64,000 bases of DNA from Bacteroidota bacterium (lineage in GTDB: Bacteria; Bacteroidota; Bacteroidia; UKL13-3): NCBI GenBank assembly GCA_051715425.1, contig JBPXJS010000011.1, positions 132,215 through 196,214 of the forward strand, in the 5' to 3' direction. This document shows, piece by piece, positions 1 to 64,000 of the stretch. Both the position numbers and the translations under genes were made by a program. The notes below the pieces were generated by a model. That model saw only the letters and a program-made list of their open reading frames with translations. It had not been told where the DNA came from and ran no database searches. Every line of letters begins with the position of its first letter. Position 1 is the stretch's first letter.

Positions 1-1932
1 AAAGAAAGCCAGGAAGTGTATGATTTCCTTGCTTCTGTATCCAATAAATATGGAATTGGTTTCTGGAAGCCAGGTGCAGGTATTATTCACCAGGTAGTGC
101 TGGAGAATTATGCTTTCCCGGGCGGAATGATGATTGGAACCGACTCCCACACCGTAAATGCAGGTGGATTGGGAATGGTGGCCATTGGTGTTGGTGGAGC
201 TGATGCCTGCGATGTAATGGCAGGTTTACCATGGGAGCTTAAATTCCCTAAACTGATAGGGATAAAACTAACCGGTAAATTAAATGGCTGGACCTCTGCA
301 AAAGATGTGATTCTGAAAGTAGCAGGTATTCTTACCGTAAAAGGCGGAACCGGTGCCATTGTTGAATATTTTGGTGAAGGTGCTACCAGCATGAGTTGTA
401 CCGGAAAAGGAACCATTTGTAATATGGGTGCCGAAATCGGAGCAACCACTTCTACTTTCGGATATGATGAAAGCATGGAGCGCTACCTGAGAGCTACCGG
501 CCGCAGCGCAGTGGCTGATCTGGCCAATGGCATTAAGCACCATTTAACTGCAGATGCAGAAGTATATGCCAACCCTGAATTGTATTTTGATCAGATAATT
601 GAAATAAACCTGAATGAACTGGAGCCGCATATTAACGGACCATTCTCTCCGGATCTGGCTACGCCTGTAAGCAAAATGAAAGAAGCTGCTGCAGCCAACG
701 GATGGCCAACCAAAGTAGAAGTGGGTTTAATTGGTTCATGTACCAACTCTTCCTACGAAGATATTTCGCGTGCGGCTTCTCTTGCACGTCAGGTGGCTGC
801 CAAACATCTGAAAACAAAAGCAGAGTTTACCATTACACCGGGATCTGAGCAGGTGCGATATACCATCGAGCGTGATGGATTTATCAGCACATTCGATCAG
901 ATTGGTGCCAAGGTATTTGCCAATGCATGCGGACCATGTATTGGTATGTGGAGCAGGGTTGGTGCTGATAAAAAAGAAAAAAACACCATCGTGCATTCGT
1001 TTAACAGAAACTTTCAGGCACGTCAGGATGGAAATCCAAATACCTATGCCTTTGTTGCTTCTCCTGAATTAACAACAGCATTGGCCATTGCAGGAGATCT
1101 TACTTTTAATCCTCTTACCGATTCGCTGCTGAATGAAAAAGGCGAAATGGTAAAACTTGATCCGCCAACAGGTGATGAGTTGCCTACCAAAGGATTTGAT
1201 GTGGCTGATCCGGGTTATCAGGCTCCTGCTGAAGATGGTTCTAAAGTAACGGTTGCAGTAAGCGAAACATCAAGCCGACTGCAATTGCTCGATCCGTTTA
1301 AGGCCTGGGAGGGAACAGATTTATCTGGTTTAAAACTCTTAATTAAAGCCAAGGGAAAATGTACAACAGATCATATTTCACCTGCGGGTAAATGGTTAAT
1401 GTACCGTGGTCACCTCGATAATATTTCCAATAATATGCTCACAGGTGCTACCAATTTCTTTAACGAAAAAATCAACTCGGTTAAAAATCAGTTAACCGGA
1501 GAGTTTGCCGAAGTACCTGCCGTGCAACGTGCATACAAAGCTCAGGGATTGGGTTCTCTGGTGGTGGGTGACGAAAATTATGGCGAAGGTTCTTCACGTG
1601 AGCACGCTGCCATGGAGCCACGTCATTTAGGTGTGCGTGCGGTGCTGGTAAAATCATTTGCACGTATTCATGAAACCAACCTGAAAAAGCAAGGTATGCT
1701 GGCATTAACATTTGCCAATAAAGAAGATTACAATAAAATTCAGGAAGATGATACCATTGATATTATCGGTTTAACATCTTTTGCCCCTGATCAACCCCTT
1801 ACCCTGGTATTCACCCATAAGGACGGAAGTAAAGATCAAATCAATGTAAACCATACTTACAATGCTCAGCAAATAGAATGGTTTAAAGCCGGTGGTGCTT
1901 TAAATATTATTCGTGCCGGTGTTGCAAAATAA
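1..1932 (+). CDS. acnA: aconitate hydratase (aconitase A family), 5'-truncated at window edge
   Basis: Frame is open from base 1. Translation carries aconitase hallmarks (IGTDSHT, GSCTNSS, Fe-S cluster-binding Cys motifs, C-terminal swivel domain). Followed by a hairpin terminator. Confidence 0.9.
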
Positions 1933-1954
1933 TTCACATTTATAATCAGATAAA

Positions 1955-1987
1955 GGAAAGCAGCTTTCGGGCTGCTTTCCTTTATTT
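1955..1987 (+). terminator. rho-independent terminator after acnA
   Basis: 10-bp stem ggaaagcagc/gctgctttcc, 6-nt loop, then TTTATTT. Confidence 0.7.
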
Positions 1988-2049
1988 GAAATATTTTTGT
2001 TGGAAAAGTAAATTATGATTTTAACTTTGTATCGCAAAGTACTTTTAAA

Positions 2050-2673
2050 ATGAACAAAGAATCAAACTTCGAAAACGACCTGGCATCCATCCGTCATATC
2101 ATGGAGCGCTCTACCAGGTTTATATCGCTTAGCGGTATATCAGGTGTGTTGGCAGGGGTTTATGCCCTTATTGGTTCGGTAGTAGGGTACATGCTTATTT
2201 ATTATCCCAATTCACCTTTCGGGTACAGGTTTTATTATGTAAATGAGCGGCTCGCTTTATTTTATCTGTTGCTCACCGCAGTTTTGGTTTTATTTTTTTC
2301 TATCTCAACTGGTTTATTCTTTACCATCCGGAAAGCAAAAAAATCAGGCCAACACTATTGGGACAATAATGCCAGGCGTTTTTTTATCAATGCATTTATA
2401 CCGCTGTTTGCCGGAGGAATTTTTATTTTGATACTTATTTTCAGAGGCTACCTTGGAATAGTAGCGCCATCGTGTTTGTTGTTTTATGGAATTGCTTTAC
2501 TAAATGCCAGCAGTTATACACTCAGCGATATCCGTTACCTTGGTTTGTGTGAAATAGCTTTAGGTTTATTGTGTGCTTTTTTCCCTGGTTATGGTCTTAT
2601 ATTCTGGGCAACCGGTTTTGGTATATTACATATTGTTTACGGCCTTATGATGCATAACAAATACGACAAGTGA
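2050..2673 (+). CDS. hypothetical multi-pass membrane protein
   Basis: 207-aa ORF with several hydrophobic helices. 4-bp overlap (ATGA) with the downstream regulator suggests an operon. Confidence 0.55.
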   Translation: MNKESNFENDLASIRHIMERSTRFISLSGISGVLAGVYALIGSVVGYMLIYYPNSPFGYRFYYVNERLALFYLLLTAVLVLFFSISTGLFFTIRKAKKSGQHYWDNNARRFFINAFIPLFAGGIFILILIFRGYLGIVAPSCLLFYGIALLNASSYTLSDIRYLGLCEIALGLLCAFFPGYGLIFWATGFGILHIVYGLMMHNKYDK

Positions 2674-2972
2674 AAGACGAGTTCGCAAATTTTGATAAGG
2701 CATTTGAAAATAAAATAAGGCTGCAAATTATGTCGGTGCTTGTTGTGAATGAGTATTATGAATTTAATACCTTAAAGGAATTGCTGCAGGTAACAGACGG
2801 AAACCTGGCATCGCACCTCAAAGCATTGGAGAAAGAAGGATATATTAATGTAGTGAAGGGTTATAACGGACGCAAACCCAATACAAAATACCTGGCCACC
2901 AAATCTGGCAGGCAGGCTTTTATAAAGCACCTTGATACATTAGAAAAATTAATAAAAATAAAGAGACCATAA
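2670..2972 (+). CDS. small winged-helix transcriptional regulator (ArsR/MarR/PadR-like fold)
   Basis: 100 aa with a wHTH-like core (LKELLQVTDGNLASHLKALEKEGYI). Translationally coupled to the upstream membrane protein. Confidence 0.5.
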   Translation: MKDEFANFDKAFENKIRLQIMSVLVVNEYYEFNTLKELLQVTDGNLASHLKALEKEGYINVVKGYNGRKPNTKYLATKSGRQAFIKHLDTLEKLIKIKRP

Positions 2973-3015
2973 TTTTTTTGTCTAATCACTTTGAAATGCA
3001 AAGTACTTTTTAAAT

Positions 3016-4383
3016 ATGAATAATTCAAATACATCTCTGCTCGACCGCATGAATAACTGGCTCCGGGAGTCGGTTATGGTCAAAGTAGTATCCATCGGGA
3101 TACTCGTTCTTATTTTACTTATTCCTAAAACATGGGTAAACTCCATTTTAGATGAAAGGGAGTGGCGTGCTTCAGAAGCTATCAATGAGGTTTCGCAAAA
3201 ATGGTCGGGCACACAGAACTTAACAGGTCCGGTGTTGGTAATACCTTATAAGAAAAAAGTGGTAAGGCAAATCACTACCGCTGATAAAAGGATTGTGGAG
3301 CGCATTGATACCACCATATCGGAAGCTTACTTTTTGCCGCATGAGCTAAATATAAAAGGAGAACTAAATCCACAGAACCTGCACCGGGGAATTTTTGATG
3401 TAGTGGTATACCATTCTTCTATCATGATGGATGGGTACTTTGAGAAACCCAATATAGAAGCCCTTGGTTTAAAAAATCAGGATATGTTATGGAGTGAGGC
3501 TTATCTGATTAACGGATTAAGTGATTTAAGGGGAATAGGAGAGAACCCTCAGATAAAATGGAACAACCAGGTTTATCATGCAGAACCTGTAAACAAAGAA
3601 GGCAATGAAGGGCTGTTCAACAAAAATATTGCAGTTAAGATAAAAATTAATCCGGAAGATAGTATGGTTCCATTCTCAACCTCCCTGTCGTTAAAAGGTA
3701 GCAGCCATTTGTATTTTTATCCCTTGGGGAAAACCACAAAGGTGAGCTTAAAAGGTACCTGGGGTAATCCAAGTTTTGATGGTTTTTATCTTCCCGAAAC
3801 AAGAAACGTAGATGCAGATCTTTTTTCTTCTACATGGAAAATACTCAGTTTTAACCGCCCTTTCCCGCAGCAATGGGCTGATCAGGTTTCAGGAGTGGAG
3901 GGTACGGCATTTGGGGTAAACCTCCTGATGCCGGTTGATCAATACCAAAAAAGTATCCGCACATCAAAGTATGGCATACTCATTATCGTACTCACTTTTG
4001 TATCTCTTTTATTAATGGAAATTATTGTAAAAATACGCATCCATCCTTTCCAATATACCCTCATTGGTGCTGCATTAATTATCTACTATACGCTGCTCCT
4101 TTCTTTCTCCGAACATATCGGATTTAACCTGGCTTATCTTATTTCCGCTGTGGCCGTGGTGGTATTAATCAGTTTATATTCTCTTACCTTTTTCAGGAAA
4201 ATAAAAGTTGCAGGCCTGCTCGCATTTTTACTTACCTTATTTTATGCATACATATTTGTGATTACCCAACAACAGGATTATGCCTTGCTGCTGGGTAGTA
4301 TTGGTTTGTTCCTCATTATTTCTGTTTTAATGTATGTATCAAGGAAAATAAACTGGTACGGACAATCACATCAACCCGAATAA
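3016..4383 (+). CDS. creD: cell envelope integrity inner-membrane protein CreD family
   Basis: 455 aa. N-terminal TM, periplasmic domain with the conserved LIPxxWVNSILDEREWRxxEAINEVSQKWSGxQNLTGPVLVIPY block, and a C-terminal cluster of TM helices typical of CreD. Confidence 0.75.
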   Translation: MNNSNTSLLDRMNNWLRESVMVKVVSIGILVLILLIPKTWVNSILDEREWRASEAINEVSQKWSGTQNLTGPVLVIPYKKKVVRQITTADKRIVERIDTTISEAYFLPHELNIKGELNPQNLHRGIFDVVVYHSSIMMDGYFEKPNIEALGLKNQDMLWSEAYLINGLSDLRGIGENPQIKWNNQVYHAEPVNKEGNEGLFNKNIAVKIKINPEDSMVPFSTSLSLKGSSHLYFYPLGKTTKVSLKGTWGNPSFDGFYLPETRNVDADLFSSTWKILSFNRPFPQQWADQVSGVEGTAFGVNLLMPVDQYQKSIRTSKYGILIIVLTFVSLLLMEIIVKIRIHPFQYTLIGAALIIYYTLLLSFSEHIGFNLAYLISAVAVVVLISLYSLTFFRKIKVAGLLAFLLTLFYAYIFVITQQQDYALLLGSIGLFLIISVLMYVSRKINWYGQSHQPE

Positions 4384-4390
4384 AAAACAA

Positions 4391-4436
4391 AGGGCAGGGT
4401 GATTATTGAATTCCCTGCCCTTCTCTATATTTTTAC
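4391..4436 (+). terminator. hairpin terminator after the creD-like gene
   Basis: agggcaggg...ccctgccct stem with a long loop, followed by a T-rich run. Confidence 0.45.
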
Positions 4437-4453
4437 TCTTTAATTAAACAATC

Positions 4454-4963
4454 ATGAAAGCAGCACAAGAAGTATATATTAAAAAAATCAGGCTATGGAT
4501 TTTGTTTTTTATTGTAGGTCTGGTATTAAGTGGTATAACAGCTTTTCCGCTAACTGCAGAACTAAAAGTGCTGGTGCAATACACCTCCTGGTTACCTGAA
4601 TCAATAGCCATATTTATTAAGCATGTTTATGAAGTTTTATTGTTGGTAGATACACAATATCCGTTTCTGGCTTATGGCACAGACTGGCTGGCTTTTGCTC
4701 ATATCGTTATTGCCATTGCTTTTTACGGGCCTTACAAAGATCCTGTTAAAAATATCTGGGTTATAGAATTTGGGATGATCAGTTGTGTGCTTATTATTCC
4801 GCTCGCATTCATCTGCGGACCCATCAGGCAAATCCCTTTTTACTGGCAACTCATTGATTGTTCTTTTGGGGTGTTCGGTATTTTGCCTTTGTATTATGTA
4901 CACAAACAAATTAAAAAACTAGAATTACTGATTCATCAGCAACAACACCATGAAGTTAACTGA
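4454..4963 (+). CDS. hypothetical membrane protein
   Basis: 169-aa ORF with 4 predicted TM helices. Overlaps the next ORF by 14 bp, suggesting an operon. Confidence 0.5.
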   Translation: MKAAQEVYIKKIRLWILFFIVGLVLSGITAFPLTAELKVLVQYTSWLPESIAIFIKHVYEVLLLVDTQYPFLAYGTDWLAFAHIVIAIAFYGPYKDPVKNIWVIEFGMISCVLIIPLAFICGPIRQIPFYWQLIDCSFGVFGILPLYYVHKQIKKLELLIHQQQHHEVN

Positions 4964-5648
4964 AAGGGGTATTTACCTGAATATATTACATGTTGTTGTT
5001 TTCAGCATCGCTATGGGGTTTCTGGAAACAGCAGTGGTGGTTTACCTGCGTAAAATATATTATCCGGAGGGTTTTTCTTTCCCTCTCAAACAGATGTCAA
5101 CCGATATTGTGATTACCGAATTGCTGCGTGAAGCGGCTACCATCGTTATGCTTCTGTATATTGGTTTTTTCTGCGGTAAAACATTTATACAACGGTTTGC
5201 TTTTTTTCTGCTGAGTTTTGCCGTATGGGATATTTTTTATTATGTATTTCTTAAACTGCTGCTCAATTGGCCACTCACTTTTTTTGAATGGGATATCCTG
5301 TTTCTTATTCCCTTACCCTGGCTTGGCCCGGTATTGGCCCCATGCATTATATCTGCTACCATGATATTGCTGGCGGTATTTATTCTCACTCAACAAAAAT
5401 GTCCGGTTAAACTGAAACATACAGATTGGTTGCTCTTGATTCTCGTAAGCTTATTATACATCTACACCTTTGTTAAAGATCAGTTTCATTTGCTTGAGCA
5501 AAAAAACGGGTCGGATATTTCGGGAGTGTATGTGCCTCAGTCCTTCGACTGGCCTTTTTTTATGATACCTCTTACCCTTTTTGCTCTTTGGTTTATTGTT
5601 TTTGTGAAACGGGAATTAAAACGGGAAACCAACACAGCGGTTGGATAA
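4950..5648 (+). CDS. hypothetical multi-pass membrane protein
   Basis: 232 aa and highly hydrophobic. Confidence 0.5.
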   Translation: MKLTERGIYLNILHVVVFSIAMGFLETAVVVYLRKIYYPEGFSFPLKQMSTDIVITELLREAATIVMLLYIGFFCGKTFIQRFAFFLLSFAVWDIFYYVFLKLLLNWPLTFFEWDILFLIPLPWLGPVLAPCIISATMILLAVFILTQQKCPVKLKHTDWLLLILVSLLYIYTFVKDQFHLLEQKNGSDISGVYVPQSFDWPFFMIPLTLFALWFIVFVKRELKRETNTAVG

Positions 5649-5701
5649 CAATAATACCGGTTTGTTTGTGGTTCACCCATATTATTTCATTTCTTTGAAG
5701 C

Positions 5702-7126
5702 ATGAATTTTTTCAAACCGGTTTTATATTTTCTGTTTATTGTAATAGCGTTTACTGCCTGCCGCACCACCAAGGTTAATCCTGCGTATACACCCGTATCT
5801 GACGATTCTGCTTATGTAAAACCTGTTTCCATTATTGCCGTGCCTGTTCAACTGGATTATAAAACACTGGAAAGAACCATCCACTACCAGTTGTCGCCCG
5901 TATTATACGAAGACCTGAGTTACGAGAATAACAATACCGATGATTTAATGATTCGTATTACCAGAAAAGATACCATTCGGGTTGACGGGCAAGGCAACAG
6001 GCTGAGGTTACAGGCGCCCCTTCACCTCTGGATAAAATACCGTTTCAGAAAAAAAATACTGGGCATCAACCTGGAAGAGCAAATTGAAAAAGACCTCGAT
6101 GTGTTTACCATCATTCAGTCTCAGCTTTCGGTAAACAACAAATGGCAACTTACCGGAAATACACAAACCAGTATTGATACCCGCTTATTACCCGCTATTA
6201 ATATGCCTGGTTTTGTTATTGATTTAAACAACCTGCTTACACCGGTAATACGTGCGCAGGAGAAAAAAGTATCTAAACTGATTGATGAAGGATTACCCAA
6301 ATGGGTTGACCTGAGAACGCTGGTGAATAAACAATGGATGGCTTTGCAAAATCCGCTTTCTCTTGATACGGCTTATAAGGCATGGCTCATTGTGCAACCG
6401 GATATGATCACCATGTCGGATATAACGTTTGCTCCTGACCATGCGAAGTTTGGTTTCAACTTTTTACTTTCAGGAGAAATAAGAACAAGCGAGGGTATTC
6501 CATATGTAAGTAAAAAAATGCTGCCTGATTTGCAAAGAACCCAGGGAATCAATAACGGGTTCAATATTATTATGCCGGTAAGGTTATTATACAAACAGCT
6601 TACCCAAAACTTAAACGCCCAGCTGGCCAATAAGCTTTATACTTTTGAAAACAACAAACACCAGATATTTATTGAGCAGGTACTCGTTTTTCCTGATAAG
6701 GGCAAGTTGGGTGTAGCAGTTGATTTTCATGGGTTATCTGAAACGGGTGTGATGAAGAAAAAACTAAAAGGCAAACTCATTTTAACCTGCGAACCCAAAT
6801 ACGATGCTTCTACCAAAACCCTGCGGTTTCAGCATTTGGAATACAGCGTGGCCACCAGGGATATTTTGCTTAAAACAGCTTCGTGGTTATTACAGGGAAA
6901 AGAGTTTAAACAAAACCTGGAACAAAAATTAGTGCTGCCTTTGGGCAATCAGCTAAGCCAGTTGCGCGAGCTGGCGGGTAAAGCCATCAATACCCAACCG
7001 GCAAAAGATATTTATCTGCAGGGCGATGTAACGGCTGTGGATATAGACGATATCCGTTTGCTAAACGAGTCATGCATTGTGTATCTAAGGGCAAAGGGAA
7101 AAGTGCATTTGTTTTTTAGGCAATAA
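5702..7126 (+). CDS. hypothetical lipoprotein (DUF4403-like)
   Basis: 474 aa. Signal peptide with a lipobox-like FTAC. No catalytic motif recognised. Confidence 0.6.
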   Translation: MNFFKPVLYFLFIVIAFTACRTTKVNPAYTPVSDDSAYVKPVSIIAVPVQLDYKTLERTIHYQLSPVLYEDLSYENNNTDDLMIRITRKDTIRVDGQGNRLRLQAPLHLWIKYRFRKKILGINLEEQIEKDLDVFTIIQSQLSVNNKWQLTGNTQTSIDTRLLPAINMPGFVIDLNNLLTPVIRAQEKKVSKLIDEGLPKWVDLRTLVNKQWMALQNPLSLDTAYKAWLIVQPDMITMSDITFAPDHAKFGFNFLLSGEIRTSEGIPYVSKKMLPDLQRTQGINNGFNIIMPVRLLYKQLTQNLNAQLANKLYTFENNKHQIFIEQVLVFPDKGKLGVAVDFHGLSETGVMKKKLKGKLILTCEPKYDASTKTLRFQHLEYSVATRDILLKTASWLLQGKEFKQNLEQKLVLPLGNQLSQLRELAGKAINTQPAKDIYLQGDVTAVDIDDIRLLNESCIVYLRAKGKVHLFFRQ

Positions 7127-7143
7127 TCATCGATTATAGTAAA

Positions 7144-7794
7144 ATGAATTTTACTACTGCCTCCTCGCTTGTGCGCAGGTCTTTTAAAGAGAACCTGTTG
7201 CTTAAAATTTACCTCGTTGTTTTTGCCATCTGCTGGGTTGTTACTTATATCAATACCACCGATATGGCTAACTGGTGGACAGAAAATGCCCTTACCATTT
7301 TATTTCTGGTTGGTATTACCACTACTTATCGCAAGTTTAAATTCAGCGACCTGAGTTATTCCTTTATTTTTGTGTATATCCTGCTGCATATTTATGGTGC
7401 CGAGTATACTTATGCCGAAAACCCTTTTGGCTACTGGCTTAAAGATGCCCTGCACCTGGAGCGCAACCAATACGACCGGATTGTTCATTTTAGTTTTGGC
7501 TTTATGCTCGCCTATCCCATGCGCGATTATTTTAAGAACTGGTTTCAATGGCCTGTTTGGGTATGTTGGGTGCTTCCCTGCGAAATTACCCTCTCTTTTA
7601 GCGGCATGTATGAATTAATAGAGTGGGGGGTGGCCGATATTTTCTTCCCTGCTCAGGGGCATGCTTACCTCGGTTCTCAGGGTGATGTATGGGATGCACA
7701 AAAAGATATGGGACTTGCTTTTCTTGGTGCCGTATTAATTATGCTTTTGGCATCAACAGTTAAAAGGATGTTTGATAAAAGAAACCTCGCCTGA
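7144..7794 (+). CDS. hypothetical membrane protein (DUF2238/YjdF-like)
   Basis: 216 aa, multiple TM helices, rich in aromatic residues. Confidence 0.5.
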   Translation: MNFTTASSLVRRSFKENLLLKIYLVVFAICWVVTYINTTDMANWWTENALTILFLVGITTTYRKFKFSDLSYSFIFVYILLHIYGAEYTYAENPFGYWLKDALHLERNQYDRIVHFSFGFMLAYPMRDYFKNWFQWPVWVCWVLPCEITLSFSGMYELIEWGVADIFFPAQGHAYLGSQGDVWDAQKDMGLAFLGAVLIMLLASTVKRMFDKRNLA

Positions 7795-7807
7795 GCGAAA
7801 CAGGTTG

Positions 7808-8038
7808 TTAGTGATAAATCAGTTTTATTTTTCCAAGGATCTCGTCTAATCCGTTTATTTTAATATCATAAACCGTTTCCACCATCATACCCAGTTTCCC
7901 GCTGGGGAATCCTTTTCGTTTAAACCATTCGAGGTATGAAACTGGAAGATCGCATATAAGGGTACCTTTGTATTTGCCAAAGGGCATTTTGGTGTTTACC
8001 GTGGCTTTTAGTATTTCCGGATCGGGCTGTTGTTGCAT
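7808..8038 (-). CDS. DUF3820-family small protein
   Basis: 76 aa with the conserved MPFGKYKG...L..LP..YLEWF motif. ATGA overlap with the upstream CvfB-like gene. Confidence 0.6.
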   Translation of the reverse strand: MQQQPDPEILKATVNTKMPFGKYKGTLICDLPVSYLEWFKRKGFPSGKLGMMVETVYDIKINGLDEILGKIKLIYH

Positions 8039-8865
8039 CAGTTTAGCTTAATTCCTTCAGGCGTAATGCTTATCTTTTTTTGCCTGTACAAATTACCAAT
8101 ACTCATTTTAAAGGTTTTTTTGCTGATGCCAAATGCCTTGTAAATTTCATCTGCCGGTGTTTTATCATGATAGGGAAGAAAACCTTTGTGCTCCTTCAGC
8201 ATCAGGATGATTTTATCCGTTTCATCAGCTGCTTTTACATGTCCGGGTTTTCCGGGCATAATATCCAGCTTGTGGTCTTCTTTTATTTTTTTTACAAAAC
8301 CGGTAAGCTCATCTCCGGGGAAATATTCTCTAAAAATTTCATTGTGGTGAATCAACCCCAGGTGTTTGCCATTTACCACCACCTGATAACCCAAATCTGT
8401 ATTGCGGTATATGATGAGCTTTACCAGTTCCATTTCTTTTACCGTAAGCTCTTCATTATTTAACTCATCATCCAGCTTCTCTTTAGCCAGCTCGCGCCCG
8501 GTTACCGGATCGTGAATGATTTTTACAAAACAGGTATCTCCCACTTCAGGGTCGGGAAAATGAAGCGAGCGGGGCATAAACAGATCTTTGGCAATACCCC
8601 AATCCAGAAATACCCCGTGTGGTGTAATATCTATTACTTTTAAGGTGGTTAACTCACCCACACAACCTTTGGCTTTTTTAGTGGTGGCTACTACCTGTTC
8701 ATTATTATCGTGATAAAGAAAAACAAGGAGATCAGACCCTCTCAATATATTGGCAGGTGCTTCTTTGCGTGGCAGCCATACCCCGTCACCACCAGCATCA
8801 AGCATAATGGCGCTTTCTGTTATTTCTTTTACCTTAAGTGTGTGATATGTACCTGTTTGGATCAT
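8038..8865 (-). CDS. cvfB: S1-like RNA-binding protein, CvfB family
   Basis: 275 aa. N-terminal tandem S1-like domains (GxYxxLKV..., GVFLDWGIxKDLF) and a C-terminal winged-helix region. Confidence 0.7.
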   Translation of the reverse strand: MIQTGTYHTLKVKEITESAIMLDAGGDGVWLPRKEAPANILRGSDLLVFLYHDNNEQVVATTKKAKGCVGELTTLKVIDITPHGVFLDWGIAKDLFMPRSLHFPDPEVGDTCFVKIIHDPVTGRELAKEKLDDELNNEELTVKEMELVKLIIYRNTDLGYQVVVNGKHLGLIHHNEIFREYFPGDELTGFVKKIKEDHKLDIMPGKPGHVKAADETDKIILMLKEHKGFLPYHDKTPADEIYKAFGISKKTFKMSIGNLYRQKKISITPEGIKLN

Positions 8866-8973
8866 AAGCTGAGATCACGTTGAACAAACAAAGGTAATAC
8901 AGGAACTACAGCTTTGTGTATTCCTGATTATTTTAAGGGAATTATTAAATTAATTTTCTCTTAAAGGGCAGGT

Positions 8974-10365
8974 CTATATCTCCTTTTCCCACTTGGCTAT
9001 CACGTAGGTGGCCAGGCAATTACCAATCAGGTTCACCGAGGTACGACCCATATCCATAATGGCATCAATAGCCAGTATAGCAAATGCCTTTTGCGGATCC
9101 AAACCCAACGAAGCAACAGTACCTACCAGAATTAAAAACGAGGCACCCCGCACTCCGGCTACCCCTTTTGAAGTAAGCATCAGGATTAAACACATCTGAA
9201 TCTGCTCACCCAAACTTAAATCTACCCCGCATACCTGCGCCACAAACACCGATGCCAGCGAAAGGTAAAGCGTAGTGCCATCCAGGTTAAAACTATATCC
9301 TGTTGGCAATACAAAAGAAACCACCTTACGTGGGATACCCATTTTTTCCAGGTTCTCCATGGCTTTGGGCAAGGCCGCTTCTGAACTTGCCGTAGCAAAT
9401 GCTATAGATAAAGGTTCTGAGATATGTTGTATAAATGTTCGGAACGGTAGCTTTACCAGCAAACCTATAGGAACCAATACCAGCAATATAAAAGCAAACA
9501 AGGCAGCGTATAAAGTAACAACAAGCTTAAGCAGGTTTTGCAATACCCCGTAACCCATGGTGGCAATGGCATAACCAATGGCTCCCCCCACAGCAAGCGG
9601 TGCCATATACATCACCAGGTTGGTAAATTTAAACATCACCTGAGCCAGCCCTTCAATAGCATCCACCATTTTATCCTTTCTTTCGCCCTTTACCTGAGCC
9701 AGCCCTATGCCAAATAAAATACTAAACACCACAATCTGCAGAATCTGATTATCGGCCACTGATTTGGCAATATTTTCCGGAAAAATATCAAGTATCACGT
9801 TATGTGTATGTTTTTGCTCCAGCAACTGTGCGGCCTTCTCTACCTGCGCCTGCCCGGCCTGAAACTCAGCACCCACACCCGCCTGCGATAAGTTAATGGC
9901 CACCAATCCTATAACCAGAGCTACAGTGGTTACCAGCTCAAAATAAATAATGGATTTTAAACCCATACGCCCTACCTGTTTTAAATCGGAATGACCCGCA
10001 ATGCCCACCACCAAAGTAGAGAAGAGCAGGGGAGCAATAATGGTTTTAATCAGGCGCAGAAAAATATCACTGAAAACTTTTAACTCTTTGGCCGCAGCCG
10101 GAAACCACTCAGCCACCTCAATACCCAAAAACATGCACAATAAAATAGAAGCCGTAAGCGATTTTAACCTCCAGGTATAAACACCCATTAAGATGATAAA
10201 TGCCCAGCGAACCAGGTGCAGCAACACAGAAGGAAAAGTGGTTATTTCCATCCACTGCATCACATGCAGGGAAGAATCGAGAAAAAATACGCCTAAAACG
10301 GCAAACAACAGGTTACGGTTTTCTTTCATGCCGCTCAAACCTAAAACAAAGCAAGGTAAAAACAA
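8974..10365 (-). CDS. dicarboxylate/amino acid:cation (Na+/H+) symporter, DAACS family
   Basis: 463 aa with ~8–10 TM segments and GltP/DctA-like signature blocks (LPTGYSFNLDG, MLTSKGVAGV). Confidence 0.85.
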   Translation of the reverse strand: MFLPCFVLGLSGMKENRNLLFAVLGVFFLDSSLHVMQWMEITTFPSVLLHLVRWAFIILMGVYTWRLKSLTASILLCMFLGIEVAEWFPAAAKELKVFSDIFLRLIKTIIAPLLFSTLVVGIAGHSDLKQVGRMGLKSIIYFELVTTVALVIGLVAINLSQAGVGAEFQAGQAQVEKAAQLLEQKHTHNVILDIFPENIAKSVADNQILQIVVFSILFGIGLAQVKGERKDKMVDAIEGLAQVMFKFTNLVMYMAPLAVGGAIGYAIATMGYGVLQNLLKLVVTLYAALFAFILLVLVPIGLLVKLPFRTFIQHISEPLSIAFATASSEAALPKAMENLEKMGIPRKVVSFVLPTGYSFNLDGTTLYLSLASVFVAQVCGVDLSLGEQIQMCLILMLTSKGVAGVRGASFLILVGTVASLGLDPQKAFAILAIDAIMDMGRTSVNLIGNCLATYVIAKWEKEI

Positions 10366-10389
10366 AGAGAATGTGCAGATGTGCAGATG

Positions 10390-10760
10390 TTGAGAAGACT
10401 TGCGGGTTAGCCACGAATGACCACGAATTTATTTATTGAGAAGACTTCCGCGTATTGCCACACGCGTCAAGCCGCAGGCATGAGATTTCACAGATATACT
10501 TTTGAGAAGACTTCTGAGAGTAGTAGCTGCGCCTGTCAAGCTGCAGGCATGAAATTTCCACGAATTTTATTTTAAGACTTTTGCTCCCACTATGGCGGGT
10601 CTATAACCAATGTCTAATGTCCATTGACCAAACCAAGCCGCGCCTGTCAAGCCGCAGGCATGAAATTTCCACAAATTGTATTCACGAATTTTATTTAAGA
10701 TATTAACGCCCGCAATGGACAAGCGAGCCTTGACTCTCGAATTGCCGTACAGGGATGACA
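10390..10760. repeat. cluster of 'E' interspersed repeat units (left island boundary)
   Basis: 3–4 units of ttgagaagactt(c/g)cg...cgcctgtcaagccgcaggcatgaaattt(c)cacgaatt, each with an 8-bp-stem hairpin (catgcctg/caggcgtg). Reverse-complement copies at 31100–31560 and 63220–63372. Confidence 0.85.
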
Positions 10761-10785
10761 ACACTCTCATTCAACATTTCCTCAA

Positions 10786-11608
10786 CTTCGAACTTCCAAA
10801 CCAATAAAACTCCGGGAAACGCAATATCCTAACTTAACATTTAAAATTTAACATTTAAAACTCAGCATTCAACATTTCAATAACTTCGAACTATTGAACT
10901 TCGAATATCTTAAATAATATGATGTTTTCTTAATTAGAAAGCCCTGAGTCGTTTTGCTCACAGATTTCACAGATTTGCACAGACCCCTTAGCCAAACCCG
11001 GCAAACAGAAAAATAAAACTTCCTAACTTCGAACTACCCAACTTCGAACTTCTTAACTTAACGCAAAGGGCGCAACGGTTTCGCAAGGAACGCAAAGAAA
11101 TATCGGTTGTAAACCAGATTTTCCGCTATGCGCAACTTCCCAACTCAACATTTAAAATTTAACATTCAAAATTTCGAAATCTTCGAACTCCCAAACCAAT
11201 AAGATTCCGGGAAGCGCATCATCCCAACTTAACACTTAAAATTTAACATTTAAAATTCAGCATTCAACATTCAGCATTCAACATTTCAAAAACTTCGAAC
11301 TTCCAAACCAATAAGATTCCGGGAAGCGCAACACCCCAACTTAACATTTAAAATTCAACATTTAAAACTAAAAGATCCGCATTCAGCATTCAACATTTCA
11401 AAATCTTCGAACTTCCAAACCAATAAGATTCCGGGAAGCGCATCATCCCAACTTAACACTTAAAATTTAACATTTAAAATTCAGCATTCAACATTCAACA
11501 TTTCAAAAACTTCGAACTTCCAAACCAATAAGATTCCGGGAAGCGCAATATCCTAACTTAACACTTAAAATTTAACATTCAAAACTCAACATTCAGCATT
11601 CAACATTT
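10786..11608. repeat. 'F' tandem minisatellite (about 105–112-bp unit)
   Basis: Four near-perfect units beginning cttcgaacttccaaaccaataagattccgggaagcgca at 11181, 11293, 11405 and 11510. Degenerate copies from 10786. One inverted copy at 30978–31071. Confidence 0.9.
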
Positions 11609-12148
11609 TCATCCCATTTCATTTTCCAGTAACGAAAAAAGAATCGAATCTTCATAATTGCCAGCAGTATAAACGTGTTGTCTTAGTATGCCTTCTTTGG
11701 TAAAGTGGTTGTTTTGCAGGATGCTGATGGATGCGATATTATCAGTTGCGGTGATGGCTTCTATTCTGTGCAGTTTTAATTCGTTGAAACCGTAAGCGAT
11801 GATGGCTTTAACGGCTTCGGACATTAATCCTTTTCTTTTATAGGAATCTTCGTGCATGATATAGCCTATTTCTGCGCGGTGGTGGTCTTTGTTCCAGTTG
11901 TGCAGGCCGCAGCGACCAATAATGCGGCCGGATTCTTTATCTGTGAGCAGAAATAATAAAAAGCTGCGGTTATAGGCAGCATATCCGTTCAGGTGTTTGT
12001 ATTCTTCGTTGCGGTATTCTTCTTCGGAGCGGTGACCCAATACTTTTTTAATTTCTTCTTTGGGGAGGGTGGTAAAAATGGTATTGATATCAGCAGGCGA
12101 AAGTCCTGTGAGAAAGAGTCTGTTGGTTTCGAGGGTTACAAGGTTCAT
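11609..12148 (-). CDS. GNAT family N-acetyltransferase (RimJ/RimL-like)
   Basis: 179 aa with acetyl-CoA binding motifs (RGKGLMSEAVKAII, HRIEAITATDNIASISIL). Confidence 0.8.
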   Translation of the reverse strand: MNLVTLETNRLFLTGLSPADINTIFTTLPKEEIKKVLGHRSEEEYRNEEYKHLNGYAAYNRSFLLFLLTDKESGRIIGRCGLHNWNKDHHRAEIGYIMHEDSYKRKGLMSEAVKAIIAYGFNELKLHRIEAITATDNIASISILQNNHFTKEGILRQHVYTAGNYEDSILFSLLENEMG

Positions 12149-12197
12149 TGGGGGAAGGATGTTATGTTGAAATTGGTGTTTTTTTATTCAAATATGC

Positions 12198-13079
12198 TTA
12201 CTTTTTAAAATACTTGTAGTCATAACTAAAAGCTTGTTCAAAAACAGGTTCACCGGAAGTGTTGATGAGAAAATGCTTTTCTGATAGGATATTACCAAAA
12301 TGATCAAATTCGCAAAAGATACGTTCAGCATGTATGTAATGATTGTTATTTTTATTCCTAAATGCATACCGGTTTACAGTAACTGATTTGTAATCTCTGC
12401 TATAATGATACGTTGTAACCCACTTAACAGGTATACTGCCAACTGTTCTTGTTATCCAGCGATTTATTATTCCCCTTTCTGTTTTAGTATGTTTCACAAG
12501 ATAACCCAAACTATCAAAGATATATTGCTCTTGTGAGTAGCGTGTTTTAATCGTTTTCTTAGGTTCATGGGAAGTTGTTTTTTTTGCGATATCAGGTTGT
12601 TTGCTGCAATCTAAAAAAATTGTATCAGGGTTTATTGCGGCATATGAAAACCAACCGATCTCCGGGTTTATTTTTTTAATAAATCCGTCCGGACTATAAT
12701 AGATTTCGCGCCATAAAAATGAGTCGTTAGCCATTTTCGAGTGGTATATGAATAGTTCTTTTATGCCTTGTTTTCGAATGCGGCATATATTAAAAGTGTC
12801 TATAATAACTGAATGCGGAGGCTTCATGTTTTTATTATTCCGGTCAATAACCAACGTATAAATTTCATACCGGCAGTTGAAAATAGGATTGGTTTTGTCT
12901 GTTTCTATGATGGCGTGTTGGCTCTTTAATTGCTTTGGAAGGAGAAATAGAACCAAAGATAAAATCAATACAGTGTGCGCTCTTGCAATCACATAATATA
13001 TCTGAGATTTGGTAGGTAAACTCTTCAATTTGATCAAATCATACATAAACGTTATTTCGCTAATCAGTTTTTTTAACAC
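12198..13079 (-). CDS. hypothetical protein with YD/MORN-variant (YwqK-like) repeats
   Basis: 293 aa. N-terminal hydrophobic segment, then repeated YxxDxxGxL-type motifs. Resembles the neighbouring 14075–15259 protein. Confidence 0.45.
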   Translation of the reverse strand: MLKKLISEITFMYDLIKLKSLPTKSQIYYVIARAHTVLILSLVLFLLPKQLKSQHAIIETDKTNPIFNCRYEIYTLVIDRNNKNMKPPHSVIIDTFNICRIRKQGIKELFIYHSKMANDSFLWREIYYSPDGFIKKINPEIGWFSYAAINPDTIFLDCSKQPDIAKKTTSHEPKKTIKTRYSQEQYIFDSLGYLVKHTKTERGIINRWITRTVGSIPVKWVTTYHYSRDYKSVTVNRYAFRNKNNNHYIHAERIFCEFDHFGNILSEKHFLINTSGEPVFEQAFSYDYKYFKK

Positions 13080-13103
13080 CTATAAGTTCTGATGAGTTAA
13101 TTC

Positions 13104-13778
13104 TTACTGAAACCTAAAAACAATAGGTACTATAAGGCAGAAACTTTGGGGTATTCCATTGAGCTTAGGCGGACTTGAAAACTTCATTTTTCTAAGGACC
13201 CTTGCTGCTTCTTTATTCAGGGAAACATGATCTCCTTTTATAATGGCTATTTTTTCCATGGTTCCATTAACACTTAAGGTACATGATAAGATAACTCGCC
13301 CCTCAATACCATTTTCTCTGGCATAAACCGGATAATTTAATTTTCCGGACAAATATTCGCTAAATTTTTTTTCACCACCTGCCAAAACGGGTGCTGTATA
13401 TCCTAAAGAATCATTATCTTCAAATGTATTCACATATCCTGCATTAAATCGGTTAGCATTACAAGCGGTGTCCTTATAGTTCAACTCAAAATCAAAGTTC
13501 AGTTTTTCCAGCCCAAAGTTTGTTTCAATGTACCAGATGCCGAAAGGTTCACCATAATTATCCTCACATCTAATCGTGATATCTTTTTTAATATCCCGAA
13601 TTTCATTAAGGGTTCTTCCATCAAGCAGCTTGGTGGTGGTAAGGGAATAACTGGCTTTTTCTGCAGTTGTTTCTTTTCTCAGGTATTGGTCCTTATAATA
13701 AGTAGTTGTTTGGGCATAAACATGGAAACTAAATATAAACAGTAGAGCAATAAGGAATAGTTTGTTCATGTTTGGCAT
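13104..13778 (-). CDS. secreted protein with C-terminal TonB-C-like domain
   Basis: 224 aa. Signal peptide (…HVYAQ). C-terminal ENGIEGRVILSCTLSVNGTM...IIKG motif typical of the TonB C-terminal domain. Confidence 0.55.
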   Translation of the reverse strand: MPNMNKLFLIALLFIFSFHVYAQTTTYYKDQYLRKETTAEKASYSLTTTKLLDGRTLNEIRDIKKDITIRCEDNYGEPFGIWYIETNFGLEKLNFDFELNYKDTACNANRFNAGYVNTFEDNDSLGYTAPVLAGGEKKFSEYLSGKLNYPVYARENGIEGRVILSCTLSVNGTMEKIAIIKGDHVSLNKEAARVLRKMKFSSPPKLNGIPQSFCLIVPIVFRFQ

Positions 13779-14074
13779 GTTATGCTAATGGTTGATATTA
13801 ATAGAAAGGTAAAATTAAGGAAATGGGTTTGGGAAACAAAGAGGGATAACCAAAATCAAACCCTTAAACCGATGCAGAAAAGGACGCACCTGAAATTGAA
13901 AACCCATAAGGGATAACTGGAAAAGTCTTTCACCCAAAAAGCAACCGAAACACCCCGAAATATAACCAGATATGCATCCCGCTGCTTAAGCAGGATTCGT
14001 TTAAACCTTATGTGTTGGCGGCAGTTTTGCTTTCACCACGAAGCTGTCTCGGTTCAATTTTGAAGAGATGCTTA

Positions 14075-15259
14075 TTAATAGTAGTATCTAGTTAGTTGGG
14101 TAATTTTGTTGTTGTAAATTACTTTGCTCTCATACAGTAGTCCCTTTAAATTGTAACGGAAATAAGTTTCTGATTTGTTGTTCTTATTGTCAACTGAAAT
14201 TTCAGAAGTCAATTTCTCTTTTTCGTAAGTATAAAAGTAGTTGGTGCATGTTTCTGATGAATTCCTTATGGAGCATTCACTTGTGATTTGGTTTTTGCTA
14301 TTAAACTTTGTAACGATTTTATTTGTGCTGCTTCCAAATCTTGCTTCGGTATTATATATATTTGTTACGACTTTTCCCGAATCAGAATATTCAAATATTG
14401 TTGTAGATTCCCAGTAAGGAAGAATGGTCGTGAAATACCAACCAGTTGAATCAACTTGCTTAATTAAATTTCCGATGTTGTCGTAGTAATAATATTTTTT
14501 GGAATGAACTTTGCCTTCTTTTGTATACCAAATCCATGTTCTCACTTTCCCGTTTTCGTAATAAGTGTAATCATCGTTTAAATATCTTGGGTCACAATAG
14601 ATACACTTAACTGAACCTGTGTCGGGTTTGTAACTGCTGGTTGGTAAATACCTCGTGCTGTCTCTTGTGAAGTAGCGACTAATCTTCTGTCCTTTCTCAT
14701 TGTAATAGGTTTCGTAAATCTCAGCTTTTACTGAACGAAAATGGAAAGTGTCCTTTGTGTATTTTGAAATTGATATGTAGTCATCAAAATATTGAAAGCA
14801 ATCATAAGTTTGGTTTCCTAAGCTGTCATATTTGTATGTTGTAATGTTCTGATAAATGTTGTATCGAAGTGAACCATATTCTTTTCTTTTCTCTATGCCT
14901 AATGGGCTGTCAATGTCAATAACAACCCTTCCGTTTTTGTCATAGTAAGTTTGAAAGGAATACCAGGTCAAATATGAAGGTCCATGTGATTGAAAAACTC
15001 TATTGTATTTCTTGCCTGAAACTTTGCTACTATCTTTATCAAACACCTGTCTGTAAAGAAGTAAACTATCTTTTGAAACTTTGCCGTTCTTTTTTATTTG
15101 ATAGGAGTATGCCTCAATTTTCTTCACATTGTTTTTGATAAAGTCCTGATAAGTCCAACCCTGAAACTCGTCACCACTGAAACTGAAAATGGTATTGCTC
15201 ATTTGTCCGAACAGGTATGTTGTTGTCAGTGTCAATATGCTTGCTAAAATTAATTTCAA
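14075..15259 (-). CDS. MORN-variant repeat protein (YwqK-family antitoxin/immunity-like)
   Basis: 394 aa. Signal peptide, then Tyr-rich repeats of the YYENGKV / YYDKNGRV / YYYDNIGNL type. Confidence 0.5.
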   Translation of the reverse strand: MKLILASILTLTTTYLFGQMSNTIFSFSGDEFQGWTYQDFIKNNVKKIEAYSYQIKKNGKVSKDSLLLYRQVFDKDSSKVSGKKYNRVFQSHGPSYLTWYSFQTYYDKNGRVVIDIDSPLGIEKRKEYGSLRYNIYQNITTYKYDSLGNQTYDCFQYFDDYISISKYTKDTFHFRSVKAEIYETYYNEKGQKISRYFTRDSTRYLPTSSYKPDTGSVKCIYCDPRYLNDDYTYYENGKVRTWIWYTKEGKVHSKKYYYYDNIGNLIKQVDSTGWYFTTILPYWESTTIFEYSDSGKVVTNIYNTEARFGSSTNKIVTKFNSKNQITSECSIRNSSETCTNYFYTYEKEKLTSEISVDNKNNKSETYFRYNLKGLLYESKVIYNNKITQLTRYYY

Positions 15260-15472
15260 TGTCTGTCTGTTTTATGCAGTCCGTTCAGTGTTTGCAGGAC
15301 GCCCAAAAAATTGCAACCAATCGGGTCAGGCCGGGGAATTTCACCCTTACCTTCCAACGGGGGATGACTACGTCCGCGACAACTGGGGCAAGCCAAGTTG
15401 CTTTGTCAAGGTCGTTTTCAGTCGCAAGATTTTTATAATATCGTTTTAGTCCTCTTTGCTTCTTCATTAAAG

Positions 15473-15817
15473 TCAAATTTGATAACTGATTTTCAAAGTA
15501 TCATTTATTTTGTCCGTTAGCATTTCAACTAGTTCTTCATTCATAAATTCATAGTCGTCCGCAATATTTAGAATTTCAATTATTGGCAACTCCAAATGTT
15601 TGTAAAGCCCCCAAATTTTTGCTCGTTGTCCCGGTTCCATTACAAAAACCAAGTCAGCCCAATTCAAATCATTCTCTGATATTTTCCTATCACTTTTTGG
15701 GCTAAGTCCAGCTGAACGAATATTGAAACGATTGTCATTTTTAAAAATGTGTTCCGCTGTCCTGCTACGCTTTTTATTTCGTCCACAAACTACAAGTATG
15801 TTAGGTCTTTCTGTCAT
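15473..15817 (-). CDS. low-molecular-weight protein-tyrosine-phosphatase / ArsC-like family protein
   Basis: CX5R(S) P-loop (VCGRNKKRS) near the N-terminus. Start chosen at MTERPNILVV; the ORF track extends to 15856. Confidence 0.6.
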   Translation of the reverse strand: MTERPNILVVCGRNKKRSRTAEHIFKNDNRFNIRSAGLSPKSDRKISENDLNWADLVFVMEPGQRAKIWGLYKHLELPIIEILNIADDYEFMNEELVEMLTDKINDTLKISYQI

Positions 15818-15979
15818 TGTTGTTGGTCGTCTTAAAATTGGGCATAACGGTGGCAATATGGCCTGAAAGGGATTGCGGAGAACGTCCCTATCAACTTACA
15901 ACGAAATTGATGCGGCTGATGAGCTTCGCATACCACTAAAGCCCTTTTGGGCTATATTGCATGTTGTACACCATTTATT

Positions 15980-16483
15980 TTATACTATTTTTCCTACTTT
16001 CTTTAAATAAATAATCAATCCACCAAGTAAAATGCCTAGGCCAATAAAAAAGTATCCACCATTTTTATCTTTACAACCGCGCATAAAATAGGGTTTCCCA
16101 TCTTTATCAATGAATTGGATCAGTCTATTCAATCTATTATCTGTCTCTTTTGGATCTTCATCAAAATACACAACAATCTCATCTCCAACTTTCAAATCAT
16201 CTATTTTTTCTAAATGTGGTTTAAAATCACCAAAATCCTTTCCAACAAATATTGTAAAAACCTTGGAGTAATTATCAATTAATAAATATCTAAATTTACC
16301 AATATGTCGTAATGGCAATTCTTCGAAAGTCTTATCGAGAAAGACTATCCTACCTGTCAACTGGTTAAATTCAGTTTTATCTTTTGTCCCACGAATCATA
16401 ATAATGGAACCTAAAATCAAGATTGTAATTATACCAGCTATCGATTTTTTAAATATTGGATATTGTCGCTTTGTATTCATCAA
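15980..16483 (-). CDS. hypothetical membrane protein
   Basis: 167 aa with N- and C-terminal TM helices. Confidence 0.45.
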   Translation of the reverse strand: MMNTKRQYPIFKKSIAGIITILILGSIIMIRGTKDKTEFNQLTGRIVFLDKTFEELPLRHIGKFRYLLIDNYSKVFTIFVGKDFGDFKPHLEKIDDLKVGDEIVVYFDEDPKETDNRLNRLIQFIDKDGKPYFMRGCKDKNGGYFFIGLGILLGGLIIYLKKVGKIV

Positions 16484-16787
16484 TCAAATATTTTTCTTAT
16501 TAGTACGCTGAGTTCTTTTTTAAATGGTGTACAACGGCAGACTCCCGCAATCATGCGGGACAAGTTGTGAAATAAGCTATCCACAGCCCTGTATGTAAAT
16601 GTTGGAATAAAACGTCACAAATGCAAGATAAAAAAGCATCACCTTAGATTGAAAACCATAAGAAATAACTGGAAAAGTCTTTCACCTAAAAAAGCAGCCG
16701 AAACTTCCCTGCATGTTGCTGGGCGGGCATCAAACATAGCTCAAATCGAAGTAAAACTTCGTTTGAACCTTATTTGTTGCAGTTTTG

Positions 16788-17558
16788 TTATTCGCCATTA
16801 TCGTCATCATTATATTCGTCAACATTATTTTGGTTTTTGAAACCAATTATTTTTGTCAAGCCATTATTTTTTACGTTGAAAGTCTTAAATTCGATTTTAT
16901 CCAGTTCATTTATTTTTAAATTTAATTGCTCCTTTGTCAAGAGTTTAAGGTTGTAAAGCCAGACCAAATTATTATACAGTTGGTCGTAGGGCAAGTATTC
17001 ATTAAGGGTGGAGTATTTGCCAACTAGATATTTATCGCGTCTTTGTAACAATTCTTTTATAAATTCATCAACACTTTGTTTGTATCGCTTCGTCCCGATA
17101 AATTCTATTGCATTTGTATTATCTGATTGTGTAAGATGAATAGTGTTTTTCTTTGTTATCAGATATACAATTAAAAAAAATACACTTGTTGTTAAGTGAA
17201 ATATTTCAGCGCCATTTCCCACGTGTCCACCATCAAGTCTTTTAAAAAAAACTGAAATAGCAATGATTAGAAATAAAAGGGATATAACTAACCAGAGTAG
17301 CTTTCGTGATTTTTCAATAATAATTTTTGAACCTATGTCTTCAAAATCAACAAAAGTATCAGAGCTTGAAGCTATTCTTTTCTTAATAAGCCTTAATCCA
17401 GTGTCTTCAATTATATATTTGAATCTATCGAAATTTGTGTCAAACTGTTTGAATTCCATATTTGAAGGTGTCATTAAAATTGCAACTAACGTCAGACGGT
17501 GAAATAAACTATCCACAACCTTGTTTGTAAATGTTGCAATAAAACCCCAAAAATGCAA
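16788..17558 (-). CDS. hypothetical membrane protein
   Basis: 256 aa with two central TM helices and an acidic C-terminus. The first ~25 codons overlap repeat D, so the true start may be the internal Met near 17474. Confidence 0.45.
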   Translation of the reverse strand: MHFWGFIATFTNKVVDSLFHRLTLVAILMTPSNMEFKQFDTNFDRFKYIIEDTGLRLIKKRIASSSDTFVDFEDIGSKIIIEKSRKLLWLVISLLFLIIAISVFFKRLDGGHVGNGAEIFHLTTSVFFLIVYLITKKNTIHLTQSDNTNAIEFIGTKRYKQSVDEFIKELLQRRDKYLVGKYSTLNEYLPYDQLYNNLVWLYNLKLLTKEQLNLKINELDKIEFKTFNVKNNGLTKIIGFKNQNNVDEYNDDDNGE

Positions 17559-17647
17559 GTGAAGGCAGGATTAAGTTTCCTGTAATCTCAGATTGAGTTA
17601 AACAAGACAATACTGTAACTTACCCTATCCCACTCTGTTCGAGCATT

Positions 17648-17860
17648 TCACTTTTTATGCAGCTCAACATTTTCAATATCTGCTGTCGTTAAGTGTTCGT
17701 TGTCTAAAAGAATAAGATATGTTGAATTAACAACTCGTCTGTCCGTTAAAACTTGTCCATTTTTAAGGGTAACATTTACTACTTGGTAACCCATACCTTG
17801 TTCAGGTAAATCAGCAAGTTTGTCAATTAAGTTTGTTGGTAATTCAACTTTTTCAGTCAT
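17648..17860 (-). CDS. small 'GMGYQ'-domain protein
   Basis: Start taken at MTEKVELPTNLIDKLADLPEQGMGYQ..., which sits 1 nt after the stop of the upstream paralogous gene. The ORF track gives a longer 17648–17959 ORF. Confidence 0.45.
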   Translation of the reverse strand: MTEKVELPTNLIDKLADLPEQGMGYQVVNVTLKNGQVLTDRRVVNSTYLILLDNEHLTTADIENVELHKK

Positions 17861-17861
17861 A

Positions 17862-18548
17862 CTAATATGGTTTTCGTTCAATGTAAGTTCCATCTGAAGT
17901 TCCGTTGTCAAAAAGTGCTTCAATGCCACCACCGTTATGATTGTTGGCTGGTTGAACAATCCCAGATTTGTATTTGTCGTAAGATTTTGGTTTTACAAAA
18001 AATGCCCACTTAATCGTCTCATCGTTTGGCAATGCATATCTGTCAATAGGGTCATCGTTGTATCTTTTACAAGCGAGATAGTCTGCTTCGGTGGTAGTAT
18101 AAGTTCCATCTTTCAATCTCATTTTCACGAAGTCAATTCTTTTATCGTCAGCATACGCTGAAAGCCGAACAAAAAGGTCTGTCCCGTTTGCATAGATTGG
18201 AGCATTGTCAACAGCACCAGTACCGCCAGAGTGTCTCCCCTTGGTGTTCATATTACTTTCCGACAACATTCGCACATTGCTTAATGCAGAACGTCTTACT
18301 AAAGTTGGGCTTTCCAAAGTAATGAAATCTGATTGGCTGAACATTCTTGTGTAGCTCTCATTAACAATTTGTTTTTTGTATGAGGCAAAATTGCTGTCAT
18401 AGTCAACAATTAGTTCGCTGTTGTAAACAATGAACCTGTCAGTTGTATAACGTCCTTGTCTTTTAGCGTCAATAATTTGGTAACCCATTCCTGACTCAGG
18501 TAATGAGAGAAGCGATTGTGTAAATTGCGATTGTGCTTTAAAAATCAT
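17862..18548 (-). CDS. hypothetical protein with N-terminal 'LPExGMGYQ' domain
   Basis: 228 aa. The N-terminal ~50 aa are paralogous to the downstream small protein (LPESGMGYQIIDAKRQGRYTTDRFIV vs LPEQGMGYQVVNVTLKNGQVLTDRRVV). Confidence 0.55.
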   Translation of the reverse strand: MIFKAQSQFTQSLLSLPESGMGYQIIDAKRQGRYTTDRFIVYNSELIVDYDSNFASYKKQIVNESYTRMFSQSDFITLESPTLVRRSALSNVRMLSESNMNTKGRHSGGTGAVDNAPIYANGTDLFVRLSAYADDKRIDFVKMRLKDGTYTTTEADYLACKRYNDDPIDRYALPNDETIKWAFFVKPKSYDKYKSGIVQPANNHNGGGIEALFDNGTSDGTYIERKPY

Positions 18549-18756
18549 TTTTCTATTTTTTAATTGTTACTAATTTTTTGTCCGTTTTCCTTATTGTGCT
18601 GTGTCGTAGTAGCCTTGCCGCCAACGTCAGACTGTGAAAATACTAAAAAACTAACCCTTTAGAATCGAATATTCGAAAAATCTTCAGATGGGTATCCGAA
18701 TATATCAGCATGGAATTCTAGTTTTTTCACAACCTAACGTTTTGCAGCTACCCGAA

Positions 18757-18870
18757 GGTGGCGATTTCGAAGCACTTCACTGTCAACCAAGCACAAGCTT
18801 TGATAGATGCACAAAGCTTCATTTAACCACTGAACCGCCACTTTTGGGTAGGTGCTGTTATAAGCCGTTT
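18757..18870. repeat. repeat B copy (3'-of-gene module)
   Basis: ggtggcgatttcgaagcac...gcacaaagcttcatttaaccactgaaccgcc. Homologous copies at 22170–22272, 24030–24150, 28001–28125 and 29410–29530. Confidence 0.8.
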
Positions 18871-19830
18871 TTATTTGTTGAATTGTGGGTCGAAATTGTC
18901 ATAAAAATGAGAGCAAATGCCAGATTTGTTTATGATTTTAAGAACTTTCATCATTCTAACATGATGGTCATGGTCGTGGTCATGTTGTCCAAGAGTCATT
19001 TCTTTTTCTGCGTCAACCGACAGAATTGAATGCAACGAATGTGGTGCTGGATGTCCTGGCATATCTCCAAGCCATTTTCCAATCCATTGAATTTCACCAA
19101 CAACATTATTTGCTACTTTCCAATCTTCAATTCTGTCGTCTACCCATCCGTGTAATTTCCAAAAAGTCGGATGAACATGGCTTGAATATGTGTCACCAAG
19201 CCAGTCATAATTTGGGTCGTCCCATTTAGGGTCAATGTTTGTTGAAAATTCGTCTGGGTCAGGTCTGATTTCGTCTATCTGTGAACAAAATCTCATATGC
19301 AACCAGTTGTGAATTGTAAATTCTAGTCTAGCACCCAATTCGCCTAATGACACCGTCTTCAAATAGCCTTTGTCGGTAAATTGAGTTTCTAACGGTTTAA
19401 TCCTTTGATTATAAAAGTCATCTGATTTTACATTTCTCAAATAATCATTTAAACCTTGGTCACCTGTTTCCCAAGTTGGAGGAACAGGATATTCACTATC
19501 ATTAGGAGTAGGAATTGATTTCCATCCTTCAACTTTTGGATAGGTTGCATCTCCAATTTCTCGAAGTCTTTGATTAACACTTGCAATCATAACTCTGTGC
19601 ATATATAAAAAATCTTCCCCCGAGTTGTTAGATACATCTAGTTGTCTCGGATTTGAGTTTCTTACATAAGCAGGTCTTGGCGGCTCCCAACCTAGCTGTC
19701 TAATTTGATTTCTTTCACTGTCGGAATATAGCCACCAGCTATTTCTTACTTGATGCCATAGGTAGTGATGAAGTCTGTGGTCGTGTGACGCCATCATCGT
19801 AATAATATGTCTTGGTAATTTGTTGCTCAT
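18871..19830 (-). CDS. hypothetical His/Trp-rich protein
   Basis: 319 aa with HDHRLHHYLWH and HDHDHDHH motifs. 25 bp downstream of the Fic gene. Confidence 0.55.
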   Translation of the reverse strand: MSNKLPRHIITMMASHDHRLHHYLWHQVRNSWWLYSDSERNQIRQLGWEPPRPAYVRNSNPRQLDVSNNSGEDFLYMHRVMIASVNQRLREIGDATYPKVEGWKSIPTPNDSEYPVPPTWETGDQGLNDYLRNVKSDDFYNQRIKPLETQFTDKGYLKTVSLGELGARLEFTIHNWLHMRFCSQIDEIRPDPDEFSTNIDPKWDDPNYDWLGDTYSSHVHPTFWKLHGWVDDRIEDWKVANNVVGEIQWIGKWLGDMPGHPAPHSLHSILSVDAEKEMTLGQHDHDHDHHVRMMKVLKIINKSGICSHFYDNFDPQFNK

Positions 19831-19854
19831 ATTCTTCTGATTTTTGTAGATTTT

Positions 19855-20955
19855 TTATTCCCTGATAAGTGCTGTGAAAATGTCATTAAGGCTTTTTCCA
19901 TTTCCTTGTCGTGCAGTTTGTAATGCTTTGTAGTATTCTATTCGTTCAATTTTTTCAAATGTAACGTCTTTGTCAAGCAAGTCTTTAAATTGAATTGAAG
20001 CTAAAACTCTTGCTATTCTTCCGTTGCCGTCTAAGAATGGATGTATTGTTAAAAACTTCTCGTGAAATGTTGCAATTGCAGTTATTTTATTGTCATCCGA
20101 ACCATAAGCTACCTTCATAAATTCATTTCTCCACCATTCTAATAATTCAAAAGTTAAAGAAGGAACGTCTGCTGGTGATACTGGAACAAAGTCTGCACTT
20201 TCCTTTTCTTGACCAGGACTACCAATCCAAACATCTAATTTTCTAAAGCCTAAGAGACTATGATATTCTTGCCCTTGGGTTTCCATTAAAATTGTCTTGT
20301 GAAGAACAAGGAGGTCTTCAATTGATAGTCTAGATGAAAATTTCACACCCGCAATAGGTAACGAGGATAATTTAGAATAACCAAAGTCACGCGAATAAAT
20401 TTGTCCTGCGAGCTTATTTGTTACCTTGTTTAATTCTGCAAGTGCATTTTTAATTTCATCGAAGTTTTGCTTTAAGTCGAGATGAGAACTTAAAAAAGAT
20501 ATTTGTTCTGCTTTATTTAGTTCAATACCTAAATATTCTAGTCTTACACCATAGCCTTTGGGGCTGTCAAGAATACCACAAACACTTTCTCCGTGTAGGA
20601 TTACTGTTTTGAATGTTCTATTTTGACAAAGAGTGATTCTTTCACCGGGCGTAATTTTTTGATTTGTAACAAAAACGAAACCTTGAGCATTATTTTTAGT
20701 CACGCCCAAAATGTCTCTTTCAAATTTTTCTTGAATGTCTTTAAACTCCTTTTGTCCATTTGGGAAATAACAGCCAACAACAAATTTTTCTCCTTCTTTA
20801 TAACAGATAATATCTTTTGTTCCATCAGGTCCACCCACAGGACTTTGAGGGTCAATTTCTTGGTAACCTTCAATTCCAATTACTTTAGCAGCCATTCTTT
20901 CCGCAAATGCCTGTCCTTTGTCCCAGTTGATTAATATTTGATATGTATTTGTCAT
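19855..20955 (-). CDS. Fic/DOC family protein
   Basis: Canonical Fic motif HPFLDGNGRIAR in the C-terminal half. ~200-aa N-terminal extension. Confidence 0.85.
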   Translation of the reverse strand: MTNTYQILINWDKGQAFAERMAAKVIGIEGYQEIDPQSPVGGPDGTKDIICYKEGEKFVVGCYFPNGQKEFKDIQEKFERDILGVTKNNAQGFVFVTNQKITPGERITLCQNRTFKTVILHGESVCGILDSPKGYGVRLEYLGIELNKAEQISFLSSHLDLKQNFDEIKNALAELNKVTNKLAGQIYSRDFGYSKLSSLPIAGVKFSSRLSIEDLLVLHKTILMETQGQEYHSLLGFRKLDVWIGSPGQEKESADFVPVSPADVPSLTFELLEWWRNEFMKVAYGSDDNKITAIATFHEKFLTIHPFLDGNGRIARVLASIQFKDLLDKDVTFEKIERIEYYKALQTARQGNGKSLNDIFTALIRE

Positions 20956-21208
20956 TAGTTACGGTGTCTCTTTAAAATGGCTTATAACTCATAAATATAC
21001 GCAATGCACAATTTAGTATTCGCACAAATTCAGTAAGTTATCTATTGCGCTTTTTTAATATTTATTTTCCTTCACAAACGTGTATAAACATTTATACCCG
21101 TTTATACCCATTTGAACACGTGTACACCTCCACGACCTTCCCTAACCTCCTCATCAAAATCAAAAGAGCGAAATACTCTATTTTCGTGGTATGGTATAGG
21201 AATTATAT

Positions 21209-21532
21209 TTATGTTATTCGCATTTTGTCTGTTAACTCTCGAATAGCGAAGTTAATGTTGTCCATATATTGTCTGTCATTGTTATCTATTGCCATTATCT
21301 GCAATCGCTGTAGGATACTGATTGCAATAAAATCAGGCTCTACGTACCATGTTGGATTTCCACCCAGACTCGGATAACCAATACCATCCTCTCCATTCCA
21401 ACGTGCACCTAAAGCTCCTGCACTTTCAAATTGTCCCCAAATGAAAGAATATTCTCCATCATCATACAGTATTCGTATGGGGTAGTTTTCATTTTGGAGC
21501 CACTTCTGTGGCCTCACGTTAATCGCTTTCAT
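21209..21532 (-). CDS. hypothetical protein
   Basis: 107-aa ORF immediately downstream of a short Pro-rich ORF. Confidence 0.45.
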   Translation of the reverse strand: MKAINVRPQKWLQNENYPIRILYDDGEYSFIWGQFESAGALGARWNGEDGIGYPSLGGNPTWYVEPDFIAISILQRLQIMAIDNNDRQYMDNINFAIRELTDKMRIT

Positions 21533-21548
21533 ATTTAGCTTATTTCTT

Positions 21549-21684
21549 TTTAGGTGATGGTGAAGGAACTATTGGCTTAGTAGGAGTTGTCTTTGGTGGA
21601 TTGTTTCCTCTACCTGGCCCCGAGGGTTGTCCTGGATTTTTGCTTGGAAAATTCGGGTTTGGAGATGGTGCTTTTTTGCTCATG
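21549..21684 (-). CDS. possible small Pro/Lys-rich peptide
   Basis: ATG at 21684 to TAA at ~21549. Reads MSKKAPSPNPNFPSKNPGQPSGPGRGNNPPKTTPTKPIVPSPSPKKK and ends 17 bp before the next start. Low-complexity sequence, so uncertain. Confidence 0.25.
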
Positions 21685-21799
21685 ATATTGTTTGTTTAAT
21701 TAGTTTTTGTTTGCAGCTTGAAGAATTTGCCTTCATTTCAAATGAGATTATAAGTTTTTAATTATTATGGATAAAAAGTTATTGCCTCCTCAATTATCT

Positions 21800-22100
21800 A
21801 CCTACCACAAACCTCCCCAACCTTCCCATCAAAATCAAGAGTGAAAACACTCTTTTTTCATAGGGAAAACATTCTTTTTTTTGGAAGTGCCTAACGGGTG
21901 TTTGGCGGCTGTAAGTATTGTATTTATTAGCAAATAGGGCAAAATGGAGGCAAATGGCCAATTTTTTTTCCGAAACCCCTGTTTTAGTTTGTGAAAGGGG
22001 AGAAAGGGTTTGCTAAGGTGAAAATTGGAAGAAAATTTGGTGGTGCTTTTAAGGAGATTTGGGAGCATAAAATGATCTGTTTATATGTCGGTATTTGAGG
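21800..22100. repeat. repeat A copy 1 (~300-bp 5'-of-gene module)
   Basis: acaaacctccccaacc(c/t)tcccatcaaaatcaagagtgaaaacactcttttttcataggg...ggcaaaatgg...gtgaaaggggaga... Contains hairpin aagagtg-aaaa-cactctt followed by a T-run. Other copies at 27680–27990 and 30735–30895 (truncated), plus a degenerate copy at 21120–21200. Confidence 0.85.
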
Positions 22101-22169
22101 TCAAAGCTTACGCGGATGATATGTCTTTAGGTACGACTTTAAACTATTTGGATAGTTGCAATGAGAGAA

Positions 22170-22272
22170 ACTTACAAGCACTGTACTTTATACGAAGCAC
22201 AAATGTTCATTTAATCACTGAACCGCCAATTTCTTGTAAGTTCAGTTAGCTGCTGTGGTTCTATCTCGTGTC
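22170..22272. repeat. repeat B copy
   Basis: ...tacgaagcacaaatgttcatttaatcactgaaccgcc...agctgctgtggttc. Directly 3' of the stop of gene 22276–23994. Confidence 0.8.
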
Positions 22273-22275
22273 ATT

Positions 22276-23994
22276 TTATGCGTCAATTTCTTCATCTGTT
22301 TCTATTGTTACTGGGTCAATTTGCAGTTGATGTTGTTCCCATTCAAGTTGTTTTTGCTTGTCGTTTGAGATAGCTTGTTCAATAGCTAAACTTTCTCTGT
22401 AATGTCGTGCCTCTGCCACCATTGTCCACTTTGCGTTAATGTTCATACTCTCTACTTCCGCTTTAATGTCTGCAAGTGTTACTTTGAAAAATTCTTTTCG
22501 CGGGTTTACTTTATTCATTTGTAGTCGCAGGAATTTCTTGTGTAATTCTCTTTCAAGTCCTGGAGCATTGTCGCTAAATATCATTGAATGGACATCAAAC
22601 TCAAATGGAACGCTCGCATCTCCTAATTCTTTCACTCTGTCAAGAGGTTCAAGTCGTCTTGTCATTCCGATTTTATAAACGTTTTCCCCGAAAGAACCAA
22701 TGTTAGAAATAATATAAACGTTTCCAGATTTTGTCTGTTGTGCCATTGATATTGCTCGTTGATTTTTGTCTTCCGCAATTTTTAATTTTCCTTCAAGTTC
22801 TCTTAATTTTTCTTCGTATTTAGATTTTTGGTCTTCGCTTGCTTGTGCTACTTCTTTTTGAACTTTTTCAATCAGTTTCTTTAAAGTTTCTTCTTCTTTT
22901 TGAGCTTCTTTTATTGCTCTTTCAAAATCTCTTCGGGCTTTTTCTTCTTCTCTGATTTGTTCTTTTATTCTTCTTTGTTCTTCTTGTTCTTCCCATTTTA
23001 ATTCTTGGGCAATAACAGCCCATTTCAATTCGTCTATTCTTGCGTTTAAATATTCTTGTGTTATGATTGCATTACGAAACGCTTTACCATTATTGTTTAC
23101 AACTTGGTAAGCATCTTTAATTTTTTGTTCTAATGTTCCGTAATTGTCTTTTTTTACTTTTGAAAGTATGGAGTCAACTTTACCATTAAATGCGTCAAGG
23201 ATAAAATTGATTGCAGTTTCTTTTCGATTTGCTTCTACATAATCACATTTGGCAGATGTCCCGTTTTTAATCATTAAACGAGTTTTTTCTCTTGAAAATT
23301 TTAATTTTTCTCCTGCTTCCGTATGTCTAAATTCTTCTGCTAAATCGTCAAGTAGACTGTAAGTTGGGATTAAGTATCTGTCGCCATAACCCTCAATAAT
23401 ATTCTTCATTGCCTTTGCAGTTTTTTCTAGTTCAGTTGCATTTTGCATTGCTTTGTATGCATCACCTGCAATTTCTTGTGCTTTCTTGTCTGCTCGTTCA
23501 ATAATTAGTTTAGCTTCTTTCGTAGCATTGTCTAATTGTGCAACTGCATTTTGTTTAAATGCAGTTGCATCAATATTTGCTTGTGTCTTAATTGTATTTG
23601 CTGAAATAGAAGCTTGGTCAAGTTCTTTCTGTGCTTGCAATTTTAGTTCATTGGCTTCTGAAGTTGCAGTGTCGAGTTGTTGTTTAGCGTTATCAATAAT
23701 TGAGTTTGCATTTTTTTCTGCATCTGAAAGAATTTCCTTTGCTTTCAGTTCTGTGTCAACAATACCTTGATATTTATTTAATGCTGCATTTTTTTGTTCA
23801 AGGTCTGAAACTTGCCCAATTAGAACAATACTATTTTGTTTTAGGTCTGTAAGTTGGTCGGATAAATTTTTTCTTTCCTTTTCATTAAAAGCCAAACTGT
23901 TTGTCAAGTCGTTAATAATAGTTTGTAGTTTCTTGCGGTTTGTAAGCCAAAGAATAGCTAAAATGATTATTACTATAATTAAAATTGCAGTCAT
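22276..23994 (-). CDS. DUF4041 domain protein with C-terminal T5orf172 (GIY-YIG-like) domain
   Basis: 572 aa. N-terminal TM helix, long coiled-coil, then GNVYIISNIGSFGENVYKIGMTRRLEPLDRVKELGDASVPFEFDVH, characteristic of T5orf172/MUG113. Confidence 0.75.
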   Translation of the reverse strand: MTAILIIVIIILAILWLTNRKKLQTIINDLTNSLAFNEKERKNLSDQLTDLKQNSIVLIGQVSDLEQKNAALNKYQGIVDTELKAKEILSDAEKNANSIIDNAKQQLDTATSEANELKLQAQKELDQASISANTIKTQANIDATAFKQNAVAQLDNATKEAKLIIERADKKAQEIAGDAYKAMQNATELEKTAKAMKNIIEGYGDRYLIPTYSLLDDLAEEFRHTEAGEKLKFSREKTRLMIKNGTSAKCDYVEANRKETAINFILDAFNGKVDSILSKVKKDNYGTLEQKIKDAYQVVNNNGKAFRNAIITQEYLNARIDELKWAVIAQELKWEEQEEQRRIKEQIREEEKARRDFERAIKEAQKEEETLKKLIEKVQKEVAQASEDQKSKYEEKLRELEGKLKIAEDKNQRAISMAQQTKSGNVYIISNIGSFGENVYKIGMTRRLEPLDRVKELGDASVPFEFDVHSMIFSDNAPGLERELHKKFLRLQMNKVNPRKEFFKVTLADIKAEVESMNINAKWTMVAEARHYRESLAIEQAISNDKQKQLEWEQHQLQIDPVTIETDEEIDA

Positions 23995-24029
23995 ATTCTG
24001 AGATGTTTCGTTATGTTTCCTGTTGAGTT

Positions 24030-24150
24030 TTGCAGTCTGCTACTATGCAACTTTTATTTTAATGAGGTGGTGATTTCGGAACGCCATACTTGATACGAAG
24101 TAAAATGCTCATTTAAACACTGCACTGGCTATTTCTTCTGTCTATAAGAT
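24030..24150. repeat. repeat B copy
   Basis: ggtgatttcggaacgccatacttgatacgaagtaaaatgctcatttaaacactgcactggc. Confidence 0.75.
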
Positions 24151-24163
24151 TTTGAGTTGTAAT

Positions 24164-25180
24164 TTACACTGTTAGGTTTATTTTGTGCCGTTTCCCGTTT
24201 AGTAAAAAGTCAATTTGTATTTTGTTGTGAAGTATAATTTCAAGATGTCCAAAGTCAAACTCTTTATGATGATTTGGACAAAGTAAAATTATGTTCTCAG
24301 GTGTTTCTCGTCCTTTTAAGTATTTGGCTTTTATGTGTGCAGCTTCAATATACTTGCTTCCGTTTTTTTTCATTATTGTAGTAGAACAAATTTGGCATTT
24401 AAAGTCCCGGAGAATTTTTATTTGTGTTATTGTTTTGTTGTCGCGTTTATATCTTTTGTGATTGACAATAATTTCTTCAGGGTCGTTGTCCTTTAGATTC
24501 TTTAGGTCTTTTAGAATGTCTGCCTTTGATTTATTCTTTTTGAAGTATATTTCAAGTTCGATTTGTTCCTTTTCGTCATTTGAAACAAAGGTCAATTGAA
24601 ACTTTTTACCTGTATAGTATTCATAAATAGATAAAAGTTTCTTAAAATCTATTTCGTTTGTTCCAACTTTCGATAATTCAGTTAATTCGTCAAAAAGTAT
24701 ATGTTCAGCGAATTTATCATCTTTATAGGTGAAACCAATTTGCCCAACCATTCTTTCACTTGAATTGTCTTTGTAATTGTTCGCGTCAAGTGGTAAAGGA
24801 AATAAAATTGAAAAATCCCTTTCGGCCTTGATGTTTGCCCAATAAGCATTCTTTTGAAATGCAGTCGGAAGTTTTCTTGCTTCATTAAACGTTTCCGCTT
24901 TGCCATATACTCCAACAATTTGTCCTTTGTTTTCGTCAGTGTTCCTTGTGTAAAATATTATGAGTCCGCCCTTTTCGAATTTCACTGGAGCATTTTTCCA
25001 TTTAACGAAACCGTTTATAAACTTTTCGGTGTCAACTGCTTTTTTGTTGAAGTTGAAATTTAATGATTCACCACCAACATTGTCTTGAGCGTATTTATGC
25101 CCTGCTTTAGGATTTATATAGCTGTTGTTTCTCCAACCAAATGGATTCCAAGTAATGTTTGCGATTATTATTTTACTCAT
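24164..25180 (-). CDS. HNH endonuclease with N-terminal PUA/EVE-like domain (putative modification-dependent restriction enzyme)
   Basis: C-terminal HNH (CQIC...AHIKAK...LLCPNHHKEFDFGH). N-terminal beta-barrel-like signature GGLIIFYTRN...GQIVGVYGKAE resembling EVE/PUA. Confidence 0.6.
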   Translation of the reverse strand: MSKIIIANITWNPFGWRNNSYINPKAGHKYAQDNVGGESLNFNFNKKAVDTEKFINGFVKWKNAPVKFEKGGLIIFYTRNTDENKGQIVGVYGKAETFNEARKLPTAFQKNAYWANIKAERDFSILFPLPLDANNYKDNSSERMVGQIGFTYKDDKFAEHILFDELTELSKVGTNEIDFKKLLSIYEYYTGKKFQLTFVSNDEKEQIELEIYFKKNKSKADILKDLKNLKDNDPEEIIVNHKRYKRDNKTITQIKILRDFKCQICSTTIMKKNGSKYIEAAHIKAKYLKGRETPENIILLCPNHHKEFDFGHLEIILHNKIQIDFLLNGKRHKINLTV

Positions 25181-25184
25181 TTCG

Positions 25185-26378
25185 TTAATTTTGTGTTGCT
25201 ACAATAGTTAATGTTGTTCGCTGGAGTTTTGCCAAATCGTTCATTGTTTGAGTAAATACTGTACGTGCATGTTCATAATTGTAGTTACACAACAAAAGAA
25301 TAACGGGACCTTTTCCTTGCCATATCTCAGAGTACTGTGAAACCTGTCCTTTTGCTCGTTGAATTGCTCCCGCACTTGAATCTCTTTTCATCTCTATCAA
25401 AATGGTGTCATTCACTACAATATCTGCTCGTCCTCTGCCTGCCTTATCAGCAATAGGGTACTCTAATTCAATTGATGCACCTGGCAAATGCTTTTTCAAA
25501 TGGCGGTATAACCTGTCTTGATACTCGTACTCGTAGTATGCTCCTTTGGGATGCCAATTTTGTAAAGCAATCACAAAGTCATTAAAGAGGTTTGAATTGC
25601 TTTTTGCAATAACAGCACTTACTTGTTCCTCTTGTTTTGCATTAATGACTAATTCACTTTCCACTTGAGTTTGGATAGTTGCAGCTTGGTTAGTGTATTT
25701 TGAATCCGCTTTATTTTTATAATCAAAAAGTTGTCGCAGTTCTGATTTGATTCGTATAAATATCTGTTGATCTCTTTTGTAGAGATAAAATAAGATTGCT
25801 ACACCAAACAGAATAGCAACCCAGTAGTAGTGGTTTGTAAATCTTTCGAACTCACGGAAAGATGAAAGTCGTATGTTGAACAAATTTTCAATCGGCTTGC
25901 GAACAAAAACAGATAAATTTTGAAACGCTTTCCAACTGATACCACCAACAAATAAAACTCGTCCAATTTTGTAGATGTTCTCATTTTGTCCGTTTTTCTT
26001 GGTTACTTCAATTTCATCTTTCATTATTTCGTAGTAAGTTAATAATCTAGATTTTGCTCTTTCCCAAGTCCAGTTGCCTTTGTCGTCACGCCATGAACCT
26101 ATAAAAGCAAGAACAATTACTAAGGTGAAAAGGAGAAAGATTAATGTTGAATAGTAGGTCAGTCGATCAGAGTCAACACCGAGTAGCTCGTCAAGAAGCG
26201 GTGCAATTATTAAAACCCATACGCTACCCCAAATAGAAAATTTTATACGTTTGCCATAAAGTTTACGATCTATGTTATCAACTGTATCAAATAGTTTAGT
26301 AACGGCAGTCTGAGTCTGCACTAAGGTTAAGTTTAAATAATCTTTAGCCCCTTTTTGTTGTTCGGTCATATTGTCCAT
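25185..26378 (-). CDS. membrane-anchored protein with C-terminal PD-(D/E)xK (Mrr-like) nuclease domain
   Basis: 397 aa with 3–4 TM helices in the N-terminal half. C-terminal ...RADIVVNDTILIEMKRD... (D...E-x-K). Ends 5 bp before the EVE–HNH gene. Confidence 0.5.
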   Translation of the reverse strand: MDNMTEQQKGAKDYLNLTLVQTQTAVTKLFDTVDNIDRKLYGKRIKFSIWGSVWVLIIAPLLDELLGVDSDRLTYYSTLIFLLFTLVIVLAFIGSWRDDKGNWTWERAKSRLLTYYEIMKDEIEVTKKNGQNENIYKIGRVLFVGGISWKAFQNLSVFVRKPIENLFNIRLSSFREFERFTNHYYWVAILFGVAILFYLYKRDQQIFIRIKSELRQLFDYKNKADSKYTNQAATIQTQVESELVINAKQEEQVSAVIAKSNSNLFNDFVIALQNWHPKGAYYEYEYQDRLYRHLKKHLPGASIELEYPIADKAGRGRADIVVNDTILIEMKRDSSAGAIQRAKGQVSQYSEIWQGKGPVILLLCNYNYEHARTVFTQTMNDLAKLQRTTLTIVATQN

Positions 26379-26552
26379 TTTAAAATTGTTTATTTGAGCT
26401 TGTTGTATGATGTAAGCACAGCAGTCAATGCTTTCATTATAGCTTGAGGTCTTTCAACACTGAAGTTTTGTTTATAATGGTTTGCCTGAAAGGCGCTGAC
26501 CCAGCTGTAGCGAATTACTTCCTTAAGATGGTTTACATTGCTCAGTCATTTG

Positions 26553-27581
26553 TCAGCCAGTTATTTTTTTTAACTCGTCCACCAATAGTTTACTTTCCAT
26601 TTTAGATAGATAAGGTGTCTTTAAGGTTCTTGCCCAAAAGAATCCGTGCTCCAATAATTCTGTCACTTTGTAGAATGGCAGATAGTTTGTAATTCCATTT
26701 TCTTTGCTTGGGGGTTTTGTAAGCCATTTAACACTAACAAAACCTTCGTCATCGTCTAAGTCCTCATTGTATTCTTCTTTAGTATTAGTGAGCACTTCAC
26801 CTGCAGCGATAATTCCATGATGTTTATGAGAAAGGAAAACAATGTCCCCCTTTTTTAAATAGTAAGCAAAGTATGCTTGTCCTCCATAGGCTGAAGCTCT
26901 TTTTTTATTAAGCATATCCCATACACAGTCTTCGTTGTAAGTTCTATTTGTATCTAGGATTACGCCTTTTTGTTGGTTTGGATTAATGTGTGTATCGTGA
27001 GGTTTCGCGAAGAATTCAAAGTATAATTCATTACCAAGACTATAAATCCTATAAGGAATGAACTCAACTGAAAGTCCTTTAGTTTTCCAATATGTCAAAG
27101 ATTTTGCTAACGTCTCGTTAGCGGCACTTCCAACAACATAAAGATGTTGGTTTCTGTTAAACTCTGCTGGAGTTAATGCCCTGTCAAGTTGGAAGTCCTC
27201 TTTGTGAGCATCCAAAAGCTCCTTTTCAGGATTTTGTTTTTTGAAATAGTAATTTAATTTGTCATAACCCCATTGCCCAGCGGTTTGTGTATAACGTAAA
27301 ATTTGAACCATAGCATCGTCACCAACTACACCACGCTTTAATTCAAAAATTACAAGGTCTCCCTTTTCTGTAACTGCATAGATGTCCGCTTCGCCTTGAA
27401 AACTTCTTTCTTGGTGGATTGGCATTAATGCGTTGTCTTCGAAAAGTTTATTCAATAAATTATTAGCAAGTAGATTTTCTAGATCCTTTTCGATTTTGCT
27501 TAACTGGGAAAAGTCGTAAAACGGCAGTGGCTCCAGCCCGTTAGGGGTATTGTTGTTTTCAAGTGATAATTTGTATAGCAT
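26553..27581 (-). CDS. PD-(D/E)xK nuclease fused to C-terminal EVE domain (putative type IV restriction endonuclease)
   Basis: N-terminal GEADIYAV...GDLVIFELKRG (D...ExK). C-terminal KKGDIVFLSHKHHGIIAAGEV matches the EVE GDLVFFYHS...GIVGIAEV core. Confidence 0.6.
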   Translation of the reverse strand: MLYKLSLENNNTPNGLEPLPFYDFSQLSKIEKDLENLLANNLLNKLFEDNALMPIHQERSFQGEADIYAVTEKGDLVIFELKRGVVGDDAMVQILRYTQTAGQWGYDKLNYYFKKQNPEKELLDAHKEDFQLDRALTPAEFNRNQHLYVVGSAANETLAKSLTYWKTKGLSVEFIPYRIYSLGNELYFEFFAKPHDTHINPNQQKGVILDTNRTYNEDCVWDMLNKKRASAYGGQAYFAYYLKKGDIVFLSHKHHGIIAAGEVLTNTKEEYNEDLDDDEGFVSVKWLTKPPSKENGITNYLPFYKVTELLEHGFFWARTLKTPYLSKMESKLLVDELKKITG

Positions 27582-27679
27582 AGTGTTTTTGTCTTTAAGT
27601 TGCTAAAAACTAGTTATATATTCTCCACATATACACCTTTCCTTTATCCGCCTGCATAGATTTACATCAGGATCCAGTT

Positions 27680-27990
27680 ACCTCCACAAACCTCCCCAAC
27701 CCTCCCATCAAAATCAAGAGTGAAAACACTCTTTTTTCATAGGGAAAACATTCTCTTTTTTGGAGTGCCTAACGGGCGTTTGGCGGCTGTAAGCCATGTA
27801 TTTATTAGCAAATAGGGCAAAATGGTGGTAAATGGCCAATTTTTTTTCTGAAACCCCGGTTTTAGTTTGTGAAAGGGGAGAATGGGTTTGTTAAGGTGAA
27901 AATTAGAGGAAAATATGGTGGTGCTTTTAAGGGATCAGGGAGCATAAAAGATCTGTTTATATGCCGGTATTAGTTGTCAGAGCTCAACGT
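27680..27990. repeat. repeat A copy 2
   Basis: About 88–90% identical to 21800–22100 by inspection. Immediately upstream (5') of gene 26553–27581. Confidence 0.85.
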
Positions 27991-28000
27991 TTCTGGGGTT

Positions 28001-28125
28001 TAATAAGTTGGCAATTTCGGAGACAAAAACTGTCTGCCAGTAATAGACTTGATACTAAGCACAAAGCTTCATTTAAGTACTGAGCCCGCTTTTTTGCCTA
28101 ACCCGTGTTAGCTGCTTGTGCTTCT
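28001..28125. repeat. repeat B copy
   Basis: ggcaatttcggagacaaaaactgtctgccag...ctaagcacaaagcttcatttaagtactgagcccgc...agctgcttgtgcttctgtc. Confidence 0.8.
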
Positions 28126-28131
28126 GTCACG

Positions 28132-29043
28132 TTAAAAGAATTGGAGGAATGTGGTACTAAACTTTACTGTTATCGTTCCACCGTATTCCACTTTATTAAA
28201 GTCATCTGTGCCTGCGGTTCTAATGCTCATAAAAGGGGTAACTCCAATCTTTCCATTGGGATTGTCTTTGACTAGTGGATAAAAAAACACCCAGCTTTCA
28301 AGTCGTAATCTATTCAAATTGTCAAACGGATTGTTAGTGCCTTTTTTGCCAGTGAAGTCATAATATACTGTTGGTGAATAACTAAAACTACCTTTTCCTG
28401 AATAGATTTGTAATGAGAAAGCAGGTGAGAATGTTGGTTTGACACTTGGTGCATCTATTGTCATGTTGATAGTAGTAACCACTCCGTTACTATTTGGAGG
28501 GTTCACAACTCCAACCTCATTTGCCGCTTTCCAATCGTATGAATACCTTAGTCTAAATTGAGGAGAAAATTGTTTAGCCTCATTCGCACCTTTTGTGAAG
28601 AAACCAATATATTTTAATTCGAATGCGTATGAACTCTCAGTATTTTTAAGTTCGTTTGTTTTTGAACCTGAGGGATAATATTTAAACTCACTTGAGCCAT
28701 ATTCAAATTGTGCTCCTATGGAATGTCTTGCAATTCCACCAGTCTCAGCAGTATTGTCTTTGGTGTATTGAATAGCAAGTATGCCCCGCCAAGTAGATGA
28801 AAACCTATCTAATTGTAAAACATTGTCGGACTTTGATGTCAATGGCATCCTTACTGTTGGTCTTAAAATAAATGTATTTCCTTTCTCAACCTTTTCCCAG
28901 TTGAGTTCGGGTCCAGCTTCAATTTGTCCATCTTTTATTGAAGTTGTTCCATTAATGAATGGAAGTATTTTGAATTTTGTGTCTTGAGCAAATCCAATTG
29001 TTGGCAGAAGCATTAAAATGCTATAAACTAATTTCAGTTTCAT
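28132..29043 (-). CDS. putative outer-membrane beta-barrel protein
   Basis: 303 aa. Signal peptide (…IGFAQ), alternating amphipathic beta-strand pattern, C-terminal aromatic residue (…LQFF). Confidence 0.55.
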   Translation of the reverse strand: MKLKLVYSILMLLPTIGFAQDTKFKILPFINGTTSIKDGQIEAGPELNWEKVEKGNTFILRPTVRMPLTSKSDNVLQLDRFSSTWRGILAIQYTKDNTAETGGIARHSIGAQFEYGSSEFKYYPSGSKTNELKNTESSYAFELKYIGFFTKGANEAKQFSPQFRLRYSYDWKAANEVGVVNPPNSNGVVTTINMTIDAPSVKPTFSPAFSLQIYSGKGSFSYSPTVYYDFTGKKGTNNPFDNLNRLRLESWVFFYPLVKDNPNGKIGVTPFMSIRTAGTDDFNKVEYGGTITVKFSTTFLQFF

Positions 29044-29335
29044 AATATCCTCCTTGTAGTTTTAAAGTTAAACTTTGGTCGTCTGCCGTTCCTGGCAAGT
29101 CAATACCAAATTTGAAAGAAGCGTTGTCAATTCCAACGACCCTAATTTTTAAGCGAACTTGTGCATCAGGAATTTTTCCTGTCCAAGTTCTTTTCTTTGT
29201 TCCGTCTGATTGAATTACCTTAACTCCATTTACAAATGCATAAAACATAGTCAGACTACCAGTAACTGGTTCAAGTGTCAATGTAAAGTCTCTTGTAGCT
29301 TCCATTGAGAGTGTAACATTTTTTTTCTTCGCCAT
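29021..29335 (-). CDS. hypothetical protein
   Basis: 104 aa. 23-bp overlap with the downstream OM protein gene. Confidence 0.45.
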   Translation of the reverse strand: MAKKKNVTLSMEATRDFTLTLEPVTGSLTMFYAFVNGVKVIQSDGTKKRTWTGKIPDAQVRLKIRVVGIDNASFKFGIDLPGTADDQSLTLKLQGGYYETEISL

Positions 29336-29409
29336 TTTATTATTTGTTTAAATAGTTTTTATGAGGTTTGATAGCATAGCAGCTAACGGTTTGCAACTAC
29401 AAGAAGTTG

Positions 29410-29530
29410 GTGATTCCGGAGCACAAAACTGTCTACCAGCACCAAGCTTGTTACGAAGTACAATACTTCATTTAACCACTGACCCGTGAATTTCTTGTAG
29501 GTGCTTTTAGCTGTAGTGCTTCTTCTCATT
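29410..29530. repeat. repeat B copy
   Basis: ggtgattccggagcacaaaactgtctaccag...ttacGAAGTAcaaTACTTCatttaaccactgacccgtg...agctgtagtgcttcttctc. Confidence 0.8.
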
Positions 29531-29541
29531 GTCGACTAAGT

Positions 29542-29781
29542 TTAGTTTTTAGCAAGAGTAACCTTTACTTTGTCAATAATGGTTTGCTTTTTGTCGCCAG
29601 CCGATATTCTTTTTACCATTACTATAAAACTGTCAACTTCTGTTTGGAACTTTTCTGCTGAAACACTAACTCGCTTTAAGATGGCATCTCTGTTAGTATT
29701 AGTCCAAGGCATTTGAGATTGAAGTTCCCAAATGTCGTCTGTGGCAAGCTCTTTAGAATTGTTGTTGTAACCCAAAGCCAT
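29542..29781 (-). CDS. hypothetical protein (possibly a 3' fragment of an interrupted gene)
   Basis: 79 aa. An upstream in-frame 18-codon ORF (ATG 29928) ends at a TAG and the frame then continues into this ORF. Confidence 0.35.
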   Translation of the reverse strand: MALGYNNNSKELATDDIWELQSQMPWTNTNRDAILKRVSVSAEKFQTEVDSFIVMVKRISAGDKKQTIIDKVKVTLAKN

Positions 29782-29929
29782 AATGTCGCTAAGAAAACTA
29801 TCAATAGCCTCAAACTTTGCAACACCTCTTTCCTTAATATCTGTGTCGTTAAGTTTTGATGAAATGCTGTCCTAAATTAACTCTTTAACAGTAGTTTCAA
29901 CTTCTTGTCTTTCTTGTTGTGAAATCATT

Positions 29930-30544
29930 TTATCTTATTTTTCGTTTGTGATTAGTTCCTGTCAACTTGCTTAATTTTGATATGGATGTTTCCAAATGCT
30001 TTTTTAGGATTCTTTTTAGTTCTTTTATTTCTTCAATGTCATTCACATTATTAAGTGATATTATTTCATCAAAATTTATTCCGTGTCTATATGTCCTCGC
30101 TGAAATTGGACCTTGTATTAAAAAGAGGAATTGACAATATGGAAAAATGGTTTTTATCATTTCTGCTTTTTGAGAATAGGTCAGAATTTCATGTGTGTTA
30201 GGCTGTCCTTTTTTAACTTCAAGTATTACAAATGGAAGTCCAACATGGTGTGAATTTTGTCCACTATCTTTTTCGAGTATTACATCAATAATTGTGTGTT
30301 CTTCTTTAGAAATTCGGCTGTCTTTTTGCTTTACTGTTTTGTCAAATAGAACTTTATAAATAGTAATATCTTGTTTGAAACACCATAATTCAAGTTTTGT
30401 GTTATTGTCTGTCGGGATATAGATGTGTTTGTAGGGAACCGGAACCTCCGTGCCAATTTGATACGGAAATTTTACAACGTCTTTAAGTTGCTCAATTAGT
30501 CTATCTCTAAGTTCTGTTTCTGTCAAATGTTGTGTTGTCGTCAT
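29930..30544 (-). CDS. hypothetical protein with PD-(D/E)xK-like motif
   Basis: 204 aa. ...HHVGLPFVILEVKKGQ... resembles a restriction-endonuclease-fold E-x-K motif. Confidence 0.45.
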   Translation of the reverse strand: MTTTQHLTETELRDRLIEQLKDVVKFPYQIGTEVPVPYKHIYIPTDNNTKLELWCFKQDITIYKVLFDKTVKQKDSRISKEEHTIIDVILEKDSGQNSHHVGLPFVILEVKKGQPNTHEILTYSQKAEMIKTIFPYCQFLFLIQGPISARTYRHGINFDEIISLNNVNDIEEIKELKRILKKHLETSISKLSKLTGTNHKRKIR

Positions 30545-30734
30545 ACGTTATTTTTAGCAATATTGATTTTATTTTGCACCGTCACCATAGCATTACAGCC
30601 AACTCATAAATATAAGCAACACATAATTTTGTATCTTTACATATTCACTAAGTTACCTATTGTACTTTTTAATATTTATTTCTCTTCATAAATTGAACAA
30701 ACCTTTATAACCGTTTCTGACAATTCATACCTGT

Positions 30735-30895
30735 TTGCAAACACAATACAAACCTCCCCAACCCTCCCATCAAAATCAAGAGTGAAAACACTCTTTTTTC
30801 ATAGGGAAAACATTCTTTTTTTTTACAGAGCCTAACAAGCGTTTGATGGCTGTAAGCATTGATTTTATTAGAAAGCAGGGCAAAATGGGAGCAAA
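30735..30895. repeat. repeat A copy 3 (truncated)
   Basis: The first ~160 bp match the other copies (caaacctccccaaccctcccatcaaaatcaagagtgaaaacactc...) and then diverge. Confidence 0.8.
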
Positions 30896-30977
30896 CGATG
30901 AATAGACATTCTTAAATGGTATAATTTATTACCACCCCATAACTGGTTTTTAGTGCTCAGTGCTTGGTGCACGGTGG

Positions 30978-31071
30978 GAATGGAATGTTGAATGCTGAAT
31001 TTTGAATGTTAAATTTTAAATGTTAAGTTAGGATATTGCGCTTCCCGGAATTTTATTGGTTTGGAAGTTTA
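30978..31071. repeat. single inverted 'F' unit (right island boundary)
   Basis: Reverse complement of the 11181–11608 unit (…gaatgttgaatgctgaattttgaatgttaaattttaaatgttaagttaggatattgcgcttcccggaattttattggtttggaagtt). Confidence 0.85.
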
Positions 31072-31099
31072 TTTTCATAGTTCTACTTCATTCTACCTG

Positions 31100-31560
31100 C
31101 GCCTCAACCTTTGCGTCTTATGCGTCTCTGCGAGAGTCATTGCCTGTTCCGCAACGCAAGAGTCAAGGCTCGCTTGTCCATTGCAGGCGTTAATATCTTA
31201 AACAAAATTCGTGAATACAATTTGTGGAAATTTCATGCCTTCGGCTTGACAGGCGCGGCTTGGTTTGGTCATTGGTCATTGCCTGTCTCGCTATTGCGGG
31301 AGTCATTAGTCAATGCCTGCTTTGCTATTGCTGGAATCATTTTAAAATAAATCTGTGGCTAACCCGCGCAAGTCTTCTCAAAAAATCATCTGTGGAATCT
31401 CATGCCTTCGGCTTGACGCGTGTGGCTTGATTTGGTCATTTGTCAATGGGCATTGGTCATTGGACAATGGTTAATGATTAGTTTTTCTCGCAAGTCTTCT
31501 CAATAAATAAATTCGTGTTCATTTCATGCCTGCGGCTTGACAGGCGTGGCTTATTAGTGG
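31100..31560. repeat. cluster of inverted 'E' repeat units (right island boundary)
   Basis: Three units of gcaagtcttctcaa...aattcgtg...atttcatgcct(g/t)cggcttgacaggcg(t/c)ggc. 31140–31270 is a near-exact reverse complement of 10620–10750. Confidence 0.85.
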
Positions 31561-31596
31561 GTATTACCTAAGCACTGTGCACCACGCACTAAGCAC

Positions 31597-32142
31597 TCAT
31601 TTAACAGTAGTGGAGTCTTTCTTTTTGAAGTCGAGGGAGAGGGAGTTTACGCAGTAGCGGAGTCCGGTTTTATCTTGTGGGCCATCGTTGAATACGTGTC
31701 CGAGGTGGCCTCCGCATTTGGTGCATGTAATTTCTATGCGGGTCATGCCGTGGCTGTTGTCCATTTTTTCGGTGATTTTGGTTTTATCCAGGGCTTCATA
31801 AAAACTGGGCCATCCACATCCTGCATCAAACTTGGTGGCCGATTGAAACAACTCATTACCACAGCCTGCACAGGTATAAACACCCGGTTCCCAGTGGTCT
31901 TCAAACTTACCGGTAAAGGGACGTTCTGTTCCTTTCTCGCGTAATACGGCATATTGTTCTGGTGTGAGTTGTTTTTTCCAGTCGTCTTCGCTTTTTACTA
32001 TTTCAAATTCAGCCATGGTATCAGTTTTTAATGAGTTTGGTGTTTTTGCTGTTTCCGCTGGCTGATTTGATTTGCAGCCAGTATAAGCCAGGGTGCAGAT
32101 GCCCAAGGCCAGTAATAATAATTTCGTTTTTAGTTGTTTCAT
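31597..32142 (-). CDS. msrB: peptide-methionine (R)-S-oxide reductase MsrB
   Basis: Two CxxC zinc motifs, the catalytic Cys and the GTERPF/HLGHVF signatures. The ORF-track start encodes a lipoprotein-like signal peptide but overlaps the upstream gene by 122 bp. The alternative ATG at 32016 (MAEFEIV...) would give a cytoplasmic form. Confidence 0.85.
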   Translation of the reverse strand: MKQLKTKLLLLALGICTLAYTGCKSNQPAETAKTPNSLKTDTMAEFEIVKSEDDWKKQLTPEQYAVLREKGTERPFTGKFEDHWEPGVYTCAGCGNELFQSATKFDAGCGWPSFYEALDKTKITEKMDNSHGMTRIEITCTKCGGHLGHVFNDGPQDKTGLRYCVNSLSLDFKKKDSTTVK

Positions 32143-34120
32143 ATTCGTATTGTTTTAGCAACACTTTTCCGCTCATATCATAAAGGGTAATCTCCAGCGG
32201 TTGGGTTTGTGTGCTGAAAGATATACGCAGGTTATTGCTAAACGGATTTGGGGAAAGCTGAAAAATGTCTTCAGGCAAATGTCCAATGCCGGTATTGGTG
32301 CTAATGGTTTCTGTATCGCTGAAACTAAAAGCCCCGTCAACATCCAACTGTTTAATGCGGTAATATAAAGTGCCTGAAAGGTTGGGATTGTTTTTTAATG
32401 TATCATCCGAAAACACATACTGCTTAGGGGTATTGCTGTTTCCTGCACCGGCTACTTCACCAACTTTTTCAAAGTTCAGTTGGTTTACGCTGCGTTCAAT
32501 ATCAAAATGGTGGTTGTTTAATTCGCTTGCAGTTTGCCATTGTAAGGTGATCTGCTTATCCAATTCTTTGGTGGCCGTAAACCCCATCCACTCCACAGGC
32601 AGGGTAGAAGAGTTGCTGCTTAAGGCTCCGGTGGTTTGATAATTGGAGGTAGAGTACCATCCGTTGTATTCATAAACAGTGATGGTATAATTTACACCCA
32701 TGGTAAGTCCGGTAACAGTTACCGTGCTTCCGGAACCATTGTAGATCACGTAATTTCCTGCTCCTGTTTGAGAGCCGCTGCCAAAAACGGTATTGGCAAT
32801 ATAACGTGTACTGTCGGCAGGAGGAACTGCGGTGGTAGTGGATGCCCTCATTACCACCAATCTGTTGGAACCATTGCCACTTGCCCAGTTGATTTGCATA
32901 GAGGTATTGGTTTTATTGCTAAAGCTTAATGAAATGGCGCTTACAGTTGGTTCGGCAGGAATTGCTCCTCCCCATATTTTTTTAACAAACTGAGGGCTGT
33001 CAATAAAAGGGTTTCTGTTGTTTTGCAAAGCATAAATGGCATTGTTTCGTTTAATCTCTTTATCGCTTACCGGATCAAGATTATGCCAGGTGATAAGCAG
33101 GTTTAAAAACCATGCATCGTAAGCCGGAAAGGTGGTGCCATCAAGTACATTATCAGCAGTGGCATTGGGTTGCCAGGAAGCAATTACATTATCGTATCGG
33201 GTAGCCATATATAACTGTGCCCTTGCCACATCGCCTTTATATTCATCAACCGGTTCAAATACGGTTCCTGTATATGATCCGCTGGTATTAGGTCCGCGTT
33301 TGCCACCAATGGAAGAAGTCCAGTTGGGAGTGGAAACAGTGCCATACGGTAAATCCCCTCTCTGGCCATTTACATATTTATCTGTAGCAAAAACATGGTG
33401 CATATCGGAAACCATAGGTGAGCTGGATCCGAACCAGCTTTGAGGAAAAGAATGTTCGCGGTTGTATTTCTGGCCTTCGGAAGAGCCACCGGAACCATTG
33501 TCCTGATCGGTAACCAAGGTAAACTCGTAAGGCGATGCTGTTTCAAAACGGGTGGAATAGATATCCCATACTTTTCCGTTTGGTTGAATATCGGTGGTGG
33601 CAAATGCATTCCATACACCGGGCGTATAACCCTGTGCTGAATGTCCGGTAATTTTATTGTACAAGGCTGTTTTTAAACTTGCGCCTGTTCCTGTTGCCGT
33701 GTTATAATAATTAGATGGGGAGGTGGGAATGGCCCAGTTTATTCCCGTGCCGCTTACGGCTATGTTTTGTGAAGTTGATCCTGTGCTGCTGTTTACCACA
33801 TTGCTGCTAAAGCTGCCGGTGGCCGATGGACTGAAACGGATATAAACCGTGGTGGTGGTAATATTACCGGAAACAGGAACAAGGGTAACAGATGAAGAAT
33901 AACGTTGTTTGTATTCAAGAGAAACTTCAAATCCGTTTGGTGCGGTAATCAACAGGTTGGCTGTAAGTGCTGTGGCAGAAACAGTATAACGTTGTGCCGT
34001 AGAGCTATGAAAAGGATAGCAGTTGCCAAACGAAGATATACTGCCTGAACCGATGGTAATGGTTCCACCAATACAGGTATGGGAGATGGCTGATAAAAGG
34101 AGTAATATGATAATACGCAT
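32021..34120 (-). CDS. secreted endonuclease I-family nuclease with T9SS C-terminal sorting domain
   Basis: Signal peptide. Endonuclease_1 signature (KYNREHSFPQSWF...DMHHVFATD). Ig/Fn3-like region and a C-terminal Por-secretion tail (...LYWLQIKSASGNSKNTKLIKN). Confidence 0.7.
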   Translation of the reverse strand: MRIIILLLLSAISHTCIGGTITIGSGSISSFGNCYPFHSSTAQRYTVSATALTANLLITAPNGFEVSLEYKQRYSSSVTLVPVSGNITTTTVYIRFSPSATGSFSSNVVNSSTGSTSQNIAVSGTGINWAIPTSPSNYYNTATGTGASLKTALYNKITGHSAQGYTPGVWNAFATTDIQPNGKVWDIYSTRFETASPYEFTLVTDQDNGSGGSSEGQKYNREHSFPQSWFGSSSPMVSDMHHVFATDKYVNGQRGDLPYGTVSTPNWTSSIGGKRGPNTSGSYTGTVFEPVDEYKGDVARAQLYMATRYDNVIASWQPNATADNVLDGTTFPAYDAWFLNLLITWHNLDPVSDKEIKRNNAIYALQNNRNPFIDSPQFVKKIWGGAIPAEPTVSAISLSFSNKTNTSMQINWASGNGSNRLVVMRASTTTAVPPADSTRYIANTVFGSGSQTGAGNYVIYNGSGSTVTVTGLTMGVNYTITVYEYNGWYSTSNYQTTGALSSNSSTLPVEWMGFTATKELDKQITLQWQTASELNNHHFDIERSVNQLNFEKVGEVAGAGNSNTPKQYVFSDDTLKNNPNLSGTLYYRIKQLDVDGAFSFSDTETISTNTGIGHLPEDIFQLSPNPFSNNLRISFSTQTQPLEITLYDMSGKVLLKQYEYETTKNEIIITGLGHLHPGLYWLQIKSASGNSKNTKLIKN

Positions 34121-34153
34121 ATAAACAAAAGTAGGGGTTTAATATGAACTTAA

Positions 34154-35731
34154 TTATTTAGACCATTGGTGCTGAGAAAGGCTGATTTTTTCTGCGCAGC
34201 GCTCCCCGTCAATAGCAGCACTGATAATACCTCCCGCATAACCAGCGCCTTCCCCACATGGGTACAGTCCTTTGATCTGTGTATGTTGAAGGGTTTCTTT
34301 ATCACGCGGTATTCTCACAGGGGAGGAGGTACGCGATTCTGTTGCCACCATTACGGCATCATTGCTTACATAACCTTGCAATTTTTTGCCAAATACGGTA
34401 AGTGCATCTCTCAGGGAGTTGCTTACAAACGGAGGCAGCACTTCATACAAATCGTGGCTTTGAATACCCGGAATATAAGAGCAATCGGGCAACATGGCCG
34501 ATTCTTTTTTATTTACAAAATCGAGTACCCGCTGTGCAGGAGCTTTGAGTGAGTTTGTTTTTTGAAAAGCCGTTTGCTCTACCTGCGCCTGAAAAAACAT
34601 GCCGGCCAGTGCACCATATTTTTCGTAAGGTTTAAAGTCGGCAAGCTCAATGGAAACCACCAGTCCGGAGTTTGCAAAGGCATTGTTTCTTTTGCTGGGA
34701 CTCCAGCCGTTTACCACAATTTCTCCCGGTGCTGTAGCTGCAGGTGCAATAATTCCACCCGGGCACATACAAAAAGAAAATACTCCTCTGCCCAATGATT
34801 GATTAACCACCGAGTAGGAAGCAGGAGGTAAAAACTCCCCTCTGCTATCGCATTTGTATTGAATGGAATCGATCAGTTCCTGTGGATGTTCAATGCGCAC
34901 ACCAAGGGCAAATGGTTTGGCTTCAATTAAAATGCCTTTGCGGTGCAGGAGTTCAAATATATCGCGGGCAGAGTGTCCGGTGGCAAGTATAAGGGCCGAA
35001 GTGTTGATGGTGTTTTCAGCAGGACTCAATGTGTTTCCTGTAGTTACTTTTACACCTTTTACCTCCCCGTTTTCAATAATGATATCGGTAAGTTTTGTAT
35101 TAAAATGAACCTCACCACCGCAATCAATAATGGTTTGTCTGATATTGGTGATAATGCCCGGTAACTTATTGGTACCAATATGCGGATGAGCCTCGTAAAG
35201 AATTTGATCCTGGGCCCCATGTTTTACCAGCAGTTTTAATATACGTCCCACATCTCCTCTTTTGGTGGAGCGGGTATATAATTTACCATCGCTGTATGTG
35301 CCGGCACCACCTTCACCAAAACAATAGTTCGACTCCGGATTTACGGTATTGTGTCTGGTAATAAGAGCCAGATCGCGCCTGCGTTCTTTTACATCTTTTC
35401 CCCGCTCAATAATCACGGGTTTAATTCCTTTTTCAATGAGTTTAAGTGCGGCAAATAAACCGGCCGGACCCGCACCCACCACTATAGCATGCGGAGCCTG
35501 ATGCACATCTTTGAAATCAAAGTCAAAACTGTTTTCAGCAGGAGTTTCATCCATATAAATTTCCAGTTGCAGGTTATATCGGATGGGTTTTCGTCTGGCA
35601 TCAAGGGATTTGCGCAGAATCTGTACACCGGAAAGTTTGCCCTGGCCCAGTTGGCGTTCTGTGTAAAACTTTACCAGTTCGGCAGTGGCGCACTGCTCTG
35701 GCAGCAGGCTTATTTCAATGAGTTTATGCAT
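34154..35731 (-). CDS. NAD(FAD)-utilizing dehydrogenase family protein (COG2509-like)
   Basis: 525 aa with an FAD Rossmann motif (VVGAGPAGLFAALKL) and a conserved C-terminal GEGAGYAGGI. Confidence 0.75.
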   Translation of the reverse strand: MHKLIEISLLPEQCATAELVKFYTERQLGQGKLSGVQILRKSLDARRKPIRYNLQLEIYMDETPAENSFDFDFKDVHQAPHAIVVGAGPAGLFAALKLIEKGIKPVIIERGKDVKERRRDLALITRHNTVNPESNYCFGEGGAGTYSDGKLYTRSTKRGDVGRILKLLVKHGAQDQILYEAHPHIGTNKLPGIITNIRQTIIDCGGEVHFNTKLTDIIIENGEVKGVKVTTGNTLSPAENTINTSALILATGHSARDIFELLHRKGILIEAKPFALGVRIEHPQELIDSIQYKCDSRGEFLPPASYSVVNQSLGRGVFSFCMCPGGIIAPAATAPGEIVVNGWSPSKRNNAFANSGLVVSIELADFKPYEKYGALAGMFFQAQVEQTAFQKTNSLKAPAQRVLDFVNKKESAMLPDCSYIPGIQSHDLYEVLPPFVSNSLRDALTVFGKKLQGYVSNDAVMVATESRTSSPVRIPRDKETLQHTQIKGLYPCGEGAGYAGGIISAAIDGERCAEKISLSQHQWSK

Positions 35732-35832
35732 GGTTAGGTACTTATCCTAAAATTGTGGGAAACAAAAGTCTTAAAAATTTGGCTCATTTTTTACTTTTGA
35801 CCATCATTCTACTACAATAATTTTATTCCAAC

Positions 35833-36681
35833 ATGCCTGATATCAATAAATTAAATCAGCTTTCTTCACAAATCCGCAGAGACATTTTACGCATGGTACA
35901 CGGCTGCAAGTCAGGCCATCCGGGAGGTTCCCTGGGTTGTGCTGATTTTTTTGCCGCCCTCTTTTTTGAGGTAATGGATCACAATCCCGCGTTTCATATG
36001 GATGCCAAAGGAGAGGATTTATTTTTCCTTTCAAACGGACATATTTCACCGGTTTATTACAGCACCCTTGCCCGTGCAGGGTATTTTCCGGTAGAAGAGT
36101 TAAAAACATTCCGCAGGCTAAACTCCCGCCTGCAGGGGCACCCGGCCACGCATGAGCATTTGCCAGGTATCCGTATTGCCACCGGATCGCTTGGGCAGGG
36201 ATTATCGGTTGCTGTAGGTGCGGCTTTGGCCAAAAAGATGAATAAAGACAGCAAGATGGTTTATGCATTGATGGGTGATGGGGAGATACAGGAAGGACAA
36301 TGCTGGGAGGCGCTGATGTTTGCTTCGCATCATAAAGTAGATAACCTTATCGTTACCATAGATAGCAACGGGCAGCAGATTGATGGTTCTACCAGAGAGG
36401 TGGCCGGAATAGGCGGAGATGATATTGAGGCGAAGGTTAGGGCATTTGGCTGGGAAATATTAAAAATGAACGGGCATGATATGCAGGATATACTGGATAC
36501 CATGGCCAAAGCAAAAACACTGGCCGGAAAAGGCAAACCTGTTTTCATTATTATGAAAACGGAAATGGGATATCCGGTTGATTTTATGATGGGATCGCAT
36601 AAATGGCATGGGGTTGCTCCTAATGATGCTGAATTGGAAAAGGCCCTTGCTCAGTTGCCTCAAACACTTGGAGATTATTAA
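35833..36681 (+). CDS. transketolase, N-terminal (TPP-binding) subunit
   Basis: 282 aa with GHPGGSLGCADF and GDGEIQEGQCWEA TPP-binding motifs. Split transketolase architecture. Confidence 0.85.
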   Translation: MPDINKLNQLSSQIRRDILRMVHGCKSGHPGGSLGCADFFAALFFEVMDHNPAFHMDAKGEDLFFLSNGHISPVYYSTLARAGYFPVEELKTFRRLNSRLQGHPATHEHLPGIRIATGSLGQGLSVAVGAALAKKMNKDSKMVYALMGDGEIQEGQCWEALMFASHHKVDNLIVTIDSNGQQIDGSTREVAGIGGDDIEAKVRAFGWEILKMNGHDMQDILDTMAKAKTLAGKGKPVFIIMKTEMGYPVDFMMGSHKWHGVAPNDAELEKALAQLPQTLGDY

Positions 36682-36682
36682 T

Positions 36683-38071
36683 TTGGTATTTCGCACCACA
36701 TATCGCGCTTTCTTTATTTTTTGTTTCTTATTCCTTGTTGCGGGTAAAACCACCTTGTTTGCCCAACAGGAAAAAGTAAAAACAAGAATCCTTTTTTTGT
36801 TTGATGCTTCAGGCAGCATGTATGCGGTAATGGAAAATGATAACCGGATAAGTGTGGCCAGAAGGATTTTAACCAAACTGATGGACAGCCTTGAAAAAGC
36901 CAAAGGGGTAGAGGTGGCGCTAAGGGTGTACGGCCATACCAGCCCTCCGGCAAAAAGAGATTGTAAGGATACCAGGCTTGAGGTGCCGTTTAAGCCAAAG
37001 AACCACGATGAGATTAAGAAAAAAGTAGCATCAATAAGTCCTAAAGGAACCACCTTGATTGCATACTCCATGCAGCAGGCCGCAGGCGATTTTCCAAAAG
37101 AACCGGGCGTGCGCAATGTGGTGGTGTTAATTACCGATGGTATAGAAGAGTGCCAGGGCGATCCTTGTGCGGTATCCGAAGCATTGCAAAGCAGCGGTGT
37201 TATACTGAGGCCATTTATTATTGGTTTAGGTGGAACAGAAGATTTTCGTAAAGCGTTTGAGTGTGTGGGCAGGTATTACAATGCGGCCACAGAAGCGGAT
37301 TTTGATCTGGTATTGAACGTGGTAATCAGTCAGGCCATAAACAATACCACTGCACAGGTTAATTTGCTTGATGTATATAGCAAGCCTACAGAATCGAACG
37401 TGGATATGACATTTTACGATATGCACTCAGGGCAAATGATCTATAATTTTGTGCATACCATTAACGAAAAAGGTGTGCCTGATACGTTGTTGCTTGATCC
37501 GATTTATAAATACCGCATGGTGGTGCACACCATTCCTCCGGTAGAAAAAACAAATATTGAAATTACACCCGGCAAACATACCACCATTGGTGTTGATGCT
37601 CCGCAGGGTTCATTAGTTCTCAAAACCCAGGGACTTACCAATTACGATCGCTTGCATTTTATTGTACGCAAACAAAATGATGGAAAAACATTACACGTGC
37701 AGGATGCCAATACCACAGAAAAATATTTGGTAGGTAAATACGATATAGAAATTCTTTCCCTTCCACGCATACATCAGAAAGGGGTGGAGATTAAACAAAG
37801 TTATACCACCGCCATTGAGATTCCGCAACCCGGAAGATTAACGGTGATGGCCGTTACACAAAACTATTATGCAGATATATACCAGATGAACCGCAATGAG
37901 CTGGTTTGGATATATAAGATACCAACCGAGGTAAGGATGCAAAATATCCTGATGCAACCGGGTAAGTATAAAATCATTTATCGCGCAAAAAATTCATATC
38001 GTTCAGGACAAACATTTGAACGGGAGTTTGAAATAAAATCTGGCGCAACCACCAACTTTAATTTGAATTAA
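36683..38071 (+). CDS. secreted von Willebrand factor type A (vWA) domain protein
   Basis: vWA MIDAS motif (LFLFDASGSM...T..., ITDGIEE). Signal peptide ...TTLFAQQ. Probable TTG start at 36683 directly after the transketolase stop. The ORF track shows an overlapping frame from 36608 with no ATG in the signal-peptide region. Confidence 0.65.
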   Translation: MVFRTTYRAFFIFCFLFLVAGKTTLFAQQEKVKTRILFLFDASGSMYAVMENDNRISVARRILTKLMDSLEKAKGVEVALRVYGHTSPPAKRDCKDTRLEVPFKPKNHDEIKKKVASISPKGTTLIAYSMQQAAGDFPKEPGVRNVVVLITDGIEECQGDPCAVSEALQSSGVILRPFIIGLGGTEDFRKAFECVGRYYNAATEADFDLVLNVVISQAINNTTAQVNLLDVYSKPTESNVDMTFYDMHSGQMIYNFVHTINEKGVPDTLLLDPIYKYRMVVHTIPPVEKTNIEITPGKHTTIGVDAPQGSLVLKTQGLTNYDRLHFIVRKQNDGKTLHVQDANTTEKYLVGKYDIEILSLPRIHQKGVEIKQSYTTAIEIPQPGRLTVMAVTQNYYADIYQMNRNELVWIYKIPTEVRMQNILMQPGKYKIIYRAKNSYRSGQTFEREFEIKSGATTNFNLN

Positions 38072-38081
38072 TTTTATCTCC

Positions 38082-39035
38082 ATGAAAAAATTTGATATAC
38101 AAAATACAAAAGACACCAGATCCGGTTTTGGAGCAGGTTTACATGAACTGGGAAAACGCAATGAAAACGTTGTTGCCTTATGTGCCGATCTCACGGGATC
38201 ACTTAAGATGGATGCATTTCAGAAAGATTTTCCTGAACGTTTTATTCAGGTGGGTATAGCAGAAGCCAATATGATAGGACTGGCAGCAGGTTTAACCATT
38301 GGAGGTAAAATACCATTCACGGGTACGTTTGCCAACTTCAGCACAGGCCGCGTGTATGATCAGATCCGTCAGTCAGTGGCATACTCCGGAAAAAATGTAA
38401 AAATTTGTGCATCGCATGCAGGTTTAACCCTGGGTGAAGACGGAGCCACACACCAGATATTGGAAGATATAGGCCTGATGAAAATGTTGCCTGGTATGAC
38501 GGTGATTAATCCATGCGATTATAACCAAACCAAGGCCGCAACTATAGCTATTGCAGATTATAACGGCCCTGTTTACCTGCGTTTTGGCCGCCCTGCTGTT
38601 CCTAATTTTACACAGGAAGATCAGGTGTTTCAAATTGGCAAAGCACTGATGTTAAACGAAGGAACCGATGTAAGTATTTTTGCTACCGGGCACTTGGTAT
38701 GGAAAGCCATTGAGGCCGGCCATATGCTTGCAGAAAAAGGAATCAATGCAGAGATTATTAATATACATACCATTAAACCTCTTGATGCAGCAGCGGTGCT
38801 GGAATCGGTACGTAAAACACGTTGTGTGGTAACGGCCGAGGAGCACCAGATGAATGGCGGACTCGGTGATAGCATTGCTCAACTGCTTTCAAGGAACCTG
38901 CCTGTACCTCTGGAAATGGTAGCTGTAAATGATAGTTTTGGTGAAAGCGGAACACCGGATGACCTGATGAAAAAATACGGACTGGAAGCGGCCAATATTG
39001 TAACAGCCGCAGAAAAAGTGATTAAAAGAAAATAA
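38082..39035 (+). CDS. transketolase, C-terminal (pyrimidine-binding) subunit
   Basis: 317 aa with Pyr-binding and C-terminal transketolase domains (GIAEANMIGLAAGL, GEDGATHQ). Confidence 0.85.
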   Translation: MKKFDIQNTKDTRSGFGAGLHELGKRNENVVALCADLTGSLKMDAFQKDFPERFIQVGIAEANMIGLAAGLTIGGKIPFTGTFANFSTGRVYDQIRQSVAYSGKNVKICASHAGLTLGEDGATHQILEDIGLMKMLPGMTVINPCDYNQTKAATIAIADYNGPVYLRFGRPAVPNFTQEDQVFQIGKALMLNEGTDVSIFATGHLVWKAIEAGHMLAEKGINAEIINIHTIKPLDAAAVLESVRKTRCVVTAEEHQMNGGLGDSIAQLLSRNLPVPLEMVAVNDSFGESGTPDDLMKKYGLEAANIVTAAEKVIKRK

Positions 39036-39053
39036 GTACAAGGTGTTATAAAC

Positions 39054-39089
39054 AAAAAAGAGGCTGCCTTAAAAGCAGCCTCTTTTTTT
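39054..39089. terminator. bidirectional rho-independent terminator
   Basis: aaaaaag-aggctgc-cttaaaa-gcagcct-ctttttt between convergent genes. Confidence 0.75.
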
Positions 39090-39110
39090 ATGTGAGGTTT
39101 TTACCTCTGA

Positions 39111-40721
39111 TTATTTTTTTGTACTTCTCTCTTCTGCCAGTTTAATGGCCGTGTAAGCATTTACAATAGCGCCTGTGCGGCATAGTTCAGTCATTTTTAT
39201 TTTCTTCTTTTTCTCTCCCGGAATAATTACTTTTTTCTTTACCGGAATAGCCGAAGTAAGGATAATATCCTTTACCTGTGCTGCAGTAAATTGCGGATAA
39301 TAAGACCTTATCAATGCAGCAACACCGGCAGTTACCGGAGAAGCCATACTGGTACCATCATAACTTGCATACGATGATACAGGAATACAGGAGTAAATAT
39401 CTACACCGGGTGCAAATACATCCACATTTGTTTTACCATAGTTAGAGAAGGTAGCAGTAATATGTTTACCGGTTTTCCATGAAGAGGCTCCAACCTCAAT
39501 CCATGTTTTAGATTCGGCACCTGTTTCATACACATCTCTTGGGAAATTATTGGTTGTATCAGAATTTTTGCTGTCATTTCCTGCTGCATGAATCATTAAA
39601 ACGTCTTTGCTTTCTGCGTATTTAATAGCCTCATCAACCGCCTTTTTGTATGGAGAGAATGATTTTCCGAAACTCATATTAATTACAGAAGCCCCGTTAT
39701 CTGCTGCATAGCGGATGGCATTGGCTACGTCTTTATCACGCTCATCACCATCAGGTACCACACGCAATACCATAATGCGAACATTATCGGCAACACCATT
39801 CATCCCTGTATTGTTATTTCTTACCGCGCCAATAATTCCGGCAACATGTGTTCCATGCTCGCCTTTTGGTCCGCTCACATAGTTGCTGCCATAATACCTT
39901 TCGTCCACATTGGTATAATTATCTCCAACCAGTACACGTGGATCAAATGAAGTATTGTAACCGTATTTTAATCCTTTGCCATAATGATCAACAGCTCCCT
40001 GCAACTGATCTGCAACTGTTGAAAGCGGAACCTTCTTTTTTGAAAGTCCTTCAATGGTTTTAAGGGCAATTGCTTCCACAGATGTGGTTGGAATCATTGA
40101 TTTAACCTGTTCCGGTGTGGGTGTTTCTGTACCAAATTGTTTAATAACGCGGTTAATGGTTTGAGAAAACGTATTATAAATATCAAACATTTTTTTGCTT
40201 TCGTTATATTTTTCCTCAAATAGTTTTTTGGCCTCATTAAACATTTCGTACTCCTTTTTTTCCTCAGCGTTTAATGCAGCCGGGTTTGCATTTTCGTACT
40301 TGGTTTTAAACGATGCATAAACCCTGGTCAGTTCATAAGAATCTTCTACCACGTTGGTGTCTTTGCCTCCAATAAAACTCCAGCCATTGATATCATCCAC
40401 ATAGCCGTTTTTATCATCATCAATTCCGTTTCCTGCCACTTCTTTAGGGTTTACCCAGATCACCGTTTTCAGGTCTTCATGGTTTACTTCGGTTCCACCG
40501 TCTATTACCGCAACAACAACTGTTTTAGACGTTTTGCCTTTTAGCAGCTCGTTGTATGCTTTTTCGGTACTTACACCGGGAACTCCGTTGTCTTTTGCAT
40601 CCAGGTTAAACCAGTTTGGCGGAGCGGTTTTTTGCGCAAAAGAGTAAACAAATGTCAGCGTTAACAATACGCTAAGGAATGATTTTTTAATAGTCATAAA
40701 ATAGTTATCTGTAAATATCAA
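39111..40721 (-). CDS. S8 family serine peptidase (subtilisin-like)
   Basis: D/H/S triad motifs (VAVIDGG, HGTHVAGIIGA, GTSMASPVTAG) and an N-terminal signal peptide. Confidence 0.85.
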   Translation of the reverse strand: MIFTDNYFMTIKKSFLSVLLTLTFVYSFAQKTAPPNWFNLDAKDNGVPGVSTEKAYNELLKGKTSKTVVVAVIDGGTEVNHEDLKTVIWVNPKEVAGNGIDDDKNGYVDDINGWSFIGGKDTNVVEDSYELTRVYASFKTKYENANPAALNAEEKKEYEMFNEAKKLFEEKYNESKKMFDIYNTFSQTINRVIKQFGTETPTPEQVKSMIPTTSVEAIALKTIEGLSKKKVPLSTVADQLQGAVDHYGKGLKYGYNTSFDPRVLVGDNYTNVDERYYGSNYVSGPKGEHGTHVAGIIGAVRNNNTGMNGVADNVRIMVLRVVPDGDERDKDVANAIRYAADNGASVINMSFGKSFSPYKKAVDEAIKYAESKDVLMIHAAGNDSKNSDTTNNFPRDVYETGAESKTWIEVGASSWKTGKHITATFSNYGKTNVDVFAPGVDIYSCIPVSSYASYDGTSMASPVTAGVAALIRSYYPQFTAAQVKDIILTSAIPVKKKVIIPGEKKKKIKMTELCRTGAIVNAYTAIKLAEERSTKK

Positions 40722-40775
40722 ATGTAAGAATATTGATTACTTAATCCACCCTACACTTACATAAAAGGTTAAATT

Positions 40776-41129
40776 TCAGGTTAACTGAAGAATTTCATGG
40801 ATGGTTTCGGCATCTCGGGTTATCCAGGCCTTATCGCCTTTAATAACAATCGGGCGTTCAATTAATTCGGGGTACGTTATCATGGCCTCAATTATTTGCC
40901 GGTCGGTTAAGTTTTTGCCTTCATACAGGGCCTGAAAAACCGGTTCTTTTTTGCGCAATAGTTCTTCCGGCCTCTTGTTAAGTTTTTTTAAGAGGGCAAG
41001 CAACTCTGCTGCATCAGGCTTTGTATTCAGGTAATCTATTATATGAATTTCTTCACCCGAAGAAATCAGGCTATCCAGAGCAGCTTTGCTTTTGCTGCAG
41101 GTAGGGTGGTGGTAGATGGTAAAAGCCAT
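40776..41129 (-). CDS. ArsC/Spx family protein (glutaredoxin-like arsenate reductase fold, YffB-like)
   Basis: 117 aa. N-terminal IYHHPTCSKS redox Cys. Confidence 0.7.
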   Translation of the reverse strand: MAFTIYHHPTCSKSKAALDSLISSGEEIHIIDYLNTKPDAAELLALLKKLNKRPEELLRKKEPVFQALYEGKNLTDRQIIEAMITYPELIERPIVIKGDKAWITRDAETIHEILQLT

Positions 41130-41192
41130 GCAGCAATAATAAAAAAAGCACGGAGAATAATTTCCGTGCTTTTAGAATAAAATATACCTGCG

Positions 41193-42083
41193 TTATCGGA
41201 TCATTATTTTCCGTGCCTGGTTTTTATCTCCCTCACTGATCATCAGCACATACATTCCTTTATTCAGGTGAGAAATATCTATACCGGTTTTGTTAAAACC
41301 CTGTATGGTGGCTACGTTTTTGCCAGTAATATCAGCAAGTGTGGCTGTAAATTTTCCTTCCAGCTCAATGTAAAGCATATCATCAGCCGGGTTCGGATAA
41401 ACAACAAAAGGGGTTGATAGCTGGTGTTTGATACCTGTATTTACCGATCCGCTTTGGCTTACCGTAATGGCTACAGAAGCACTGGTATTGGTGCTGTCAA
41501 CAGTAACCGAACGTGGTGCCGGATCTACTGTATTCACGATATCTGTACGAATCTGGTAAGTGCCCACAGGCAGGGATGTAGCATTAAATTTACCCGAATC
41601 ATTGGTATTGAGCATTTTAATCAGCACGGAATTGTTATATAACAATACCCTAACATTTTTTAACGGATCGCCCTCGCCTTTTAATAAACCTTCGGTTAAA
41701 GTGCCCGAAATGGAACAGGGGCCCATAGCTGCTGGATTTGGCAGCAGGCCTTCGTTGGAAAGAAATGAATCAGTATTGTTCAGGTTTATATCGGCTGCAT
41801 TCTCCCATAATTCTTTGCGTGGATGCCAGGTAGGCAGGTATTTATTATAGCGTGGATCAACATGAACACGGTAAATACCGGAAGAAAGGCTGTCGAATAA
41901 ATAGGTGCCCGTGTTTACAGTTCCCGTTTCTACAGATTGAAAAGTACTGTCGGCCTGTTTTTTATAGAGGGTAAAATCCATTAAGGTACCTCCAACGGCT
42001 GTTTCAACACGAATAAATTTTGTTTGGGCAAAAGCGCCAAAAGCGAAAGTGGTAAGGCAAAGAGAGAGTAGTGTTTTTTTCAT
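41193..42083 (-). CDS. T9SS C-terminal-target-domain secreted protein
   Basis: Signal peptide plus C-terminal Por sorting domain (VYPNPADDMLYIEL...GMYVLMI...KIMIR). Confidence 0.65.
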   Translation of the reverse strand: MKKTLLSLCLTTFAFGAFAQTKFIRVETAVGGTLMDFTLYKKQADSTFQSVETGTVNTGTYLFDSLSSGIYRVHVDPRYNKYLPTWHPRKELWENAADINLNNTDSFLSNEGLLPNPAAMGPCSISGTLTEGLLKGEGDPLKNVRVLLYNNSVLIKMLNTNDSGKFNATSLPVGTYQIRTDIVNTVDPAPRSVTVDSTNTSASVAITVSQSGSVNTGIKHQLSTPFVVYPNPADDMLYIELEGKFTATLADITGKNVATIQGFNKTGIDISHLNKGMYVLMISEGDKNQARKIMIR

Positions 42084-42161
42084 ACAAGGATTAATTTAAA
42101 GTTTTCGAAGTTAATCCTGCCTGGAAAAAGAGGCAATACGTTATAAAACGTATAAAAATAC

Positions 42162-42185
42162 AAAACCCCCGCTCCCGGGGGTTTT
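42162..42185 (-). terminator. GC-rich palindromic terminator (copy 1 of a duplicated ~80-bp segment)
   Basis: aaaaccccc-gctccc-gggggtttt. Second copy at 42366–42385 (ccccccc-gctccc-ggggggg). Both are followed by T-runs on the minus strand, downstream of the RND operon. Confidence 0.6.
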
Positions 42186-42571
42186 GCTACCCTATGAAAC
42201 ATTGCACCCCTACTCAAAAGGCGCAAAATCTTTATGCGATTGTTTTGATACTACATTGACAAGATTTGAGTCAATCCCGTTGCATGGAGTTCATTTTTTA
42301 TTTTTTTTTAAGAATTGAGGTTTCAAAAAAGGTAATAAATGTTGGTTACCCGACTAAAAAATGAACCCCCCCGCTCCCGGGGGGGTCACCTAGCCTATGA
42401 AACAATTGCACCTCTACTCATTGATGCAATATCTTAATTCAGTTGATCAAACGAATAACACTGCAAATGTATTGTGTTTTCTGTTAACTCACTATTAAAT
42501 GATTCAATTTTTGACTTAATAGTTGCTTAAAGTTTTTAAGTAATCTTAAGTTGTTTATTTCAATCTGTAAA

Positions 42572-45500
42572 TCAGTGAGAAGTTTTTATACCCAGTTTCG
42601 ATTTTAATTTCTCAGTAAGGTATAACATAACAGGCACCAGTATTAAAGTTAAGAACGTTGCAAATCCCAATCCGAATATCATGGTCCAGGATAATGGTCC
42701 CCAGAAGGCAACACTATCACCACCAAAGAAAATATGCGGATTACCTTCGGCAAATAATTTCACAAAATCGATGTTCAGTCCAACAGCCAGTGGCACAAGG
42801 CCTAAAATAGTTGCTGTTGCTGTAAGCAATACCGGTGTCATACGTGTACGTCCGGCTTCCACAATAGCCTCTCTTAAAGGCATTCCCTGTTTCATCAAAA
42901 TTTCAGTGAACTCTACCAGTAATATACCATTACGAACTACGATACCGGCCAATGCCACAATACCAACTCCGGTCATAATGATTGATATTTCCATTTTAAA
43001 GATGGAGAAGCCTAACAATACCCCTATGAGTGATAATAAAATTTCACTTAAAATAATGATAGGCTTTGATACAGAGTTGAATTGAGTTACCAGAATAAGG
43101 AAAATAAGTCCGAGTGAAACCAATAATGCTTTACCCAGGAAAGATCCTGTTTCTGCCTGTTCTTCCTGTTCTCCACCCATTTTAGTGCTTACACCAACAG
43201 GGAGGGGATAACGTTTTACGAGCTTATCAATTTTACCTACAATCTCATTGGCATTGTATCCGGATAAAACATTGGATGCTAAAGTAATAATTGGTTTTTC
43301 GTCAAGCCTTTTAATACCGCCAAATGTATTGCCGTATTGAATAGACGCTACTGAAGAAAGAGGTATTTGCCTGATTTGTCCACCCATATTCATATCACGG
43401 AAAGTGATTTTTAAGTTCATTAGCGCATCAATATTATTACGCTGATGTTCTTTATAACGGATTTGAATAGGATAATCATCATTGGCATCTTTAAATTTGG
43501 ATGCTTCAACACCAAACACTGCTCCGCGTAATGCCTGACCAACCTGAGCAGTAGAAATTCCTTCCCTGTTTGCACGTTCTCTGTCAACCACCACCAACAC
43601 TTCAGGTTTGTTTGATTGCACATCGGATTTTAACTCTTCTACTCCGGGAATTTGCAGCGAGTCGAGGTACCTTTTCAGATTACCTGCTGTGCTGGTAAGT
43701 TCATCAATATCATCACCACGTATTTCAATAGCAATTGGTTTACCGGTAGGAGGTCCGCCTTGTTCCTGTTCTACTGTAATTTCAGCACCGGGAACTCCCT
43801 TTACCGATTCACGGATAAGATCCAGGTATTTAGCGGTTGATTCTCCATTCCTCTTGGCAAATTCTACAAAAGCAACAGTAACTTTACCTAAATGCGGATT
43901 TGTATTAAAATTATTTTCAAACTGAGAAGGATCACCCGCACCCACGGCAACGTTGGAGATAATGGATTCCACTATCGGGTTACGTTCACCCACCACTTTA
44001 TATACACGGTCTTCTACAATTTTTGTGATAGAGTCTGTATAAGCCTGATCTGTTCCTATAGGTAAAGTGATATAGGTAAACACAAAGTTTGGATCGGCCT
44101 GAGGGAAGAATACCACTTTAGGGGCCCTTACGGCTGTAAAGAAAATGGTAAATATAAATAACCCAACGGTTCCTAAAATAAGCCATACCGGCCTGCGTTT
44201 GTGCAGCGACCATTCAATAATGGATTTATATTTATCCTGAACCTTTGGCCATGTTTTATTCTGAAACGTTTGAATCCATTTGTATAATACAAACCTGTTT
44301 AATGCATACAATCCAAATAAAGTAATGGCAAAATTGCCAAGGCCAAAGTTTCCACTCAGGTAAGATAATAGGGTAATCACTCCAAAAATGATGGCGGTGA
44401 ACCTGAATTTTTTTGTATTTTTTCTTTGGCGTTCTTCTTCTTCATGGGTTTTCATAAAATCAACAGCAAACACCGGGTTGATAATATAAGCCACCACAAG
44501 AGAGGCCAGCAAGGTTACAATTAAAGTTACCGGAAGAAAAAACATAAACTTACCAATTACACCTTGCCAGAATGCTAAAGGAATAAAAGGAGCAAGGGTG
44601 GTGAGTGTTCCTGAAAGTACCGGAAGAAATACTTCTCCCGCTGCCAGTTTTGCCGCCTTCTTAATTGGCATTTTTCCATTCCCGAAAATCCGGTGTGTAT
44701 TTTCAATTACCACAATGGCATCATCAACTACAATACCCAGTGCCAGCAGGAAAGAGAATAATACGATAAAGTTTAATTTAAAACCAATAACCGGAAATAC
44801 AAGGAAGGCTACAGCACAGGATAATGGAACCGACATAGCCACAAAAATGGCGTTGGTTGTTCCCATAAAAAACATCAGGATAAGTGTTACCAGTACAAAA
44901 CCAATAATAATGGTATTGATCAGGTCGTGCAGGGTTACACGCGTTTTTTCAGATTGATCTCCTGTAACCGTTACTTTTAATCCGGGAGGAAAAACTTCTT
45001 TTTCATAACGTTCAGAGATTTCACGGATTTTATCTGAAGCATCCAGCAGGTTTTCACCACTGCGTTTAATTACATTCAGGGTAATTACATTTTTATGATC
45101 GAGGCGGGCATAACTTTCTTTTTCTTCATACCCGTCAACAATATCAGCAATATCTTTTAAGTATACAGTGGCACCTGTAGAACCGCGGATCACGATATCG
45201 CCAATTTTTTTAGCGTCTTTGTACTGACCTATCACATTAATGGAGCGTTTTAGTCCATCCATATTTACAAGTCCGCCAGAGATGGTTACATTTTCACTCG
45301 AAATGGCACCAATAATATCCTGAAATGTAATATTAGCTACTTCCGCTTTATAGATATCCACGTTCACCTGAATTTCGCGTTCCAGTGCACCCACCATATC
45401 GGCACGGGTAATTTCCTTCAAACCTTCCACTTCATCTTTCAGGTCTTCGGCATATTTTTTCATTTTATCCAAGGGCAGGTCACCGGAAATGTGCACGTTC

Positions 45501-45940
45501 ATAATTGGCATTTGAGAAACGTCAATATCAGTTACACCCGGATCATCGGGCAGGTTATTGGGAAGATCGTTTTTTGCTTTATCCACCGCATCTTTTACGC
45601 GTTGAAGGGCAAGGTCCACATTCTGATCCGTATTAAACTCTACGTTAATCAGGGTAAAATCCTGAACGGAATTACTCTTGATCTTTTTAACACCGGTAAT
45701 GGTTTTTAATTGCTTCTCAAGTGGTTTGGTTACCAGTTGCTCCATATCTTTTGGAGAAGTACCAGGGTATACACTGGTAATTAAAATACTCGGAAATTTT
45801 ACTTCCGGGAATTGCTCTTTAGGCAAAGCTATATAGGAGAACAGGCCGGCCAGGGTAATGATAATGGTGAGTATATAAACACTCGTTTTATTATCAATTG
45901 ACCAGCTTGATGGTTTAAATTCTTTTTCCAGGTCTTGCAT
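42572..45940 (-). CDS. efflux RND transporter permease subunit (AcrB/CzcA family)
   Basis: 1122 aa, 12-TM RND architecture with two large periplasmic loops. Confidence 0.9.
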   Translation of the reverse strand: MQDLEKEFKPSSWSIDNKTSVYILTIIITLAGLFSYIALPKEQFPEVKFPSILITSVYPGTSPKDMEQLVTKPLEKQLKTITGVKKIKSNSVQDFTLINVEFNTDQNVDLALQRVKDAVDKAKNDLPNNLPDDPGVTDIDVSQMPIMNVHISGDLPLDKMKKYAEDLKDEVEGLKEITRADMVGALEREIQVNVDIYKAEVANITFQDIIGAISSENVTISGGLVNMDGLKRSINVIGQYKDAKKIGDIVIRGSTGATVYLKDIADIVDGYEEKESYARLDHKNVITLNVIKRSGENLLDASDKIREISERYEKEVFPPGLKVTVTGDQSEKTRVTLHDLINTIIIGFVLVTLILMFFMGTTNAIFVAMSVPLSCAVAFLVFPVIGFKLNFIVLFSFLLALGIVVDDAIVVIENTHRIFGNGKMPIKKAAKLAAGEVFLPVLSGTLTTLAPFIPLAFWQGVIGKFMFFLPVTLIVTLLASLVVAYIINPVFAVDFMKTHEEEERQRKNTKKFRFTAIIFGVITLLSYLSGNFGLGNFAITLFGLYALNRFVLYKWIQTFQNKTWPKVQDKYKSIIEWSLHKRRPVWLILGTVGLFIFTIFFTAVRAPKVVFFPQADPNFVFTYITLPIGTDQAYTDSITKIVEDRVYKVVGERNPIVESIISNVAVGAGDPSQFENNFNTNPHLGKVTVAFVEFAKRNGESTAKYLDLIRESVKGVPGAEITVEQEQGGPPTGKPIAIEIRGDDIDELTSTAGNLKRYLDSLQIPGVEELKSDVQSNKPEVLVVVDRERANREGISTAQVGQALRGAVFGVEASKFKDANDDYPIQIRYKEHQRNNIDALMNLKITFRDMNMGGQIRQIPLSSVASIQYGNTFGGIKRLDEKPIITLASNVLSGYNANEIVGKIDKLVKRYPLPVGVSTKMGGEQEEQAETGSFLGKALLVSLGLIFLILVTQFNSVSKPIIILSEILLSLIGVLLGFSIFKMEISIIMTGVGIVALAGIVVRNGILLVEFTEILMKQGMPLREAIVEAGRTRMTPVLLTATATILGLVPLAVGLNIDFVKLFAEGNPHIFFGGDSVAFWGPLSWTMIFGLGFATFLTLILVPVMLYLTEKLKSKLGIKTSH

Positions 45941-45980
45941 ATCTTTCTTTGTTTAAAATCGTTTAGTAAAAAAGCACATC

Positions 45981-47141
45981 TTAGAATCTTACAGCCTGGT
46001 TTTCGGTAAGGTCCTGAAACCCTGTTGTAATCAATTGTTCTCCCGAAGTAAGTCCGCTTATGATTTCTGCTTTCCCGTTGTACATGGCACCTACAGCAAC
46101 TTCACGTTTTTGAGCCACTTTACCTTTGCCTTTTTCAACCGCAACAAATACCACATCTTTACCATCAATTTTTTGCACGGTATTAATTGGTACCACAATG
46201 CTGTTTGGTTTTTTGTAATCAATTACCCGAACCTGCACCACCATATTGGGGCGGTATACATTTTCTGAAGGAAGGTCTATTTCCACAGCAAATGTGCGTG
46301 TCATCGGATTAATTACTTTGGCAGTATAGCTCACCGATGATTTAACTGATTTGTTGATATCAGGGAATACAAGCAATGTTTCGTCACCTGTTTTGATATT
46401 GCTGGAGTATGATTCCGACACATCGGCTTTTACTTTGAGCTGACCAAAATTAACCACGCGGGCACAAGGCATTCCAGGGCCAACTACCTGTCCGGGTTTA
46501 ATGTTTACCTCATCTACTGTTCCGTTGATAGGAGAAATAATTTTATACATTTTTTCATTCTCCACCAGTTGATTTAGTTTTTGCTCCAATGATTCTTTAT
46601 TGGTTTTGGCTTGTAAAAACTGGATTTCAGTTCCAACTTTTTGTTCCCACAGATTTTTTTGTTTGTTGTAAACTTCTGTTGCCAGTTTCAGGTTGGTTTT
46701 CAGATCAGCAATTTGCGCATCGGTCATTTCATGTTCAACCTCTGCCAGAATTTGACCTTCTCTTACGATGTCGCCAGCTTTTACATTTATTCTGCTGATG
46801 CTGCCACCCATTTTAGCGGTAATGGTTACATTCTCATCACCCTCTACACGTCCCTGCACATCAATGCTGTGTTCAAAAGTTTCTGCGCTTACAGGTGTTA
46901 CTGCAATATATTTTGCTTTGGCATCTTCCGCGGAGGTTGTGTCGCCCGAAGAGGCAATTTCCACTTCCAGGGTTTTAATCTGTTCGGCAATTTCTGCCTG
47001 TTTTGCTTTTAGTTGTTCCAGTTCGGCTTTTTTAGCTTCGATACCTTTATCGCCACCGCATGAAGTGATTGCGGTTAAGATGGCTAATCCGATCATTAAA
47101 TGAATAAGTGTTTTCATATATGTTTTGTTTGTAATTTCCAT
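45981..47141 (-). CDS. efflux RND transporter periplasmic adaptor (MFP) subunit
   Basis: 386 aa. Lipoprotein signal, coiled-coil hairpin, biotinyl/lipoyl-like and beta-barrel domains. Confidence 0.85.
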   Translation of the reverse strand: MEITNKTYMKTLIHLMIGLAILTAITSCGGDKGIEAKKAELEQLKAKQAEIAEQIKTLEVEIASSGDTTSAEDAKAKYIAVTPVSAETFEHSIDVQGRVEGDENVTITAKMGGSISRINVKAGDIVREGQILAEVEHEMTDAQIADLKTNLKLATEVYNKQKNLWEQKVGTEIQFLQAKTNKESLEQKLNQLVENEKMYKIISPINGTVDEVNIKPGQVVGPGMPCARVVNFGQLKVKADVSESYSSNIKTGDETLLVFPDINKSVKSSVSYTAKVINPMTRTFAVEIDLPSENVYRPNMVVQVRVIDYKKPNSIVVPINTVQKIDGKDVVFVAVEKGKGKVAQKREVAVGAMYNGKAEIISGLTSGEQLITTGFQDLTENQAVRF

Positions 47142-47152
47142 AGTTGTTTAGT

Positions 47153-48526
47153 TTATTTAATATTACCTGTTGCCTGTTTTAGTTTTAGTTGAGCCAGAAA
47201 ATAATCATACATGGTGGCTAAATAATTGGTGCGGGCATTGTCCAGGTCATTTTGAGATACAGTTAGTTCCAAACTTGAGCCAACGCCATTGTCAAACTTT
47301 ATTTTGGTACGGTTGTAAATTTCCTGTGCCAGTTGCATATTTTTTTCCTGAATACTCAGTTGCTGTGCCGCTCTTTCCAAAGTGAGTTTTGATTCTAAAA
47401 CTTCCTGATCAATGAGGTTCTCCATTAATTGCATGGTGTTTTCTGTTTTTTTCAGATTAATTTTAACCTGCTGTATTTGCGATGATTTGCGTAGACCATC
47501 AAACACAGGAATACTTAGATTTAATCCCCAAACTGTTCCTGGATACCAGGTTTTACCTAGTTCGCCAAAAGATTGTCCGAATGAATTTTGCTGATGAGAA
47601 ATAAAACCTGCAAATGAGGGTGCATATCCAAACTGATATCTTTTTTTGTTGAGGTTGTGAAGTTTGTATTGTTGCTCGAGCATTTGGTACTCAATCCTGT
47701 TTGAGTAGGCAGTTTTTGTATCAGGTAAAGGTGTTGAAGAAGCAGATTTGTAAAGTTCATCAAGGTTGTCTGTTAAAACAATTGGCTCATTTACGTTCAT
47801 GCCCATTTGAAGCTTAAGAAGCATTTCAATGATTTTTTCCAGGTCAATTATTTTATCTCTTTGCAATTGAAGATTTGATAATTGAAGTGTTAACCTGTCG
47901 AGTTCTGTTTTTTCAACAAAACCGTTTTTATAAAGTTGTTCAACATCTGTTTTGCTTTTAGTGAGCGTAGTGATGTTGCTTTCCATTAGTTGAACATTGG
48001 TTTTGGAAAGTAATGCCAGGTAATATGCTTTACTTACGCTTACCTCAGTTTCAATCTCGGTGCGTTGTGTGTTCAGGCGTGAAAGATTCACGAATTCCCG
48101 GGAGGCTTTTACACCCATCAAAAAACCACCATCAAACAAAAGTTGGGATGCGGTGATACTTCCACTTGCCGAAAATTTCTGTCCAAATTGAGCTTCAATA
48201 ATGTCGGGAATACTGGCTGCAGAAGCTGGATTGGCTGCTACCAGAGAAGGTTTTAAAAAATTGGGTAATACTTGTGTAGGTATCTGTAAATTGTTATTGA
48301 AAGAACCACTTGCATTTACCTGAGGAAGTCCGTTTGCAAGAACTTCATTTACCTGTTTTTGAGCAGACACTATATCCAACTTTCCATTTTTTATATCGGT
48401 ATTGTTCTGTCTCGCAAAAGCTACCGCTTCCTTAAGCGAGAATTTTTTGGGTTCTGATGTGGCTTGTTGAGCTTGTATTGAATAAATACAGCTTGTTACT
48501 AGAATAAAAATGATCAATCTTTTCAT
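47153..48526 (-). CDS. TolC family outer-membrane efflux protein
   Basis: 457 aa. Signal peptide and tandem coiled-coil repeats typical of OEP/TolC. Confidence 0.85.
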   Translation of the reverse strand: MKRLIIFILVTSCIYSIQAQQATSEPKKFSLKEAVAFARQNNTDIKNGKLDIVSAQKQVNEVLANGLPQVNASGSFNNNLQIPTQVLPNFLKPSLVAANPASAASIPDIIEAQFGQKFSASGSITASQLLFDGGFLMGVKASREFVNLSRLNTQRTEIETEVSVSKAYYLALLSKTNVQLMESNITTLTKSKTDVEQLYKNGFVEKTELDRLTLQLSNLQLQRDKIIDLEKIIEMLLKLQMGMNVNEPIVLTDNLDELYKSASSTPLPDTKTAYSNRIEYQMLEQQYKLHNLNKKRYQFGYAPSFAGFISHQQNSFGQSFGELGKTWYPGTVWGLNLSIPVFDGLRKSSQIQQVKINLKKTENTMQLMENLIDQEVLESKLTLERAAQQLSIQEKNMQLAQEIYNRTKIKFDNGVGSSLELTVSQNDLDNARTNYLATMYDYFLAQLKLKQATGNIK

Positions 48527-48538
48527 ATACGTGGTTTT

Positions 48539-49162
48539 TTATTTTCTGTGTTTTAATTTTTCTTCAAGCAGTTCTAATCCTTTTGGTGTACATACCGAGC
48601 GGAGGTGGTATTTAATCATCTCCAGGTGCAGGGTTTTAAAATCCATATCAGCCCTGTCGTAACTTTCCGGGTCGGTAATAAAACCTACCAGATACACATA
48701 CAGGCGCGAAGTCATATCGGTATCAATTTCCTTGCGGTACAATCCTTTCTTTTTACCTGCTTCTATATTTCCTTGTATGGAATTAAAAATAAACTGCCTG
48801 CGGTTGGCTTCCAGTTTATCCCAGTTGGATTTAAAATACTTTTTTAAATCGTACATGGCACTTGGGTTCAGGTTACGTATGGTATTTCCCACAAAATCTG
48901 TAATGGCAAGCATGGCACTTATGGCATCATCACTTTTCTCCATCATCTCATCACAGTTGCAGTTCATGTCGTTAATCTGCTGATCAACGCACTGATCCAC
49001 CAGGTCGTTTTTATCCTGAAAATGCTGGTAGAGTGTTTTTTTGGAAATGCCCAGCTCTCTGGAAATATCGTCCATGGTGATACTCTTGAAACCGTAACGC
49101 ATAAAGAGCATCTTGGCTTCCAGCAGTATTTTTGTTTTAATTTCCTGTTCTTTTTCCATCAT
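48539..49162 (-). CDS. TetR/AcrR family transcriptional regulator
   Basis: N-terminal HTH (FMRYGFKSITMDDISRELGISKKTLYQHF). First gene of the efflux operon. Confidence 0.85.
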   Translation of the reverse strand: MMEKEQEIKTKILLEAKMLFMRYGFKSITMDDISRELGISKKTLYQHFQDKNDLVDQCVDQQINDMNCNCDEMMEKSDDAISAMLAITDFVGNTIRNLNPSAMYDLKKYFKSNWDKLEANRRQFIFNSIQGNIEAGKKKGLYRKEIDTDMTSRLYVYLVGFITDPESYDRADMDFKTLHLEMIKYHLRSVCTPKGLELLEEKLKHRK

Positions 49163-49347
49163 TTCTGATTTTGAGGCGACAAAGGTAGAAACTATTTTCT
49201 ATTTGGAAACTATTTTTGCATCAAAAGTTTCTTGGATGTCAAAAGTTTCGGTAAATCGCCTGAACCTGTCGGTAAGCAGCTTTTTATTACGTTTGAAATT
49301 ATGGACAGAAATGCGCTAATTGCACATCGGATTGAATAACCGGTACG

Positions 49348-49977
49348 ATGCAAAAGAAGCCTTATATAGTTGGAATTACAGGAGGGAGTGCCTCGGGAAA
49401 GACAAGATTTTTAAGGGATCTGGGTGCTTTATTTTCTCAGGATGAGGTATGTATTCTCTCACAGGATAATTATTATAAAACCGCAGATAACCATGTTCGG
49501 GACGAAAACGGACATATTAACTACGATTTACCTGAATGTATTGACCTTGATGCTTTTCAGGAAGATATTACCCGGCTTTCCAAAGGTGAGGTGGTAAAAA
49601 GAAGGGAATACCGGTTTCAACATGAGGAGCAGCAAGGCATGTGGCTGGAGTTTTATCCTGCACCCATTATTATTATCGAAGGGCTTTTTATTTTTTACAG
49701 GGAAGATATTTTTAACCAGTTCGACCTGAAAATATTTATTGATGCCCAGGATGATATTAAACTGAACCGCAGAATCAGCAGGGATACGCTGGAAAGGAAT
49801 ATACCGGCAGATTTTGTTTTATACCAGTGGGAAAACCACGTAATGCCCGCATACAGGCAGTTTTTATTGCCATACCGGGAGAAGGCCGACCTGATTATTA
49901 ATAATAATGAGCACTTTAATAATAGCCTGAAAGTGATTGAAGATTATTTCAAATTCAGGCTTCATTCGGGTGTTTAA
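49348..49977 (+). CDS. udk: uridine kinase
   Basis: P-loop IVGITGGSASGKT. ~209 aa PRK/uridine kinase fold. Confidence 0.8.
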   Translation: MQKKPYIVGITGGSASGKTRFLRDLGALFSQDEVCILSQDNYYKTADNHVRDENGHINYDLPECIDLDAFQEDITRLSKGEVVKRREYRFQHEEQQGMWLEFYPAPIIIIEGLFIFYREDIFNQFDLKIFIDAQDDIKLNRRISRDTLERNIPADFVLYQWENHVMPAYRQFLLPYREKADLIINNNEHFNNSLKVIEDYFKFRLHSGV

Positions 49978-50120
49978 ATCATAATAAACTCATTATCAGT
50001 GCCGAGGCTAATAATTACTTGGCATTGCAAAATCTTACCTCATCCCTTATATTTGCCCGCTTTGTAAATTTTGAAATAGAAATATTTAAACAGCATATAG
50101 TTAATAATTAGAAATAGCAA

Positions 50121-53060
50121 ATGAAAAGTAAAGGAGCAGTAAAGTTATTCGCGATTGCATTAGCCGTTGTATCGGTGTTTCAGCTTTCGTTTACCTGGGT
50201 AACTTATCGAATTGAAAAAGAGGCAAAAGAGTTTGCCGGTGGAGATTCCGCAAAAGAAAGAGCATATCTTGACTCTATTGCCCGCGAGCCGGTTTATAAC
50301 CTGGGTTTTGCCGAGTATACTTATCTGCAATGTAAAGAACGGGAATTAAACCTGGGTCTGGATTTGCAAGGTGGTATGAACGTAACCCTGGAAGTATCTC
50401 TCGGAGATATGGTACGCGCATTGGCAAACAACAACCCTGATCCGGCTTTTAATAAAGCCATTGAGCAGGCCAATGAAAAAATGAAAAGCAGCCAGGCCGA
50501 TTTTGTAACCCTGTTTGGTGAGTCGTATAAAGAAACCGCTCCTGAAGGCCGACTGGCAGCTATTTTTGCCAATCAAACCAATAAAGACAGAATTAAAGTA
50601 AGCTCTACCAACGAAGAGGTACTTTCCTACCTGCGTCAGGAAGCCAATCAGGCAATCGATCGTTCATTTCAGATCTTACGTGCCCGTATTGATAAGTTTG
50701 GTGTAACACAACCAAATATTCAGAAACTGGAAGGCAGCGGACGTATTCTGGTGGAGTTACCGGGTGTAGATAATCCTACCCGTGTACGTAAACTCCTGCA
50801 GGGAACAGCCAAGCTCGAGTTCTGGGAAACATTTGATAATGCAGAGGCATACAAATACCTGGAAACAGCCAATCTCACCATGTCTAAATTGCAAAAGGCA
50901 GAAGGAACATCTCCAATGTCGGCTGATACCGCTGCTGCAGATACAACCGAAAGTGCGCTTGCCGGTTTAGCTTCTTCCTCAACTGCAAAACCCGACTCTA
51001 CCAAAAAAGATACAGCAGCCGCAAAAGAAAAAACATTTGAAGAATTCTCAGCAGAGAATCCACTGTTTGCTTACCTGCGCCCTTATGCCGATGAGAACAA
51101 TATGCTTGTAGCCAAAGGTTCTGCCTGCGGTATTGCCATGGTAAAAGATACAGGTAAAGTAAACGCCATTCTTAACCGTCCGGAAATTAAAGCGGCATTG
51201 CCATCAACCATTAAGTTCTTCTGGGCTTATAAAGGTTTTGGTAACAACAACGAAGCCGTAATTCTTCACGCCATTAAGGCTTCTAAAGATGGTAAGCCAG
51301 CTCTTGAAGGAGATAAAATTACAGATGCCCGCGGAGATATTTCTCAAACAGGAGAAATCGAAGTGGCCATGAATATGAATGCAGAAGGTGCACATGTATG
51401 GAAAAACCTTACCCGCCAGAATATCGGAAAAAGTGTTTCTATTGTGTTGGATGATGTAGTGTATTCTTCACCAACTGTTCAAAATGAAATTCCTAACGGA
51501 CGCTCTTCCATTACCGGAAGCTTTACCAATGAAGAAGCATCCGATTTGGCCAATATCTTAAAATCGGGAAAACTGCCTGCTCCTACACGTATTGTAGAAG
51601 AAGCTGTGGTTGGTCCCACATTGGGTCAGGAAGCCATTAATCAGGGTTTGTTATCCATGATTATTGCTACCATCGTTATTCTTATATTCATGGTTGTTTA
51701 TTACAACAACTCCGGATACATCGCTGATATAGCAGTGGTAATAAACGTATTCTTTATCATTGGTGTATTGGCCTCTCTGGGTGCGGCACTTACCTTACCT
51801 GGTATTGCAGGTATTGTGCTTACCATTGGTATGGCGGTAGATGCCAACGTACTGATTAATGAGCGTATAAAAGATGAACTGCAAAATGCAAGAAGCATTA
51901 AAAATGCAGTTTCAGACGGATACGCCCATGCCAACTCTTCCATTATAGATGCCAACTTAACTACGTTGTTAGCCGGTTTCGTACTTTATGCATTTGGAAC
52001 TGGTCCGGTACAAGGATTTGCCATTACCCTTATTATTGGTATTCTTTCTTCCATGTTTACTGCGGTATTGCTTTCAAGGGTAATGACAGAGTGGAGAATT
52101 GAAAAAGGACAAATTGTAAAATATGCCCGTTCATTCTCTGAAAAAGCTTTCCAGAATATCAGCTACGATTGGGTAGGTAAAAGAAAAATATTCTACCTCT
52201 TCTCTTCTACCATTATTGTAATAGGCTTAATCTCTATGTTTACCAAAGGATTTAGCCTTGGTGTAGATTTTAAAGGTGGTTGGACCTATGTGGTGCAGTT
52301 TGATGGCGATCAGACAAGTGATGGAATCCGCGAAAAACTTACACCAACATTTGGCACTGCACCAGAAGTGAAAACTTTTGGATCAGGTAATAAATTCAAA
52401 GTTACTACCACCTACATGATTAATGAAACATCAGAAGGTGCAAGTGATATGGTGGAAACCAAACTAAAGGAAGGTTTAGCCGGAATGGGTAATGCCCAAA
52501 TCCTGAGCTCTGCAAAAGTGGGTCCTACCATTGCAAACGATATTAAAGTGGCTTCAGTTTGGGCGGGTATTATAGCCCTTCTGGGTATCGGATTGTACAT
52601 CCTTATCCGTTTCCGCAAATGGCAGTATGCTTTAGGTGCAATTATTGCCCTGGCGCATGACGTGTTGATGATGATGAGTTTCTACTCTTTACTGGATGGT
52701 ATTTTACCATTTGCTATGGAAGTAGATCAGAACTTTATTGCTGCGGTGCTTACCATTATTGGTTTCTCCATTAATGATACCGTGGTTGTGTTCGACCGTA
52801 TCCGTGAGTTCCTAGGAACACACCACCATGAAAACAACAAGAAAATGGTTATCAATAACGCCTTGAATAATACCCTGAACAGAACAATTATTACCTCATT
52901 AACCGTATTTATGGTTACGTTGGTATTGTTCCTTTTCGGTGGTGAGGTAATTAAAGGATTTACCTTTGCCCTGTTGGTAGGTATAGTATTTGGTACATAC
53001 TCATCAATAGCAATTGCAACTCCAATTGTAATTGACTTTGATAAAAAGAACAAAGAGTAA
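50121..53060 (+). CDS. secDF: protein translocase subunit SecDF (fused)
   Basis: 979 aa. SecD periplasmic domain plus two 6-TM SecD/SecF bundles. Confidence 0.9.
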   Translation: MKSKGAVKLFAIALAVVSVFQLSFTWVTYRIEKEAKEFAGGDSAKERAYLDSIAREPVYNLGFAEYTYLQCKERELNLGLDLQGGMNVTLEVSLGDMVRALANNNPDPAFNKAIEQANEKMKSSQADFVTLFGESYKETAPEGRLAAIFANQTNKDRIKVSSTNEEVLSYLRQEANQAIDRSFQILRARIDKFGVTQPNIQKLEGSGRILVELPGVDNPTRVRKLLQGTAKLEFWETFDNAEAYKYLETANLTMSKLQKAEGTSPMSADTAAADTTESALAGLASSSTAKPDSTKKDTAAAKEKTFEEFSAENPLFAYLRPYADENNMLVAKGSACGIAMVKDTGKVNAILNRPEIKAALPSTIKFFWAYKGFGNNNEAVILHAIKASKDGKPALEGDKITDARGDISQTGEIEVAMNMNAEGAHVWKNLTRQNIGKSVSIVLDDVVYSSPTVQNEIPNGRSSITGSFTNEEASDLANILKSGKLPAPTRIVEEAVVGPTLGQEAINQGLLSMIIATIVILIFMVVYYNNSGYIADIAVVINVFFIIGVLASLGAALTLPGIAGIVLTIGMAVDANVLINERIKDELQNARSIKNAVSDGYAHANSSIIDANLTTLLAGFVLYAFGTGPVQGFAITLIIGILSSMFTAVLLSRVMTEWRIEKGQIVKYARSFSEKAFQNISYDWVGKRKIFYLFSSTIIVIGLISMFTKGFSLGVDFKGGWTYVVQFDGDQTSDGIREKLTPTFGTAPEVKTFGSGNKFKVTTTYMINETSEGASDMVETKLKEGLAGMGNAQILSSAKVGPTIANDIKVASVWAGIIALLGIGLYILIRFRKWQYALGAIIALAHDVLMMMSFYSLLDGILPFAMEVDQNFIAAVLTIIGFSINDTVVVFDRIREFLGTHHHENNKKMVINNALNNTLNRTIITSLTVFMVTLVLFLFGGEVIKGFTFALLVGIVFGTYSSIAIATPIVIDFDKKNKE

Positions 53061-53080
53061 GTAATTACAGGCAATATATT

Positions 53081-53118
53081 CAACAAAGGCTGCTCTCAGG
53101 GCAGCCTTTGTTGTTTCC
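53081..53118 (+). terminator. hairpin terminator after secDF
   Basis: 13-bp stem caacaaaggctgc/gcagcctttgttg with loop tctcagg. Weak U-tract. Confidence 0.55.
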
Positions 53119-53191
53119 ACAGGTGTGCAGAACTATTTAAAAATTCGTTCTGTATCTGCTCTAATCTTGAAATACTTATAATCAAGTATCT

Positions 53192-53866
53192 ATGACCAAT
53201 ATGCTATTACAGGCAACCGTGCAGGTTGTACCATCAGATCAGGAAGGACTTTCGGTATTAGGATTAATTTTAAAGGGGGGCCTTATTATGGTGCCTATTC
53301 TGCTTTTGTCGTTAATCTCCGTTTTTCTCATGATTGAAAGGAGCTTGTTTATCAGCAAGGCCAGTAAAATAGATGCCAACCTGGTAAACAATGTGAAAGA
53401 TTTGTTGCATAAAGAAGACATTAAAGGGGCACTTACCTATTGCGAGCGCATTGGTTCTCCTTTTGCCACCATCGTTCATAAAGGCTTATCCCGCCTTGGT
53501 TCTCCAATACGAGATATAGAAAGCGCTATAGAAAATACGGCAAGGGTAGAGGTTTATAAAATGGAAAAAAATGTGAACCTGCTGGCTGCTATTGCCGCGC
53601 TGGCTCCAATGTTTGGCTTCTTGGGTACCGTTATCGGAATGATACGTGCTTTCTACGATATTTCTCTTGCTGATAATATCAGTATCGGTGTTATTTCAAG
53701 CGGTATTTATGTAAAGATGATTACTTCTGCTGCCGGACTTATTGTTGGTGTGGTGGCATACATTTTTTATACTTACCTCAACACAAGAATTGAACGGGTG
53801 GTAAATAAAATGGAAGTAACCGCTATTGAGTTTATGGATATTCTATATAAACCGGTTGTAAAATGA
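53192..53866 (+). CDS. MotA/TolQ/ExbB proton-channel family protein
   Basis: 224 aa, 3 TM helices and a conserved C-terminal TM pair. Confidence 0.8.
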   Translation: MTNMLLQATVQVVPSDQEGLSVLGLILKGGLIMVPILLLSLISVFLMIERSLFISKASKIDANLVNNVKDLLHKEDIKGALTYCERIGSPFATIVHKGLSRLGSPIRDIESAIENTARVEVYKMEKNVNLLAAIAALAPMFGFLGTVIGMIRAFYDISLADNISIGVISSGIYVKMITSAAGLIVGVVAYIFYTYLNTRIERVVNKMEVTAIEFMDILYKPVVK

Positions 53867-54270
53867 ATTTCAGAAAAAAGAAATATGTTCATGCAGAAGT
53901 TCAGGCAGGAGCCTTATCGGATATCCTGTTTTTTCTCATGCTGTTCTTTCTGATTATCTCTACGCTGGCAAGCCCAAATGCCATTAAGCTGCTATTGCCT
54001 AAAGCACAAACTGGTAAATCAATACCTAATCAGGTAATCAATGTTTCTGTTTCGGCCGACCTGAAATATTATATTGATAAGGGTGAAGTAACACTGGGAC
54101 AACTGGAAACATCTATTCTTTCCAAAGCATCCACACTCCAAAATCCTTCTATTGTATTGCGCATGGATAAAAGCATTTCAGTAGAAAGTATGGTTTATGT
54201 GATTGATGTGCTCAACAGGGCTAAAGTGCCTGTTGTAATTGCAGTTGATAAACCATCGGCAGGCCAATAA
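53863..54270 (+). CDS. ExbD/TolR biopolymer transport protein
   Basis: 135 aa, single N-terminal TM. ATGA overlap with the upstream gene. Confidence 0.8.
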   Translation: MNFRKKKYVHAEVQAGALSDILFFLMLFFLIISTLASPNAIKLLLPKAQTGKSIPNQVINVSVSADLKYYIDKGEVTLGQLETSILSKASTLQNPSIVLRMDKSISVESMVYVIDVLNRAKVPVVIAVDKPSAGQ

Positions 54271-54373
54271 TCCGGCTGTTCTAAAAGTTGTACAATCTGA
54301 TTTCATTCTTAATAAGTAAACCTTTTACAACATGAGGCAGTTGCTGAAATTTGTCAGCTAAACAAGTCGTGTT

Positions 54374-55357
54374 ATGAGAAGATATATTTATGCCATATTG
54401 GTGGTTTTAATGGCAAGTGCCAATGCCTTTGCGCAGTTGGATCCGAAATCGCCTTATGATGAACCGAAAAGTTTTTCAGAGAAATCATACAATTTCTTTT
54501 TATCAAAAAGGCTGAAAAGATCCATCCATCAGCGCGACTCTCTCAACGATCTGGTAATTGCTTTTAATAAAGATACAGCTGAAAGAGGCCGCAATTACAG
54601 GTATCTCGATTCCCTCTTCAGGGCCTTAACATCGAAGTTTAACGAATGCACGGAAAAAAATAATGCATTAAAAGGCCAGTATGCCGAGCTGAATGCACGC
54701 TATAATGAGTTAATGAAAAAGAGCCTCACCGAGGCAGAACGGTTGAACAATGCACTGAAAATAAAATCGGAAGAATTAACGGCAAAATCAGAAGAACTCG
54801 ATAAACAAAGCAAGTTGCTGGAAGAAAGGGAAAGAAGGCTGGCAGAACTCGAAGCAACCCTGCGTGCCAAAGATTCCATTACCAATGCTATAAATGATCT
54901 GGTGAAAAAAGCGCTTTTGGGCTTTAATTCAGATGAAATTTCTGTTGAAATGAAAAACGGAAAAGTATATGTTTCCTTAAGCGATAAACTATTGTTTAAA
55001 TCAGGAAGTGCGGATGTGGAAGACAAAGGAAAACAGGCTTTGAAAAAACTATCAGAGGTGCTTAATAAAAACGGAGAAATTGATGTGGAGATTGAAGGGC
55101 ATACGGATAATGTTCCCATTAAAACAGCCAGGTACGAAGATAACTGGGATCTGAGTGTGCACAGGGCCACCAATATTGTGAGGATTCTGGAACAGGAATA
55201 CCATGTAAATGCAAAACGATTAACTGCTGCCGGAAAAGGAGAGTTTGTGCCTAAAGCAAGTAATGAAACAGCTGAAGGACGCGCCAAAAACCGCAGAACG
55301 GAAATTGTATTGTCGCCTAAGCTGGATGAATTGTTTAAGCTTATTAATAAAAGATAA
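54374..55357 (+). CDS. OmpA-family protein with N-terminal coiled-coil
   Basis: Signal peptide, long coiled-coil, C-terminal OmpA/MotB peptidoglycan-binding domain (GHTDN...NRRTEIVL). Confidence 0.75.
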   Translation: MRRYIYAILVVLMASANAFAQLDPKSPYDEPKSFSEKSYNFFLSKRLKRSIHQRDSLNDLVIAFNKDTAERGRNYRYLDSLFRALTSKFNECTEKNNALKGQYAELNARYNELMKKSLTEAERLNNALKIKSEELTAKSEELDKQSKLLEERERRLAELEATLRAKDSITNAINDLVKKALLGFNSDEISVEMKNGKVYVSLSDKLLFKSGSADVEDKGKQALKKLSEVLNKNGEIDVEIEGHTDNVPIKTARYEDNWDLSVHRATNIVRILEQEYHVNAKRLTAAGKGEFVPKASNETAEGRAKNRRTEIVLSPKLDELFKLINKR

Positions 55358-55375
55358 TATACAAGGAATTGGCAA

Positions 55376-55410
55376 AAGAAAAGGGAACCTGTATATGGTT
55401 CCCTTTTTTG
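55376..55410. terminator. bidirectional terminator
   Basis: aagggaacc-tgtatat-ggttccctt-ttttg between convergent genes. Confidence 0.7.
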
Positions 55411-55456
55411 TAATCATCAAACGTAATCCCTTAATTTATTACATATACATGAATGC

Positions 55457-55855
55457 TTACTTATGATCCTTGCTGATAATGGCAATCAGCTTATCTATCA
55501 GATCAAGAATATGTTTGTTTTGCTCCCTGGTTACCTCCATGGATTTGGTATGTTTTTTCTCAAAATCGTTTAATAACTTAAAAAATAGCTCAGAGTCTAT
55601 ATGATAAACTCCGCGATCGTTGGGGTCAATCATGTCTTCATAAACAGTTCCCCTCAATACGGAGTTCAGGTTTGTTTTATAAGTCTTGCACAGGTTTTGA
55701 AGATTGGATAAGTTGGGAACAGCTATATCGGCCTCCCATTTGCTTAAAGTGGGCTGGCTTACATCGAGCGCTATCACTGCAGTTTGCTGACTAAAATTGG
55801 CTATTTCGCGCGCATGTTTTAGTTTTTCTCCTAATGTTTTATAAGTTGGTTTCAC
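55457..55855 (-). CDS. XRE-family helix-turn-helix transcriptional regulator
   Basis: N-terminal HTH_XRE (LGEKLKHAREIANFSQQTAVIALDVSQPTLSKWE). Confidence 0.7.
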   Translation of the reverse strand: MKPTYKTLGEKLKHAREIANFSQQTAVIALDVSQPTLSKWEADIAVPNLSNLQNLCKTYKTNLNSVLRGTVYEDMIDPNDRGVYHIDSELFFKLLNDFEKKHTKSMEVTREQNKHILDLIDKLIAIISKDHK

Positions 55856-56201
55856 GGGATTTATTTTTATGTTAAACTGTAACCTGATACATTCTCCCCC
55901 CAGGGGAATTGGGGGTTTTCTTTCTTTGGTTGGTTATTGGTGGTTTTCTAAACTTTTTGCTTTCCACAAATTAATCTTAAAATACTCATGTATTTGTCAA
56001 TTATGCTTAAAGTAATAACAACCAAAAAAAGCGAATAATGAAGGTTTAAGTTGCTTGCCCTCAGTGTTAAAGCCCGAATAAATGGGTGAGAAGGGGTAGG
56101 ATTAATGCATAAAATATAGTTAAATGCCTTAAAAAGGGGAGCCAAAGCAACATTTGGAGCCCTGGTTTTTAATATGCCTCCATTCGTTTATTTTTGCTGG
56201 T

Positions 56202-57440
56202 ATGAATACCACTATGCCACTATCAAAAACACAATACTTTATCGACCTTGAAGACCAGTTTGGAGCTCATAATTATCATCCGCTTCCGGTGGTGCTCGAT
56301 AGGGCAGAAGGCATATACATGTGGGATGTGGAGGGAAAACAATACGTTGACTTTTTATCGGCATACAGCGCGGTAAACCAGGGGCACTGCCACCCACGTA
56401 TTGTGAGCGCCCTTACCCGCCAGGCTCAAAAACTTACCTTAACCAGCCGTGCTTTTCACAACAACCTGCTGGGCGAGTACGAACATTACATCACCAGTTA
56501 TTTTGGCTATGATAAGGTGTTGCCCATGAATACGGGGGTTGAAGGAGGGGAAACCGCAATAAAACTGGCAAGGCGCTGGGGTTACATGGTAAAAGGAATT
56601 CCGGAAAACGAGGCCGAAGTGGTATTTGTGGAGGGTAATTTCTGGGGGCGTACGATGGCAGCTATTTCATCATCAACAGATCCCAGTAGTTTCAAAGGTT
56701 TTGGGCCATTTATGCCAGGGTTTAAACTGGTTCCTTATAATTCTCTGGAGGCTATAGAAACATTGTTTAAGGCCAATAGAAATATAGCTGCATTTATGTT
56801 TGAGCCCGTGCAGGGTGAAGCCGGTGTGGTTATTCCTGATGAGGGTTATCTCAAAGGGGTGAGGGCACTTTGTGATCAGTATAATGTGCTGATGATAGCA
56901 GATGAGGTACAAACAGGTTTATGCCGTACCGGAAAAATGCTGGCCTGCGATCATGAGTCGGTAAGGCCCGATTTGCTTATTCTGGGAAAAGCCCTTTCGG
57001 GGGGTATATTGCCTGTATCGGCAGTTTTGGCTGATAATGAAGTAATGTTAACCATAAAACCCGGAGAACATGGCTCAACTTACGGAGGAAATCCGTTGGC
57101 ATGCGCTGTGGCTATGGAAGCTTTGGCTGTATTAAAGGATGAAAACCTGGCTGAAAATGCGGAGGCTATGGGCAAAATTTTCAGAAGCAGAATGAATGCC
57201 ATAAACTCTCCACTAATTACAGAGGTGCGTGGCAAGGGCTTATTAAATGCTATTGTTATCAAACCTTTTGGAGATGGCAAGACAGCTTATGATGTTTGTT
57301 TGGCATTGAAGGAACAAGGGCTGCTGGCAAAACAAACACATGGTGATATTATCCGTTTTGCGCCTCCACTTGTTATCACTGCAGATCAGATGCATGAGGC
57401 CTGTGATATTATTGAGCGTACAATCAAATCACTGGTGTAA
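56202..57440 (+). CDS. rocD: ornithine--oxo-acid aminotransferase
   Basis: Class-III aminotransferase with OAT-specific motifs ([34 protein letters not shown]-binding Lys context). Start chosen at the internal Met; the ORF-track start is 56154. Confidence 0.8.
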
Positions 57441-57463
57441 ACGTTATTATAAAAAGAACGATA

Positions 57464-57487
57464 AGCCGGTTCAGCCGGCTTTTTTTG
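57464..57487 (+). terminator. rho-independent terminator after rocD
   Basis: agccgg-ttcag-ccggct-ttttttt. Confidence 0.6.
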
Positions 57488-57496
57488 TCAAAAATC

Positions 57497-58864
57497 ATGA
57501 TACCATACCAATCCGTTAATCCATATACAGAAGAGGTTTTTGCTTCATTTGAAACAGACAGCTCAGAAGCCCTTTTTAACAAGCTAAGCCTTGCGCACAA
57601 GCAATTTCCTGTCTGGAAAAACCTGACATTTTCAACCAGAGGAGATTTAATGAAACGCCTTGCAGGATTAATCAGTTCACATGCGGATTCACTTGCTGAA
57701 ATGGCCAGTATGGAAATGGGAAAACCCCTCCATGAAGCAAAACACGAAGTACTTAAATGTTTAACAGCTTGTGATTATTATGCATCAGAAGCAGGCCGCA
57801 TTCTTGAACCTCTGCTCACCCGCCTGGATGACGGACGCTCAGTGGAACAAAGGCACGAACCATTGGGAGTGATTATGGGTGTTTTTCCCTGGAATTTTCC
57901 TTACTGGCAGATCATCCGCAGTGCAGTACCCGTGCTTATGGCCGGCAATACCATGCTTGTAAAACCAGCCCCCAATGTGCCTCAGTGTGCGTTATTGTTA
58001 TTAAAGCTATTTGCTGAAGCCGGTTTTCCCGATGGTGTTATTCAAGGCATTTTTGCAGATGATAAGCAGGTTGCAACACTTATTGCAGACGACCGGGTAA
58101 AAGCCTGCACCCTTACTGGTAGCGAAAAAGCAGGTTCTGCCGTGGCTTCCCAGGCGGCAAAGTTTATTAAAAAAGCGGTATTGGAACTTGGCGGCAGTGA
58201 TCCGTTTCTGGTATTAGCAGATGCAGATTTGGACGCAGCAGTGAAGGTGGCTATTACTTCCAGGTTTCAAAACAACGGACAAAGTTGTATCAGTGCCAAA
58301 CGCTTTATTGTTCACCAGGAGATTGCAAACACCTTTGCTCAGAAATTAACTCATGCTGTTGCCGGCTTAAAGTTGGGTAATCCGCTTCATCCAGATACCC
58401 ATATTGGTCCGTTGGCCAGAAAAGACCTGAAAGAAAAACTCTCCAATCAGGTAAATAACGCATTGGAACATGGTGCAGCAATCATGTGGCAACAAGATGC
58501 CGTGCCTGATAAAGGATACTTTTTCCCCCCAACTATTTTAGGTGGAGTTACACCGGAAATGAGTGCATTTACGGAGGAGTTATTTGGGCCGGTTATCAGT
58601 TTTTATATATGTAAAAATGAAGAAGAGATGATCACACTTGCCAATGCTACCTCATTTGGTTTAGGGGGATCGGTATGGAGTTCGGGTATAGAAAAGGCTA
58701 AAAATATAGCTGCTCAGATAGAATCGGGTCAGGTTTTTATCAATAACCTGGTGCGTTCGGATACTCGTTTTCCCTTTGGAGGCGTTAAGAAATCAGGTTT
58801 TGGAAGAGAACTGGGGGAGCAGGGAATTAAAGAGTTTACATATCTTAAAACTGTTTGGTGGTAA
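57497..58864 (+). CDS. NAD(P)-dependent aldehyde dehydrogenase family (succinate-semialdehyde-dehydrogenase-like)
   Basis: ALDH catalytic motifs (ELGGSDP, GQSCISAKR). ATG at 57497. The ORF-track start at 57485 is a TTG inside the terminator. Confidence 0.75.
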   Translation: MIPYQSVNPYTEEVFASFETDSSEALFNKLSLAHKQFPVWKNLTFSTRGDLMKRLAGLISSHADSLAEMASMEMGKPLHEAKHEVLKCLTACDYYASEAGRILEPLLTRLDDGRSVEQRHEPLGVIMGVFPWNFPYWQIIRSAVPVLMAGNTMLVKPAPNVPQCALLLLKLFAEAGFPDGVIQGIFADDKQVATLIADDRVKACTLTGSEKAGSAVASQAAKFIKKAVLELGGSDPFLVLADADLDAAVKVAITSRFQNNGQSCISAKRFIVHQEIANTFAQKLTHAVAGLKLGNPLHPDTHIGPLARKDLKEKLSNQVNNALEHGAAIMWQQDAVPDKGYFFPPTILGGVTPEMSAFTEELFGPVISFYICKNEEEMITLANATSFGLGGSVWSSGIEKAKNIAAQIESGQVFINNLVRSDTRFPFGGVKKSGFGRELGEQGIKEFTYLKTVWW

Positions 58865-58890
58865 CAATAATTATTAGTTGATTTGAGTAT

Positions 58891-59271
58891 ATGGATATTC
58901 CTAAAAAGATATTGCTTGTAGAGGATGATGCGGTTGGCCGTAAGCTGATATCTATTTACCTGAGGGGTATCTGTGATGTTGATTTTGCAGATGACCTGGA
59001 GCAGGGAATTGAAAAACTTTCGGAGCATGATTACGATATGGTAATTACCGATATGAACCTGGGGATGGAAATTAATAACAGTGATGGAATGAAACTGTTA
59101 AAATATGTAAGAAATAAACCAGGTATGGAAAAAAAACCGGTGGTGGGCATCACAGCTCATATGATCATGGCCGATCTTGATTACTACCGGGAGCTGGGGT
59201 TTAATGATTTTATGAAAAAACCCATTTTTAAGCAGGAGTTTATTCATCAGGTAAAAGAGTTGCTGGTTTAA
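58891..59271 (+). CDS. stand-alone response-regulator receiver domain protein
   Basis: CheY-like REC domain (LLVEDD...VITDMNLG...K). Confidence 0.75.
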   Translation: MDIPKKILLVEDDAVGRKLISIYLRGICDVDFADDLEQGIEKLSEHDYDMVITDMNLGMEINNSDGMKLLKYVRNKPGMEKKPVVGITAHMIMADLDYYRELGFNDFMKKPIFKQEFIHQVKELLV

Positions 59272-59618
59272 AATACCACTTCAATCAGGCTCTTGTTATA
59301 CCAAAGGTCGAGATAAAACAAAAACAATACGAAAATCAGAATCACAAAAGCAAGGAGGGTACCTGTAATTTTTCCTGCTGCATTTTTTCCTGCATTAAAA
59401 TAACGTTTGGTTACTTTCTCACTAAAATCATCGAGCCAGTTATATGCCGGATATAAAACAAATACCATAATTACCATTCCCAGAAGCGTGGCTTTTGCCG
59501 GATGCATGGTGTATTTATACCTGAGCAACCAGTTGGTAATTTTATCGGTAAGCAGGTTTACTATAAGAATAGAGACAATAAAAATGAGCAGGTTTACAAA
59601 CTTCCTGTATGTAAACAT
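59268..59618 (-). CDS. hypothetical small membrane protein
   Basis: 116 aa, 3 TM helices. Confidence 0.45.
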   Translation of the reverse strand: MFTYRKFVNLLIFIVSILIVNLLTDKITNWLLRYKYTMHPAKATLLGMVIMVFVLYPAYNWLDDFSEKVTKRYFNAGKNAAGKITGTLLAFVILIFVLFLFYLDLWYNKSLIEVVF

Positions 59619-59619
59619 A

Positions 59620-62241
59620 TCAGGTATTGTTTTGCTTGAATCCGATTGTTCTCGACTCGCTTTGAGCAGCGCTGAAATCTATCTTAAACTCTTCCACGTC
59701 TTCGAACTTTAATTCATGAATCATATCGGTATTGCGTTCAGATGGATCAAGTTTGGCCAAACGCAGGTGTTGATTTTTGATAGCCTCTTCAATTACCTTA
59801 CGCACATTTCTGGCGTTTCCAAAAAAACGGTTTCTGGTTTTATGTAAAAACTCCATGTACTCCCGCAAGTGTTTAGATGCTTTTTCCTCCGCTTTAATAC
59901 TGTTGTTTTCCAGCATTCTGATAGAAATATCAAACAACTGCTCTGAAGAATAATCCTGAAAAAGAAATTCGCGGTCGAAACGTGAGTGTAATCCGGGATT
60001 TGACTCGAGGAACCTGCGCATATTATCCGTATAGCCCGCAACAATCACCACAAATTCACCACGGCTGTCTTCCATTCTTTTGAGGATGGTTTCAATAGCT
60101 TCTTTCCCGTAATCATTTTCTCCACCTTCAGAAAGGGCATAGGCTTCGTCAATAAATAAAACGCCACCCATGGCTTTGTTTAATATTTCAGTGGTTTTAA
60201 GGGCTGTCTGGCCAACATATCCGCCCACCAAAGCCTGTCTGTCACATTCCACCAGGTTGCCCCGCTCAAGTATGCCCAATGCTTTGTATACCTGAGCCAG
60301 CAAACGCGCAACTGTTGTTTTTCCTGTTCCGGGATTGCCAATAAATACAGAATGCAGGGAGAATGTTTGCCTGATATCTTTTCCAATTTCTTTATAAAAA
60401 CGTACCAGCTTCACCAGTTCATCAATTTCGTTTTTGATATTGCCAAGCCCGATCATTCCATGAAGTGCGTTGAGTGAAGACCGCAGCAACTCTTCATCTA
60501 CAGGAATATCTGCAATATTTCTGCTTTTTGCTCCAAAAATTTTCAGAATATCTTCAGAACTGATGGTTGATAGTTGCTCCTTGGAAAGATCTCCCGGATT
60601 GCCACCCTGCATAATGCGCAGCCCCATATTCATTTTACTTTCGTCAATAAGGGAGTTTACATAACGCGCGTTACCAAAGGTTTTATCGCGTTCCCTGTAT
60701 GAATCAACCAGCTTTTTATAAAGGGTATCTCTTGCATCTGCACTGAAAGATATGGCTCTTTTGGCTGCGGTATAATCGGCAATCTGCATCAGTTCCTGAG
60801 GGGTATAATCCGGAAACTCATAATGCATGCTAAAACGTGATTTTAAACCCGGATTTGACTCCAGAAAACTGTTCATCTCTTCCGGATAACCGGCAACAAT
60901 AATAGCCAAATCACCTTCACCGTCACTCATTTCCTTTAGCAGAATTTCTATTGCTTCTTTTCCGAAATCTTTAGAGTCGTCATTTTTACGGGCCAGTGCA
61001 TAAGCCTCATCAATAAAAAGAATTCCGCCCTTGGCTTTTTTTATCGCCTCTTTGGTTTTTGGAGCCGTTTGCCCGATATATTCTGCCACCAGATCTGAAC
61101 GGTCGGCTTCAATCACATGTCCTTTGCTTAATAAACCCAGTTCATGATAAATTTTACCCAGCATTTTGGCAACGGTGGTTTTACCTGTTCCGGGATTGCC
61201 TGTAAAAACGGCATGCAGGTTAATTTTATCTGTATCCTCAAACCCTTTTTCTTTGCGCAGCTTAATAAAATTAAGGTAAGTGGTATACTCCTTTACTTTT
61301 TTCTTGATGGAATCGAGGCCAATTAAATCATCCAGTTCCTTTAATACACCAGCTACGGTAGCATCATCAGCAGGTTTTGTTTTTTCAACAGGTTTAGCTT
61401 TTGCTTTAGGCTGCACAGGTCTTGATGTTTCTTTTTCATCAACAAAGGCTTCTCCCACTTCAAAAGGAATAGATGCAATAATCTGATCCATAAATACCGC
61501 ATCCACAGAGTAAATATCGTTCCCCCAGGTTCCTTTCTGGTCAGCTCCCCATCCAATACTGCATTCAAAGCTGGTATCTGTGCCGTTTACAAAAAATATT
61601 TTATCAATGGAGCCCTTTAACTGCCCGCTATGTGTGCGGAAATTAAAAAACATTTCACAGGCCCAGCTTTCCTTATTCTTCAGCAGGTTTTCTGCGTTTA
61701 CTTCTACCCATACATAACGGGTTTCCCGGCCCTCAAAAGAAACAAGGTATTTACGATCCTTACGTGGCACATTAGAGTCGGGGCCCTCATACAAACGTAC
61801 CGATTGCAGCGTAAAATAAGGGTTGCTGGTATCCGTAACTACTCCCTGCTCTTCAATATAAAATACTTTTTCTGCCACAAAAACATTGTCAATCCAGGCC
61901 TCCCAGCGGTAGTTGCCAGGTTTCCAGTATGCTCCGGGGGTTTTTACTCCCCACCCTTCACGCACATAAACAATATTCTCGTCTTTGCGGATAGACCGGT
62001 CGGCCACCAGGTTACAAATTTCGCTGCCATCAATATTGTTTACACATTTGAGGTTTATACGCACGTCCCAGTCTTCTTCATCAAACAGTTTGTTGAAGAA
62101 GGAAAGCTCACAATATATAAAGGTACATTCGGCTTCATCGTACACCAGCCGGTATTTCTTTTCATTATTGGCCAGCCATTCAGTGGAACCGAAAACTTTC
62201 AGGTCCCTGAATTTATAGTGGGTTGGTTTTTCTTTGGCCAT
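59620..62241 (-). CDS. AAA+ ATPase with two CbbX/SpoVK-type modules and a ~280-aa N-terminal domain of unknown function
   Basis: Two Walker A motifs (GNPGTGKTTVAKML and GNPGTGKTTVARLL), each followed by Walker B (ILFIDEAY/VLFIDEAY). Confidence 0.8.
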   Translation of the reverse strand: MAKEKPTHYKFRDLKVFGSTEWLANNEKKYRLVYDEAECTFIYCELSFFNKLFDEEDWDVRINLKCVNNIDGSEICNLVADRSIRKDENIVYVREGWGVKTPGAYWKPGNYRWEAWIDNVFVAEKVFYIEEQGVVTDTSNPYFTLQSVRLYEGPDSNVPRKDRKYLVSFEGRETRYVWVEVNAENLLKNKESWACEMFFNFRTHSGQLKGSIDKIFFVNGTDTSFECSIGWGADQKGTWGNDIYSVDAVFMDQIIASIPFEVGEAFVDEKETSRPVQPKAKAKPVEKTKPADDATVAGVLKELDDLIGLDSIKKKVKEYTTYLNFIKLRKEKGFEDTDKINLHAVFTGNPGTGKTTVAKMLGKIYHELGLLSKGHVIEADRSDLVAEYIGQTAPKTKEAIKKAKGGILFIDEAYALARKNDDSKDFGKEAIEILLKEMSDGEGDLAIIVAGYPEEMNSFLESNPGLKSRFSMHYEFPDYTPQELMQIADYTAAKRAISFSADARDTLYKKLVDSYRERDKTFGNARYVNSLIDESKMNMGLRIMQGGNPGDLSKEQLSTISSEDILKIFGAKSRNIADIPVDEELLRSSLNALHGMIGLGNIKNEIDELVKLVRFYKEIGKDIRQTFSLHSVFIGNPGTGKTTVARLLAQVYKALGILERGNLVECDRQALVGGYVGQTALKTTEILNKAMGGVLFIDEAYALSEGGENDYGKEAIETILKRMEDSRGEFVVIVAGYTDNMRRFLESNPGLHSRFDREFLFQDYSSEQLFDISIRMLENNSIKAEEKASKHLREYMEFLHKTRNRFFGNARNVRKVIEEAIKNQHLRLAKLDPSERNTDMIHELKFEDVEEFKIDFSAAQSESRTIGFKQNNT

Positions 62242-62462
62242 AGTTTAACGTTTAAATAGATTACGTTGCTAATTTCTTATAAGATTCAGTAATTTTAGCG
62301 TTGGTTTCTAATCAGAACGTAAAATTCATGTTTTCAAACGTATATGTTTTGCACAATTTAAACTAGCTTTTAAGCACTTGTATAAAAAAGTAAAAAAGAC
62401 ATTTAATTTTCTTGCGTTTTTCAGGTAAACACATAGCTTTGCAGTCCCTTCAAAAAAACAAA

Positions 62463-62552
62463 GGAGAGATGGGTGAGTGGCTGAAACCACCGGTTTGCTA
62501 AACCGACATACGCTGTTTAGGTGTATCGAGGGTTCGAATCCCTCTCTCTCCG
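62463..62552 (+). tRNA. tRNA-Ser (anticodon GCU)
   Basis: Manual fold: acceptor GGAGAGA/TCTCTCC, anticodon loop uuGCUaa, long variable arm, T-arm GAGGG-TTCGAAT-CCCTC. Confidence 0.8.
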
Positions 62553-62585
62553 CGTAATTTTCAGGGATATACGCAAAACGTATAT

Positions 62586-62659
62586 TACGGGGTGTAGCGT
62601 AGCCTGGTATCGCGCCACATTTGGGATGTGGAGGTCGTAGGTTCGAATCCTGCCACCCC
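62586..62659 (+). tRNA. tRNA-Pro (anticodon UGG)
   Basis: Manual fold: acceptor CGGGGTG/CACCCCG, anticodon stem CCACA/TGTGG with loop uuUGGga, T-arm GTAGG-TTCGAAT-CCTGC, discriminator A. Confidence 0.8.
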
Positions 62660-62700
62660 GACAAAAGAAGGTTGTTCTCGCAGTTTGCGGGACTGACACC

Positions 62701-62733
62701 TAAAAAAGCCTGACTTAAGAGTCAGGCTTTTTT
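62701..62733 (+). terminator. rho-independent terminator after tRNA-Pro
   Basis: gcctgact-taag-agtcaggc followed by TTTTTTT. Confidence 0.7.
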
Positions 62734-62734
62734 T

Positions 62735-62980
62735 ATGATGTATCAGGTATATATCTTATATAGCTCAAAACTGGATAAATATTATGTTGGATTTACGGTA
62801 GATATCAATCACCGTTTGGTTCAGCACAATGCCGGAATAAGTACGTTTACATCGCGGGGCATTCCCTGGGTATTGGTGCATTGCTTTGAAGTTGCAACAG
62901 AACATGAGGCGAGGTTACTTGAGAAAACGATAAAAGGTCGCGGTATAAAAAGGTATCTCAATGACAAAGGAATTAAATAA
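62735..62980 (+). CDS. GIY-YIG nuclease-domain small protein
   Basis: 81 aa with YxVYILxS...YYVGFT...R..QHN and E....RE...K motifs of the GIY-YIG fold. Confidence 0.7.
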   Translation: MMYQVYILYSSKLDKYYVGFTVDINHRLVQHNAGISTFTSRGIPWVLVHCFEVATEHEARLLEKTIKGRGIKRYLNDKGIK

Positions 62981-62984
62981 AGGG

Positions 62985-63068
62985 ATGTGGAGGTCGTATC
63001 CCGCATGCTGCGGGACTGCCACCCCGACAAAAGAAGGTTGTTCTCGCAGTTTGCGGGACTGCCACCCA
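62985..63068 (+). repeat. direct repeat of tRNA-Pro 3' end plus downstream flank
   Basis: gatgtggaggtcgta...gcgggactgccaccccgacaaaagaaggttgttctcgcagtttgcgggactgccaccc duplicates 62625–62700 (tRNA-Pro 3' half and the following ~40 bp). Confidence 0.75.
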
Positions 63069-63219
63069 AAAAGAGGCTGTCTCAAAAGGTGAAACAGCCT
63101 CTTTTTTATTTGGAGGGGTATCTGAGAAAAAATCTTTTATTCAATTCTAAAGCCCTTCAATTTGACTTTTGAGACAGCCTCTTTTTGTTTATCTGATTCC
63201 GAAAAAAATCACATGAAAG

Positions 63220-63372
63220 AATTTCGTGAAAATTCACGGAAGTCTTCTCAATTAAGTTAATCTGTGCAATCTCATGCCTTCGGCTTGACAAGTGTGGCAA
63301 TCCAACGCAAGTCATCTCAAAAAATCATTCGTGCGAATTTCATGCCTTTGGCTTGACAGGCGTGGCTTTAAT
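63220..63372. repeat. two 'E' repeat units (third locus)
   Basis: ggaagtcttctcaa...ctcatgccttcggcttgacaagtgtggc and gcaagtcatctcaa...aatttcatgcctttggcttgacaggcgtggc. Confidence 0.8.
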
Positions 63373-63376
63373 GGCA

Positions 63377-63613
63377 TTAATAGAGTCTGTCTAATGCTTC
63401 CGCGAGTTTTCTGTCTTTATCGGTAATGGTATTGCCTGCATCGTGTGTGCATAAAGAAACGTGCACCTTATTATACACATTGCTCCACTCCGGGTGGTGG
63501 TTCATTTTTTCAATAATAAATGCGGCTTTTACCATCCATGCAAGCGCATCTGTAAAGGTGTTAAATACAAAGGTTTTTTGTAGTTTGTTATTTTCTTCTT
63601 TCCAGGTATCCAT
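63377..63613 (-). CDS. phhB: 4a-hydroxytetrahydrobiopterin dehydratase (PCD/DCoH)
   Basis: 78 aa with the conserved (E/D)xxxHHPxWxNxYNxVxVxLxTHD motif. Confidence 0.8.
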   Translation of the reverse strand: MDTWKEENNKLQKTFVFNTFTDALAWMVKAAFIIEKMNHHPEWSNVYNKVHVSLCTHDAGNTITDKDRKLAEALDRLY

Positions 63614-63942
63614 TACCCAAAAATATCAATCATTCCGGCAAACACCAACAATATTCCCAATGTGGTAAATCCATAGAGCGAAATATGGTAATTAAAATTC
63701 TCATTGCTAAAACATAAGGTACACAAACAACCTGCACCTAAAAACAATACGCCAACGGTAATTAATGAAAGGCCACGGTTTACACGTTTGTTGCCTCTTA
63801 ACCGTTTTACTTCCTGCATCACCACCTGTATGGTAGATTCATCTGCCCCCTCACTCAGCAGGTGTTGTTCAATATCATGATGGCCAAATTGATCCTCCAA
63901 CATGGTTCTGGCTTTTTTCAGATAGTCGTCCATTGTTTTCAT
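63613..63942 (-). CDS. hypothetical membrane protein
   Basis: 109 aa with two C-terminal TM helices. ATGA overlap with phhB. Confidence 0.45.
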   Translation of the reverse strand: MKTMDDYLKKARTMLEDQFGHHDIEQHLLSEGADESTIQVVMQEVKRLRGNKRVNRGLSLITVGVLFLGAGCLCTLCFSNENFNYHISLYGFTTLGILLVFAGMIDIFG

Positions 63943-64000
63943 AGCGTTTCAATTAATAGAATAACTAAATTAATAAATGGGTTTGACAAATACCAACAAG

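Follow-up and report, generated by a model that had tools for sequence, protein, structure and literature searches.

A probable integron-type gene-cassette array between msrB and a symporter gene in a freshwater Bacteroidota chromosome

What kind of element places about 20 genes of unrelated predicted functions, all read in one direction, between two ordinary host genes? The question is raised by the window, i.e., the 64-kb stretch of a Bacteroidota genome analysed here (GCA_051715425.1 JBPXJS010000011.1:132215-196214), in which an earlier note had described a discrete, horizontally acquired or recombinationally maintained accessory or defence island bounded by inverted repeats. As that note had stated, every ORF of at least 100 aa at 11609-30544 lies on the minus strand, while the plus-strand ORFs in this range are short and overlap minus-strand ORFs. 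The shift in composition that it had proposed to look for is present as well, with a GC content of 0.354 for 11609-30980 vs. 0.408 and 0.409 in the flanks (about 0.41 outside), and no 19.4-kb stretch to the right of the island falls below 0.397. Furthermore, the order FAD protein, endonuclease I, msrB and symporter is contiguous in related species (synteny, 18 loci; the symporter orthologue was found at 80 loci). In these 18 species, msrB and the symporter are separated by only 44-310 bp, and the block is therefore an insertion. The two flanking genes are:

8974-10365, minus strand: SDF/DAACS sodium:dicarboxylate symporter, left flank, a conserved host gene (Pfam PF00375, E 1e-107)
31597-32142, minus strand: msrB (SelR), right flank (Pfam and synteny); next come endonuclease I, which bears a T9SS sorting domain, and then the FAD protein

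The description as a discrete, horizontally acquired island is supported by this insertion and composition, and its accessory and defence character by the cargo, in which a search for defence systems revealed a cluster of known anti-phage systems, namely PD-Lambda-1 (E 7e-114), SoFic (3e-21) and PDC-S11 (4e-20), along with weak HNH matches. Other cargo comprises GNAT, TonB_C, lipoproteins and proteins without assigned function. Immunity families gave no Pfam or NCBIfam match at the thresholds used, and many ORFs are without any match and may hide immunity genes.

The anatomy of the island is best explained by a feature that the earlier note had missed, namely five imperfect palindromes of about 130 nt (xxxxAAC…GTTxxxx), each located just 3' of an ORF stop and co-oriented with that ORF. 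The model CM R1 matched all five, always on the minus strand, and in addition one remnant:

29373-29518, minus strand: attC-like site 1, R'' AGCTAAA, R' GTTAGCT (CM R1 133 bits; fold z = -2.4)
27973-28119, minus strand: attC-like site 2, R'' AGCTAAC, R' GTTGAGC (CM R1 94.5 bits)
22121-22257, minus strand: attC-like site 3, 5' half intact (R'' AGCTAAC), 3' half degenerate with R' mutated to GTAAGCT (CM R1 51.7 bits; alignment)
18724-18869, minus strand: attC-like site 4, R'' TTATAAC, R' GTTAGGT, beginning about 5 nt past the stop of ORF 18871-19830 (CM R1 130 bits; fold)
15834-15975, minus strand: attC-like site 5, divergent, R'' GTACAAC, R' GTTATGC, beginning 5 nt past the stop of ORF 15980-16483 (CM R1 42 bits, E 4e-8)

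Such attC-like sites between genes point to an integron-type cassette array, and we regard the block as an array of this type in the chromosome of a freshwater Bacteroidota, inserted between msrB and the symporter, with a probability of about 0.8. The array would be CALIN-like because no integrase lies nearby. Provided that the sites count as attC, they also show the spacing of a CALIN (at least two attC less than 4 kb apart and no integrase within 4 kb), since 1.4 kb separates those at 29.4 and 28.0 kb, and 2.9 kb those at 18.8 and 15.9 kb. Several observations speak against this reading: neither a recombinase gene nor an attI was found in the window, there are five or six sites for about 20 genes, no site was recognised in the leftmost 4.2 kb of the array, some "cassettes" measure 2-6 kb and hold several genes, the sites differ from canonical attC in geometry, and the exact island proteins were found in one sample only.

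Support comes from the site family beyond the window. Its conserved core occurs on at least 120 metagenome contigs, and plasmids of Chryseobacterium and Emticicia carry the family as well; the sites form co-oriented arrays at intervals of about 1.2 kb. In an alignment of 95 sequences, 96.7% of the stem is paired, with compensatory changes at 11 pairs, and none of 500 shuffles reached the observed covariation. TAAC/GTTA is nearly invariant, in agreement with the inverted core and imperfect palindrome of attC (RYYYAAC/GTTRRRY). With about 128 nt, the sites fall within the 57-141 nt of canonical attC, but unlike the symmetric spacer of canonical sites, the unpaired spacer beside their R boxes is 1 nt on one side vs. 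5 nt (AAAMC) on the other. The stem contains conserved internal mismatches, and sequence conservation extends over the ~70 nt at the centre. A scan for the family yielded 223 sites at 100 loci. Of the 65 loci with several sites, 64 have them all in one orientation; the median spacing is 1186 nt, and a co-oriented ORF stop lies at most 60 nt upstream for 67% of 199 sites (median 19 nt). The succession of ORF and site, co-orientation and a deduced G|TT crossover make up the organisation of gene cassettes.

The boundaries between units follow a rule. Across the family, the 5' box of a site pairs with the bases after the GTT of the preceding site (mean 3.19 of 4 positions, perfect in 37 of 58 cases), compared to 2.02 for its own 3' tail and 1.75 for random pairing, and none of 5000 resamples reached 3.19. 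This pairing is the signature of integron cassettes. In the window, the pair GTTAGCT (29387)/AGCTAAC has both members at model-defined positions, and GTTAGCT occurs a single time on the window's minus strand. The pairs GTTATAA (20988)/TTATAAC and GTTGTAC (16535)/GTACAAC are also perfect; of the three, two use a GTT without independent definition, and a blind search of the window's intergenic 7-mers gave a number of matches close to the chance expectation.

Based on these boundaries, a cassette would hold one ORF, or a few in the same orientation, and a few bases further on a ~130-nt imperfect palindrome with xxxxAAC at its 5' and GTTxxxx at its 3' end. A tyrosine recombinase would cut at G|TT, so that cassettes could leave as circles and enter at another site, and circular excision followed by reinsertion would leave each cassette beginning with bases complementary to the 5' box of the site that it carries. 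Read in this way from the msrB side, the array is predicted to comprise the following units:

30601-30895, minus strand: array-proximal non-coding element heading the array, 3' half of a ~310-nt repeat plus ~200-nt leader (duplicated at 20986-21185), ending GAG|TT
29387-30602, minus strand: first cassette, ORFs 29930-30544 and 29542-29781, start G|TTGGCT (30603)
27988-29386, minus strand: cassette, ORFs 29021-29335 and 28132-29043, start G|TTAGCT (29387), perfectly complementary to its own R'' AGCTAAC
22111-27987, minus strand: large cassette, probably fused (CM R1, domain and defence-profile matches), with a ~310-nt repeat (27680-27984), a PDC-S11/NucS-like ORF (26553-27581), ORF 25185-26378, an HNH protein (24164-25180), a site remnant (24071-24123) and PD-Lambda-1 (DUF4041/SNIPE + T5orf172; 22276-23994)
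20988-22110, minus strand: cassette, ~310-nt repeat 21801-22108, ORF 21209-21532 and repeated ~200-nt leader 20986-21185 ending TATTTATGAG|TT
18738-20987, minus strand: cassette, SoFic-like Fic 19855-20955 and tyrosinase-like ORF 18871-19830, start G|TTATAA (20988) complementary to R'' TTATAAC
18625-18737, minus strand: ORF-less palindromic unit of 113 nt between two GTT junctions, arms GTTAGGTTGTGAAAA and TTTTCACAGTCTGAC
16536-18624, minus strand: one or more cassettes, ORFs 17862-18548, 17648-17959 and 16788-17558, second-type repeat 16600-16795
15848-16535, minus strand: cassette, ORF 15980-16483 and site 5, start G|TTGTAC (16535) complementary to its own R'' GTACAAC, a match of limited weight given the chance level
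11609-15847, minus strand: distal part of the array, GNAT 11609-12148, ORF 12198-13079, TonB_C 13104-13778, ORF 14075-15259 and LMWPc-like ORF 15473-15856 (Pfam; GC 0.360)
13850-14045, minus strand: second intergenic repeat, one copy within the distal part (repeat alignment A4)

No attI was identified in the window. The element at 30601-30895, which has no homologue in the other loci, may be a candidate attI-like or second-type site.

Does the island owe its borders to this mechanism, or to the repeats that frame it? The mirrored repeats seen by the earlier note are real and comprise two families, E and F:

10390-10760, plus strand: left E-repeat cluster, three units of ~68 nt with cores at 10466, 10535 and 10646 (repeat search)
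10786-11608, plus strand: F minisatellite with a period of 112 nt, present in 4.2 tandem copies at 11142-11607, and the unit 10791-10879
30978-31071, minus strand: right F unit, reverse complement of the left F units (inverted-repeat matches)
31100-31560, minus strand: right E-repeat cluster of three units, the cores of which lie at 31250, 31417 and 31541 (repeat search)

The proposal that these inverted arms are the termini of a single mobile or recombinationally maintained 21-kb element, which entered the spacer between msrB and the symporter whole, like a composite transposon or foldback element, does have evidence in its favour. The insertion is missing in related species, the arms fill the spacer up to both flanking genes, and they mirror each other over 138 nt (10616-10753 vs. 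31143-31280, 93% complementarity) and over 87-89 nt of the F unit (10791-10879, with tandem copies to 11601, vs. 30981-31069; 92-94%, at best 89 nt at 94%). The 24-nt E core occurs seven times in the window vs. not once in 100 shuffles. Two further E units are, however, located at 63230-63380, next to tRNA genes and away from any island, which shows that E is dispersed; neither a transposase in the window nor a recognisable target-site duplication at the borders accompanies the arms, and inverted repeats permit inversion rather than excision. Moreover, E and F had no match in any related locus or metagenome array examined, so that comparable arrays exist without them, and in a related genome (L022) an array with attC-like sites of the window's family occupies another spacer of this gene block. 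We therefore consider this origin improbable, and the role of mobile-unit termini that the earlier note had assigned to the arms is unproven. Since the arms share 93% with each other vs. 83% with the third E cluster at 63.2 kb, the borders may nevertheless be specifically related, e.g., as an inversion substrate. We regard the mirrored repeats as a separate, genome-specific layer that could let the whole array invert.

The ~130-nt repeats themselves could, on the other hand, be selfish MITE- or REP-like elements, terminators or RNA elements behind genes, in which case unrelated insertions would have built up the island as an ordinary defence hotspot. The repeats share their imperfect palindrome and their position just behind genes with many REP and MITE elements and terminators, and the sequence conservation of the central ~70 nt as well as the modest single-strand fold z-scores (-0.3 to -3.9) fit such elements. 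This explanation appears highly improbable to us, since it leaves unexplained the near-complete co-orientation of the sites, about 1.2 kb apart, between small, unrelated low-GC ORFs, as well as the association of the repeats with a specific recombinase family described below. The variable bases outside AAC/GTT pair with the preceding tail, and neither with the site's own tail nor as direct repeats, which is not predicted by transposition with target duplication. The repeats also gave no Rfam match.

If the block is a cassette array, which recombinase would serve it? The earlier note had seen no integrase or transposase in the window, and this was confirmed by Pfam searches of the flanking ORFs and by tblastn of the 64 kb with IntI1 and Xer-like queries (the IntI1 reference being an approximate query), which detected no recombinase gene or remnant. 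Elsewhere in the site family, Xer-like recombinases are located 5' of the sites and co-oriented with them in L091, L150, L122 and L198. Among 72,556 plasmids, the best match of this recombinase is the very Chryseobacterium plasmid on which the sites were found; there it stands at the head of at least five sites in its own orientation, and a Rufibacter plasmid shows the same layout with attC-like sites of about 70 nt. The recombinases of these sister arrays lack IntI1 residues ~195-243, which form the IntI-specific domain, and score 185-219 bits vs. the curated integron-integrase cut-off of 265 bits (TIGR02249); an adjacent intI with this additional domain was found neither in the window nor in the sister arrays. 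The recombinase that accompanies the site family is a full-length homologue (37.6% identity) of the integrase heading a Parabacteroides rAID-1 array with Tdi1/SUKH immunity genes, and this array, as read from its sequence, follows the boundary rule as well, with xxxxTAAC matching the preceding ATTAxxxx. We infer that the partner of the window's sites is an XerA/XerD-like enzyme without the IntI-specific extra domain, which would act in trans unless the array is now inert. Its family heads the rAID-1 arrays of gut Bacteroidales as well as comparable plasmid-borne arrays in Chryseobacterium, Rufibacter, Pontibacter and Fulvitalea.

The rAID-1 loci, i.e., recombinase-associated acquired interbacterial defence clusters of gut Bacteroidales (Ross et al., 2019, bioRxiv 10.1101/471110; follow-up 10.1101/2025.05.03.651265), have conserved, repetitive intergenic sequences which their authors called "reminiscent of integrons" (bioRxiv 10.1101/471110). 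Both systems share co-directional, short genes of low GC (at most 41%) and such intergenic sequences, the window having about 20 genes at a GC of 0.354 with repeated sites where rAID-1 asks for at least two co-directional genes. The 5' XerD-like recombinase of rAID-1 (at least 44% identity to BF9343_RS08045) is, however, lacking in the window, and the host belongs to a freshwater, non-Bacteroidales lineage. The sites of the window and of the Parabacteroides array are different sequence families, with about 130 nt and a GTTA core vs. about 50-60 nt and an ATTA core in rAID-1. Whereas orphan immunity genes against T6SS or polymorphic toxins dominate in rAID-1, the recognisable cargo of the window is anti-phage (PD-Lambda-1, SoFic-like) and miscellaneous.

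Integrons and CALINs (PMC4889954; PMC9024848) resemble the array in the unit of ORF and site, the co-oriented sites, the AAC...GTT inverted core around an imperfect palindrome and a stem kept in structure rather than in sequence. As in integrons, the deduced crossover at G|TT would place at the start of each cassette the bases needed to complete its site, and anti-phage cargo like that of the window has been reported for chromosomal integrons (10.1101/2024.07.02.601686). Differences concern the asymmetric spacer beside the R boxes and the sequence-conserved centre of the sites, as well as the associated recombinases, which are without the IntI-specific insertion, stay below the integrase cut-off and have the same orientation as the cassettes. 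Reverse-orientation integrons are found in Spirochaetota, e.g., Treponema (PMC9668308). Their integrase is co-oriented with the cassettes, as on the Chryseobacterium, Rufibacter and Pontibacter plasmids and in L091 and L150. The integrases of these reverse integrons are bona fide IntI with the extra domain, whereas the Bacteroidota enzymes are XerA/XerD-like.

The array stands in a phylum where integrons have been reported as almost absent; IntegronFinder 2.0 listed for the Bacteroidetes only In0 elements and one complete integron, in Salinibacter (PMC9024848). We slightly favour the view that Bacteroidota carry a second integron lineage, with attC-like sites of 50-130 nt, a crossover at G|TT, or at A|TT in the gut Bacteroidales, and co-oriented XerA/XerD-like recombinases without the IntI domain. 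In such a lineage, rAID-1 would be the gut branch, environmental branches on chromosomes and plasmids would stock anti-phage systems, and the array described here would be a recombinase-less member served in trans.

In related genomes, the two genes that enclose the island (the minus-strand gene block at 11609–30544) are close neighbors. A scan with the symporter as query and one genome per species yielded 80 loci, mostly from freshwater Bacteroidota MAGs, with best symporter matches of 89–90% protein identity and 83% for the isolate-like genome "Bacteroidetes bacterium UKL13-3". By local tblastn, the order FAD protein, endonuclease I, msrB, symporter was recovered in 23 loci, with 44–310 bp between the msrB end and the symporter in 18 of them, and neither island proteins nor island or border DNA were found in these loci. 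The 21-kb block therefore lies in an ancestrally short spacer and is an insertion. Its GC content is 0.354 versus 0.408/0.409 outside. As described in the earlier note, the block is unidirectional, all ORFs of at least 100 aa in 11609–30544 being located on the minus strand and plus-strand ORFs being short and inside them, and it is flanked by an SDF/DAACS symporter on one side and msrB on the other. The absence of an integrase or transposase from the 64-kb window, stated there as well, was borne out, and tblastn with three Xer-like recombinases and IntI1 (an approximate probe sequence, whose matches are taken as leads) revealed no recombinase remnants in the window. The closest relatives (L001, L002 and L005) were also considered as carriers of islands at the same site and dismissed: their gene order differs here, and the 10 kb preceding the symporter contain no repeats. 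Exact matches to the island proteins, sought as evidence of presence/absence or cassette polymorphism, came from one sample only (SRR31089860), whose contigs break at the repeats.

The internal repeats of the island are imperfect palindromes of ~130 nt on the minus strand, each of which starts 5–30 nt past an ORF stop, opens with ...TAAC and closes with GTTA.../GTTG.... Their conserved core occurs in at least 120 public metagenome contigs, and alignment of 95 copies gave the consensus nnnTAAC-AGCACCTACAAGAAATTGGCGG...CGCCAACTTCTTGTAGCTGC-AAAMC-GTTAnnn, with three stem variants differing by compensatory changes. In a test of the stem structure that we propose, 92% of cells were paired versus 81% in shuffles, the main helix was 96.7% paired with 11 pairs altered on both sides, and neither any of 500 shuffles nor any slid control attained the covariation score; as they arise from few discrete variants, the compensatory changes represent few independent events. 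Rfam searches at gathering and E-value thresholds gave no match within the island. A covariance model of the sites (R1), run without filters, placed five of these attC-like sites in the window, all on the minus strand, in addition to a remnant:

29373–29518, minus strand: site 1, R1 133 bits
27973–28119, minus strand: site 2, R1 94.5 bits
24071–24123: site remnant, central part only
22121–22257, minus strand: site 3, R1 51.7 bits, 3' half degenerate
18724–18869, minus strand: site 4, R1 130 bits
15834–15975, minus strand: site 5, R1 42 bits (E 4e-8), divergent

The same site family is found near the conserved gene block in two relatives of the host, with four sites just upstream of the endonuclease I-msrB-symporter block in L022 (span 56–3953) and one site downstream of the symporter in L002 (12901–13046). 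These sites lie in other spacers than the array of the window, and the neighborhood of this gene block may represent a recurrent landing zone.

Beyond these relatives, R1 identified 223 sites in 100 metagenome loci. In an independent nhmmer search, all sites were on one strand in 64 of 65 multi-site loci, with a median spacing of 1186 nt. A co-oriented stop of an ORF of at least 80 aa was located at most 60 nt upstream (median 19 nt) for 67% of 199 sites, and ORFs of this size covered 74% of the site strand versus 17% of the opposite strand. The family is also carried by a plasmid of Chryseobacterium sp. SNU WT5 (NZ_CP041688.1; 96% identity), by Emticicia oligotrophica pEMTOL01 (79% identity) and by two IMG/VR contigs. 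The Chryseobacterium plasmid also has a group II intron (ltrA, 8995–10311; region 8368–10311), which is encoded on the strand opposite to the cassettes and adjoins an attC-like site (8368–8509), an arrangement that recalls the group IIC-attC introns of integrons.

Integrons recombine at the 3' core, with the crossover between its G and TT, and a cassette, once integrated, consequently starts with the bases completing its own site. Accordingly, the four variable bases before AAC in the head of a site (xxxxAAC) should pair with the four bases after GTT in the preceding tail (GTTxxxx) and not with those of its own tail. In a model-based alignment of the metagenome sites, head and preceding tail were complementary at a mean of 3.19 of 4 positions (perfect in 37 of 58), compared to 2.02 of 4 for head and own tail (perfect in 17 of 126); random pairing gave 1.75 of 4 (sd 0.13), and 3.19 was reached by 0 of 5000 resamples. 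In the window, GTTAGCT (29387) in the tail of site 1 and AGCTAAC in the head of site 2 are fully complementary. The model defines the positions of both, and the minus strand of the window has GTTAGCT only once. Exact partners were also found for the heads of site 4 (GTTATAA, 20988) and site 5 (GTTGTAC, 16535), and near partners for those of sites 1 and 3, the GTT positions in these matches not being independently defined. When the intergenic DNA of the whole island was searched blindly for complementary xxxxAAC/GTTxxxx 7-mers, there were 21 pairs versus ~20 expected by chance (a rough estimate), a rate at which such a search cannot define the remaining cassette borders. Full weight is placed only on the site 1/site 2 pair and the metagenome statistic. 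Cassette coordinates were derived from deduced junctions, with none assigned in the leftmost 4.2 kb (11609–15847), where GCATAAC at 13785 was dropped as a site mark on account of its overlap with the TonB_C ORF start.

Regarding the enzyme, Xer/IntI-like genes were detected by tblastn with the approximate IntI1 query in 6 of 120 metagenome loci. The recombinase gene is located 5' of the sites and co-oriented with them in four loci (L091, L150, L122 and L198), and an additional site is found upstream of it in L088 and L184. The nearest NCBIfam family is NF040815 ("site-specific tyrosine recombinase/integron integrase", XerA-like), with 198–216 bits at a cut-off of 220; the integron-integrase model gave 185–210 bits at a cut-off of 265 and is matched in two stretches, since a segment equivalent to IntI1 residues ~195–243 is missing. 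Searching 72,556 plasmids with the L088 protein (tblastn) gave the site-bearing Chryseobacterium plasmid as top match (55% identity). Its recombinase (WP_143853951.1; 16032–17075, minus strand) heads a minus-strand gene run with at least five sites, every one directly past a gene stop, which wraps the record origin and has a MazEF pair at its end. Distant homologs (36–37% identity) are encoded on Rufibacter, Pontibacter and Fulvitalea plasmids with co-oriented small genes behind them, and all of these plasmid and metagenome-locus enzymes lack the IntI insertion. R1 missed the sites in the arrays of Rufibacter, Pontibacter and rAID, which are shorter and were read by eye. Behind each Rufibacter gene lies a ~70-nt site that looks like a classical attC (xxxxAAC, stem, CGGCCGACGGCC, stem, GTTAGGC), and by eye the boundary rule holds at these junctions (GTTAGGC then GCCTAAC; GTTAGCGG then CCGCTAAC). 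Judged by sequence, this XerA/XerD-like family is a candidate recombinase for such arrays.

A further match to the L088 recombinase (37.6% identity) is located on a Parabacteroides distasonis plasmid (L216, NZ_OY725747.1; 13081–19100), where it stands in front of an immunity-gene array with Tdi1 and SMI1/KNR4 members. This is a typical rAID-1 cluster, i.e., a recombinase-headed immunity-gene array of gut Bacteroidales (Ross et al., 2019). Its intergenic hairpins of ~50–60 nt lie between xxxxTAAC and ATTAxxxx, and, on reading the sequence, head and preceding tail proved complementary at five consecutive junctions. As far as these junctions indicate, the integron cassette rule holds for rAID-1 too, and the array of the window appears to belong to the same broad system, although the two differ in site length, core sequence, host and cargo, and the window's array, having no recombinase, falls outside the formal rAID-1 definition.

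The island borders were proposed earlier to be terminal inverted repeats, and their mirrored arrangement was confirmed: for the E repeat, 10616–10753 pairs with 31143–31280 over 138 nt (93% complementarity), and for the F repeat, 10791–10879 plus tandem copies up to 11601 pairs with 30981–31069 (87–89 nt, 84–94%). The F minisatellite has a 112-nt period (4.2 copies at 11142–11607). E units of ~68 nt are arranged in tandem, with three clusters and a total of eight units in the 64 kb, and the 24-nt E core occurs 7 times in the window versus 0 in 100 shuffles. Two of the E units lie far from the island at 63230–63380, ~570 nt downstream of tRNA-Ser (62463–62553) and tRNA-Pro (62588–62662), and are 83% identical to the border units, which makes E a dispersed intergenic repeat. 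Moreover, E, F and a ~310-nt internal repeat had no real matches in the 80 related genome loci and 120 metagenome loci and are thus genome-specific; being absent from related loci and other arrays, E and F are not part of the cassette machinery. A role of the E/F arms as element termini is rated as unlikely. The arms are nevertheless closer to each other (93%) than to the third E cluster (83%), and they show a striking E-F...F'-E' symmetry. They may be an inversion substrate for the array; alternatively, insertion of the array may have taken place at the center of a palindromic repeat cluster. In a short-read assembly from the same organism, breaks occur at E on either side of the island and at internal repeats.

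The non-coding ~310-nt repeat is present in two full copies (27680–27984 and 21801–22108, 92% identical) and 3' fragments (30742–30895 and 21126–21185), every one at a cassette start. At its end lies a terminator-like hairpin AAAAAGAGTGTTTTCACTCTTGATTTT with a G-rich tract GATGGGAGGGTTGGGGAGG behind it. Rfam gave no match to this repeat, and the 77-aa ORF 21835–22068 within it is probably spurious. A second intergenic repeat of ~190 nt with only two copies (16600–16795 and 13850–14045, 78% identical), one directly and the other ~30 nt past an ORF stop, has no relatives in other arrays; considered as a second attC type, it may represent a further kind of recombination site. A repeated leader (20986–21078 and 30601–30692) upstream of the Fic ORF and ORF 29930–30544 ends exactly at the deduced cassette junction G|TT and contains TATATTTATGAGTT, which resembles the Bacteroidetes −7 promoter box TAnnTTTG. 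Directly behind the 3' core of several metagenome sites (L119, L129, L130, L173, L196, L199), GTYAGRYTGTGAAAA is found, with the contig ending ~20–130 nt past it in L119, L130, L173, L196 and L199. In the window, two inverted copies at 18625–18737 form a 113-nt ORF-less hairpin between two GTT junctions, and the element may be an array end or an attI-derived half-site.

With respect to cargo, Pfam, PADLOC and NCBIfam searches gave the following assignments:

26553–27581, minus strand: PDC-S11 candidate with NucS-like N-terminus
24164–25180, minus strand: HNH protein
22276–23994, minus strand: PD-Lambda-1 (DUF4041/SNIPE + T5orf172), E 7e-114
19855–20955, minus strand: SoFic-like Fic protein, 3e-21
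18871–19830, minus strand: tyrosinase-like protein
15473–15856, minus strand: LMWPc-like protein
13104–13778, minus strand: TonB_C protein
11609–12148, minus strand: GNAT

The earlier designation as a defense island suits the right half of the array, and ~10 island ORFs had no match in the three databases. Chromosomal integron cassettes were described to store anti-phage systems (10.1101/2024.07.02.601686), and the cargo of the window fits this picture. ORFs 17862–18548 and 17648–17959 (17648–18548) overlap by 98 nt and share the motif LPE[SQ]GMGYQ[IV] as well as a DNA repeat (17783–17809/18477–18503), suggesting an internal domain duplication or a frameshifted gene. Outside the island, a VWA-domain gene (36608–38071) lies between the N-terminal (35833–36681) and C-terminal (38082–39035) halves of a split transketolase.

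According to integron surveys, Bacteroidetes nearly lack integrons (PMC9024848), with In0 elements only plus one complete integron in Salinibacter, and a 2024 preprint counts Bacteroidota among clades "previously found without any integrons" (10.1101/2024.07.02.601686), whereas one review, contrary to the surveys, lists the phylum among integron carriers. The rAID-1 arrays, the only comparable system, have been described no further than as "reminiscent of integrons", and according to a 2025 paper it was still not known how they acquire genes (10.1101/2025.05.03.651265). In a limited literature search, which is no proof of absence, we found no published description of the ~130-nt site family or the boundary rule, nor of rAID-1 sites and mechanism. 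Our sequence evidence provides a defined recombination site whose structure was tested, the deduced point of crossover and a rule for cassette boundaries that holds in metagenome arrays and, read by eye, also in the Rufibacter plasmid array and a gut rAID-1 array, together with a candidate recombinase family. Gene acquisition by such arrays hereby becomes a directly testable question. Our findings also suggest that a phylum-wide reservoir of mobile defense and accessory genes is overlooked by standard integron finders, for which the IntI-specific domain is a requirement.

Follow-up and report, generated by a model that had tools for sequence, protein, structure and literature searches.

A composite heptamer array at the border of an inserted segment in an uncultured Bacteroidia bacterium and its probable relation to the arms of S23p elements

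Introduction

Does a tandem repeat that stands at the border of a genomic island belong to the workings of that island, or is it found there for more ordinary reasons? The question is raised by a 64,000-nt stretch of DNA, here called the window (G000:C11:132215-196214), from the genome of an uncultured Bacteroidia bacterium (4.27 Mb in 54 contigs), to which, among named organisms, freshwater MAGs and 'Bacteroidetes bacterium UKL13-3' stand closest. An initial annotation of this window had described a minisatellite-like array of a repeat unit, F, at one border of an island, a single inverted copy at the other, and a possible role as a recombination hotspot, a site of copy-number variation or a protein-binding array. 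In what follows, labels beginning with C denote contigs of the studied genome (G000), and G001 and similar labels denote relatives; unprefixed coordinates are those of the window.

The F tandem array

The array occupies nt 11142–11607 (plus strand), as delimited by Tandem Repeats Finder (TRF; period 112, 4.2 copies, 86% matches, score 687), a unit alignment and an identity matrix. The highest TRF score in 30 composition-preserving shuffles of the window was 59, so with at least two head-to-tail units beyond chance the sequence is a tandem repeat of the minisatellite type, and the array claimed at this border is real. Units start at nt 11181, 11293, 11405 and 11510, giving a spacing of 112, 112 and 105 nt, i.e. 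16, 16 and 15 times 7. Identity among units 2–4 is 82–94% (units 2 and 4 are 94% identical and one 7-nt word apart), and to call the units near-identical is slightly generous, as the last unit is truncated at the stop codon of a GNAT acetyltransferase gene (nt 11609–12148, minus strand; Pfam Acetyltransf_3, E 1e-26), which overlaps the last word of the array. The presence of this adjoining gene was also correctly described, as were the internal AT-rich sub-repeats (TRF finds 7- and 14-nt repeats of AACATTY and TTAAAAT inside the array), the non-coding nature of the array, which contains no ORF, and the distinction from CRISPR: the F units abut one another, and unique spacers of similar length between the repeats are absent.

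Read from its core, each unit consists of the core itself, 12–13 variable bases, a tract of AACATTY and TTAAAAT words, and AACTTCG words. The core, ATTCCGGGA, is almost invariant across 21 copies, and the 12 nt that follow it vary. Length differences of 7 nt and of whole units, seen between units and between loci, suggest that the copy number of the array has changed over time. A general rule that unit lengths are multiples of 7 was considered and rejected; it holds in the window array, and units at other loci measure 104, 106, 119, 120 and 127 nt.

The array is preceded by a mosaic of several modules. At its outer edge (nt 10371–10390, plus strand) are ATGTGCAG octamer words (TRF period 8, 2.5 copies), which also make up the arms of an S23p gene at C9:331170 (see below). 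The outer left border (nt 10390–10760, plus strand) follows, with modules TTGAGAAGACTT and GCCTGTCAAGCCGCAGGCATGAAATTTCC, the 'E' family of the initial annotation, belonging to the direct repeat families D2, D3, D5 and D6. After this come an isolated F unit, F1 (nt 10786–10880, plus strand), in which the F core is present, and a run of AACTTCG words (nt 10881–10913, plus strand; TRF periods 7 and 15, repeat family D4), with a second run at nt 11017–11059; AACTTCG is also a word of S23p arms in relatives G001 and G013. Between the two runs lies module X (nt 10914–11016, plus strand), a conserved, non-heptamer sequence with a coverage of about four copies, which precedes the F array at at least four loci. 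The second run is separated from the array by a GC-richer module and then a partial F unit (nt 11121–11173). Decayed F units had been thought to reach back to nt 10786, a description that has to be replaced: the interval 10786–11141 is made of mixed modules, with one full and one partial F unit among them.

Two further observations concern these sequences. Module X (about 100–130 nt, containing TTAATTAGAAAGCYCTGAGTCGTTTTGCTCACA) always stands just before an F array, both in the window and at C44:97k, 137k and 156k, and at C44 its copies are interrupted by a hairpin module of the 'E' type (CCTGTCAAGCCGAAGGCATGAGATTT). Elsewhere in the window, at nt 3501–3526, there are 3.2 copies of TTAACTGA inside an ORF (nt 3016–4383), which may be due to chance; this sequence is close to TAACTGA, a heptamer treated in work on Beggiatoaceae, cyanobacteria and Bacteroidetes (PMC4679880).

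The inserted segment and its two borders

The gene order EndoI, msrB, SDF transporter is kept in about 20 related species, in which SDF orthologues (79–90% identity) are found directly after msrB. The gap between msrB and SDF is 14–30 bp in nine of these species, and up to 1.2 kb, filled with other material, in others; in the studied genome the distance is 21.2 kb. Since the two genes are adjacent in relatives, the segment nt 10368–31596 is an insertion. Its conserved left flank is the gene for the SDF protein, a sodium:dicarboxylate symporter (nt 8974–10365, minus strand; Pfam PF00375, E 1e-107), and its conserved right flank is msrB (SelR; nt 31597–32142, minus strand; Pfam PF01641, E 4e-54), the stop codon of which abuts a second mosaic. 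The inserted segment comprises both border mosaics, the F array and a low-GC block of minus-strand genes, and has a G+C content of 32–38%, compared with 40–45% outside.

The right border mosaic (nt 30945–31597, plus strand; inverted pairs I1–I19) is a gene-less panhandle with arms of AGTGCTY and RAGCACT words, and its predicted fold pairs both ends (z −2.15; none of 20 shuffles folds as well). Within it, the single inverted F unit, earlier placed at nt 30978–31071, was found at nt 30981–31069; it is 94% complementary to nt 10791–10879, in the isolated unit F1, and 84–94% complementary to the units of the array. The symmetry of the borders is more extensive than this one unit, as the borders are imperfect inverted repeats of each other, collinear over about 500 bp (nt 10416–10879 versus 30981–31523), with segments that are 88–94% complementary and with exact inverted matches of 37, 36, 31 and 30 nt common to both. 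The outer left border in particular (nt 10390–10760) has collinear inverted partners at nt 31143–31552 (pairs I1, I7, I11, I13 and I17; 88–94% complementary), including exact inverted matches of 37, 30 and 26 nt.

The msrB–SDF gap is a hot spot in relatives as well. Unrelated inserts of 0.45–1.2 kb are found there in some species (L040:1740-2965, L053:1050-2180, L044:2535-3005 and L042:2725-2965), and in UKL13-3 (CP012155) the gap holds a short run of TATTGGC heptamers.

A genome-wide family of mosaics

With one F unit as query, 45 matches were found in the genome, and F cores (AAYNAWTAARATTCCGGGA) number 21, at eight loci. A search with a mosaic library revealed about 60 related mosaic regions, 14.9 kb in total, with 92% of their bases outside ORFs of at least 100 aa. 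Other tandem F arrays, of 3–4 units with 74–88% identity, are located at C41:204k, C44:137k, C44:156k and C44:162k, and single F units at C44:97k and C8:582k. The genes that flank these other loci include purD and those for a 2-oxoacid dehydrogenase E2 (acyltransferase), an FAA hydrolase, a peptidase M3, a histidine kinase and an ABC transporter. Because F arrays stand beside ordinary genes such as these, F does not mark islands as such. The statement that F lies at the borders of the island is accurate in that a copy is present at each border of the low-GC segment, and incomplete in that F is also present at six loci without islands; an island-specific role is largely undone by the arrays that the genome-wide search found next to ordinary genes. 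The proposal of a recombination hotspot fares a little better. Several F loci adjoin genes that congeners lack, or synteny breaks, and the association is a weak one: at 4.27 Mb the genome is nearly twice the size of its 2.3–2.5-Mb congeners, and with about 44% of it having no counterpart in them, an excess of genome-specific genes next to mosaics says little.

The mosaics have a recurrent plan, in which a word 'head', module X, one to four F units and a word 'tail' follow one another in this order at at least four loci. A fixed orientation relative to neighbouring genes or to the island was looked for and discarded, as heads point inward at C44:156k and 162k and tails point inward in the window. 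Mosaics favour the 3' ends of genes: 21 of 59 lie in convergent gaps, which make up 12% of background gaps (a three-fold enrichment), and only 5 of 59 in divergent gaps, which make up 20%. Genome-wide, periods of 7, 14 and 21 dominate among TRF results with scores of at least 50, and there are 27 strict heptamer tracts. AACATTC, AACTTCG, AAGCACT and AATGACY predominate among the words, and AATGACY is complementary to TTGGTCA. The family thus has the traits of STRR-like heptamer mosaics, namely several tandem 7-nt words in positions that are intergenic, dispersed and variable between relatives, where the orthologous gaps are 14–30 bp or hold other sequence.

Beyond this genome, only the words are shared. 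When the complete left mosaic was compared by BLAST with 118 other family genomes, heptamer tracts alone matched; the non-heptamer parts, including the F core and module X, were found in none of the 118. The exact F-core pattern gave no match in 185,579 species genomes or in two scans of the JGI metagenomes, records very close to this genome perhaps being missing from the scanned set. Plain AACATTY arrays are present in several genera of the family, and AACATTY words are the only ones common across genera. Judged from the genomes searched, the mosaic repeat family is species-specific.

Some individual loci deserve mention. At C44:152000-167000 (L025), genes for a TPR histidine kinase, an AAA ATPase and a beta-eliminating lyase, all absent from four relatives, are inserted in a conserved backbone consisting of a 560-aa gene and the genes for an FAA hydrolase and a peptidase M3; two of the three inserted genes have an F-bearing mosaic at the 3' end. 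The 2.1-kb mosaic at C8:3280-5398 (L029) has higher-order arrays of 118 bp (4.1 copies) and 95 bp (2.2 copies), composed of ATGTGCAG and AACTTCG words together with a ACCGCAAAGACGCTAAGGCGCAAGG module that resembles nt 11060–11100 of the window. Tandem arrays of 95–101 bp (5–6 copies, 90–95% identity) are found at the contig ends C46:1-1163 and C42:128601-129170; these are unrelated to F and probably cause the assembly breaks. A 126-bp array of 3.6 copies at C44:32569-33008 has a unit that looks like a tRNA gene with a terminator, and probably represents tandem tRNA genes.

S23p genes and their arms

S23p (PF05635) is a family of four-helix-bundle proteins first known from intervening sequences (IVS) of 23S rRNA. 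The genome contains four PF05635 genes, all of them bracketed by inverted arms of tandem words, and one of the four also matches TIGR02436 and PDB 2GSC and, weakly, DGR Avd. The gene at C42:118418-118783 (L135:1468-1833; listed as C42:118451) has arms of AGTGCTT / AAGCACT, that at C41:77517-77870 (L139:318-671; listed as C41:77553) has arms of GAATGTT and AAGTGTT / AACATTT and AACACTT, that at C9:331170-331460 has arms of ATGTGAAG / ATGTGCAG (ATGTGMAG words), and that at C8:314555-314866 has arms of AGAGAA. Their arm scores range from 10 to 21, the 95th percentile of 300 control ORFs of similar size being 9.5. The association of S23p with such arms extends to the family, where 19 of 40 sampled S23p genes have an arm score of at least 12, as against 0.7% of the 300 control ORFs. 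Arm words in relatives are AACTTCG (G001, G013), GAATGTT-type words (G004, G011, G019), TTAGTCA/TTGGTCA (G014) and AGTGCWY (G016).

The four genes occupy different gaps, all of which look operon-like. The C41 gene lies between the gene for a PFOR-type alpha subunit and the next gene, the C42 gene between 3-hydroxyanthranilate dioxygenase-like and ACMSD-like genes, the C9 gene between murE-like and mraY-like genes, and the C8 gene next to one for a tRNA; of these neighbours, PFOR-alpha was verified with Pfam, and the others were named from short translated flanks. Some of these sites hold S23p in other genera too (the PFOR site in G004, G011 and G019, the C42 site in G016), with the arm word type kept.

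Three of the four arm word types also occur in the mosaics of the window. For one of them the similarity is closer: reverse-complemented F units align with the 5' arm of the C41:77553 element at 92–93% identity over 46–53 nt, a score that was matched by 0–1 of 1000 shuffles of the word order of the arm. As word-order shuffles almost never match, the homology between F and the C41 arm resides in an ordered series of word variants and goes beyond a common vocabulary. The alignments indicate that this homology is limited to the AACATTY tract, the AT-rich half of the unit. A similar relation between the AACTTCG part of F and the AACTTCG-type S23p arms was considered and set aside; the best match, 22 nt at 91%, is no better than shuffles, and only the word is shared.

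A decayed element is preserved in the gap between sufB and sufC (C45:9975-10222), a 250-bp gene-less mosaic that consists of a 5' arm, the last 30 or so S23p codons (genome-wide tblastn, E 0.004–0.008) and a tandemly duplicated AACTTCG 3' arm. In G001, G011, G013 and G028 an intact S23p gene lies between sufB and sufC, with different arm words. Since a decayed S23p gene is found between arms at this site, gene-less arms do arise from elements. When every mosaic region was searched by tblastn with the four S23p proteins of the genome, no S23p remnants turned up apart from the flanks of the S23p genes themselves, and none was found in the F-bearing mosaics. With neither an ORF nor an S23p remnant, the array is not itself an S23p element and is at most a derivative of one. 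The intact C41 element folds as a panhandle closed by its arms, as the right border mosaic does; the units of the F array all run in one direction and do not fold, their complementary copy being 19.4 kb away. A telomerase-like origin of the words is unlikely, because the 99.8%-complete genome contains no reverse transcriptase gene (PF00078), and this idea was dropped.

Probable origin of the array

On balance, we regard the F array as non-coding repeat DNA, selfish or neutral in nature, a mosaic derived from the arms of S23p hairpins, which has been amplified locally and probably has no dedicated job in the cell. Since it is one of about 60 places in the genome that hold mosaics, and since a tract of its unit matches the inverted arms of S23p elements, the array most likely represents debris of repeats, in a gap prone to rearrangement, rather than a signal peculiar to the island border. 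It may have formed by a four- to five-fold local amplification of a composite unit from the species-specific intergenic family described above, a unit that would have reached only a few loci of this species. The mosaics themselves would be shed, gene-less or duplicated arms of S23p hairpin elements, fused with short junction sequences. Replication slippage and unequal exchange would lengthen or shorten them, by 7 nt or by a whole unit at a time. They could be copied between loci by recombination or by the mobility of S23p elements, and would persist mainly at the 3' ends of genes because they do little harm there. The array and the inverted copy opposite it both fall within the inverted repeat (about 500 bp) formed by the borders, and their chief effect would be to provide inverted homology, by which the 20-kb segment could be inverted or otherwise rearranged. 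We infer that descent ran from arms to mosaics; the order could also have been the reverse, with word arrays coming first and S23p genes inserting into them.

A far-reaching extension of the same scheme, which we put forward only tentatively and regard as doubtful, is that Bacteroidota heptamer mosaics in general, and by extension the cyanobacterial STRR, are shed and amplified arms of S23p elements, taken as small, selfish hairpin cassettes. In that case their Avd-like PF05635 protein would recognise or propagate the 7-nt arms, the F array would be a fossil of several fused and amplified elements, and the island would sit in the opened loop of a large nested hairpin.

Alternative explanations

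Word arrays might instead arise independently by slippage, as simple-sequence DNA of the STRR type, and S23p genes might insert into palindromic arrays or survive in them, so that F would owe nothing to S23p. Such an origin appears unlikely given the ordered series of word variants that the F tract has in common with the C41 arm, beyond the words as such, the decayed S23p gene at sufB–sufC, which shows that gene-less arms derive from elements, and the constancy of word type across genera in the S23p arms of one operon site. There are nevertheless three observations in its favour: heptamer arrays without an S23p gene are common in this genome and in relatives, the genome has 60 mosaic regions and four S23p genes, and across relatives the number of AACATT matches does not follow that of S23p genes (G014 and G010, with 10 and 7 S23p genes, have no match).

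An almost invariant core next to variable bases could mean selection on a putative binding site, and the array has also to be considered as a possible set of sites for a nucleoid-associated, partition or regulatory protein, the site being either the core, AAYNAWTAARATTCCGGGA, or the 7-nt words in phase. Regular spacing of the words agrees with such a use, and in Nostoc there is a precedent in contiguous heptamer repeats that affect regulator binding and the expression of recF/recO (preprint 10.1101/2022.06.06.494920). The non-heptamer part, core included, is found in none of the 118 family genomes, however, so a conserved partner is not implied; the copies lie at gene 3' ends and are rarer in the divergent gaps that bear promoters, promoter-like sites in our scan were no more frequent than by chance, and the F loci have no link to a candidate binding protein. 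Such a function is, in our judgement, improbable.

It is very improbable that a mobile island of 20 kb ends in the F-bearing borders, with these as the terminal inverted repeats or attachment sites on which a recombinase or transposase acts. Three features of the segment agree with this possibility, namely the collinear inverted repeat at its borders, its insertion as a whole between genes that are adjacent in relatives, and its lower G+C content. Of what characterises a transposon or island with terminal inverted repeats, however (inverted ends, a recombinase and a target duplication), it has the inverted ends only: no integrase or transposase domain was found in ORFs of at least 120 aa between the borders, and the junctions showed no direct duplication of the target. 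In addition, F units or arrays occur at six other loci without islands, and the right border is a self-contained panhandle.

The least probable of the alternatives is that the array acts in RNA, as a stabilising, terminating or insulating element in the 3' UTR of the GNAT gene after the manner of enterobacterial REP/BIME. In its favour are the position of the array, which begins at the stop codon of GNAT, the three-fold enrichment of mosaics in convergent gaps, and the folding of two-armed mosaics and S23p elements as panhandles that might be cut by RNase III (PMC4990558). Against it, neither strand of the array units folds stably (z +0.3 to −0.4; single mosaic units, both strands, z +0.3 to −1.6), the units are co-directional and so cannot pair with each other, and they are accompanied neither by an intrinsic terminator in the promoter and terminator scan nor by an Rfam match (a search of nt 9800–12300 at E up to 1 gave one chance-level match, outside the array).

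Descent from S23p hairpin elements, the origin that we prefer, is directly testable in this genome, where three stages can be seen together: S23p genes that are intact and have word arms, one that has decayed to a remnant between arms at an orthologous site, and gene-less, amplified mosaics in which the ordered series of words recurs. Two practical points follow from the data. Arrays of this kind should not be taken for att sites, CRISPR-like arrays or regulatory sites in annotation, and the exact inverted matches of 30–37 nt between the borders could invert the 20-kb block, which contains defence-type genes. Taken alone, the array is ordinary repeat DNA, and its value is that of a clean example of the wider heptamer puzzle.

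Comparison with known systems

Tandem heptamer arrays were recognised decades ago, in cyanobacteria, Beggiatoaceae and Bacteroidota. The cyanobacterial STRR heptamers were reportedly described by Mazel et al. in 1990, and TTGGTCA, a word in the studied genome, is an STRR word. Mixed, intergenic heptamer assemblages are on record from Bacteroidetes and cyanobacteria (MacGregor 2015, PMC4679880), and occur in the Flavobacteriia Gramella, Aequorivita and Elizabethkingia, with the same gaps in close relatives being without them (PMC4679880); a role in rearrangement was suggested (MacGregor 2015, PMC4679880), and the origin and function of the repeats were left open (PMC4679880). The literature that was searched gave no origin or function for tandem heptamer arrays. 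The mosaics described here resemble the heptamer assemblages and STRR in that several 7-nt words are mixed in one gap, in that close relatives have short gaps without repeats, and in their tie to rearrangement. They differ in that the words of the window form a higher-order unit of 105–112 nt, both tandem and dispersed, with a non-heptamer core, and in that one word tract is traceable to the arm of a resident S23p element.

Intervening sequences in 23S rRNA with an S23p ORF are represented by those of Coxiella burnetii (PMC4990558), Leptospira and Xanthomonas (XCC0516, PDB 2GSC). The Coxiella IVS has GACAGAT heptamers by the ORF, in numbers that vary between strains, and excision of its stem by RNase III was shown (PMC4990558); in the literature searched, this work alone connects S23p with heptamers. 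Like an IVS, the PF05635/TIGR02436 genes of this genome lie in the loop of a stem made by terminal inverted repeats. Unlike the IVS, the S23p elements are located between protein-coding genes and not in rRNA, and the F array has no ORF and has units that all run in one direction.

The REP units of enterobacteria are palindromes that form hairpins. The F units have in common with REP/BIME that they are short, non-coding modules arranged in mosaics, dozens to hundreds in number, at gene 3' ends and specific to a species, and are unlike them in being made of 7-nt tandem words and in giving no fold signal, the palindromic, stable hairpin that defines REP/BIME being absent. Some likeness also exists to integron attC and CALIN arrays, as the F array adjoins a co-oriented series of unrelated accessory genes with repeats between them; no F units were found between the genes of the island, however, there is no hairpin-folding palindrome of the attC kind, and F is present at loci without cassettes.

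In eukaryotes, minisatellites, higher-order repeats and foldback-type elements contain short sub-repeats in long units or in inverted ends. The F array likewise has a long unit of short sub-repeats that is amplified head to tail, with copy numbers that differ between loci, and the borders of the segment are long inverted terminal regions of short tandem repeats, as in foldback-type elements. The differences are the bacterial genome and the four to five copies per array, and we know of no transposase for the F repeats.

Heptamer mosaic repeats as a kind were already known. What the present locus adds is sequence-level homology between a unit of such a mosaic and the arm of an intact S23p element, together with a decayed element of this type at an orthologous site.

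Follow-up and report, generated by a model that had tools for sequence, protein, structure and literature searches.

The Vibrio cholerae repeats (VCRs) are the attC sites of a chromosomal, sedentary integron; they are homogeneous, and their similarity is confined to one genus. The units in pdif modules lie between dif-like sites of 28 bp, the orientation of which is alternately inverted. Bacteroidetes have been reported to be essentially without integrons in IntegronFinder surveys (PMC9024848). Here we analyzed a 64-kb stretch of Bacteroidota DNA (the window) and found a locus that, with a probability of roughly 80%, is a partly decayed array of mobile cassettes belonging to a Bacteroidota integron-like site-specific recombination system, with no recombinase gene nearby. 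Our literature search found no paper describing this system.

The array forms a low-GC island (0.32-0.38 vs 0.40-0.45 in the flanks), in which all ORFs lie on the minus strand, in agreement with the single orientation claimed by a first-pass annotation of this DNA. This island, 21 kb long, separates msrB from a symporter gene and represents an insertion: in relatives without an island at this site (L123, L137), the SDF symporter gene comes 25-62 nt after msrB. The island is bracketed by inverted repeats (10457-10879 vs 31426-30981, 72% identity over 462 bp). In the left block, the inverted copy of the right block is accompanied by a 112-bp unit repeated 4.2 times in tandem (11142-11607). The block abuts the stop codon of a GNAT gene (11609-12148), the last of the cassette genes; this gene has no attC. 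Amongst the cargo are anti-phage genes i.e., PD-Lambda-1 and a SoFic-like gene. By repeat search, self-BLAST and nhmmer, the four intergenic repeat families of the first-pass annotation (A-D) were recovered at or near their annotated positions, far above chance. Self-BLAST yielded, in addition, a fifth family (E) that had gone unnoticed, the two copies of which are 74% identical and end exactly at a cassette boundary.

Table 1. Features of the island, in window coordinates; a slash marks a junction.
Feature	Coordinates	Strand	Basis or remark
Left boundary repeat block	10366..11608	.	self-BLAST
Island, low-GC array	11609..30980	-	GC, ORFs, synteny
C1, candidate attC of private type	13878..14038	-	self-BLAST, core matches
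B6-like, very diverged B-type hairpin	15830..15972	-	weak nhmmer E=0.008, exact 10-mer complementarity
D1 + short hairpin site CACAAC-(GTCCCGCATGATTGCGGGAG)-GTTGTACACC	16526..16627	-	fold z=-2.6 to -3.1
C2, candidate attC of second, private sequence type	16632..16797	-	self-BLAST, DNA fold z=-2.4
D2 + junction motif TTTCACCGTCTGAC/GTTAGTTGCA	17487..17559	-	repeat search, self-BLAST
B1, best-preserved attC-like site	18722..18875	-	nhmmer E=2e-43
E1, second attI-like head, mid-array	20986..21185	-	match to L083
Family A fragment	21185-21126		first 60 nt of E1 = A-tail fragment
A1, full family A copy	21791..22115	-	repeat search, self-BLAST, nhmmer, alignment
B2, 5' half only (5' 89 nt), R'' AGCAGCTAAC	22174..22262	-	nhmmer E=8e-18, HMM positions 3-91
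B3, decayed, central part only	24065..24139	-	nhmmer E=3e-6, HMM positions 28-121, internal deletion
A2, full family A copy starting at R' of B4	27680..27986	-	repeat search, self-BLAST, nhmmer, alignment
B4, intact attC-like site	27976..28125	-	nhmmer E=7e-30
B5, intact attC-like site	29379..29524	-	nhmmer E=3e-35; hairpin fold -20 to -21 kcal/mol
E2, attI-like array head	30601..30800	-	74% identical to E1
A3, 3' half of family A at array head	30748..30916	-	self-BLAST, alignment
Right boundary repeat block, between msrB and array head	30981..31596	.	self-BLAST, nhmmer

Family B had been described as ~100-120 bp long and as showing no canonical attC cores by eye. We found the element to be ~145 nt long and, once extended, to possess AAC...GTT cores, which had been missed because they lie outside the coordinates given for B. 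Its conserved ends read nnnnnnTAAC on the 5' side (the R'' core) and GTTAnnnnnn on the 3' side (the R' core). In the window they are represented by R'' AGCAGCTAAC and by R' GTTAGCTGCT, GTTGAGC or GTTAGGT; four exact matches to the core pattern were present against 0.05 expected. Of the six B-type sites of the window, three are intact and two truncated, and the sixth is very diverged. B1 (R'' GGCTTATAAC, 18866-18857; R' GTTAGGTTGT, 18739-18730) closes a cassette with a Fic/SoFic gene (19855-20955) and a 319-aa gene; it is 99% identical to L034 and 96% identical to three copies in L033, and its bottom strand folds at -25.2 kcal/mol. B4 (R'' AGCAGCTAAC, 28116-28107; R' GTTGAGCTCT, 27988-27979) closes a cassette with 104-aa and 303-aa genes, and B5 (R'' ACAGCTAAA; R' GTTAGCTGCT, 29387-29378) one with 204-aa and 79-aa genes. 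B2, the 3' half of which has diverged down to ~22110, follows the 572-aa PD-Lambda-1 gene (22276-23994; PADLOC E=7e-114), while B3 follows genes for proteins of 342 aa (PDC-S11-like), 397 aa and 338 aa (HNH). The B6-like site follows a 167-aa gene; its R'' is GGTGTACAAC and its stem was read directly from the sequence.

Beyond the window, the core pattern was detected at no fewer than 119 genome loci across Bacteroidota and Ignavibacteria, compared with ~2 expected, a number we estimated ourselves from the size of the collection and the information content of the pattern. B is present in Flavobacteriales, Sphingobacteriales, Cytophagales, Chitinophagales, Bacteroidales and Ignavibacteria, and copies from other orders share 80-99% identity with B1. 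The element is an imperfect hairpin with a ~20-bp covarying stem containing fixed mismatches, a conserved centre of ~80 nt, and spacers of 1 nt and 5 nt, the latter (AAAAC) preceding the 3' core. In a 17-pair stem, 90% of cells were paired, vs 64% in shuffles and 29-41% in slid controls, and the covariation test counted 537 double changes vs 186. The bottom strand was the more stable in 95/129 copies, by a modest ~2 kcal/mol. In total, 241 copies were found; within each of the 63 multi-copy loci all copies were co-oriented, mostly 600-3000 bp apart. Between adjacent sites, 166 ORFs were co-oriented and five opposite; the cargo was almost entirely unrelated, and the gap from stop codon to B had a median of 6 nt.

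The strongest indication of how these arrays are built comes from the variable bases of the cores. Across 89 comparisons, R'' of a site matched R' of the preceding site at 5.73/7 positions, whereas R'' and R' of one and the same site matched at 3.11/7, random expectation being 2.93/7. In the window, five exact 10-mer core pairs were found against 0.22 expected, a number reached by 0/2000 shuffles; R'' of B4, for example, is exactly complementary to R' of B5. Such complementarity between the 5' core of one B and the 3' core of the B before it is the hallmark of circular cassettes joined at GTT, as in integrons, and comparison of arrays places the joints at the conserved GTT. Since the start of a cassette after GTT is complementary to the R'' of its own hairpin, the cassette is a circle cut open at GTT. 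We take the complementarity between successive B sites as the decisive evidence for the cassette reading. We propose that a cassette consists of a single gene, or a few genes in the same orientation, and ends in a B hairpin of ~145 nt equivalent to attC. The neighbouring recombinase would cut the sites, B presumably recombining, like attC, in the form of a folded hairpin, mainly of the bottom strand, with the exact crossover probably falling within CGTTA.

Complete elements carry at their head a XerA-like tyrosine recombinase with an extra N-terminal W..W.P domain in one to three copies. Such a gene, usually co-oriented with the cassettes, was located upstream of the arrays in 13 loci chosen through B, and reverse look-ups starting from the recombinase found B arrays alongside in 4/4. 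A conserved attI-like site i.e., an inverted repeat followed by GCGnATATnnAnnA/GTT, lies 60-180 nt after the gene. Family E corresponds to this site. At E2 the junction reads …GCTTATATTTATGA/GTTGGCTGTA (GTT at 30603-30601), the same motif as at the site that follows the recombinase gene in L083, L033, L112, L201-L205, L207, L208 and L210, and GTTGGCTGTA is largely complementary to R'' of B5 (TACAGCTAAA). At E1 the junction is …TTGCGTATATTTATGA/GTTATAAGCC (GTT at 20988-20986); the final 22 nt of E1, which span the junction, are the same as in L083, and GTTATAAGCC is exactly complementary to R'' of B1. No recombinase gene was found within the 64-kb window, so the array is either a CALIN-like relic or served by a recombinase encoded elsewhere.

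Cassette turnover, which the first-pass annotation suggested looking for, is evident between genomes sharing an identical recombinase. On Flavobacteriales conjugative elements, the B-bounded tet(X), erm(F), aadS, catB and OXA cassettes behind it differ in both order and presence, and the first cassettes differ even though the recombinase (P0105) and the attI sequence are identical. L201 and L203 differ by a single additional erm(F) cassette, which L201 carries at the attI-like site, and L202 is without two cassettes present in L203; the junctions lie at GTT. By this comparison, new cassettes appear at the attI-like site. On conjugative elements elsewhere, the Bacteroidota-wide integron-like system stacks resistance genes, e.g., tet(X) and erm(F).

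Families A to D cannot be treated as modules of one kind, only B being more than a local duplication. Using nhmmer, no counterparts of A, C or D were found among ~200 related loci, nor was one of A found in the metagenome collection; all three are local duplications private to this genome, at cassette boundaries. A1 and A2 are 81% identical over 477 bp including the adjoining B, and by self-BLAST B2 + A1 is a diverged duplicate of B4 + A2; A3 is 88% identical to A1 and 83% to A2. A 77-aa ORF within A1 is not conserved in the alignment with A2. Promoters suggested for A and D found no support: none could be demonstrated on A, the invariant block of which instead holds a terminator-like hairpin on both strands. 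Family A also has a B-like 3' end. Family C (71% identity between copies) may be a second attC type: R'' of C1, TGCCGCCAAC, is exactly complementary to GTTGGCGGCA at 18625-18616, and R'' of C2, AAACTGCAAC, matches GTTGCAATTT at 17486 at 9/10 positions. D1 (16627-16567) and D2 (17559-17499) are 87% identical; GTTGTACACC of the D1 hairpin site is exactly complementary to GGTGTACAAC at 15972, and the D2 junction motif lies 12 nt upstream of a likely ATG at 17474 and recurs at 18640-18623. The earlier idea of a cassette array, either CALIN-type or with undescribed sites, thus holds for B and E; A, C and D are not accounted for by the cassette model. Between 18722 and 11609, in the distal half of the array, core matches overlap or are nested and allow no clean parsing.

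Could the locus be an ordinary integron remnant (CALIN), with B a canonical attC served by a true IntI encoded elsewhere? The AAC...GTT cores, one-directional arrays, cassette-circle rule and attI-like head fit integron logic, and the recombinase family, named 'site-specific tyrosine recombinase/integron integrase' by NCBI, scores 188-219 bits on the integron-integrase model TIGR02249. The match is, however, in two pieces, and every B-array-adjacent recombinase found falls below the cut-off (265 bits). Compared with VchIntIA (2a3v), the recombinases have 30 residues where IntI has 72; the IntI-specific insertion is therefore missing, and this is not a 'sedentary integron' in the strict sense. 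Their closest solved structure is archaeal XerA (5hxy, E=1e-42, catalytic domain). Given also the usual co-orientation of recombinase gene and cassettes, a B layout that differs from canonical attC (spacers of 1+5 nt vs ~5+5, ~20-bp stem, sequence-conserved centre) and the reported near absence of integrons from the phylum, we consider this explanation improbable. The Xer-like sequence of the recombinase, and its designation as 'XerD' in the antimicrobial-resistance literature (PMC7473080, PMC11194056), would suit Xer/dif modules moved by housekeeping XerC/XerD, as in the pdif modules of Acinetobacter plasmids. Yet B sites, unlike pdif, form hairpins of 145 nt, carry AAC/GTT cores and are directly oriented, and the recombinase is a dedicated array-linked gene with an extra N-terminal domain, making such modules scarcely credible.

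Two further explanations dispense with cassettes. Were B a 3'-UTR RNA element (terminator, stabiliser or small RNA) and the families duplicated promoter/terminator modules without site-specific recombination, its stable hairpin directly after stop codons, the intrinsic-terminator-like hairpin of A and the local duplication of A, C and D would be expected. Left unexplained are the variable-base match between R''(n) and R'(n-1), and the whole-cassette swaps at GTT in arrays whose recombinase and attI-like site are identical; in addition, B matched no Rfam family, even at E<=1, and has no T run after its stem. This account is very improbable. We give hardly any credence to a selfish miniature transposon (MITE/REP-like) or IS end, with arrays as accumulation hot-spots. 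Although B has many copies, is strongly conserved even between distant genomes and is found at ~576x coverage on an 861-bp Lunatimonas contig, mixed orientation occurred in 0/63 loci, B always directly followed a stop codon, and 2.9 million viral contigs yielded a single match. Moreover, the ends of one B are not complementary beyond TAAC/GTTA (3.1/7, the random level), whereas those of neighbours are.

Read as a partly decayed cassette array, the locus can be compared with several known systems. With MITE/REP elements, B shares being short, structured, multi-copy intergenic DNA, but its orientation is strictly uniform and its position fixed after stop codons, with neither inverted repeats at its own ends nor random dispersal. 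The catalytic domain of the recombinase is most like XerA (5hxy); in contrast to XerC/XerD, however, its gene is not a single chromosomal dimer-resolution gene but is linked to cassette arrays and conjugative elements, and B sites are not 28-bp dif sites. Common to integrons and this system are a promoter-proximal tyrosine recombinase gene with an adjoining primary insertion site, one-directional arrays of mostly single-gene, mostly ORFan cassettes, each closed by an imperfect hairpin that bears ...AAC and GTT... cores, a cassette start complementary to its own R'' (circle logic), insertion at the head site, defence and resistance cargo, and recombinase-less remnants as in the window. It differs from integrons in a recombinase closest to archaeal XerA that lacks the IntI-specific insertion, carries one to three N-terminal W..W.P domains and is usually co-oriented with its cassettes, in the ~145-nt site, whose stem measures ~20 bp and whose spacers are 1 nt and 5 nt long, in the ~80-nt centre that is 80-99% conserved across orders whereas canonical attC centres are variable, and in a host phylum reported to be nearly devoid of integrons. 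Finally, B resembles VCRs in being a long attC-type site (~120-145 nt) that is highly alike within an array, but the similarity of VCRs spans one genus and that of B a phylum.

The four intergenic repeat families (A to D) that the first-pass annotation had described between the island genes were recovered at or near the positions it reported. All five copies of family B were present, each longer than it had measured, and the AAC/GTT cores that it had found missing from B lay outside the intervals it had assigned to this family. On the gene strand, the intact window copies (B1, B4 and B5) are attC-like sites of ~145 nt that start with a 5' core, R'' (...AGCTAAC), and end with a 3' core, R' (GTTAGCT, GTTGAGC or GTTAGGT), with a long imperfect hairpin between the two. 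A 25-nt B core pattern had four exact matches in the window versus 0.05 expected, and matched at least 119 loci of the genome collection versus ~2 by chance, the latter figure being an estimate from the information content of the pattern and the size of the collection.

An alignment of 129 diverse B copies showed near-invariant ends, 5' TAACA and 3' CGTTA, with the G of GTT invariant throughout. Across the 17 stem pairs, 90% of cells were paired, compared with 64% in column shuffles (0/500 reached the observed value) and 29-41% in slid-partner controls, with 537 double-sided changes as compared with 186 in shuffles. The stem measures ~20 bp, with a 1-nt spacer in the 5' arm, a 5-nt spacer in the 3' arm, a centre conserved in sequence, and mismatches that are fixed in alignment columns 37/153 and 47/143. 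At the second of these, A.C on the top strand becomes G.T on the bottom strand in 120/129 copies, and the bottom strand was the more stable fold in 95/129.

An integron cassette begins, after G/TT, with bases that pair with the R'' of its own attC, because the cassette is a circle opened at G/TT. B sites carried the same circular-cassette signature. For 89 pairs of neighbouring B copies, the variable heptamer that precedes AAC in one site agreed with the complement of the heptamer that follows GTT in the preceding site at 5.73/7 positions (at least six of seven in 66 pairs), as compared with 3.11/7 for the match to the site's own R' and 2.93/7 at random. The signature extended to the window, where the B5 R' GTTAGCTGCT (29387) pairs with the B4 R'' AGCAGCTAAC (28116), the end of E1, a member of the newly added family E, GTTATAAGCC (20988), pairs with the B1 R'' GGCTTATAAC (18866), GTTGGCGGCA at 18625 pairs with TGCCGCCAAC of C1 (14023), and GTTGTACACC at 16535 pairs with GGTGTACAAC at 15972. 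A scan for GTT.../...AAC pairs with one mismatch was too noisy and strand-symmetric, and was replaced by exact intergenic matches with a shuffle control; five exact 10-mer pairs were found in the intergenic DNA of the island versus 0.22 in shuffles, with none of 2000 shuffles reaching five. A cassette would accordingly be pictured as a circle cut open at GTT and joined into the array there.

Among the loci listed, an nhmmer profile of B identified 241 copies, the orientation of which was uniform in all 63 loci with more than one copy, at spacings of mostly 600-3000 bp. The ORFs between neighbouring copies, typically one or two per interval, were co-oriented in 166 cases versus 5 opposite; a median of 6 nt separated the stop codon from B, and ~50 nt separated B from the next ATG. 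The cargo was nearly all unrelated between loci. An LMWPc-like cassette protein of the window, which has a homologue at positions 1501-1899 of a Flavobacteriales MAG locus also carrying B (L073), is cargo common to distant arrays. Hosts among the matches listed were Flavobacterium, Pedobacter, Hymenobacter, Cyclobacteriaceae, Saprospiraceae, Chitinophagales, Bacteroidales, Crocinitomicaceae and Ignavibacteria. B1 was 99% identical to a copy on a Lunatimonas contig and 96% identical to three Pedobacter glucosidilyticus copies. The former contig (L034; L. salinarum NZ_JACVCV010000088.1, 861 bp) has ~576x assembly coverage and is probably a collapsed multi-copy element of that genome. Three further B-bearing contigs (L027, L062 and L099) were binned into MAGs labelled Limnohabitans and Bifidobacterium, labels that most likely reflect binning errors rather than spread beyond the Bacteroidota.

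Clustering of ORFs over the related loci yielded a single recurrent family, a tyrosine recombinase found at 13 of the loci listed, with its gene upstream of the B arrays and mostly co-oriented with the cassettes. The protein contains Phage_int_SAM_4 and Phage_integrase domains, and its top-scoring model was NF040815 ('XerA/integron integrase'). Against the integron-integrase model TIGR02249, B-linked recombinases gave a two-piece match of 188-219 bits, the cut-off being 265. Since 30 residues stand where VchIntIA, an IntI of solved structure, has 72, the IntI-specific insertion is absent; the closest solved relative is archaeal XerA. The N-terminus carries one to three copies of a W..W.P domain, a module of ~45 aa (consensus …R/KI.v.F…..i..ik.l.ga.WS..lk.WH.Pd), with one copy in recombinases of ~350 aa and three in those of 528-558 aa (e.g., L010:2223-3899, L067:1299-2885 and residues 1-50 of protein P0105). 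This module had no Pfam match beyond a faint DUF5710 hit, and is a candidate binder of the conserved B centre or of the attI-like arms. The family comprises at least 7995 proteins at E<=1e-30, named in databases 'XerD' or 'site-specific tyrosine recombinase/integron integrase'. As an independent sample from the recombinase side, P0105, P0052, P0028 and P0007 were looked up by identity, and each of the four was followed by an attI-like motif and co-oriented B arrays, with nine B copies within 8 kb at the Flavobacterium terrisoli locus.

At several loci, the first cassette started 64-180 nt past the recombinase stop codon, with a GTTAnnnn complementary to the R'' of the first B. Before this GTT lies a conserved motif, i.e., an inverted repeat followed by GCGnATATnnAnnA/GTT, found 60-180 nt past the stop codon. 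B-linked loci possess a site beside the recombinase gene at which new cassettes appear, as is the case for attI. The end of family E in the window, TTGCGTATATTTATGA/GTTATAAGCC, is almost identical to the head of locus L083, ACTTGCGTATATTTATGA/GTTATAGCC, and E is therefore regarded as an attI-like head. Two such heads are present in the window, without a recombinase gene.

Cassette turnover between genomes, which the first-pass annotation had proposed to look for, was observed on conjugative elements of Flavobacteriales that carry P0105. This recombinase is identical in many Flavobacteriales genomes, in a setting with relaxase, MobC, ParA and TraG. The B-bounded cassettes behind it encode Tet(X) (862 bits), Erm(F) (615 bits), AadS (519 bits) and CatB (393 bits), as well as a class D beta-lactamase, a sulfonamide-resistance-type (Sul-family) dihydropteroate synthase, a CHM-like B1 metallo-beta-lactamase and an AAC(3)-I-like acetyltransferase. 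Despite the identical P0105, cassette order and content differed in each of six loci, L201 to L206 (assemblies GCA_050703515.1, GCA_014220145.1, GCA_015476565.1, GCA_900108395.1, GCA_018860145.1 and GCA_014220225.1). L201, L202 and L204 had different first cassettes behind an identical attI-like sequence, L201 corresponded to L203 with one extra erm(F) cassette at the head, and two cassettes of L203 were missing from L202. The cassette junctions were at GTT, with a complementarity of 10-11 of 12. In the elements of this series, erm(F) and catB are inverted within their cassettes.

Within the island (approximately 11609-30980), all genes are on the minus strand and the GC content is 0.32-0.38, as compared with 0.40-0.45 in the flanks. 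In relatives sharing these flanks (tkt, FAD protein, T9SS endonuclease, msrB), the SDF symporter gene follows msrB at 25-62 nt, so that 10366-31596 constitutes a 21.2-kb insertion; the nearest metagenome relatives of the locus are ~54% identical in a flanking protein, and the comparison is thus one of synteny and not of close strains. The 699-aa endonuclease I protein of the window has a C-terminal Por_Secre_tail (T9SS) sorting domain, and the chromosome is that of a member of the Bacteroidota. Searches of the 64-kb window for a tyrosine recombinase ORF were negative. The layout of the array is presented in the table; the array is likely a CALIN-like relic, i.e., a cluster of attC-like sites without integrase, of an integron-like cassette system of the Bacteroidota.

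Layout of the island array, from head to distal end, with the repeats and small ORFs of the window (window coordinates)
Feature	Position	Strand	Content or relation
Array step 1, head		minus	A3 + E2
Array step 2		minus	cassette with 204-aa and 79-aa genes; closing site B5
Array step 3		minus	cassette with 104-aa and 303-aa genes; closing site B4
Array step 4		minus	A2, then 342-aa (PDC-S11-like), 397-aa and HNH genes; closing site B3, decayed
Array step 5		minus	PD-Lambda-1 gene (E=7e-114), then B2 without its 3' half
Array step 6		minus	A1, small ORF, 107-aa gene
Array step 7		minus	E1, second head
Array step 8		minus	Fic/SoFic and 319-aa genes; closing site B1
Array step 9, distal part		minus	D2, C2, D1, short hairpin site, very diverged B-like site, C1
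Array step 10		minus	GNAT gene without attC; stop codon adjoins left repeat block
Family A	22115-21791, 27986-27680, 30916-30748; fragment 21185-21126	minus	
Invariant tail of A	21800-21830, 27680-27710, 30748-30775	minus	G-tract run
Family C	14038-13878, 16797-16632	minus	
Family D	16627-16567, 17559-17499	minus	
Family E	21185-20986, 30800-30601	minus	74% identical to each other
Proline-rich small ORF	21575-21683	minus	MSKKAPSPNPNFPSKNPGQPSGPGRGNNPPKTTPTKPIVPSPSPKKK; just upstream of 107-aa gene in A1 cassette
LMWPc-like protein	15473-15817	minus	ATG-start ORF
Inverted boundary repeats	10457-10879 vs 31426-30981		composite repeat; 72% over 462 bp; bracket the 21-kb insertion
112-bp unit	11142-11607; 30983-31069		4.2 tandem copies; single copy
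Further boundary-type repeats and a direct repeat	63233-63455, 62623-62761, 62982-63140		boundary-type copies just downstream of tRNA-Ser and tRNA-Pro; direct repeat of 140-160 bp

The proposal that the repeats mark a cassette array held for B, and for E, but not for A, C and D. By nhmmer, no copies of A, C, D or E were detected in the 119 related loci, and the invariant block of A had no match in the metagenome collection; among the sequences searched, A, C and D are private to the genome of the window. B2 and A1 are an old duplicate of B4 and A2 (81% identity). The three long A copies share an identical 70-nt block containing a hairpin that is terminator-like on both strands, and A includes a B-like 3' end, AGCCGCCAAAC-nnnn-GTTAGGCAC. 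A was rejected as a small gene, its frames being broken between copies with no conserved ORF. On the coding strand, the terminator-like hairpin is immediately followed by G-tracts, GGGAGGGTTGGGGAGG, with which the invariant tail of A ends; these could form a G-quadruplex. The suggestion that A or D carry promoters was not borne out by a sigma-70 scan, which remained at background (55 versus 57.5 expected) and is unsuited to Bacteroidota. Given that the 5' cores of C follow the complementarity rule, C is a possible second type of attC site; in the distal half of the array, the core matches overlap without a unique parse. The boundary regions (10366-11608 and 30981-31596) bracket the insertion, and no transposase is present. 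With the further copies near the tRNA genes, where a 140-160-bp direct repeat overlaps the 3' part of tRNA-Pro, the boundary-type repeats look like a dispersed repeat family of this genome.

A further-reaching reading, to which we assign a probability of roughly 0.5, is that an unrecognised integron analogue of independent or deeply diverged origin exists phylum-wide in the Bacteroidota, and also in at least some Ignavibacteria. Such an origin of cassette capture would follow from a recombinase without the IntI insertion. The three parts of the proposed system are B-type hairpins of ~145 nt, an attI-like site that is conserved, and an XerA-like recombinase, the N-terminal domain of which is novel. 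On chromosomes, it would produce arrays of ORFan and defence cassettes, and on Flavobacteriales conjugative elements it would assemble clusters of tet(X), erm(F), aadS, catB, blaOXA and metallo-beta-lactamase genes. In IntegronFinder surveys, the reported yield from Bacteroidetes was limited to In0 elements and one complete integron, that of Salinibacter; integrons are held to be nearly absent from this group, which is seen as a puzzle of incompatibility with some genetic backgrounds (PMC9024848). Studies of resistance in Flavobacteriaceae go no further than to place tet(X), catB and aadS in the vicinity of 'xerD' on conjugative elements, and one of them reports an absence of integrons (PMC7494873, PMC7473080, PMC11194056). 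No description of B sites or of the B system was found in the literature searched, which was that outside subscription journals, and the chances that the system is truly undescribed are about even. If the proposal is correct, a platform with the same logic and another recombinase and site would fill the integron gap in Bacteroidetes, and would provide a second, independent case in which to study the evolution of tyrosine recombinases that act on folded DNA. The shuffling of tet(X), erm(F), aadS, catB, OXA and B1 metallo-beta-lactamase genes on Flavobacteriales conjugative elements would likewise be accounted for at base-pair level. A model of B opens cassette mining in a phylum where present tools report almost nothing, and the window repeats become interpretable as part of a decayed array of defence-gene cassettes, an insertion between msrB and the symporter gene.

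Other mobile or structured elements were weighed against this reading. MITE and REP elements have terminal inverted repeats in each copy and target-site duplications, and are dispersed in both orientations, whereas B copies have random complementarity between their own ends, are co-oriented at 63/63 loci and occupy a fixed position after stop codons. B as a MITE with terminal inverted repeats is ruled out because the cores of neighbouring sites match, while those of a single copy do so at the random level. An RNA element would not predict the matching of R'' in one site to R' in the preceding one, and B does not correspond to a described RNA family of Rfam 15, which at gathering score matched only two tRNAs in the window and nothing in 11000-31700, even at E<=1. 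The pdif modules of the Xer/dif system are flanked by 28-bp XerC-spacer-XerD sites in alternating orientation, whereas the junction elements of B arrays are 145-nt hairpins in direct orientation. An association of B with phages was rejected, with one match in the viral collection. The contig concerned (L120:5911-6052, IMGVR_UViG_3300037294_000660; nhmmer E=4.5e-43) may be a misclassified chromosomal or ICE fragment.

The closest comparison is with integrons. In the strict definition used by IntegronFinder, the integrase is a tyrosine recombinase with an IntI-specific extra domain between conserved patches, whereas the recombinases beside B arrays score below the TIGR02249 cut-off and do not have the IntI insertion. 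An attC site is an imperfect palindrome with R'' (RYYYAAC) at one end and R' (GTTRRRY) at the other, and B has both cores. In canonical attC sites, an unpaired spacer of ~5 nt separates the R and L boxes in each arm, some bases are extrahelical and the centre varies; B differs in its spacers (1 nt and 5 nt) and in its sequence-conserved centre. CALINs are clusters of at least two attC sites with no integrase nearby, and the window array, with six B-type sites in 14 kb and no recombinase in 64 kb, would qualify as one only by analogy. The B system lacks the feature that defines the integrase, but its working logic is integron-like.
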